Positions 1-28,252 of a stretch of DNA of 28,252 bases are shown piece after piece. A program made the translations under genes and the position numbers. Location of the stretch: the IMG/VR virus record IMGVR_UViG_3300037067_017589; one strand, 5' to 3'. The notes beneath the pieces are model-generated. The model had not been told where the DNA came from and did no database searches. It was given only the letters and a program-made list of their open reading frames with translations. The DNA comes from an uncultured virus (IMG/VR IMGVR_UViG_3300037067_017589). Its lineage: Duplodnaviria; Heunggongvirae; Uroviricota; Caudoviricetes. How positions within the stretch are numbered: position 1 is the first letter of the stretch; each line of letters begins with the position of its first letter.

Positions 1-876
1 TTATTAGTACGTCATGAAAATTTTTCTAATTTGAAAGGATTTGAGCAAGGTGATTCTAAATCTCAAAAATCAGCTGATCGTGGGCAATTTTTACGCAATG
101 GTACAGATAAGAAAGATGTATTTTTAGAACCTTATGGAAAGGGGTGTGTAACTTTAAAGAGTAATGAAGATGAATTAAATAGTTATTTATCTCCAACTGA
201 TAGAAATAATAAAGATAATATAATACAATTAGGAACAGCTTATCATTATATAAATAATGTATTATTTTCACATAAATTTGAGAATATATATGGAAGTGAT
301 GGTGGTACGGGAGGATATCCAAATAGTATTTTAAATTTAATACCTCCAGTTAGTGATATTGTATCTTCGGAAGTTATCGTAGCTGGTAATGGAGCTAATG
401 CTGGTGGTAGGAGTGGTACTTTTTCACTTGATGGGTTTTTGTCTTTAAGTATTGGTGCTAATACAGTTGATCGTCAAAGTTTATGGTTGGATTGTGCTGG
501 TGGTATAGTATCTGCAATTGGAAGAGATAAATATAATAGATCTGTTTCTGCTTCATTAGATGGAGATTTATTTTTGGAAGTGGGTGGTCCCACAATTAAT
601 GATGATTCAAGATTCCCTACAGTTAATTATAATAACACAGCAAGAGATGGAATAATAGATATTAGGATATGGAATTCTGGAAGTTTTCATACTATAAGAG
701 TTGATAATGAAGGAATAAAAATTCATACACCACAAAGAATTGATATAGTTAGTGAAGGGGAGATGAGGTTTAAATCTGTTAAGAATAATATAACATTTGA
801 TGCTGAGAATATTACATTTTATAGCAGCATGTCACCTCCTAGAGAAGTTGAGAGAACACCTGGTGTAAAAATATAG
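1..876 (+). CDS. 5'-truncated probable baseplate spike/hub protein (gp5/gpV-like C-terminal region)
   Basis: Frame 1 is open from base 1 (LLVRHENFSNLKGF...), so the gene starts upstream of the window. The C-terminus has alternating short beta-strand segments (FHTIRVDNEGIKIHTPQRIDIVSEGEMRFKSVKNNITFDAENITF) typical of spike beta-helices. Lies upstream of gp25/J. Confidence 0.5.
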   Translation, partial: LLVRHENFSNLKGFEQGDSKSQKSADRGQFLRNGTDKKDVFLEPYGKGCVTLKSNEDELNSYLSPTDRNNKDNIIQLGTAYHYINNVLFSHKFENIYGSDGGTGGYPNSILNLIPPVSDIVSSEVIVAGNGANAGGRSGTFSLDGFLSLSIGANTVDRQSLWLDCAGGIVSAIGRDKYNRSVSASLDGDLFLEVGGPTINDDSRFPTVNYNNTARDGIIDIRIWNSGSFHTIRVDNEGIKIHTPQRIDIVSEGEMRFKSVKNNITFDAENITFYSSMSPPREVERTPGVKI

Positions 877-884
877 GATAATAT

Positions 885-3212
885 ATGGTTTGTGATCCAT
901 CAAAAAATAGTATAGACATTATAGTTGGTCCTGGACCACATTTACCTGGTATGGGCGATCCTTTTTCTATTCCAAAAATACCATTTCCTGATGTAAATCT
1001 ACCATTTGGACCTGAAGATTTATTAGATTTAATGGAAAGATTATTTGCATTACTTCCTACAGGTATTAGACTTGATGTAAATTTTGATGATTTTTCAAAA
1101 TCAGCATGGGATGCTATAGCAAACTTATTAAATAAACTAGCACCATTTCTTGCTTTTTATAAATTTATACAAGCACTTCTTAATATTATTTTATGTATAA
1201 TTGATATTGTTTGTGCTCTTATGAATCCATGGTCAACTGTAAAGGCTGTAAAACGTTTATTTAAAACATGTTTACCAGCATTTTTAGCTTTATTTCCTTG
1301 GCTCGCTTTAATATTAATGATTTTAGCTTTAATATTATTATTAATAGCATTAATAGAATATATAATACAAAGAATTATTGATTATATTAAACAATTAATA
1401 GCAAATATTATAGTATTAGTTGATGCTATACATAAACATGATGAAGATTCAATCTTAAAATGCATACAAAAGATGTCAAATCTAATATGTTTATTAGAAC
1501 AATTAATGGCTATTTTATTAGCAGTGGGTGCATTATTTGCAATAATAAGACCATTAATGGATATTGGTGGTCGTGGAGTATGTGCTAGGGGTAGTGGAGG
1601 TGGAGATCCTGAAGATGTGCAACAAGCTCTTGGTATTTGTTGTACAGAAGATTTTTGTCCAGATTTTATATCAAATTATAGTCCGGACGGACCAAGATCT
1701 GAAACTGGTCGTTTTATTTATCAACGACAACTTAATACTGTAATTCCTTCTGAATTTTCATTTTTAAGTGTTAATAGTTTATCACCATTAAGACCACAAC
1801 GTTTTCAATTTATTGATGATAATCCACAAGGATTTAAATTTTTAGATATTATTACTCCATCACCATCTGGATTTACATATTGGCCAGAAGGTGAATCATA
1901 TGATAGTACTGCTAATACTTTTAGAGTTCCATATTTATTAGATATGAATGTTGGAGTAAACCCTAGTCTTTTTGGAAATCCAGCAGATTTAGATGGATAT
2001 AGAAAATTTAATATTAGAGATCTTATTGTAAGATATAAACCAACCCAATATCCTTATCGATGGGATAATCAAGTAGATAATACTATTACTTCAGGAAGTA
2101 TATTTATTGGTGGTGGAAGTGTTTGGGAATTTGATACTACAACAGCAGATGGGTATAAACAATATTTTATTAATGGAAAACCTGCAACATTAGAGACATT
2201 TTTTGGTAAAGAAGCTATATCCAGCTCGATTCCAAGTATTGATGATAGTGATTATATATATGATATTTCATATAATTTTAGGTATGTTCACGAGGTTTTA
2301 ATTGATAGGAAATTAATAACACTTATGTGTCAACCTGATTTAGCGATAGAATCTGCTGTTTTTAATGCTGAGTTTAACGATTTAAGAAGTGTTTTTGATA
2401 AAGTTGGAGAATTACCTAATATTGGTACTTTAAATCCTGATAGAAAAAGTGGAACTGGTACTGTAGGAACAATTGCTGCAGCATTAGAAAAATTTAGAAG
2501 TGCTATTAATGAAGAATCAGCTAAAGAATTTCAAAATACAACAGTAACAGCATTAAATGATTTAAGAAATGATTGTACTGATTTTTATTGTCGTGCAGCA
2601 ACAGCTGCAGCAGATAGATTTAATAGTGATTTTGAAATATCAACAGATTTACAATTTGTTAAAAAAGATATAGATGTTACTATTCGTTTGAAAGATAAAA
2701 GTGGAACTTTATTAACAGCTGGTATTACAGCTGAAATTGCAAACTGTTTATCAGGAATTGTAACGGCAATTCCAACATTTGGCAAAATATCTGAATTTGT
2801 ATTTGATGGTTATAATAACTTTATTGCTACTTTAACAAGTGAAACTGCTGGTAAAGGAGAATTGACGGCGTATATAAAAGAAGAATCTATTAGTAAAGTT
2901 ATAAATCGAGAGTCTATTAATGAACAAAGTTCTATAATTGAAAAGATTTTAGAATATGAATTTGTTGATGCTACTTCTATTATACATTCATATGCTGATG
3001 GTTATGGTCCAATTATTGATGGATTAGTACCCGTATATATTGATAATAATGGTAATACTGTTTATGGAAATGTTGTTGGTAATAATATTGAAATTACTGA
3101 TGGTTTTGGAAATATTACTAGAATTCCGATTAATGAATTTAAATTTATTCCGTTTGACGGAATTAACAAGATTCGTTTTAGTAATCAAGATATATCAAAG
3201 GATAAGTCATAG
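885..3212 (+). CDS. 775-aa virion-associated protein: Pro-rich N-terminus, long hydrophobic helices, C-terminal Big_1/invasin-type Ig-like domain
   Basis: AGGA RBS upstream. Hydrophobic stretch LPAFLALFPWLALILMILALILLLIALI. Ig-like pattern VTIRLKDKSG...TFGKISEFVFDGYNNFIATLTSETAGKGELTAYI at about 2660-2876. Confidence 0.6.
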   Translation: MVCDPSKNSIDIIVGPGPHLPGMGDPFSIPKIPFPDVNLPFGPEDLLDLMERLFALLPTGIRLDVNFDDFSKSAWDAIANLLNKLAPFLAFYKFIQALLNIILCIIDIVCALMNPWSTVKAVKRLFKTCLPAFLALFPWLALILMILALILLLIALIEYIIQRIIDYIKQLIANIIVLVDAIHKHDEDSILKCIQKMSNLICLLEQLMAILLAVGALFAIIRPLMDIGGRGVCARGSGGGDPEDVQQALGICCTEDFCPDFISNYSPDGPRSETGRFIYQRQLNTVIPSEFSFLSVNSLSPLRPQRFQFIDDNPQGFKFLDIITPSPSGFTYWPEGESYDSTANTFRVPYLLDMNVGVNPSLFGNPADLDGYRKFNIRDLIVRYKPTQYPYRWDNQVDNTITSGSIFIGGGSVWEFDTTTADGYKQYFINGKPATLETFFGKEAISSSIPSIDDSDYIYDISYNFRYVHEVLIDRKLITLMCQPDLAIESAVFNAEFNDLRSVFDKVGELPNIGTLNPDRKSGTGTVGTIAAALEKFRSAINEESAKEFQNTTVTALNDLRNDCTDFYCRAATAAADRFNSDFEISTDLQFVKKDIDVTIRLKDKSGTLLTAGITAEIANCLSGIVTAIPTFGKISEFVFDGYNNFIATLTSETAGKGELTAYIKEESISKVINRESINEQSSIIEKILEYEFVDATSIIHSYADGYGPIIDGLVPVYIDNNGNTVYGNVVGNNIEITDGFGNITRIPINEFKFIPFDGINKIRFSNQDISKDKS

Positions 3213-3220
3213 GTGTATTT

Positions 3221-4918
3221 ATGGTAGATGCAACAAGTTCTATTGGTGAAATTCAAGAAGAGAGTGCATTAGATGCTCAAGATGCTGTTGATATTGATAT
3301 TGATGTTTTAATAAACAAATTTATAAAACCAATAGAAAATTATCGTAGTAAAAGTTCACCAAATGTTAAAATGCCATTTGATAGTCTATCAAATGATATT
3401 GTTTCGGCAAATCCTAATATACCTCAGGAAAGTAGAGCTCATGCTTTTTATAGAATTTTAGGATTACCAGCAATTGAACCTAGTGGTAGATTTTATAATA
3501 CAGGATATACTGGAAAAAATAAAATAACACTTTCAACTGATGATAGGGCTCTTCATAATAATATTAATAGTAAAATTCCAGAAAATGTTAAAAATGCAAT
3601 TTCAAAAAGAGAATCATCTTCTAGGGATAGATATGGTAAATTTTATACTGCAAATTCAGATTCTTCTATTTATAGTATAGCATTAGCCGTTCCAAATGGA
3701 ACAAGATTATTTATGTGTATGGATAAAAATATTGATGCATTAAATAATTTTGATAAACAAACAGTAAAAATTCCAGAAAGAGCTAAATTTATAAAGACAA
3801 GATATAAGAAAAATGATGGTTCTGATATTGAACAAACATATGATAGTGTAGAACATATTCTTAGACCATTTATAACTGATCCTGTTATTTCTGAAAAACT
3901 AAAACCATCTTCAGGTAAATCAAGTGTTATGGTTGGAGTGCCATTTTTAAATAATAAAGATTTAGAACATGAAAGAGGAAAATATATAAAGCGTCCAGGA
4001 ATTGAATTAATATTAAGATTAAGATTACGTCAACAAAACATCATACAAAACAATAATTCTACATTTCAACAATCAATAACAACTTACGAAGGAGTTATTT
4101 CTATTAATAAAAAAAGAGAAATTGCTGCGATACTTTCTAATACAGGGGTTAATGATGTTGATATAGATCGTGTTTTAAAAGGAACATCTTATCTTGAATT
4201 AAATATTTTAGATGATTTTGTTAGAAGTTTTAAGGGCATTATAAGTGCTTATATGGAATGTTTAGAAACAGTTGAACGTATAAGCAAACAGATTGTTTGG
4301 ACACCATTATGTGATGAAGGTGGTCCTGAATCTGGAACAACTATAACAACTGGTTTTGTTAAACCAGTTGCTTTTAAAGATAGTTGGGAATTAGAGCGTA
4401 GGATTACCCAATTAGAGGCTAAAAATTTATTTGCTACAAATCAAGTTGAATTAGGAGATGGATTATCTTATGGAGATTTTACAATTCCTTTTTCTCAAGA
4501 ATTATCAAAAACGTTTAACAAACAAATACAAGAAGAAAAAAATAAAAGATCTAATCTTGAAGCTGAGGCAAGTTCTGCTTTAAGTATAATTGAATATATT
4601 TCTGGTGAAGTTAGCGGATTAGGATTAATAGATATATTTGCAATATATATGGCAATGTGGTCCGTAGATATTACAGTGTTACTTAATTTAATAGATGATG
4701 CAGCTATACAGCGATTATACGAAATCAAATCATTAAGAACGAATGAAGTAATTAACAGAAAAAATAATACTGGTGAAGCTGTTAAATATTATAAAGAATT
4801 TGAAGAAAGAATTATGAGCATTCTTTCGTATGCAGATAAGTTATATGTTAGAGCACAAGGATCACTTACTGATAGTGAAGGTGGTGATGTTTCAAGGGAT
4901 ATTGGAACTTTCTTTTAA
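3221..4918 (+). CDS. 565-aa hypothetical protein, probably structural (baseplate region)
   Basis: Long ORF, AGGTG RBS-like sequence overlapping the upstream stop, located within the baseplate gene run. No motif recognised. Confidence 0.65.
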   Translation: MVDATSSIGEIQEESALDAQDAVDIDIDVLINKFIKPIENYRSKSSPNVKMPFDSLSNDIVSANPNIPQESRAHAFYRILGLPAIEPSGRFYNTGYTGKNKITLSTDDRALHNNINSKIPENVKNAISKRESSSRDRYGKFYTANSDSSIYSIALAVPNGTRLFMCMDKNIDALNNFDKQTVKIPERAKFIKTRYKKNDGSDIEQTYDSVEHILRPFITDPVISEKLKPSSGKSSVMVGVPFLNNKDLEHERGKYIKRPGIELILRLRLRQQNIIQNNNSTFQQSITTYEGVISINKKREIAAILSNTGVNDVDIDRVLKGTSYLELNILDDFVRSFKGIISAYMECLETVERISKQIVWTPLCDEGGPESGTTITTGFVKPVAFKDSWELERRITQLEAKNLFATNQVELGDGLSYGDFTIPFSQELSKTFNKQIQEEKNKRSNLEAEASSALSIIEYISGEVSGLGLIDIFAIYMAMWSVDITVLLNLIDDAAIQRLYEIKSLRTNEVINRKNNTGEAVKYYKEFEERIMSILSYADKLYVRAQGSLTDSEGGDVSRDIGTFF

Positions 4919-4965
4919 CTTAACGTGCAAGAAGTCCATTTCCTTTAGATGAGGAATGAATTGCC
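4915..4965 (+). mobile_element. Orphan IS200/IS605-type left-end copy
   Basis: TTAACTTAACGTGCAAGAAGTCCATTTCCTTTAGATGAGGAATGAATTGCC closely matches 28045-28095, which directly precedes tnpB. No tnpB follows this copy. Confidence 0.75.
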
Positions 4966-5024
4966 GTATGTTCATTTATATTATTTTTTTTTACTAATAG
5001 TTCGATATATTTAACTGGAGTAAA

Positions 5025-5456
5025 ATGTCATTTGATTTAAAACTTATAGCTGGGGATTTGATAATAAAAAATGGTGATTTGGATATAGTTGAAGGATCTG
5101 ATAAACTTGTTCAAGATGTTTTAAAACTTATTAGTACTCCATTAGGTTCAAATCCATTTTTTCCAGCTTATGGTTCTCCAATAAGCAAGGCTTTAATTGG
5201 AAAAATTTATGAACAAGAATTTTTAGAAGATATTGCTACACATCAATTAAAATCAAGTATTGAGAGATTACAACAACTTCAATTAGAACAATTAAAACAA
5301 AATCAAGCTGTTACACCAGATGAACAAATTGCAGTTATTGAAAATATAAAAGTTTCTCAAGCTCGTAATGATTCTAGATATTATTTAATATATTTAACAG
5401 TGATATCTAAATCTTTTCAAAGAATTCCAATATCATTTGGTATTGATACGTTTTAA
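5025..5456 (+). CDS. gp25-like (GPW/gp25 family) baseplate wedge / sheath-initiator protein
   Basis: GGAG RBS. Pattern DLKL..GDL...NGDL..VEG.DKL.QD..K...TPLGS.PFFP.YGS is characteristic of gp25/gpW proteins. 143 aa, immediately before baseplate J. Confidence 0.85.
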   Translation: MSFDLKLIAGDLIIKNGDLDIVEGSDKLVQDVLKLISTPLGSNPFFPAYGSPISKALIGKIYEQEFLEDIATHQLKSSIERLQQLQLEQLKQNQAVTPDEQIAVIENIKVSQARNDSRYYLIYLTVISKSFQRIPISFGIDTF

Positions 5457-5500
5457 CATAATGTGCAAGAAGCCATTATTTTTAGGTTAGGGTAGTTCAC
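5453..5500 (+). mobile_element. 48-bp IS605-derived mini-element (left-end start, degenerate hairpin, right-end GTAGTTCAC)
   Basis: TTAACATAATGTGCAAGAAGCCATTATTTTTAGGTTAGGGTAGTTCAC, near-identical to 20648-20695. Confidence 0.75.
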
Positions 5501-5569
5501 TTAACAGTGCATTTTTTTGTATTATTTGAGTTGATGGATATATATTAATATAATATTTAAGGACAAACG

Positions 5570-8500
5570 ATGGTACGAGTTCGAACTGCTAATGATATAG
5601 TTCTAAGTATATTAGATTTTTATAGAACTGCTATACCTTTACTTGATTTAAAACCAGGAGAAGTAGGTAGAGATCTTTTTGTTGATGGACAAGCTGTTCA
5701 AATGTCTCGTTTATACGAAGAATTATTACATATTCAAAATAAACAATCTTTATTATTATCATTAGGTTCTGATATAGATGCTCTAGCTTCGAATTATGGC
5801 GCACCTCGTAAAACAGGTTCAAAATCAAGAGGTTTAGCTCTTTTAACATTTAATGAAATTGAATCTGATATACCAATTAAAAAAGATGGTTTGGTAATAG
5901 CTTCTAATGGAATGTCGTTTGCAGTAGTTACATCTACTACAGTTTTATATGCTAACAAGAACACATATAGAGCAACGGCTTCCAAGAATCGTGCAGCTTT
6001 AGATTTTGTTGGAATTAGTGATGAATATGCGATTGAAGTATTAGTGGTATGTGCAACTACTGGTTCTGGTGGAAACATTTCTAGATATTCTTTAAAGAAT
6101 ACAACTATAGCTGGAGTATCTAGAGTTACAAATGCAGCTTCTTTTGGTGGAGGATCTCCATCTGAGAGTGATTCTGCATATAAGCGTAGAATTTTAGGAA
6201 TATTTAGTGGTGCTAATACAGGTACTGAAACAGGTTATAAAAATATAGTTTTAGCAGACCCTGATGTAATTGATGCAATTGTAGTTGGACCTGGTGATGT
6301 TTTAATGACTAGAGATGGTACGGATGTATACACAGCTGAAGATGGTACAAAAACAATTATATCAGAAGGAACTGGTGGAAAAGTAGATATATATATTTTT
6401 GGTTATCGTCTTACAGAAATAATTGATAGTTTTATTTATTTTGATCATAGTAATAAAGACGATCCAACTGATATATCAAATGACTTTGTTCTTGGACAAA
6501 TAGATGGTGATGAAAATAAAACTGTATCTAGAAGAAGAATTGACAATCTGTTAAATCAAGAATTACCAAATCAACCTGTAACAAGTATCATAGATGTTTC
6601 AGGATCTTCTAGTGGTTCTAATTTTAAACTAAAGAGTATAGATACAATTGGAAGAATATCTGGTAATTATGAATTAGTATTTGATAATGGAGCTTATGCT
6701 GGCAGTGTTTGGGGATTTGATCGTTTACGTTGGATTGATAATCATGTAAGAAATTTATTAGAAGATATTACCAAAGGAAAATTTAATAGTCAAGATCCTA
6801 CTGGTTTTTCTGATGTGTCTGAAATTAAAAATGTACAACAATCATTACAAATTATAAATGAAAATAGTAGATTATTATCAAATAATAGAGCTTATATTCA
6901 ATTATCACATTCTCCAGTTAATTCTGTAAGTAGAGTTTTTAATTTTACAACTGGAGAAAGATATATTGTTTCAAATCAAAACCCTGATGGTGGTGATCAA
7001 AATACAACTGGACGTATTTTAATATCTGGAAGTACTTTACCATCTATAAGTGATATTTTACAAGTAGATTATACATGGTTATTTGATTATAGTCCACATT
7101 GGGATTTTGATAATAAAGTTAATTCTTTTAATATTAGAAATGTAGGTGATAGTATAGATTGGGGCTATTCTAATAATATTAGAAGAGAAGAAACAACAAT
7201 ACAATCAGAAGGTGTTAGTAATCAAAAAGTAATATATGTTACACATGATATAAATTCAGTTGTTAATGTTAATAGATTTACAACACAGGAAGAAGTAAAC
7301 ATTACTTTAGTTAGTAATCGTCTTGCAGTTATTGTTGAATCTGTTGTATTAAATGTAATATCTATAATTAGAGATAGTGACAATGCAGAGCTTTATAACA
7401 CAGTTAATAATGATGGAAGTTTTAGTGCATTTACAATATTTTTACCTACAAATACTATTGGTGAAGTTGGCGATGGATATTTAACAGTTAAGTATAATGC
7501 TGAAGATAAGTTTACACAAGATGGTGTTAGTGGAAGTTTTAATGCAAATAAGATTACATTACCAGCTAACACAGATGCTTCTGATGGTTATTTAGTTGAA
7601 GTAAATTATTTAGCTGATACAAGACAATTGTTATCATCTGTATTATTATCTAATTTACCAGTTACTAGAAATGGAAATGCTTTTTCTATTAATAATAGTA
7701 ATTTTATTACGGGAACACAACCAACAACACATATTTATTCTTATGGAAATATTATTCAGAAAAATTTGAAATTAGCACCATCTAGATTAAAATTAACACT
7801 ATCAGGTTCTATTTCTCCTGGTGTATTAACTATTGCTGGAACAACAATGCAAGGAATTATAGAAGGTGTATTTGTAGCAAGTGCTAATGGTTTAACTCAA
7901 AATTTATCGTCATTAATTAAAACTGCATTATCTTTAACAAGCAATCAAACGATACCATTAAATGTTAATATTATTAAATTGGTTAAATTTGAAAAAGTAC
8001 AAATTAATTCTAATAAAGATGTAATTGCTGTTGAACATGAATATGATACTTTTGGTTATGAAATTAAAAATAATGATTTTGCAAAATTTGAATCATTAAA
8101 GAATACTACTTTAACTAGTGTACAAATTAAACTACCAAATACTATTAATAATAATACAATTGTACCAGTTGTTGGAGATGCTTTTAGAGTAACATTTTAT
8201 ATTGGAACTATAAATAGTCCAGAATCTGGTTATACAGAAACTGAAAGTATATCATTTACTAAAAGTGGAACACTTTATACTCAAAAAATATTTGCATTTA
8301 TAGATTCTATTTCTAAAGCTAGTGGATTTATTTCTGGTGAAAATACATCTACATTATCTATAGCTCCACAAAACCAACCAGCACAAGGAACTAGATATTC
8401 ATCATATTATGATTATTTAGCACCAAAACCAAATGAAAGAATTACAATTAGATATAATCAAAATCAAATTATTAATGATAATACATTTGCAATAGCTAGT

Positions 8501-8842
8501 AAAAATATTATTGGAGGTGATGTATTAGCTAAATCATCTATTGCTAAATTAGTGAATATTAATATTGCTATAGTAGTTTCTAAAGGTTATGAAAATTCTA
8601 GTTCTGTAGTTATACAAAATGTTAAAGATTCAATTACAAATTCATTAAACGCAACAACTCTAAATACAACAATTGATGAATCAGATTTTGTAACAGTAGC
8701 TTATACAATAAGCGGAGTTGATAGAGCTAGAGTATTACAATTTAATGTAAATGGTCAAACTGGAAGAGTATTAAGCATTACTGCTGATAAAAATGAATAT
8801 ATTCAAGCTAATGAAGTTACTGTACAAATCGAATTGCGTTAG
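5570..8842 (+). CDS. Baseplate J-like (T4 gp6-like) wedge protein with large internal insertion, 1090 aa
   Basis: Baseplate_J motifs: DIDALASNYG..RK.G.KSRG...F, V.C.TTGSGGNI, VTNAASFGGGS..ESDSAYKRRI, GT..GY...VL..PDV.DA.VV. J-type C-terminus ending ITNSLNATTLNTTIDESDFVTVAYTISGVD. Confidence 0.9.
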   Translation: MVRVRTANDIVLSILDFYRTAIPLLDLKPGEVGRDLFVDGQAVQMSRLYEELLHIQNKQSLLLSLGSDIDALASNYGAPRKTGSKSRGLALLTFNEIESDIPIKKDGLVIASNGMSFAVVTSTTVLYANKNTYRATASKNRAALDFVGISDEYAIEVLVVCATTGSGGNISRYSLKNTTIAGVSRVTNAASFGGGSPSESDSAYKRRILGIFSGANTGTETGYKNIVLADPDVIDAIVVGPGDVLMTRDGTDVYTAEDGTKTIISEGTGGKVDIYIFGYRLTEIIDSFIYFDHSNKDDPTDISNDFVLGQIDGDENKTVSRRRIDNLLNQELPNQPVTSIIDVSGSSSGSNFKLKSIDTIGRISGNYELVFDNGAYAGSVWGFDRLRWIDNHVRNLLEDITKGKFNSQDPTGFSDVSEIKNVQQSLQIINENSRLLSNNRAYIQLSHSPVNSVSRVFNFTTGERYIVSNQNPDGGDQNTTGRILISGSTLPSISDILQVDYTWLFDYSPHWDFDNKVNSFNIRNVGDSIDWGYSNNIRREETTIQSEGVSNQKVIYVTHDINSVVNVNRFTTQEEVNITLVSNRLAVIVESVVLNVISIIRDSDNAELYNTVNNDGSFSAFTIFLPTNTIGEVGDGYLTVKYNAEDKFTQDGVSGSFNANKITLPANTDASDGYLVEVNYLADTRQLLSSVLLSNLPVTRNGNAFSINNSNFITGTQPTTHIYSYGNIIQKNLKLAPSRLKLTLSGSISPGVLTIAGTTMQGIIEGVFVASANGLTQNLSSLIKTALSLTSNQTIPLNVNIIKLVKFEKVQINSNKDVIAVEHEYDTFGYEIKNNDFAKFESLKNTTLTSVQIKLPNTINNNTIVPVVGDAFRVTFYIGTINSPESGYTETESISFTKSGTLYTQKIFAFIDSISKASGFISGENTSTLSIAPQNQPAQGTRYSSYYDYLAPKPNERITIRYNQNQIINDNTFAIASKNIIGGDVLAKSSIAKLVNINIAIVVSKGYENSSSVVIQNVKDSITNSLNATTLNTTIDESDFVTVAYTISGVDRARVLQFNVNGQTGRVLSITADKNEYIQANEVTVQIELR

Positions 8843-8934
8843 TATATTTTATTAAAATTTTGTATTTCACTATTGATAATTTTCCCAACGGATATATTAA
8901 CATAATATAGATATCTTTTAATAGAGAATTTTTA

Positions 8935-11900
8935 ATGGCTAATCTTAGAATACTAAACATTAATGCAGCTGATAGTAGAACTATAAAGGTTAGATTTTCT
9001 GATCCTTTAGCATTAGATATTAATTCATCAAATATTCAAATATTATCTGAGATATTTAATGTTCCAGATATAGAAATTGTTAGTGTATCAATTTTAGATG
9101 ATATACTTGTTATAAACACACTTCCGCATACACCATTTTCACGATACAATGTAATTTTTTCATCTACAAATTCTGTAACATTTAGAAGTTTAGATGAAAG
9201 TAAATTTTTATTAGAAGATAGTAGAAATAATACTATTAAAATATTAGGTGCTGAAAACGATTATAATCCAACAAGAAATATATTTATTGATTATCTTGGT
9301 GGACAAGATAGTGTATACGATTTATCTCGTGAATCAAATATTAGAAAATTTCTTAATCAAACATCTGATATGATTAACAGATGCAAATATGATATAGGAC
9401 AAGCTAAAAATGCTAATTATCTAGAACTGTTAATACAAGATGAGAGAAAGGTACGTAGATATGGTCCTTGGGATAGATTAAATCAAGAAGGTGCATTTGA
9501 AGTAGTTAGAGTTGGGCGAGAACCAACTAACACATCTATATCTACTTCAATGTTATTTGATTCATTTCCTTCAAATCCTATTTCTTTACAAACTGAAACT
9601 ATAACAGGTGAAGAATTAATTTTAGGAATTGGAAAGGGAACATATGATGATTTAGTATTAACACTTAATAGATATCCAATTACTAAATTGAATAGTGTTC
9701 AAATAAAATATTCTAATGGAGATGTATTTGATTATGAAATAAGATCATATGGATATCAAATACAAGATCCTAAATATGATACTTCTTATGCTAGAAGATA
9801 TATAACACTAGAAAATAATCAAATAAAATTAAGCGATAATCTTAAAAATGATCCTTCTTTTGTATTACCTGGCGGACAAGATATTATTATTGTTTCTTAT
9901 GAATTTAAATTTCTTGGTAAAATAATAGGAGCTAATACTGTAGAAGTTGTAGAAGTTATAGAAGTAGTACGTGAATGTGCTCCAGCATTATCTGTTGTAT
10001 TTTCATTACAAAACGCTCCAATTGTAACTTCTGGAGATGTTATATCTACATATGATGGAGTTGAATTTTTAGATCCTTATTCAATAACTCCATTTATAAA
10101 TACACATTCGGCTTTTACTGTTGAATTACCTTATCGTGAAGGTGGATTACCAGCACGACCTGGAGAATATTCTATTGATTATGAAACTGGACGTGTATAT
10201 GTTTATGGAGCTATAGATAATGATGGAACTGGAGATTTTCCTCCAGTTATGAATTATTATAGTAGAAAAATATATAACAGTCGTTTAGATTATACTTATG
10301 TAGAAGAATTTGTAGATGTGGTAGCTTCACCTCTTAGATATTTAATTGGTAAAACAGCAAAAATTAATTATAATTATGAATTAACGTTTGTGCCTGGTAT
10401 TGATTATGAAGCTAATGTTCATATTGAAAGTCGTAATGAAAGAATTGAAAATAAATTAGTTTCCTTAGATTCTTTTTATACAAAACATGCACCTATTACA
10501 GATGTGTTTCGTATTTATAATGAGACTACTGGTGAAATTTATTCATTAAGAAGATTTACTGATAATAAAATATTTTTTGATTCTAGAACACCGCCAAGAA
10601 TTGGAGATATAAAAAGAGAACGAGTAGAATTTACTAGTGTTTTTAGTGAACAATTAATTTTAGAAGAAGAATTAATAAATCTTAGTAGTATTAGAATTTT
10701 AAAAATTAGATTACAAAATCAAAATATAATTGGATGTACAGATGATGTAATTGGTTCAAGTTTTAATTCTAGTGTTAATTTTAGTGATACTGATGTATTC
10801 AGTCAAGAAATTTATTATGATTCTCAAGAATTAACAGAAGAAATAAATATTAATAGAATTAGAATTGGTTTTTATCAAATTAATTACAGAGAAGGTATTG
10901 TATATGTTGGAGTTTTTAATAATCAAAATTTAAATCTAGGAACTATTAATTATAAAAAACCTATAATCAGTCCACAAAATTCTCATGTTATATCAGTTTC
11001 AGAATTATATACTAGTATTAATGTTAATTTTGGTATATCATTATTATTAAATTATGAAAGTTTTGATGAAGGAGAAATTATTCCAACTCCTATATCATTA
11101 TATTTTTCTGATGAGCGTTATACTGATAATAATCCAGAACAACAATACATATATGATAGCAATCAAATTATTGTAACTAATGATATTAAAAGTTTACGTG
11201 GAATTTATGATGCATTTGATTTAAACAATAATGACAATCCTATAAATTTTGTTGAATCAGCTACATTTGAATCAAATATAATAACTTTAAATAGTATTGG
11301 TATTGCTAAGACAGAGCAACTAACTATTGATGGAGATTTAAAAATTGTTGTAACTACTATTGCTCCAGAAATTGAAATTGGAATTGTTAATAGTATAATT
11401 AGAATAAGTGATGGATATTCTTTTACTGATAGTATTAATTCTATTACAGATAATACAATTTGGTTAGATAGTGATTGTGGTATTGTAGTCGGTGATATAG
11501 TGACGGTTTTATATACCGTTGTAATGCAAGGAGGAGCAACTCCTATAGTAGATTATAATAAAGGAGATTTGTTTATTGATTATTCATATTTGCTTGATGA
11601 AATTTTAGTAACATATGAGTGGGGCGATAATGTTATTGATTTTAGACAGAGTCGTACATTAATTGAAAATGATGTATATTATGTAACTTATAAAGTTGGA
11701 GCTTTGAGAAATTCATTAACAGAAAATTTTGGATCTTTAGTTCAAATTGAAGAATTACAAGTATTTGATGAAGAATTAGATAGAGAAATATATAGAGATA
11801 TTTTACAAGGTGCATTACAAACATTTACTCAAGGACCAACTGCAGCTGCTATTAAACAATTAATAGCAAGTGTAACTCATATAGACCCTAGAATAAGAGA

Positions 11901-14900
11901 AGCTGAATTTTGGTCTCTTAGTGTTAGTTATTTGAATAAAGCAATATCAGAATTTTTAGGAATTACTTCTTTATCTGCTGGTATTTTTGATTATGGAGTG
12001 TCTGTAGTTAATTCTGGTGATGGTGTTACATTTCCAATATCTAATAACCTTAGATTAGAGGAAGGAACTTTAGAATTATCCATTATTCCTAATTGGGATG
12101 GTTTAGATAATGATGCTACATTAACTTTTGAATTATATAGAGATGGTTATGAATTAGAATCTTCTAATATTTTTATTGGTGCTAATAGTTTTAATCCTGA
12201 AATTGAAGATGGTATATTTTCATTAAATAGAAATGATATTAAAAATCCAGAGGGTGTTCCAGCGGCTATATTTAGTTCAGTTGGTATATTTATTTATTAT
12301 GATCCAGATAATATACAATGGAAAATATTAGCAAAAGATGTACCAGGACCTGATGGTTATATATATTCAGGAATAATTACAACTTCTGGTGATTTTTACG
12401 ATGTAAAATTTATACAAAATTTAGGTGAAGAAACCGATGTATTAAGATCTGGAATTAAATCAGTAGAATTTGAATTTCGTTTAGACGGATATGATTTAAC
12501 AAGTCCAGATGGATATGATAGTGATAGTTTAATTACTGGATATTCATTTGATGGTATTCAATTTATGTCAGATGATGATCATTATTTATTTGATTTTGGA
12601 ACAAATGAGAATCAAAATAGATTTTCTTTATATAAAGATGGAAGAGGGTATTTAGTATTTGAAGTTTGGGACCGTGGTGGTTTTTCTCATATACAACCAG
12701 ATAGAAGATCTGTTTATCAAGTTAGTGCAGATGTACAAAATTGGAAAGCAGGACAAATTCATAATATAGCAATTAGTTGGATTTTAAATTCATCAGATCG
12801 TAGAGATGAAATGCATTTATTTGTAGATGGATTGGAAACTCCAAACAATACTCGTTATGGTAACATTCCATCTATAGTATCTACTGAAAGATTTAGAACT
12901 ATTGTTCCAGAACAAGTTGTTGGTATAGTTCCAGCAAAATCAATTGTTGGAATTGATTTAATAACAGTTCAAGGTGATGAATATGTACATTCTACTACAA
13001 TTAATTTTCAGGCACAGGGAATTGTGCCTACTGATCATATAGAAATATTAGAGCAAGGATTCAATACATATACAATATTAAATGTTGATAATTATACATT
13101 ACAATTATCAAGTCCTATGCCAGCAACATTAAATAATGCCAAATTTAGCGTTAATCCATATTCATTTGTTGTAAATACAGAAATTGATATTTATAAAAAT
13201 ATTGGAGTTTTTATATTAAGTGATGGATATGAAACGGAAATTCCAGGAATTAGGGCTGATATTCCTTCATATTCAATTGAAAGAAATGCTTTAAATCAAA
13301 GAATATTAAAAGTTCTTGGTAATGCTGAAACTGGTGATATTATTTTAATTAAAACATTTGGATTAAATCATAGAAGATGTAGAGATATTTCTTATTTATG
13401 GAGTGATGGATCTATTTTAAAGACAGGGTTACCATCTCCAATAAATCTAGATGATGTTATTATTAAACCTATAATTCTTCCATTGGTACCAATTGGTTTT
13501 AATAATTCTATATTTATAGATGGTTATTATTTAGCTGATTTAGATAATTATTCTCAACCTAGTACAGTATTAATTGACGGTTATCATTTTGAATGGGATG
13601 GTTATTTACCAAATGAGGGTAGAATATTAGAAGTAAGAATAACTGGAGATAATGTAGATTTAGAAGTTGGTGTAAATGTTACTATAAATGGTTTATCATC
13701 TATAGTAGATGGATATGATGGATATTCTGAATCTTTAATTTTTACTTCACCAATTAAGCAATTTACTCAATGTAAATGGATGGAAATTTCATCTATAATA
13801 GTACAAGCCACTCCAATAGATGGATATAATTTGTTAGATGGATATTTAAATAGTACAGCAATTGAAATAAAAGAAAAATATTCTATCACAGAACCAAATG
13901 GTAATAATTATTATCCAGTTATTAGATATGCATATACTACACAATTTGGAATAAGTTTAGAAGGAGATGGATCTGACATTGTAAGTGATTTATTAGGATT
14001 CTTTTCAATATCTGAAGTTGGACATTTGTTAGAAATTACAAGTCCTTCAAATATAAAAGGCATTTACAGTATAGAAGAAAAAATAGATAATACTAGTATT
14101 AGATTAGATCGTGTTGTTGGAAGTTCTTTTTCAAATGTTACATATACTTGTTATAATATAAGTATTGGGCGCAGTGGTTTTCAAAACGGATTCTTTTTCT
14201 TAGAATTAGCTGGTTTTCACAATGCTGAATATAAAATTCCTCCAGGTTGGTATGAATTTGATTATGCTACATATCTAGAAGTTCCATTTAATCCATTAGA
14301 TCAGGTTGGAATAATTGGAAATAATATTACATTACAAAAGCCAGCAAGAGCAATTTTAGATGAGTTTAGAATTCTAAATAGGCAATTAACTGATACAAGA
14401 GTTGGTGAATCAATTAGCATAAATAATTATTCTATCACAACTGATGCTAATAGAACATCTCCTTTTATTAAAAATTCTGATACATTAGCATTATTTAATT
14501 TTAATAGTGTGCCTTTAATTAACAATAGTGATGTGTATAAATTTGCTAATAAAGAATATATTCAATCAGGAGAAAGTGTAAATACAAAATTTGGACATAG
14601 TATTGTTATAAAAGATAAAGGTTTAGTATTTAATAATGAAGGTTTATTAGATACTTCTAATGAAGGTTTAATAGAATTTTGGATTAGTCCAAGATTTGAT
14701 ACTTATAACGACCCAAATATTAGAATTTATTTTGATGCAGCTGCTAATATTGTCGAAGAAGTAATCAGTATTACAAAAGGAAAAGTGAAAATTTCTGGTA
14801 AAATTGATAAAATTATATATGTTAGATTATCAAATGATACAAAATTACGTGGAATAGATTATTTTAATGGGGGATCTTTTGATACTGATGGAAATATAAC

Positions 14901-15675
14901 ATTAAAAACATCTTTACCTTTTCAAAATACTCCAGTTAAAGTAGCATATATACCTACAAACGTACAAGGAGATAGAATAGTTATTTCTAAAGATGGAGAA
15001 GGTTTTGTATGTTTAACAGTAACAGCACAAGGAAAAGAATTTCAAACAAGACAACCTATATTTTGGCCAAAAGATAGTTGGCATAGGATTAGAGCTTCAT
15101 TTAAATTTAACACTGCAGCAAATTTAGATGAGTTAAGATTGTTTATAGATGGTGAAGAAAGAGGAATAATATTATTTGGAGAAGGTGATTTGTTATTTGG
15201 GCAAGGTTTAATTTGGGGTCAATCTGCAGTTGGTGGGGTTACAAATAAAGTTTATATTGCTGATATAAACTTTACTGATACTATAATGCAATTTTCTTTA
15301 GGACAAGATTATGCTGGTAATTTTGGAGCAGAAGCACGATTTGATAATTTAAAGATTTCAAATAGGTCAATAGAACCTTTAATCATATCAGGACAACCAA
15401 TTGACGTATATTTCAATACAAATACAGAATTTATTTATCCATCTGTAGAAGATTCTTTTACTACATTTTTATTTAATTTTGATAATATTGTAGAAAAAAC
15501 AGAAGATTTTTCAGTAATACAAGATCCTATATATGGTATATTTAAATTTGATATTGATATCATTGATTCTTTTAACATAGTAACAGGTGATCAACGTATT
15601 CGTACAGTATTGGAAGCTTTAATTTATGCATTAAAACCTGCTGTTTCAAAAGTTGGAATACATTATATCACATAA
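8935..15675 (+). CDS. 2246-aa giant baseplate wedge protein (P2 gpI/T4 gp7-like core) with two LamG/concanavalin-like domains
   Basis: gpI-like core LTENFGSLV...YRDILQGALQTFTQGPTAAAIKQLI (~11710-11877) and C-terminal LIYALKPAVSKVGIHYI. LamG signatures EGTLELSIIP, HNIAISW...HLFVDG, ILDEFRILNRQL and EGLIEFWISP, WHRIRASF...LFIDG, RFDNLKISNR. Confidence 0.75.
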   Translation: MANLRILNINAADSRTIKVRFSDPLALDINSSNIQILSEIFNVPDIEIVSVSILDDILVINTLPHTPFSRYNVIFSSTNSVTFRSLDESKFLLEDSRNNTIKILGAENDYNPTRNIFIDYLGGQDSVYDLSRESNIRKFLNQTSDMINRCKYDIGQAKNANYLELLIQDERKVRRYGPWDRLNQEGAFEVVRVGREPTNTSISTSMLFDSFPSNPISLQTETITGEELILGIGKGTYDDLVLTLNRYPITKLNSVQIKYSNGDVFDYEIRSYGYQIQDPKYDTSYARRYITLENNQIKLSDNLKNDPSFVLPGGQDIIIVSYEFKFLGKIIGANTVEVVEVIEVVRECAPALSVVFSLQNAPIVTSGDVISTYDGVEFLDPYSITPFINTHSAFTVELPYREGGLPARPGEYSIDYETGRVYVYGAIDNDGTGDFPPVMNYYSRKIYNSRLDYTYVEEFVDVVASPLRYLIGKTAKINYNYELTFVPGIDYEANVHIESRNERIENKLVSLDSFYTKHAPITDVFRIYNETTGEIYSLRRFTDNKIFFDSRTPPRIGDIKRERVEFTSVFSEQLILEEELINLSSIRILKIRLQNQNIIGCTDDVIGSSFNSSVNFSDTDVFSQEIYYDSQELTEEININRIRIGFYQINYREGIVYVGVFNNQNLNLGTINYKKPIISPQNSHVISVSELYTSINVNFGISLLLNYESFDEGEIIPTPISLYFSDERYTDNNPEQQYIYDSNQIIVTNDIKSLRGIYDAFDLNNNDNPINFVESATFESNIITLNSIGIAKTEQLTIDGDLKIVVTTIAPEIEIGIVNSIIRISDGYSFTDSINSITDNTIWLDSDCGIVVGDIVTVLYTVVMQGGATPIVDYNKGDLFIDYSYLLDEILVTYEWGDNVIDFRQSRTLIENDVYYVTYKVGALRNSLTENFGSLVQIEELQVFDEELDREIYRDILQGALQTFTQGPTAAAIKQLIASVTHIDPRIREAEFWSLSVSYLNKAISEFLGITSLSAGIFDYGVSVVNSGDGVTFPISNNLRLEEGTLELSIIPNWDGLDNDATLTFELYRDGYELESSNIFIGANSFNPEIEDGIFSLNRNDIKNPEGVPAAIFSSVGIFIYYDPDNIQWKILAKDVPGPDGYIYSGIITTSGDFYDVKFIQNLGEETDVLRSGIKSVEFEFRLDGYDLTSPDGYDSDSLITGYSFDGIQFMSDDDHYLFDFGTNENQNRFSLYKDGRGYLVFEVWDRGGFSHIQPDRRSVYQVSADVQNWKAGQIHNIAISWILNSSDRRDEMHLFVDGLETPNNTRYGNIPSIVSTERFRTIVPEQVVGIVPAKSIVGIDLITVQGDEYVHSTTINFQAQGIVPTDHIEILEQGFNTYTILNVDNYTLQLSSPMPATLNNAKFSVNPYSFVVNTEIDIYKNIGVFILSDGYETEIPGIRADIPSYSIERNALNQRILKVLGNAETGDIILIKTFGLNHRRCRDISYLWSDGSILKTGLPSPINLDDVIIKPIILPLVPIGFNNSIFIDGYYLADLDNYSQPSTVLIDGYHFEWDGYLPNEGRILEVRITGDNVDLEVGVNVTINGLSSIVDGYDGYSESLIFTSPIKQFTQCKWMEISSIIVQATPIDGYNLLDGYLNSTAIEIKEKYSITEPNGNNYYPVIRYAYTTQFGISLEGDGSDIVSDLLGFFSISEVGHLLEITSPSNIKGIYSIEEKIDNTSIRLDRVVGSSFSNVTYTCYNISIGRSGFQNGFFFLELAGFHNAEYKIPPGWYEFDYATYLEVPFNPLDQVGIIGNNITLQKPARAILDEFRILNRQLTDTRVGESISINNYSITTDANRTSPFIKNSDTLALFNFNSVPLINNSDVYKFANKEYIQSGESVNTKFGHSIVIKDKGLVFNNEGLLDTSNEGLIEFWISPRFDTYNDPNIRIYFDAAANIVEEVISITKGKVKISGKIDKIIYVRLSNDTKLRGIDYFNGGSFDTDGNITLKTSLPFQNTPVKVAYIPTNVQGDRIVISKDGEGFVCLTVTAQGKEFQTRQPIFWPKDSWHRIRASFKFNTAANLDELRLFIDGEERGIILFGEGDLLFGQGLIWGQSAVGGVTNKVYIADINFTDTIMQFSLGQDYAGNFGAEARFDNLKISNRSIEPLIISGQPIDVYFNTNTEFIYPSVEDSFTTFLFNFDNIVEKTEDFSVIQDPIYGIFKFDIDIIDSFNIVTGDQRIRTVLEALIYALKPAVSKVGIHYIT

Positions 15676-15688
15676 AGGTAATAAAATT

Positions 15689-18600
15689 ATGACTAGAACT
15701 GAAGTATCTAAAATTCAAAATCGTTGGTATGATGGTCAGAGAGTGGATCAAACAGATTTAATTGTTGAACAAGATAGAAATGTAAACACTGATGCATCTA
15801 TTATACAAAATCATTTTGGATCTGGTGTATTACCAGAATCTTTTATTCAAAAAATTATTTTTGATACACATAGTTTATTCCCAGATCAAGTGGCATTAGT
15901 AGCTTCTTGCGATTTAGATGGTACAGGATTACGTCCATTAATAGAATATTCAACAGATACTGTTTTAGGAAATCAATTAGAAGTTGAATTAACTGATTCA
16001 GATGATGATGGTTATATGAATGGAATTTCCACTGTTGGTGGGCGTTTTAGTAGTAAAGTTGCTATAATAGGTTTAGATTTTCAAGGTAATCTTCAATATG
16101 ATAGATTCTATTTTTATAGAAAAGAAAAACAAGTTACCAAAAAACATTATACTAAAATTTTATGCGTATTTCTTAATGATGTATATGGAAATAATAAATG
16201 TTCTCGTAAACTAGGTGGTAGAATTATAATAAGAGAAAGTAAGAGTTTTCAACTTTCTCGTGATTGTATTATGATTTCACAAGATGTAGAACCTAATCTT
16301 TTTTTTAGAGATTTAAGAATTTCAAATGTAATTGAAGGTATAGTAGGTGGTACAGTTGCAACATTATCACAAGCAATTCAGGCTGGAATAGGATCTGAAT
16401 ATAGTTTTGATGCATTAGATATAAATACTACTGTTAAAAGAGAAATTGAATTAACAACAAATGATGTTACAACACGTTTGGCACAAAAATTTTTAGCTAC
16501 AAGTAATAATATACAAAAGATAACATTATTACTTGGTATTAGAAGAGATGATTCAGTAAGTATAGATCATGTATTTGATTGGAGTGGTGATTTAATAGTA
16601 AATATTTATGAATTACAAAGTTCTGTTAGCTGTCCAACAGAACTTGTACCACAATTAGCAATTGAATTTGAGCCAAATCCAGAACCAATAACTCAACTTA
16701 GTATAAGTAAAGATACTTTAGAACAATATGGTTATATCTTAACCGATATTTTACAACCAGTTGATTTTGTATTTAACGGTTCTTTTATTGGTAGTACATC
16801 TAATGTTAAAATTATTCCTGGTAAATATTATGCTATTTCTATAAACAGATCTGGTGATTCAACAACAGGTATATTATTTACTGGTATAGGAAATAGTTAT
16901 TCTATAAATGATAGATTTTCAATATTTAGTGGAAATTGGACCGATGTATCTGAAGAAGATATGTGGTATCAAGTATGGACAGATACAGCAAAAGTATCTG
17001 ATGGTAAAGCATATGATGCTGGTCATGGTATAGATATTTTAAAAACAACTATAAATGAATTAGGAGTTGTAGTAGATTATTCATTTGATAATAATGTATT
17101 TATTGATAATGGACAAAATACATTAAATACAGCAATTATAGAAGCAATATTGGAGCAATCAGATCAAGAACAAGATGAAAGAACTGGTAATCCAGTATAT
17201 TCTCGTCAGAAATTTGAACCAAGTTTTAGTTTTGTAACAAATACAACATTAGCTACATTAAGAGAATCTTCAGATCCTTTAGTTATAGGATGTGCAAGAG
17301 ATATTAATGCTAAGAATAATATAGAAATTACTGGTGTGCAATATTATCCAGGATTAGCACGCGGAAACCATTATATTATTGTTAATCCAGATCCTAATAT
17401 AGAATCTCAACAATGGATTGGTAGTAAATTAATTCCAGATGATACTGGATGTGCTAGTTTAGATTATAAGATTGTTAGAATTAAAAGTTGTGTAGATGGG
17501 TATGGTGATGTTCTTGGAGATGGAATTATTGATGAATATGATATTGCAAGAGCAATAGAATTATTAGGACAATCTTTATCATTAATAACAACACAAGAAT
17601 TAATTAGAGATGGATATATTAGTACTCTTGAATTATTAAGAGCTGACGTAGATGGTGATGGATATATTACGTATTCAGATATAACAATTATTGAAGACTA
17701 TGTTAATCGTAGACGAGAAACGTTAGTTGTAGGTGCATCGAGTTTTACTCATATTGAAATTGAAGTTCAAAATAGTACAGGGAGATTTGATGGATATTAT
17801 ACTTGTAATAATTTAATAGCATTTGATGGTTACAATAATATTGCAGATCCTTCAACTTTAACAGATATTGAACTTAAATATTATGGTTATAATAATCTTC
17901 CTGATATTACACTTGATAATACAACAGCATTTGAAAGAGTTCCTTGGAATGCTGTAACATTTAAAATTAAGCCTATGCCTTTTTGGCAAGATTATCTTGT
18001 TCAGTTTAGCAGTGATGCAAGACAAGTTCCAGCAATATTTACTTACCCAACCAATTCTACTTCTTATATTAATAGTGAAACTGGCAGTTGTGCAAGCCTT
18101 GCTGAAATTTCAATATGTCAAGAAACTACAAGTATTGGCGGATCTTGTGTTTCTGGTAGAAATGATTTTTATATTCCTGATAATCTTATTATTGGTAAAG
18201 GACAAATTTTAAATACAAGTGGTTATTTATTTAAACAAGATTTAGAAATTCAAACAATTACTTTAGAATTACCACCACAAGTATTTTATGATGGTTATAA
18301 TTTGAATATATTTGAAAAATTAGTATATGATAATGATAGTGGTTTTACAAAATCCGGATATCGTGCAGCTAAATTTGCAGATTGTTCAACAGTTCAATCA
18401 GACGCTTTATTAATGAATCAAATTAGATTTGGTGTTGCTATTCAATCAATTTATCCAAGTTTAGATGGATATGATATAGATGGCTATGGTATAATTATTG
18501 ATAATACAATTGGTGTTAATATAGATCAGTCTACTGGAATATTAACATTGAATGTAAAAGATATTAGTTGTAACTCATTAATTCCAGAATTAAGAACAAA

Positions 18601-18700
18601 AATTATTATTACACTGTATTTAAAAAAGGCTGGATGGAATAATGAACCATTGACAATTGGATACAATGAAGTTGAAGGTTTATTTAAAACAACAATATAA
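15689..18700 (+). CDS. ~1003-aa baseplate-attached/tail-associated protein with dockerin-like (paired EF-hand-type) domain
   Basis: Start chosen at ATG 15689 (AAGGT upstream) rather than TTG 15653. N-terminal NRWYDGQRVDQTDLIVEQD resembles the R..F.DGQ....DL..EQ baseplate-attachment motif. Dockerin-like pair GDVLGDGIIDEYD and ADVDGDGYITYSD at 17501-17706. Confidence 0.65.
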   Translation: MTRTEVSKIQNRWYDGQRVDQTDLIVEQDRNVNTDASIIQNHFGSGVLPESFIQKIIFDTHSLFPDQVALVASCDLDGTGLRPLIEYSTDTVLGNQLEVELTDSDDDGYMNGISTVGGRFSSKVAIIGLDFQGNLQYDRFYFYRKEKQVTKKHYTKILCVFLNDVYGNNKCSRKLGGRIIIRESKSFQLSRDCIMISQDVEPNLFFRDLRISNVIEGIVGGTVATLSQAIQAGIGSEYSFDALDINTTVKREIELTTNDVTTRLAQKFLATSNNIQKITLLLGIRRDDSVSIDHVFDWSGDLIVNIYELQSSVSCPTELVPQLAIEFEPNPEPITQLSISKDTLEQYGYILTDILQPVDFVFNGSFIGSTSNVKIIPGKYYAISINRSGDSTTGILFTGIGNSYSINDRFSIFSGNWTDVSEEDMWYQVWTDTAKVSDGKAYDAGHGIDILKTTINELGVVVDYSFDNNVFIDNGQNTLNTAIIEAILEQSDQEQDERTGNPVYSRQKFEPSFSFVTNTTLATLRESSDPLVIGCARDINAKNNIEITGVQYYPGLARGNHYIIVNPDPNIESQQWIGSKLIPDDTGCASLDYKIVRIKSCVDGYGDVLGDGIIDEYDIARAIELLGQSLSLITTQELIRDGYISTLELLRADVDGDGYITYSDITIIEDYVNRRRETLVVGASSFTHIEIEVQNSTGRFDGYYTCNNLIAFDGYNNIADPSTLTDIELKYYGYNNLPDITLDNTTAFERVPWNAVTFKIKPMPFWQDYLVQFSSDARQVPAIFTYPTNSTSYINSETGSCASLAEISICQETTSIGGSCVSGRNDFYIPDNLIIGKGQILNTSGYLFKQDLEIQTITLELPPQVFYDGYNLNIFEKLVYDNDSGFTKSGYRAAKFADCSTVQSDALLMNQIRFGVAIQSIYPSLDGYDIDGYGIIIDNTIGVNIDQSTGILTLNVKDISCNSLIPELRTKIIITLYLKKAGWNNEPLTIGYNEVEGLFKTTI

Positions 18701-18795
18701 TATTTAATTTTATTTTTTTTAATTAGATTAAGATATTGTCGTTATATTATTTAATAAGTGAATGTTAAAGAAATACAGTCACAATTAAAATATTT

Positions 18796-20037
18796 ATGAA
18801 TTACGATATTGGAATTATTGGTGCTGGCGTCTCTGGAGTTTTCGCAGCTTTACGTTTAGCTGAAAAACATAAACATTTAAAAGTAGTTGTTTTTGAATTT
18901 GGACCTCCTCCTCCTAATTGTTTAAGAGAAGATCCTGTACGTATTAAACGTCGTAGAAGACAACTAGAAGGATGGCTTGGATGTTTTCCTACAGGTGATG
19001 GAAAAATTTATTTAGAAGAAGATACTAATAAAGTATTGGAAATTGTAGATGGTAGAAAAATTCGTTCTGTTAAAAGTTGGTTTGAATCTCAACTAGCAGA
19101 AATATCTACTCAAAAAATAGTTAAAAATAAATTACCAAATCCTCAAGTTATAAAAAATATAGAAAATGGTGGTTTTAATTTTAAATTACATACTTTTGAA
19201 CAGTGGATGCCAGATCAAATTCATCATCTAGCTAAAAATTTAGCTGATAAAATAGAAGAAGCTGGAAATGTTCATCTTTGTTTTGATACTGAAGTTTATA
19301 GTTTTATGAAAGATAAAAAAAACTTTTCTATATATACTTCTCAAGGTGATTTTAAATGTAAACGTGTTATTTTAAGCGTAGGTAGAAGTGGTTGGAGATG
19401 GATAAATGATAGTTATAAGAAACTAGGTATTTTACAATATAATAATACTGTAAAATATGGTATACGAGTAGAAATGCCATCATTAGCCTTAAAAGATTTT
19501 CAAAAATCTCATTGTTCATTTTTAAAACCAGATCTTGAAGTAGGACCAATTAGTTGGATGGGTTCTGTTATTCAAGAAGATCATGATGATATGACAATAG
19601 CATCATTCAGATCTAATGAAGATAGATGGAAAACTGATAAAGTATTTTTCTCTATAAAAAGAAATATTCAGATTGATAAAGATCCATGTTCTTATTTAGA
19701 TCGTATTGCCAAATTATCACATTTACTTTCTGGAGATAGAGTTGGTAGAGAAAAAATAAAAACATTTATTCAAGGTTTTGGAGATTTAACGCAAATGCCA
19801 GAATATAATTGGATATTATCTACATTGCGTGAATTAGAATCTATTTTCCCTAATTTAATTAATAGAGGATATTTTCATATTCCTGATATTGATACAAATG
19901 TTAATACTATTAATATAGCTAATAATTTAGAAACTGAAATTGATGGATTGTTTGTAACTGGAGAATGCACTGGTATAAAAGGAATTGCGGCTGCTGGTAT
20001 TACCGGAGCTGCTGCTGCAGAAGGAGTTGCAAAATGA
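18796..20037 (+). CDS. FAD-dependent oxidoreductase (COG2509-like dehydrogenase family)
   Basis: Rossmann motif YDIGIIGAGVSG, GDGKI, LSVGRSG.RW, YGIRVEMP, C-terminal LETEIDGLFVTGE..G..GI.AA...G. Confidence 0.8.
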   Translation: MNYDIGIIGAGVSGVFAALRLAEKHKHLKVVVFEFGPPPPNCLREDPVRIKRRRRQLEGWLGCFPTGDGKIYLEEDTNKVLEIVDGRKIRSVKSWFESQLAEISTQKIVKNKLPNPQVIKNIENGGFNFKLHTFEQWMPDQIHHLAKNLADKIEEAGNVHLCFDTEVYSFMKDKKNFSIYTSQGDFKCKRVILSVGRSGWRWINDSYKKLGILQYNNTVKYGIRVEMPSLALKDFQKSHCSFLKPDLEVGPISWMGSVIQEDHDDMTIASFRSNEDRWKTDKVFFSIKRNIQIDKDPCSYLDRIAKLSHLLSGDRVGREKIKTFIQGFGDLTQMPEYNWILSTLRELESIFPNLINRGYFHIPDIDTNVNTINIANNLETEIDGLFVTGECTGIKGIAAAGITGAAAAEGVAK

Positions 20038-20384
20038 AAACACATTCATATGATAAATATTCAATAGAAAATGATCAATTTTTTTATGATGAAGGATATT
20101 CTAAAAACACCAGTATTCTGAAACAAGAATCTGAATTGTTTAATGAAGATGATTATGTTCCAGGAAAATTAATTAGAGTAAAAAGAATTTCCAAATCTGA
20201 TTCTGAAGATTGGCAAATTTTGGTAAATAATACCAAAACACTACTTATTACAGGGAATAGATTTTCATCTATAGAAAAAGAGTTCTTAAGAACTCCTGCT
20301 GGTGTTTTATTTATTATTAATGGTGTTAAACAAGGGTGGAAATCAGTATCTGATTTTAAAAGACAAATTAAAGATTTAATATGA
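20034..20384 (+). CDS. Hypothetical protein, 116 aa
   Basis: ATGA overlap with the upstream stop places the start at 20034 (MKTHSYDKY). The listed 19965 start is an out-of-frame overlap with the oxidoreductase. Confidence 0.7.
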   Translation: MKTHSYDKYSIENDQFFYDEGYSKNTSILKQESELFNEDDYVPGKLIRVKRISKSDSEDWQILVNNTKTLLITGNRFSSIEKEFLRTPAGVLFIINGVKQGWKSVSDFKRQIKDLI

Positions 20385-20533
20385 TTATTTTTCAAGGAAC
20401 TAAAAAAATAGGATTACAATCATTTATGATTTTTACCAATGAATTTGGAAGTGTAATTCAAATTCCCGTTGATGAAAATATTAAATCAATGTTTTTACAT
20501 CATTTTAATAGATTATCTCCATCTGTTCAGTAA
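20381..20533 (+). CDS. Small hypothetical protein, 50 aa (MIIFQGTKKIGLQSFMIFTNEFGSVIQIPVDENIKSMFLHHFNRLSPSVQ)
   Basis: ATGA start/stop overlap with the upstream gene. Below the ORF-track length cutoff. Confidence 0.55.
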   Translation: MIIFQGTKKIGLQSFMIFTNEFGSVIQIPVDENIKSMFLHHFNRLSPSVQ

Positions 20534-20647
20534 AATATAAATTAATATTTTGAAAAAGTAATTTTTCATTTGCATAGTTTGTTAAAGTATGCCATAACCA
20601 AGGTTTGTTGCTACAACAATAAACAGGATGAAAATCATTGACTCAAT

Positions 20648-20695
20648 TTAACCTAATGTGCAAGAAGCCCTTACCTTTAGGTAAGGGTAGTTCAC
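20648..20695 (+). mobile_element. 48-bp IS605-derived mini-element with perfect hairpin
   Basis: TTAACCTAATGTGCAAGAAG-CCCTTACCT-TT-AGGTAAGGG-TAGTTCAC. Perfect 9-bp inverted repeat at 20668-20687. The 5' part matches the tnpB left end; the 3' end is a right-end-type TTCAC. Confidence 0.8.
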
Positions 20696-20747
20696 ATGAG
20701 AATTAAAAATAGCAAATTCTTTGGTAAATTAATTTGGAGAAATAATA

Positions 20748-21392
20748 ATGAGTTATGTTAAATATGTATGTGACTGTGAGACAACTGGACTTAATCCAGA
20801 TAAACATGATATTATTGAATTATGTTTTTGGCGTTTAGGAGAACCTGAAAGTAAAACTTGGTGGCTAATTCCATTAGCTCCTGAAAACATTGAAGAAGAA
20901 GCTTTAAGAATAAACAAACACTTAAAAGAAGATATTTTACATAAAACAAAGGAAGGTAGAGAAAAATATCGTTCACCTTCTGAGGTTTTACCAGAAATAG
21001 AAATGTGGATCATGGAAGATGGTGCTGCAGCAGAAGAACGAGTATTCATTGGACAAAACCCAGATTTTGATTATAATTTTTTATTAGCTCTATGGAGAAA
21101 ACTTGGTCATGAGGATGATTTTCCATTTGGATATTGGATTGATGGGAAAGATGGTCGAAGAAATCAAGGGTTTATTATTGATACAATGCAATTAGCAAGA
21201 ATCATTGATCTTTGTACTGGTAAAAAAAGACCAAGATATGGTCTTGGTGCTTTAGTAAAAGATTTTAGCATTATTAAAGCAAAAGCACATAGAGCTGATG
21301 GTGATGTGAAAATGACCAAAGATCTATTTGAAAAGATTTTAGAAGTTCTTGAAGAACCTTTACGTGTTGCTTTTGAAAATAGTTATAAATAA
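20748..21392 (+). CDS. DEDDh 3'-5' exonuclease (DNA polymerase III epsilon-like)
   Basis: GGAG RBS; ExoI DCETTGL, ExoII GQNPDFDYNFL, ExoIII HRADGD. Confidence 0.9.
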   Translation: MSYVKYVCDCETTGLNPDKHDIIELCFWRLGEPESKTWWLIPLAPENIEEEALRINKHLKEDILHKTKEGREKYRSPSEVLPEIEMWIMEDGAAAEERVFIGQNPDFDYNFLLALWRKLGHEDDFPFGYWIDGKDGRRNQGFIIDTMQLARIIDLCTGKKRPRYGLGALVKDFSIIKAKAHRADGDVKMTKDLFEKILEVLEEPLRVAFENSYK

Positions 21393-21427
21393 TATTGTTA
21401 GGTTAAATATATAAGGTTTAGATAATT

Positions 21428-22138
21428 ATGGTTTACGGGAAATATGAAGGTTTTTGTTTTGATGCTGTGAAAGATGATAGAATATTTGAAAATTTCAAAA
21501 CAAATTTAATATATAATGAAATTTTAGAACATGTACCAAAAAACGAAGGACTTACTTATTATAGTAATATTCCAGATGCTAATAATTTTATAGGATTATT
21601 TCCAAATGATTCTATTGGTAATCCTAATAAAACTCAATATGGAAAATATTTTCTAAGCCCAACTACTTTAAGATATATTAAAATTCTTTGCGATATAAAA
21701 AAACGTTTTAGAACAATTGATAATCTTAATATTTGTGAAATTGGTATTGGATATGGTGGACAGTTTTTGGCATTAGATACTATTTTTAGTATTAAACATT
21801 ATGTATTTATAGATTTGCCAGGTGCATGTGCATTAACTGAAAAGTATTTGTCAAAATTCACTACTAAATGTCCATATTCTTTTAAATCTAAAATAGAAGA
21901 ATCTGAATATGATTTAGTAATATCAAATTTTGCCTTTACTGAATTTCCAAAACAATTGCAAGAAGAATATTTAATTAAAATAGTATCAAAAGCTAAACGA
22001 GGATTTTTAATATTAAATATGGAGCAAGGGTTCACATATAAAGAATTATTGGAAAGAATTCCTGGTAGTACAATTATATGGGATGGTCTTAATTGGGGAC
22101 ATGTAATTCATAAAGTTTGGACTTGGAATAATGTTTGA
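21428..22138 (+). CDS. SAM-dependent methyltransferase, putative sugar O-methyltransferase family
   Basis: ICEIGIGYGG (motif I), YVFIDLP, YDLVISNFAFTE, plus IGNP and SPTTLRY motifs seen in this family. Confidence 0.75.
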   Translation: MVYGKYEGFCFDAVKDDRIFENFKTNLIYNEILEHVPKNEGLTYYSNIPDANNFIGLFPNDSIGNPNKTQYGKYFLSPTTLRYIKILCDIKKRFRTIDNLNICEIGIGYGGQFLALDTIFSIKHYVFIDLPGACALTEKYLSKFTTKCPYSFKSKIEESEYDLVISNFAFTEFPKQLQEEYLIKIVSKAKRGFLILNMEQGFTYKELLERIPGSTIIWDGLNWGHVIHKVWTWNNV

Positions 22139-22445
22139 TATTACTAAAATTAGTAAAGTATGGAAATATGTAGTTAACCGTAGCAAAACTCCATACGATG
22201 TTTATATTGGAAGACCTTCAAAATGGGGATGTCCATTTGTATTTGAAGATGGTACATTAGGAAAGTTTCGTGTCGAAAATCGTTCAGAAGCAATTCTAAA
22301 GTATGAAGAATGGGTACGTTCTCAACCAGAATTAATAAAAGATATTAAACGAGAATTAAATAATAAAATTCTTGGTTGTTTTTGTTCACCAAAACTTTGT
22401 CATGGACATGTTTTGGCATGGATAGCAAATATAGAAGGTAAATAA
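22131..22445 (+). CDS. DUF4326 domain protein
   Basis: VVN.....YDVYIGRPSKWG.PF ... EL..KILGCFC.PK.CHG.VL. Confidence 0.85.
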   Translation: MFDITKISKVWKYVVNRSKTPYDVYIGRPSKWGCPFVFEDGTLGKFRVENRSEAILKYEEWVRSQPELIKDIKRELNNKILGCFCSPKLCHGHVLAWIANIEGK

Positions 22446-22447
22446 TA

Positions 22448-23308
22448 ATGAAAATATTAATTGGTGCCAATAATTGTTTAGGATCTAATATTATGGCATC
22501 AAGGATTATTAATCATCTTTCTTCTATTCATGAAATTAGAATAGCTGCTTATTATAAAAATCATCAATATCTCAAATCTATTGATTGGTGTTTAGATGCT
22601 TTATACCAACCAAAATTTAGAAGTTTAAATTATTTTAAAGAAAAATTTGGTGTTTTTGGTCCTAATATAAATCATAATTTAGCAGATTTAATTATTAATA
22701 ATTTATCAGAATGGAATCCTAATTTAGTTATAAGTGATTGTGAATTTTTTACAGCAATGGTTGCTAAAGTATTAGAAGTACCATTGTATTATTGTAGTCC
22801 ATTACTACAAATTGTTGGAATACATCATGTTCAAAAAGAATTAGATTATAATTTATTTGGTAATTTTAGAAAATATTTTAATTTATTACCCATTGCAGAT
22901 TTTTATTTGATTTATTCTCCACTATGTGATATATCTTGTAGACCAGTGCTTAAAGATGGTTTTGAATGGATTAGACCTTATTATAATAAACCAAATATAA
23001 TAACAGAAAATAATTTTGAATTAGATTTATATAAAAAATGTATATCAAATTCTCTAATAACAACTGGAGAAACTAGTTTTATATCAGATTGTTTATATTC
23101 TGGAAAACAATTTTTTGTTAGTCCTAATCCTTTAGAATTAGAACAAATATTAAATGGACATTTGAGTCAATGGTATGGAGTGGCTCGTAATATTGGAAGA
23201 TCTAATAATATAGATTTTATAAAAAAAGAAGTAGATAAGAAAAAAATATTTATTGAATTAAATATTAAAAAAACTTTTAAAACTTTAGATGAAAGGTTAA
23301 TTACATGA
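22448..23308 (+). CDS. GT-B fold glycosyltransferase-like protein (MJ1255/VC2487-like), divergent
   Basis: MKILIG start, PNLVISDCEFFTAMVAKVLEVP, and C-terminal LITTGETSFISDCLYSGK....P...EQ.LN nucleotide-sugar-binding pattern. The canonical N-terminal GH motif is not evident. Confidence 0.6.
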   Translation: MKILIGANNCLGSNIMASRIINHLSSIHEIRIAAYYKNHQYLKSIDWCLDALYQPKFRSLNYFKEKFGVFGPNINHNLADLIINNLSEWNPNLVISDCEFFTAMVAKVLEVPLYYCSPLLQIVGIHHVQKELDYNLFGNFRKYFNLLPIADFYLIYSPLCDISCRPVLKDGFEWIRPYYNKPNIITENNFELDLYKKCISNSLITTGETSFISDCLYSGKQFFVSPNPLELEQILNGHLSQWYGVARNIGRSNNIDFIKKEVDKKKIFIELNIKKTFKTLDERLIT

Positions 23309-23907
23309 TAAAAAAAGTTGCGTTTGATATAGGAAATGTTATTTGTCATGTTGATTTAGAAAAATTTAATAATTTTTTAGTAGATAAAAAATTATTTATA
23401 AATAAAGAAGCTGCAAGTAATTTTATAGAAGGAATTCAAATCGGTATGGATCTTGGTATGTATGGAATTAAGCAAAGTTTTAATAATTTTTTCCCAAATA
23501 TTAGCAAAGAAGATCTAGATCAAATATATTATGTTTGGATGAATATTATTTCAATTTCAAATGAAATTTCAGATTTTATAAAAGAATTATCTGGTAATGG
23601 ATGGGAAATAGCATTATTATCAAATATAGGTTTTGATCATTCTTTTTATTTTAATGAAATATTCAATTTTGAATATATAAAACATTTTTCTTATGAAATT
23701 GGAGCTAGAAAACCTTCAAAATTATTTTATCAAAGTTTTTTTATTGAAAATTATTGGACAAAAGATGTTTTATTTTTTGATGATAGACAAGAAAATGTAA
23801 ATGCTTCTACAAAATATTTTAATGGTACTTTATTTAATTTAAATAATTATAGTAGTGATAAAGATGCTGTGTTATTTCTTAAATCAAAATTAGAATTGTT
23901 GTATTAA
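23305..23907 (+). CDS. HAD-superfamily hydrolase (YihX-like phosphatase)
   Basis: Motif I FDIGNV, motif II LLSN, motif III RKP, motif IV FFDDRQENV; ATGA overlap with upstream gene. Confidence 0.85.
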   Translation: MIKKVAFDIGNVICHVDLEKFNNFLVDKKLFINKEAASNFIEGIQIGMDLGMYGIKQSFNNFFPNISKEDLDQIYYVWMNIISISNEISDFIKELSGNGWEIALLSNIGFDHSFYFNEIFNFEYIKHFSYEIGARKPSKLFYQSFFIENYWTKDVLFFDDRQENVNASTKYFNGTLFNLNNYSSDKDAVLFLKSKLELLY

Positions 23908-23939
23908 TAGAATATTATTAGATTTTATGGAGTTAATAT

Positions 23940-24137
23940 ATGATCTTTAAAAAACATTTATCAATTGAAGAAACTTTAGAATATATTGCATTTGCAGTTT
24001 GGCATAAAGATTTATCAGAAAATTTTGAAGGTGAAATTACATGTGATATGAATTATGATGGATCTATAGAAGTTTATACTTCTTGTGAAGATAAAGATAA
24101 AGATAAAGATAAAGATAAAGATAAAGAATTAAACTAG
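23940..24137 (+). CDS. Small acidic hypothetical protein with (DK)6 tail
   Basis: GGAG RBS; 65 aa. Confidence 0.65.
   Translation: MIFKKHLSIEETLEYIAFAVWHKDLSENFEGEITCDMNYDGSIEVYTSCEDKDKDKDKDKDKELN
24090..24125 (+). repeat. (GATAAA)6 microsatellite
   Basis: Six perfect in-frame copies encoding DKDKDKDKDKDK. Confidence 0.95.
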
Positions 24138-24162
24138 TAAAAGAAAGAAAGAGAGAGAAAAA

Positions 24163-24420
24163 ATGGCTACAGCATATGTTTTCGAAGAAATTGATTTGGG
24201 AAATGATTTAAGTTTTTATGTGGACGGGAATAGTAAAATTACTGCCGGTAATGGAACTTATAATGAACCAAAACCAAATGCTTTAAGTTTACCTCATATT
24301 TCCACCTGTCCAGGTTCTACAAAACAATGTAGAGAAAATTGCTACGTTTTTGGTTTAAAAAAGTACGCTCCAGAAGTGTATGAAAAATATTGTCAAAACG
24401 AAAGAGTTATTAATGTGTAA
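24163..24420 (+). CDS. N-terminal half of a phage gp88-like protein (frameshifted relative to its C-terminal half)
   Basis: GNSKI...SLP...TCPG.T..C...CY motif of gp88-like proteins. The family's FRWHVSGD/YTRS half continues in the +1 frame. Confidence 0.7.
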   Translation: MATAYVFEEIDLGNDLSFYVDGNSKITAGNGTYNEPKPNALSLPHISTCPGSTKQCRENCYVFGLKKYAPEVYEKYCQNERVINV

Positions 24421-25546
24421 TATTAATGGTAAACAATTTGAAACTTATTTAGAATCTATTAAAATTTTTGGTAAATGGATATCAGATAATTGTAAACATG
24501 GTTTTAGATGGCATGTTTCTGGCGATGTAATGAGTATTGAATATTCTAAGTTTATTGTAGATGTTTGTAATGTATCACAAAATGTGAATCATTGGATTTA
24601 TACAAGATCATTGCCAATTATACATATTTTAAATAATGCTAAAAATCTTACTGTTAATATTTCCGCAGATGCTGAGAATTATATATATGCAAAACAAATT
24701 GTTGAATCGAATGGTAATCGTATTTGCTATATGACTAGTGATGGTAGTTTGCCAGAAGATTTACCGGAAGGTTCTGTAATTTTTCCAGATTACAAATTGC
24801 GTGGTAGAGATATGGAAAACCCAACAGATCATTTTTGGTGGCAAGGGCTTTCTACAGAATATCGTAAGATGGTGTGTCCAGGAGACTTTTTTGGACAATC
24901 TGAAAAACATCGTTGTGGTGTTTGTAATAAATGTTTGTATAAAAAAATAATATTAAAAATAATATTAAAATATAGAAATAAAATGAATAAAATAAAAAAA
25001 GTATATCTTGCTGGTCCTGATGTTTTTAAATCAAATGTAAAAGAAATTAAAGATTATAAACTTTATGTTCTTAAAGATTATGGTTTTGAAGGAATTTTTC
25101 CAATTGATAATGATGAAAAAGATTTAGATTTTTCAACAAAATATAATCTTGGGAAAACAATTTTTAAATCAAATGCTGAAAAAATTAATTGCTGTGATAT
25201 TGTTTTAGCAAATTTAGAGCCTTTTAGAGGGCCAAGCGCTGATGTTGGTACTGTTTGGGAATGTGCATATGGAAAAGGTTTAGGAAAAATAATTTGTGGT
25301 TATAATTGTGATTATAGAGTTGATTATAAAGATCGAATTATTAATAACCGTTTAATTCCACATGATGGAATGTTAATAGAAGATTTTGATGTTTGGGATA
25401 ATATAATGATAGTTCATAGTTTAGATAAATTATGTATTTGTAAAACTTTTGAAATGGTAGTTCAAATTTTAAAATCGTTTATTTATGAGAATCGTTTATT
25501 TATGAGAATCGTGGCGAGAAAATCCAATAGTACTGAGCTATTTTGA
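24380..25546 (+). CDS. C-terminal half of gp88-like protein in frame with a nucleoside 2-deoxyribosyltransferase (likely own start at ATG 24983)
   Basis: FRWHVSGD, WIYTRS, CP...C..C..C in the first part. From 24983: VYLAGPDVF, CDIVLANL.PFRG.S.DVGT.WE..Y..GLGK, N.MI, typical of the NDT family. Confidence 0.8.
   Translation: MKNIVKTKELLMCNINGKQFETYLESIKIFGKWISDNCKHGFRWHVSGDVMSIEYSKFIVDVCNVSQNVNHWIYTRSLPIIHILNNAKNLTVNISADAENYIYAKQIVESNGNRICYMTSDGSLPEDLPEGSVIFPDYKLRGRDMENPTDHFWWQGLSTEYRKMVCPGDFFGQSEKHRCGVCNKCLYKKIILKIILKYRNKMNKIKKVYLAGPDVFKSNVKEIKDYKLYVLKDYGFEGIFPIDNDEKDLDFSTKYNLGKTIFKSNAEKINCCDIVLANLEPFRGPSADVGTVWECAYGKGLGKIICGYNCDYRVDYKDRIINNRLIPHDGMLIEDFDVWDNIMIVHSLDKLCICKTFEMVVQILKSFIYENRLFMRIVARKSNSTELF
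25473..25512 (+). repeat. 17-bp tandem duplication (AATCGTTTATTTATGAG x2 plus AATCGT)
   Basis: Exact copies at 25473-25489 and 25490-25506. Confidence 0.9.
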
Positions 25547-25573
25547 TAGAATAATATTTTCTGGTAAAAATAT

Positions 25574-26233
25574 ATGAAATATTCAAAACAAAATTGGTTA
25601 GAAAAATTATTAAATTGGAAAGTTCCCTATGCTCTTCCAAGTAATATATTTGATGGAAAGTTTAATAATACAAAAGAATATTATTGGGAAAATTGGAATG
25701 AAGAAATGAAATATAAATTTCCAGTTAAATACTTTATATTTGAAACATTACCGGATTATATAAGTTATTATTATAATATAATTAATCAATGGTTTTATAA
25801 AATTAAATCATTATATTTTAAGAAACGTCATTTGCTTGATATTCGACCAAATAATAAAATTAATTATAAATATGGCTATTGCGATCCATGTGAACAAATC
25901 CTTTATGCAAATATGGCTATTCTTTGTAATTTTATAGAAAAAGAATATGATTCTATTTATTCAATTAAAAAAGAAATTGACATTTGTAAAAAAGAAAATC
26001 ATGATAGAGGTAGCAAGATTGAAAAAGCTTTAGAAATATATAATTGGTGGATGAATTATACTATTACGTATAATTCAGATAAATTATATAACAATCTTTA
26101 TAATGAACAATCTTTTTATAATGAACAAAATGAAAATCTTAAAAAATTAGTTGAATTTGAAAAAGAACGTGATAATGAAATAAAAAACAAATTAAAAGAA
26201 TTAATTGATATTCGAGAGTTTCTTTGGACGTGA
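25574..26233 (+). CDS. Hypothetical protein, 219 aa
   Basis: ORF ending LKELIDIREFLWT, a style of C-terminus seen in phage hypothetical proteins. No function assigned. Confidence 0.7.
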   Translation: MKYSKQNWLEKLLNWKVPYALPSNIFDGKFNNTKEYYWENWNEEMKYKFPVKYFIFETLPDYISYYYNIINQWFYKIKSLYFKKRHLLDIRPNNKINYKYGYCDPCEQILYANMAILCNFIEKEYDSIYSIKKEIDICKKENHDRGSKIEKALEIYNWWMNYTITYNSDKLYNNLYNEQSFYNEQNENLKKLVEFEKERDNEIKNKLKELIDIREFLWT

Positions 26234-26356
26234 TTTTACCAAAAAAAAAGTATATAAATAAGAATTGTGATAATTATATTTTCATAAATATTAATATTTT
26301 TAACAACAATTTATCACTCCCTAAAGAAAAGATTTCTTGTTGAAAAAGGTTAAAAA

Positions 26357-27319
26357 ATGTTACTAAATGATATAGGTTTTATAGAAATGATTGAAGATAG
26401 GGTTACTGGAATTTCTAGTGGACGAATATCTTATTGTGAATGGATAATTACATCTAAATGTAATTTTAATTGTCCTTATTGCAATCGTTTACAAGATAAA
26501 GATTTATCATTTAAAAAGATTGAAGAGTATGTAAGTTTTCTTAAAGACTTACAATGCAAGTATGTGCATTTAACTGGAGGAGAGCCTACTGCAAGAAAAG
26601 ATCTTATTGATATTGTTAAACTTCTAAAATTAAATAATATTCGTGTTGGATTATCAACAAATGGTTCACGTAATTTAGAATATTATAAACAATTATTTGA
26701 AGCTGGTGTTGAATTATTTTCAATATCATTAGATGTTCATACAAAAGATCTTAATAAAAAATTTACTATGGTTGAAAATGTTTTTGATATTGTTGTAAAT
26801 AATATTCGTGAATTATCTAAATTAACATATGTAGGCGTTGGTATTGTATTTAATGATGATAATATTTATTCTTATAAGGAAATTTTACGATTTATTTCTA
26901 ATCTTGGCGTAACTGATATTAGGATTATGACAGTTGCAAAATATAATAAAATATTAAAATTTGAAGTTGATCAAGATCTTTTAGATAAACATAAGTTATT
27001 AAAGTTTAGGATAGAAAATTTTAATTCTGGATTAAACATGAGAGGATCTGATCTTAGTGATACATCAAAATGTCATTTAATAAAAGATGATTTAACAATA
27101 TTTGGTGAGGATTATTATCCATGTGCAGTATATGTCAGAGAAAAAGGGAAGCCGATTGGTAAGTTTAATGGTAATAATACAATAGAAAGATATAAATGGT
27201 TTGAAAATCACGATGCTCACAAAGATCCAATATGCAAGAAATTTTGTATGGATTTTAAATGTAGATTTAATAGTAAAGTAGAAAAACTTTTTAAACAAAA
27301 GGCAATAGATGACAATTGA
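26357..27319 (+). CDS. Radical SAM protein with C-terminal Cys-containing (SPASM/twitch-like) region
   Basis: CNFNCPYC (CX3CX2C), LTGGEP, STNG, ISLD; C-terminal CHL...YPC...DPICKKFC...C. Confidence 0.9.
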   Translation: MLLNDIGFIEMIEDRVTGISSGRISYCEWIITSKCNFNCPYCNRLQDKDLSFKKIEEYVSFLKDLQCKYVHLTGGEPTARKDLIDIVKLLKLNNIRVGLSTNGSRNLEYYKQLFEAGVELFSISLDVHTKDLNKKFTMVENVFDIVVNNIRELSKLTYVGVGIVFNDDNIYSYKEILRFISNLGVTDIRIMTVAKYNKILKFEVDQDLLDKHKLLKFRIENFNSGLNMRGSDLSDTSKCHLIKDDLTIFGEDYYPCAVYVREKGKPIGKFNGNNTIERYKWFENHDAHKDPICKKFCMDFKCRFNSKVEKLFKQKAIDDN

Positions 27320-27791
27320 TATTCTTAGTGTTAAAATAGATATTCAATATATTCGAGAACATGTTGATGAAATTGATTGGGATTATGCTTGTTCGGTATG
27401 TGTTTTTTCTGAAGATATTCTTAGAGAATTTAAAAATAAACTTAATTGGATAGGAGTATCCTATCATCAAAAGTTAAGTGAAAAATTTATACGAGATTTT
27501 CAAAATAAAGTTGATTGGGATAATATTAGTTTTTGTCAAGTTTTAAGTGAAGAATTTATACGAGAATTTCAAAACAAAGTTAGTTGGAGTAATATTTCTA
27601 GTAAACAAAATTTAAGCGAAGAATTTATAAAAGAATTTAAAGATAAGGTAAATTGGGTAGATATATCTACACATCAAAAACTTTGTAAGGATTTTGTAAT
27701 GGAATTTAGAAAGAAGGTTAATTTGGAATGTATTATTAAATATCAAAATTTCAATAATGTATTTATCATAGAATTAAAAAATAGATTGTAG
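27309..27791 (+). CDS. Tryptophan-repeat family protein (22-aa repeats)
   Basis: About 5-6 repeats of LSE.FI.EF..KV.W..IS..Q. Confidence 0.85.
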   Translation: MTIDILSVKIDIQYIREHVDEIDWDYACSVCVFSEDILREFKNKLNWIGVSYHQKLSEKFIRDFQNKVDWDNISFCQVLSEEFIREFQNKVSWSNISSKQNLSEEFIKEFKDKVNWVDISTHQKLCKDFVMEFRKKVNLECIIKYQNFNNVFIIELKNRL

Positions 27792-27824
27792 AGTAAATAA
27801 AATTTAGATAATATTATTATAATT

Positions 27825-27895
27825 GCTCCGTGGGTGGGATTACCCAGCAGAATCTTCTAAATTCAGCGATCAAGGTTCGAGTCCTTGGCGGAGTA
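27825..27895 (+). tRNA. trnR: tRNA-Arg(UCU), atypical D-arm
   Basis: Acceptor GCTCCGT/GCGGAGT, anticodon loop CTTCTAA (TCT at 27856-27858), T-arm CAAGG-TTCGAGT-CCTTG. No encoded CCA. Confidence 0.8.
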
Positions 27896-27912
27896 CTAAT
27901 TACAATTTAAAT

Positions 27913-27984
27913 GCTTTCTAAGCATTGCTGGCGATGCAGAGGTCTTGTAAACCTCAGAAATCGGTTCGATTCCGATAGAAAGCT
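27913..27984 (+). tRNA. trnT: tRNA-Thr(UGU)
   Basis: Acceptor GCTTTCT/AGAAAGC, D-stem GCAT/ATGC, anticodon arm GAGGT-CTTGTAA-ACCTC (TGT at 27946-27948), T-arm ATCGG-TTCGATT-CCGAT. No encoded CCA. Confidence 0.92.
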
Positions 27985-28044
27985 CTAATACAAATTAGTT
28001 AAGGTCTGTATCAGAAAGTAAAAAAAATGATTAATGCAAAAGAA

Positions 28045-28252
28045 TTAACCTAACGTGTAAGAAGCCCCTTTCCTTTAGGTGAGTGATGAATTGCCATGGA
28101 ATTTTATTATTTTCTAAAATCAAAGAATATTACAAGAATAATTATGCTAACTTTTCAATATAAATTATGTCCTTCCAAGGAACAACAAACTAAATTTTGG
28201 CTTCATGCTAATAAACTTAATTGGATATATAATTATTTCCTTAATCAACGTA
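28045..28252 (+). mobile_element. IS200/IS605-family (tnpB-first, IS1341-like) element, left end; runs off the window
   Basis: Left-end motif TTAACCTAACGTGTAAGAAGCCCCTTTCCTTTAGGTGAGTGATGAATTGCC, followed about 50 bp later by tnpB with no tnpA in between. Confidence 0.8.
28144..28252 (+). CDS. tnpB: TnpB RNA-guided nuclease, N-terminal fragment (3'-truncated by window edge)
   Basis: MLTFQYKLCPSKEQQTKFWLHANKLNWIYNYFLNQR matches the HTH_OrfB_IS605 pattern (Y+L.P..EQ...L......R.+YN..L). Confidence 0.85.
   Translation, partial: MLTFQYKLCPSKEQQTKFWLHANKLNWIYNYFLNQR

Follow-up and report, generated by a model that had tools for sequence, protein, structure and literature searches.

Background

In Bacteroidota, general protein O-glycosylation uses the motif (D)(S/T)(A/I/L/V/M/T/S/C/G/F), by which hundreds of unrelated proteins receive one glycan; the glycan contains fucose and its locus holds several glycosyltransferases (accessible text of PMC8698959). 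Virus-encoded glycosylation at atypical sequons (NTXT / NIPG) has been described for the capsid of the chlorovirus PBCV-1 (accessible text of PMC9614988). In the mycobacteriophage Che8, phage glycosyltransferases O-glycosylate the phage's own virion proteins (Freeman et al. 2023, cited in PMC13445384). Tyr O-glycosylation is known from S-layer proteins of Paenibacillus alvei and Thermoanaerobacter (PMC2943079), which provide a bacterial precedent for Tyr-O-linked glycans on a repetitive surface array.

Here, we describe a subset of tail, baseplate and fibre proteins in an uncultured huge phage and its relatives that contains the tripeptide Asp-Gly-Tyr (DGY) about twenty times above chance. No report of a DGY motif was found in a literature search. 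As far as the accessible text of these sources describes the known systems, DGY shares three residues and a leading Asp with the Bacteroidota motif. There, however, the glycan is placed on Ser/Thr at position 2 and several residues are tolerated at position 3, whereas DGY is a strict word with Tyr at position 3 as its sole hydroxyl. The Bacteroidota system is also host-encoded and acts on exported proteins, whereas the DGY carriers are virion proteins assembled in the cytoplasm and their glycan is putative. Like PBCV-1, the phage is a large virus with its own sugar-nucleotide enzymes, glycosyltransferases and methyltransferases, where fucose and methylated sugars are a common theme, and decoration of virion proteins at sites off the universal sequon is observed in PBCV-1 and putative here. 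PBCV-1 differs in being a eukaryotic virus with N-linkage to Asn of the major capsid protein, while DGY offers a candidate Tyr acceptor on tail-side carriers. The Che8 target is a capsid protein, and the accessible text describes no tripeptide code over a dozen tail proteins. The S-layer systems rely on an extracytoplasmic oligosaccharyltransferase and few sites, and neither 'consensus' nor 'sequon' is named in the accessible text of PMC2943079.

The DGY word in the window

The window, i.e. the whole stretch of 28,252 nucleotides that was analysed, contains the following features:

1..876, + strand: 3' part of a virion-module protein of 626 aa; no DGY among the 4 DG encoded in the window, nor among all 5 DG of the complete protein
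885..3212, + strand: 775-aa virion-module protein; 4 DGY (residues 370, 422, 641, 705); window copy without a family match
3221..4918, + strand: 565-aa virion-module protein; DGY-free (0 of 2 DG)
5025..5456, + strand: gp25-like sheath initiator / baseplate wedge protein; DGY-free
5570..8842, + strand: Baseplate J-like wedge protein, 1090 aa; 2 DGY (residues 635, 672) in a C-terminal extension
8935..15675, + strand: 2246-aa protein 3' of baseplate J, by position a fibre or baseplate-distal protein; 13 DGY among 27 DG
13519..13845, + strand: region of the 2246-aa protein where DGY is most dense (7 copies within 109 residues)
15689..18700, + strand: 1003-aa protein, or 1015 aa if started at the TTG of 15653; 9 DGY among 14 DG
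17501..17707, + strand: dockerin type I domain in the 1003-aa protein; DGY at nt 17495 and 17609 flank or lie within it
18796..20037, + strand: FAD/NAD(P) Rossmann oxidoreductase, directly 3' of the last DGY protein
21428..23907, + strand: overlapping four-gene block, consisting of the next four entries
21428..22138, + strand: NanM-like sugar O-methyltransferase
22131..22445, + strand: DUF4326 protein
22448..23308, + strand: MJ1255/VC2487-type glycosyltransferase, conserved in the clade
23305..23907, + strand: HAD phosphatase

The Baseplate J domain (PF04865) of the 1090-aa protein scored 48.1 bits against a curated cut-off of 21.1 (residues 69-243), and the protein matched the baseplate wedge subunit phrog_6 with an E-value of 4.4e-24. 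For the 2246-aa protein, a weak ConA-like match (Laminin_G_3) stayed under the cut-off, and the orthologue of the 775-aa protein in the relative G003 gave a weak match to Invasin_D3 (Ig-like).

Together, the four carriers contain 28 DGY in 5126 aa, whereas their composition predicts 1.24. This value agrees with the one to two copies roughly estimated in a preliminary description of this DNA, whose individual counts, seven-copy cluster, tandem strings (VDGYDGYS, LDGYDIDGYG) and five codon spellings were all reproduced. Shuffling each protein 2000 times gave 1.24 copies on average and never more than 7; the first-order Markov expectation of 6.88 is itself inflated by DGY. DGY is the most frequent tripeptide of the carriers, followed by ITL with 11 copies. 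Tyr follows 28 of their 59 DG (binomial p 5.6e-22), and Asp precedes 28 of their 42 GY (p 4.6e-22). No DGY was found among the 20 DG of the remaining 15 window ORFs, nor among the 14 DG of the 12 accessory ORFs (2764 aa), which had already been described as free of the word.

At the DNA level, GAYGGNTAY matches 29 times, always on the + strand, against 1.87 expected (maximum of 6 in 100 shuffles). All but one of these matches are in frame within the four genes, the exception being intergenic at 5533, and there are none in the other two frames of the coding sequence or in the 12 same-strand accessory genes. Besides the five codon spellings of the window, the relatives (37-45% GC) use others, including GC-richer ones. 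The frame and strand lock, the synonymous codons and the persistence in relatives of this GC range indicate that the protein word, rather than a DNA repeat, is under selection, as had been proposed from the window alone.

Exactness and distribution of DGY

On the contig of the window's own phage (G001), DGY occurs in 12 of 44 ORFs, with 64 copies observed and 3.06 expected. Enrichment is confined to the exact tripeptide: other words are at chance (observed/expected: NGY 4/3.45, EGY 1/2.18, DGF 5/2.83, DGW 0/0.63, DSY 4/3.18), and YGD gives 1/3.06. The carriers comprise the sheath, the baseplate J extension, large baseplate-distal and fibre proteins, and a small Ig-like protein. In the 12 carriers, 64 of 144 DG are DGY, compared with 0 of 22 in the 11 virion-module proteins outside this set (Fisher 9.4e-6). 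The 19 non-structural proteins also lack DGY, which makes 30 proteins free of it.

The relatives (G002-G009) show a coding-strand excess of DGY in 8 of 8 contig records. In the 120 listed homologues of the 1003-aa protein, 953 DGY were counted against 27.8 expected (4-11 each), while EGY (13 expected) and DAY (21 expected) were both absent from this family. The 127-aa family holds 134 DGY in 53 homologues, where 2.6 are expected. The major capsid protein and portal of G003 contain no DGY. As outgroups, two distant huge phages were used, phage G and LR745208. The tail module of phage G (13 proteins) has 2 DGY among 31 DG and is not enriched, and neither is LR745208 (22/36 matches versus 40/32 for the control).

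The flanks of DGY have background composition and provide essentially no context, in line with the unrelated flanks reported before. Pro never occurs at the +1 position of the 132 sites, although about 6 cases would be expected, and 26-27% of successive sites lie at most 12 residues apart. Self-BLAST of the four carriers revealed no internal repeats, and between carriers only one weak match was obtained (E 5.5e-7). With neither internal repeats nor shared flanks, the carriers give no sign of the repeated fold that, in the earlier proposal, would have spoken against a signal, and DGY is not the signature of a detectable repeated domain. In contrast, 6 of 12 DGY in the fibre paralogues of phage G occur in a repeated context ending in DGYWYVRG.

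Gain, loss and structural context of DGY sites

The eight orthologues of the 2246-aa protein contain 3-16 DGY each, distributed over 24 columns, of which 15 have DGY in at most two sequences. The alternatives at these columns are mostly of the form x-G-x (NGD, SGS, GGT, GGP, NGL), so that the gain of a DGY requires changes on both sides of the Gly. Many sites are gained at such turn positions or arrive with loop insertions, and DGY-repeat units make up loop expansions; the copies at residues 1548, 1555, 1592 and 1635, which belong to the densest cluster, are among those in lineage-specific insertions. Alignment of homologues therefore bears out the expectation that sites are gained and lost in loops, although the 1003-aa family has 9-11 recurrent sites, of which seven are kept in 94-118 of the 120 listed homologues, a pattern that a structural role would fit equally well. 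Where DGY is lost in this family, DG is often retained (DGT, DGV, DGI, DGE), and one column is stably DGF in 59 of the 120 listed homologues. Conservation of the Asp and Gly in DGY does not exceed that of other Asp and Gly.

The exposure of the sites that had been assumed earlier was addressed with one structure model and with the sheath. All four DGY of the 127-aa protein are placed in coil between strands in its predicted beta-sandwich (pLDDT 83.2). In the sheath relatives, 7 of 50 DGY fall into the conserved C-terminal core and the depletion from this core is not significant (p 0.115).

Phe accounts for 30 of 147, 0 of 17 and 0 of 4 replacements at DGY-Tyr columns (pooled 30 of 168) but for 332 of 542, 15 of 27 and 61 of 101 at other Tyr columns (pooled 408 of 670), a contrast with a pooled Fisher value of 1.8e-24 that is uncorrected for the kinship of the sequences. 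Phe is thus a rare substitute for the DGY Tyr, which does not behave like a packed aromatic residue but in a hydroxyl-specific or surface-like manner. This indirect evidence suggests an acceptor-like side chain, the conservative replacement of which is avoided.

For the dockerin domain (PF00404, a family with two Ca-binding loops) of the 1003-aa protein, which spans residues 617-685 in the 1015-aa form, the score was 29.2 bits and the cut-off 22.9, and dockerins were also retrieved in a PDB profile search at an E-value of 1.7e-6. In the alignment with PDB 4uyp_B, the DGY at nt 17657 (residues 657-659 of the 1003-aa protein) fits the EF-hand-like D-x-D-x-D-G Ca2+ loop of type I dockerins and occupies loop positions 5-7, where canonical dockerins have N-G-S or similar. 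The first dockerin loop also reads DGY in 38 of the 120 listed homologues. A Ca loop as the cause of all DGY was rejected, with only the copies at nt 17495, 17609 and 17657 in or at the dockerin and the other 25 lacking a D-x-D context.

Glycan genes and candidate readers

The window's own phage encodes a glycan-synthesis cluster of about 24 kb, including a GDP-sugar dehydratase and epimerases, GT2, GT4, GT10 and GT11 transferases, and methyl-, acetyl- and sulfo-transferases. In G001, G003 and G004, such a cluster is located directly 3' of a DGY-bearing fibre or baseplate gene. PF16363 and PF00535 exceeded their cut-offs in all three clade records that were long enough to test and in neither of the two outgroups. 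The preliminary description had suggested looking for enzyme genes that co-occur with DGY; these glycan genes show such a pattern, but with one clade set against two outgroups they amount to a single evolutionary contrast. Many other clade-core genes would give an equal pattern, such as the FAD/NAD(P) oxidoreductase, which has counterparts of 69-71% identity in G003 and G004 but none in phage G.

None of the transferase families recognised in Pfam scans is known to modify Tyr in proteins. The glycosyltransferase of the window (22448-23308) is a candidate reader of DGY, and an equally possible role is DNA modification; it lies amid nucleotide-metabolism genes (exonuclease, GP88 / nucleoside 2-deoxyribosyltransferase, radical-SAM). 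Phage glycosyltransferases that decorate DNA are described in the accessible text of 10.1101/2023.12.21.572611 and PMC13326640, and the enzymes of the glycan cluster could act on DNA instead. The relatives also encode a Pkinase-domain protein with a PP2C phosphatase, PARP, Macro and NADAR proteins, and two R2K ATP-grasp proteins, and two Sulfotransfer_2 proteins are present in the window's own phage.

Discussion

DGY is probably a lineage-specific short linear tag that is read in trans. Protein-level selection has introduced and maintained it, chiefly in loops of the carrier subset of virion proteins, and a folded reader would recognise the tripeptide. The most plausible form of this tag is a putative Tyr glycosylation sequon, which we put forward tentatively and at somewhat less than even chances. 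In that case, the reader would most likely be a transferase supplied by the glycan-synthesis cluster, the Tyr hydroxyl would receive its glycan in the cytoplasm, either ahead of assembly or in the course of it, and the outer tail would be coated with sugar as a result. Of the sequon suggested in the preliminary description, the exact word, the near absence of flanking context, the turnover of sites in loops and the poor exchange of the Tyr for Phe are now supported, while the modification and its enzyme remain putative. The choice of the dipeptide is also a point against a tag. Asp-Gly is chemically labile and prone to aspartimide formation, so that without protection of the site its use on a particle that must last is surprising.

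An enzyme would not be needed if DGY were a binding micro-motif, in which a Tyr on a tight Asp-Gly turn sticks to host surface glycans or proteins, or to Ca2+, and many such loops jointly give weak multivalent adhesion of the tail to the host envelope. The clustered sites in loops that expand by DGY repeats, the failure of Phe to substitute for Tyr, the genuine Ca-loop position in the dockerin, and the carriers themselves (fibre, baseplate and Ig-like proteins) are all compatible with this. Nevertheless, we regard it as unlikely. A tripeptide alone cannot form a binding site, and the folds in which the copies lie are unrelated and their flanks at background. In generic Tyr-rich binding loops, NGY, SGY, GGY and DSY should be frequent as well, but none of them is enriched. 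Metal binding, which had been proposed alongside the sequon, can apply to at most the 2-3 of 28 sites whose surroundings match the acidic D-x-D-x-DG pattern of Ca loops, and fails for the rest.

Everything that argues for a selected, exact tag applies just as well to a reader other than a glycosyltransferase, namely a Tyr kinase, sulfotransferase, ADP-ribosyltransferase or ATP-grasp ligase from phage or host, or a non-enzymatic docking partner such as an assembly or decoration protein. Candidate genes exist in the relatives (Pkinase, PARP, R2K ATP-grasp) and, as Sulfotransfer_2, in the phage itself, but the latter is a carbohydrate-type family and lies within the glycan cluster. Such a reader seems less probable still than a binding motif.

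The same low probability is given to a purely structural habit, i.e. an Asp-Gly turn capped or stabilised by Tyr that became fixed as one favoured turn in beta-rich virion proteins. DGY does occur in turns after beta-strands, the alternatives at its columns are mostly x-G-x, many sites are strongly conserved, DG often survives the loss of DGY, and one column is stably DGF. However, turn propensity leaves the enrichment of the exact word unexplained, with NGY, DGF and DGW at chance and EGY and DAY absent in the 1003-aa family. It also fails to account for the tandem DGYDGY, the loop expansions by DGY repeats and the avoidance of Phe, for the homologous tail proteins of phage G and LR745208 that lack the motif, and for the 0 of 22 DG in the 11 other virion-module proteins.

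Finally, a strand-specific DNA site (packaging, regulatory or restriction/modification) with the peptide as a by-product would fit the 29 of 29 matches on one strand and the whole-record excess on the coding strand only, but this reading is already effectively refuted by the lock of 28 of 29 matches to one reading frame of four genes, the empty accessory genes on the same strand, and the five codon spellings with GC-richer ones in relatives, and is given next to no weight.

Returning to DGY as a glycosylation tag, the full picture would be a clade of huge phages that hangs a complex glycan on the DGY Tyr of tail, baseplate and fibre loops by means of its own glycan factory of about 24 kb, with GDP-sugar synthesis and fucosyl-, methyl-, acetyl- and sulfo-transferases; taken as a whole, this is possible but rather doubtful. 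If true, no glycosylation sequon directed at tyrosine would have been described before it, nor a virion-wide glycan coat on the tail of a tailed phage.

Enrichment of the DGY motif in baseplate proteins

The Asp-Gly-Tyr (DGY) motif is a real feature, under strong selection and specific to its lineage. The window, with a GC content of 27-30 % and its genes in one long plus-strand array, belongs to an uncultured huge phage with related IMG/VR contigs of up to 392 kb. Among cultured phages, its closest relative is Bacillus phage G, whose baseplate J core is 30 % identical.

Features of the window (all in the plus-strand array)
First 18.7 kb, +: contractile-tail baseplate module, by family matches, in the order 626-aa protein (3' part), 775-aa protein, 565-aa protein, gp25-like sheath initiator, 1090-aa Baseplate J protein, 2246-aa protein, 1003-aa protein with a dockerin type I domain
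17501-17707: the dockerin type I domain, within a phage baseplate/fibre protein and kept in the 120 homologues listed
3' of the module: FAD oxidoreductase, DEDD exonuclease, then a four-gene overlapping block of sugar O-methyltransferase, DUF4326 protein, MJ1255/VC2487-type glycosyltransferase and HAD phosphatase
Beyond the block: GP88/nucleoside 2-deoxyribosyltransferase protein, radical-SAM enzyme, two tRNA genes
24163-24420 and 24380-25546: overlapping ORFs in different frames sharing one GP88-like domain, the second fused to a nucleoside 2-deoxyribosyltransferase domain
26357-27319: radical-SAM gene
27825-27985, window end: tRNA genes Arg(TCT) and Thr(TGT), only Thr(TGT) reaching the Rfam gathering score

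The preliminary description had counted 4, 2, 13 and 9 copies of DGY in the 775-aa, Baseplate J, 2246-aa and 1003-aa proteins, and these counts were reproduced together with their coordinates, codons and tandem strings. Composition gives 1.24 expected copies, within its estimate of 1-2, against 28 observed. A first-order Markov model expects 6.88, DGY never exceeded seven copies in 2000 shuffles, and it is the most frequent tripeptide of the four proteins. The enrichment survives correction for DG frequency, with Tyr following 28 of 59 DG (p 5.6e-22) and Asp preceding 28 of 42 GY. The remaining 15 ORFs of the window contain 20 DG and no DGY. The earlier view that selection acts on the protein rather than the DNA also holds: all 29 matches to GAYGGNTAY, the DNA pattern encoding DGY, are on the plus strand and 28 are in frame, so a DNA-level signal is excluded. 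The one remaining match lies between genes in AT-rich DNA and is due to chance.

The split GP88-like ORFs could reflect a frameshift or two genes, and together with the radical-SAM gene they suggest a nucleotide or DNA modification module. No informative relatives were found for the FAD oxidoreductase adjoining the last DGY gene, and no solved relative for the glycosyltransferase. Equivalence of DUF4326 with phrog_1017, a neighbour in the related record G003, was checked and rejected. Promoter and terminator scans of the AT-rich window were uninformative.

Carriers, non-carriers and exactness of the motif

The 76.6-kb contig of the same phage contains 64 DGY against 3.06 expected, carried by 12 of 44 ORFs of at least 100 aa, with ORFs called simply as the longest frame from the first ATG.

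DGY carriers of the 76.6-kb contig besides the four window proteins (DGY count)
1635-aa protein with a head-decoration-like C-terminus: 12
1538-aa protein: 9
536-aa protein: 5
127-aa Ig-like protein: 4
Tail sheath: 3
990-aa, 271-aa and 233-aa proteins: 1 each

No DGY was found in the 19 non-structural proteins (6378 aa) or in the 11 other virion-module proteins (5621 aa) of this contig; the latter include the tube-initiator-like, gp25-like, 565-aa, 626-aa and 909-aa proteins and a 1715-aa protein at the tape-measure position. Relative to DG, this amounts to 0/22 in these 11 proteins versus 64/144 in the carriers (Fisher 9.4e-6), where inner and outer protein labels are based on family matches and gene position. 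In G003, a 91 %-complete relative, 68 of 89 DGY fall within 15 virion-module proteins, and none in the major head protein, portal or terminase. A second DGY group of this record lies distant from the main virion module (20784-33892, L014) and comprises proteins of 305 aa (DGY at 3 of 5 DG), 384 aa (two DGY) and 278 aa (two DGY), next to a subtilase, a protein with an ice-binding-like adhesin domain and an R2K ATP-grasp protein.

The motif is exact. Near-cognates on the contig occur at chance (observed/expected: NGY 4/3.45, EGY 1/2.18, DGF 5/2.83, DGW 0/0.63, DSY 4/3.18, YGD 1/3.06). Residue classes from -6 to +6 are at background with two exceptions: charged residues are scarcer just before the motif, and Pro never directly follows it across the 132 sites of two genomes, where about 6 would be expected. 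The possibility, raised in the preliminary description, that DGY marks conserved sites of a repeated fold does not apply, since self-BLAST found no internal repeats in the four window proteins and the flanks are at background. A contrasting case is provided by the fibre paralogues of phage G, in which 6 of 12 DGY lie inside a repeated context ending DGYWYVRG; these four large paralogues (gp424-gp427, L171) share a common repeated domain with this conserved motif.

Cellular genomes were scanned for three close DGY, which returned at least 120 stretches, and 61 of the 80 loci examined had an in-frame triple. All 61 are low-complexity tandem repeats (e.g. DGYYD, DGYLWS, DGYTWA), a phenomenon distinct from the scattered motif of the phage, and such loci were rejected as a lead to a host or reader. 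Long DGYLW[ST] runs occur in proteins of about 530-570 aa from Woeseiaceae and Steroidobacteraceae MAGs (L044, L056, L077, L089, L099, L100), and DGYYD runs in lipoprotein-like ORFs of Flavobacteriia (L049, L085, L103, L110, L112).

Site turnover and local structure

Alignments of homologues, proposed earlier as a check on gain and loss, reveal both conservation and turnover. Of the sites in the 1003-aa family, seven are present in 94-118 of the 120 homologues listed, three in 38-69 and about 19 in 1-12. Eight orthologues of the 2246-aa protein have 3 to 16 DGY each; among their 24 DGY columns, 3 are near-universal and 15 occur in at most two sequences. Alternative states at these columns are mostly x-G-x (NGD, SGS, GGT, GGP, NGL), so a new DGY requires both residues flanking the Gly of an existing turn to change. 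Several DGY specific to the window's 2246-aa protein come in with insertions. In the 127-aa family one DGY is invariant, and one member has a loop grown into a DGY-repeat run. Another relative has a direct tandem array of four DGY codon triplets (G008:C1:17586-17621, DGYDGYDGYDGY).

Replacements of the DGY Tyr are usually E, T, V, L, N, S or D. Phe accounts for 30/147, 0/17 and 0/4 replacements at DGY-Tyr columns of three families, versus 332/542, 15/27 and 61/101 at other Tyr columns (pooled Fisher 1.8e-24, uncorrected for shared ancestry). This rarity of Phe suggests that the DGY Tyr behaves as a surface residue rather than a packed aromatic, and that its hydroxyl or exact identity matters.

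The sole structural model obtained, that of the 127-aa protein, is a beta-sandwich (pLDDT 83.2, pTM 0.74) in which all four DGY are predicted in coil between strands. The matches that a fold search returned for it were all weak and Ig V-like (TM 0.32-0.38), and a PDB profile search with the family returned nothing below E 1. In the sheath relatives, 7 of 50 DGY are located in the conserved C-terminal core, all of them in a single column. Avoidance of this core is statistically unsupported (p 0.115), and the core DGY count against a simple picture of outer domains only.

One DGY of the 1003-aa protein occupies positions 5-7 of the dockerin Ca loop, which read N-G-S in dockerins of solved structure. 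This placement favours a direct adhesive or Ca-binding micro-motif, a reading that is nonetheless unlikely overall. In dockerin-type loops Ca is bound by the backbone of position 7, and by analogy with the family the side chain at this position, here the Tyr, would point outward.

Candidate readers

The record nearest the window, G001 (106 kb), holds most of it with 100 % identity along the compared stretch. Upstream of the contig region holding the window lies a cluster of about 24 kb.

Gene order of the cluster in G001
Start: fibre with S74 chaperone domain (3 DGY in 3 DG)
Next: GT4, four GT2, GT10, GT11, two Sulfotransfer_2, one GNAT
Then: two FkbM methyltransferases, sugar C-methyltransferase, GDP-mannose 4,6-dehydratase, two epimerases
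End: tubulin, UvsW helicase

Comparable clusters in G003 and the related record G004 open with a GT4 of this kind, immediately following the 1003-aa orthologue. GDP_Man_Dehyd and Glycos_transf_2 score above cut-off in 3/3 clade records long enough to test and in 0/2 outgroups (phage G and LR745208), a comparison of one clade with two outgroups that fits a phage-encoded glycan coat. Homologues of the window glycosyltransferase number 59, with identities of 46 % or more, and five of them share record fingerprints with the homologue lists of the DGY proteins; orthologues are present in G003 and G004 and none in phage G. It is located among nucleotide-metabolism genes, and phage glycosyltransferases also hypermodify DNA, according to the accessible parts of two sources (10.1101/2023.12.21.572611, PMC13326640).

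DGY could instead be the site of another modification or of a docking partner. Possible readers of this kind are encoded by G003, namely a kinase with a PP2C phosphatase, PARP, Macro and NADAR proteins, and R2K ATP-grasp proteins; the reading itself is quite improbable.

Several further features of these records were observed. The glycan cluster is immediately followed by a tubulin/FtsZ-family gene whose position is PhuZ-like (L174:1124-2494 in G001, L172:16853-18229 in G004). Intein/LAGLIDADG insertions occur in the ribonucleotide reductase large subunit (76.6-kb contig and G004) and in a UvsW-like helicase (G004), and the 720-aa GDP-mannose dehydratase of G004 is likewise interrupted, matching over two stretches; genes with such insertions or interruptions are at L008:6851-10771 (76.6-kb contig), L173:6396-10397, L173:146-2146 and L172:11184-13343. 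G003 (392 kb; L013, L017) also encodes two CRISPR-Cas sets (Cas3, Cas5d, Cas7 and Csd1; a second Cas3 with a DevR-like protein), TnpB/Cas12f-like genes, a major-vault-protein-like gene, Ku and an Apyc1-like anti-Pycsar gene.

Distribution in the clade

Orthologues of the four window proteins are still DGY-enriched at about 60-65 % identity and 37-42 % GC. A coding-strand excess of GAYGGNTAY over a reversed-pattern control was found in all eight related records tested (66 v 4, 106 v 26, 51 v 4, 20 v 6, 16 v 3, 31 v 5, 57 v 6 and 50 v 7). Among the more than 300 homologues of the 1003-aa protein, the 120 listed have 4-11 DGY each, in total 953 versus 27.8 expected, and 53 homologues of the 127-aa protein have 134 versus 2.6. 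The best 40 sheath relatives have 50 versus 5.2, and short distant sheaths have zero. No DGY excess was found in the 485-kb uncultured phage LR745208. The tail module of phage G, with 2 DGY in 31 DG over 13 proteins, is at chance, and this phage was rejected as a cultured model, its sole DGY-dense region being the repeated fibre-domain signature. A purely structural turn habit, which would suit the Gly turns at which DGY arises, has little probability, since a universal turn propensity does not explain a lineage-specific pattern.

Interpretation and significance

DGY probably serves as a short linear tag that is displayed on loops of a specific set of virion proteins and read in trans. The most plausible concrete form of this tag, put forward tentatively, is Tyr O-glycosylation, in which the phage's glycan cluster would O-glycosylate the Tyr of DGY. 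As far as the accessible parts of the sources describe them, the closest known systems are an Asp-led three-residue O-glycosylation motif in Bacteroidota (PMC8698959), atypical sequons with virus-encoded glycan machinery in chloroviruses (PMC9614988), virion glycosylation in mycobacteriophages (Freeman 2023, as cited in PMC13445384), and S-layer glycans linked to Tyr (PMC2943079). From each of these four, on the same partial basis, DGY appears to differ in acceptor, strictness and targets. No published description of a DGY motif in phages was found in the full-text literature covered, which lies largely outside subscription journals.

Even if purely structural, an exact tripeptide fixed at about 20-fold above chance in a dozen proteins unrelated to one another stands out as an unusual instance of sequence selection within a single lineage. 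If DGY is read, it provides a simple searchable code for the outward-facing proteins and loops of an uncultured huge phage, which also predicts where the carrier proteins are modified or contacted. If the glycosylation proposal is true, glycobiology would gain a new type of sequon, directed at Tyr, and tailed phages would build their own glycan coat, as giant eukaryotic viruses do, with a bearing on host recognition, particle stability and evasion of immunity or defence.
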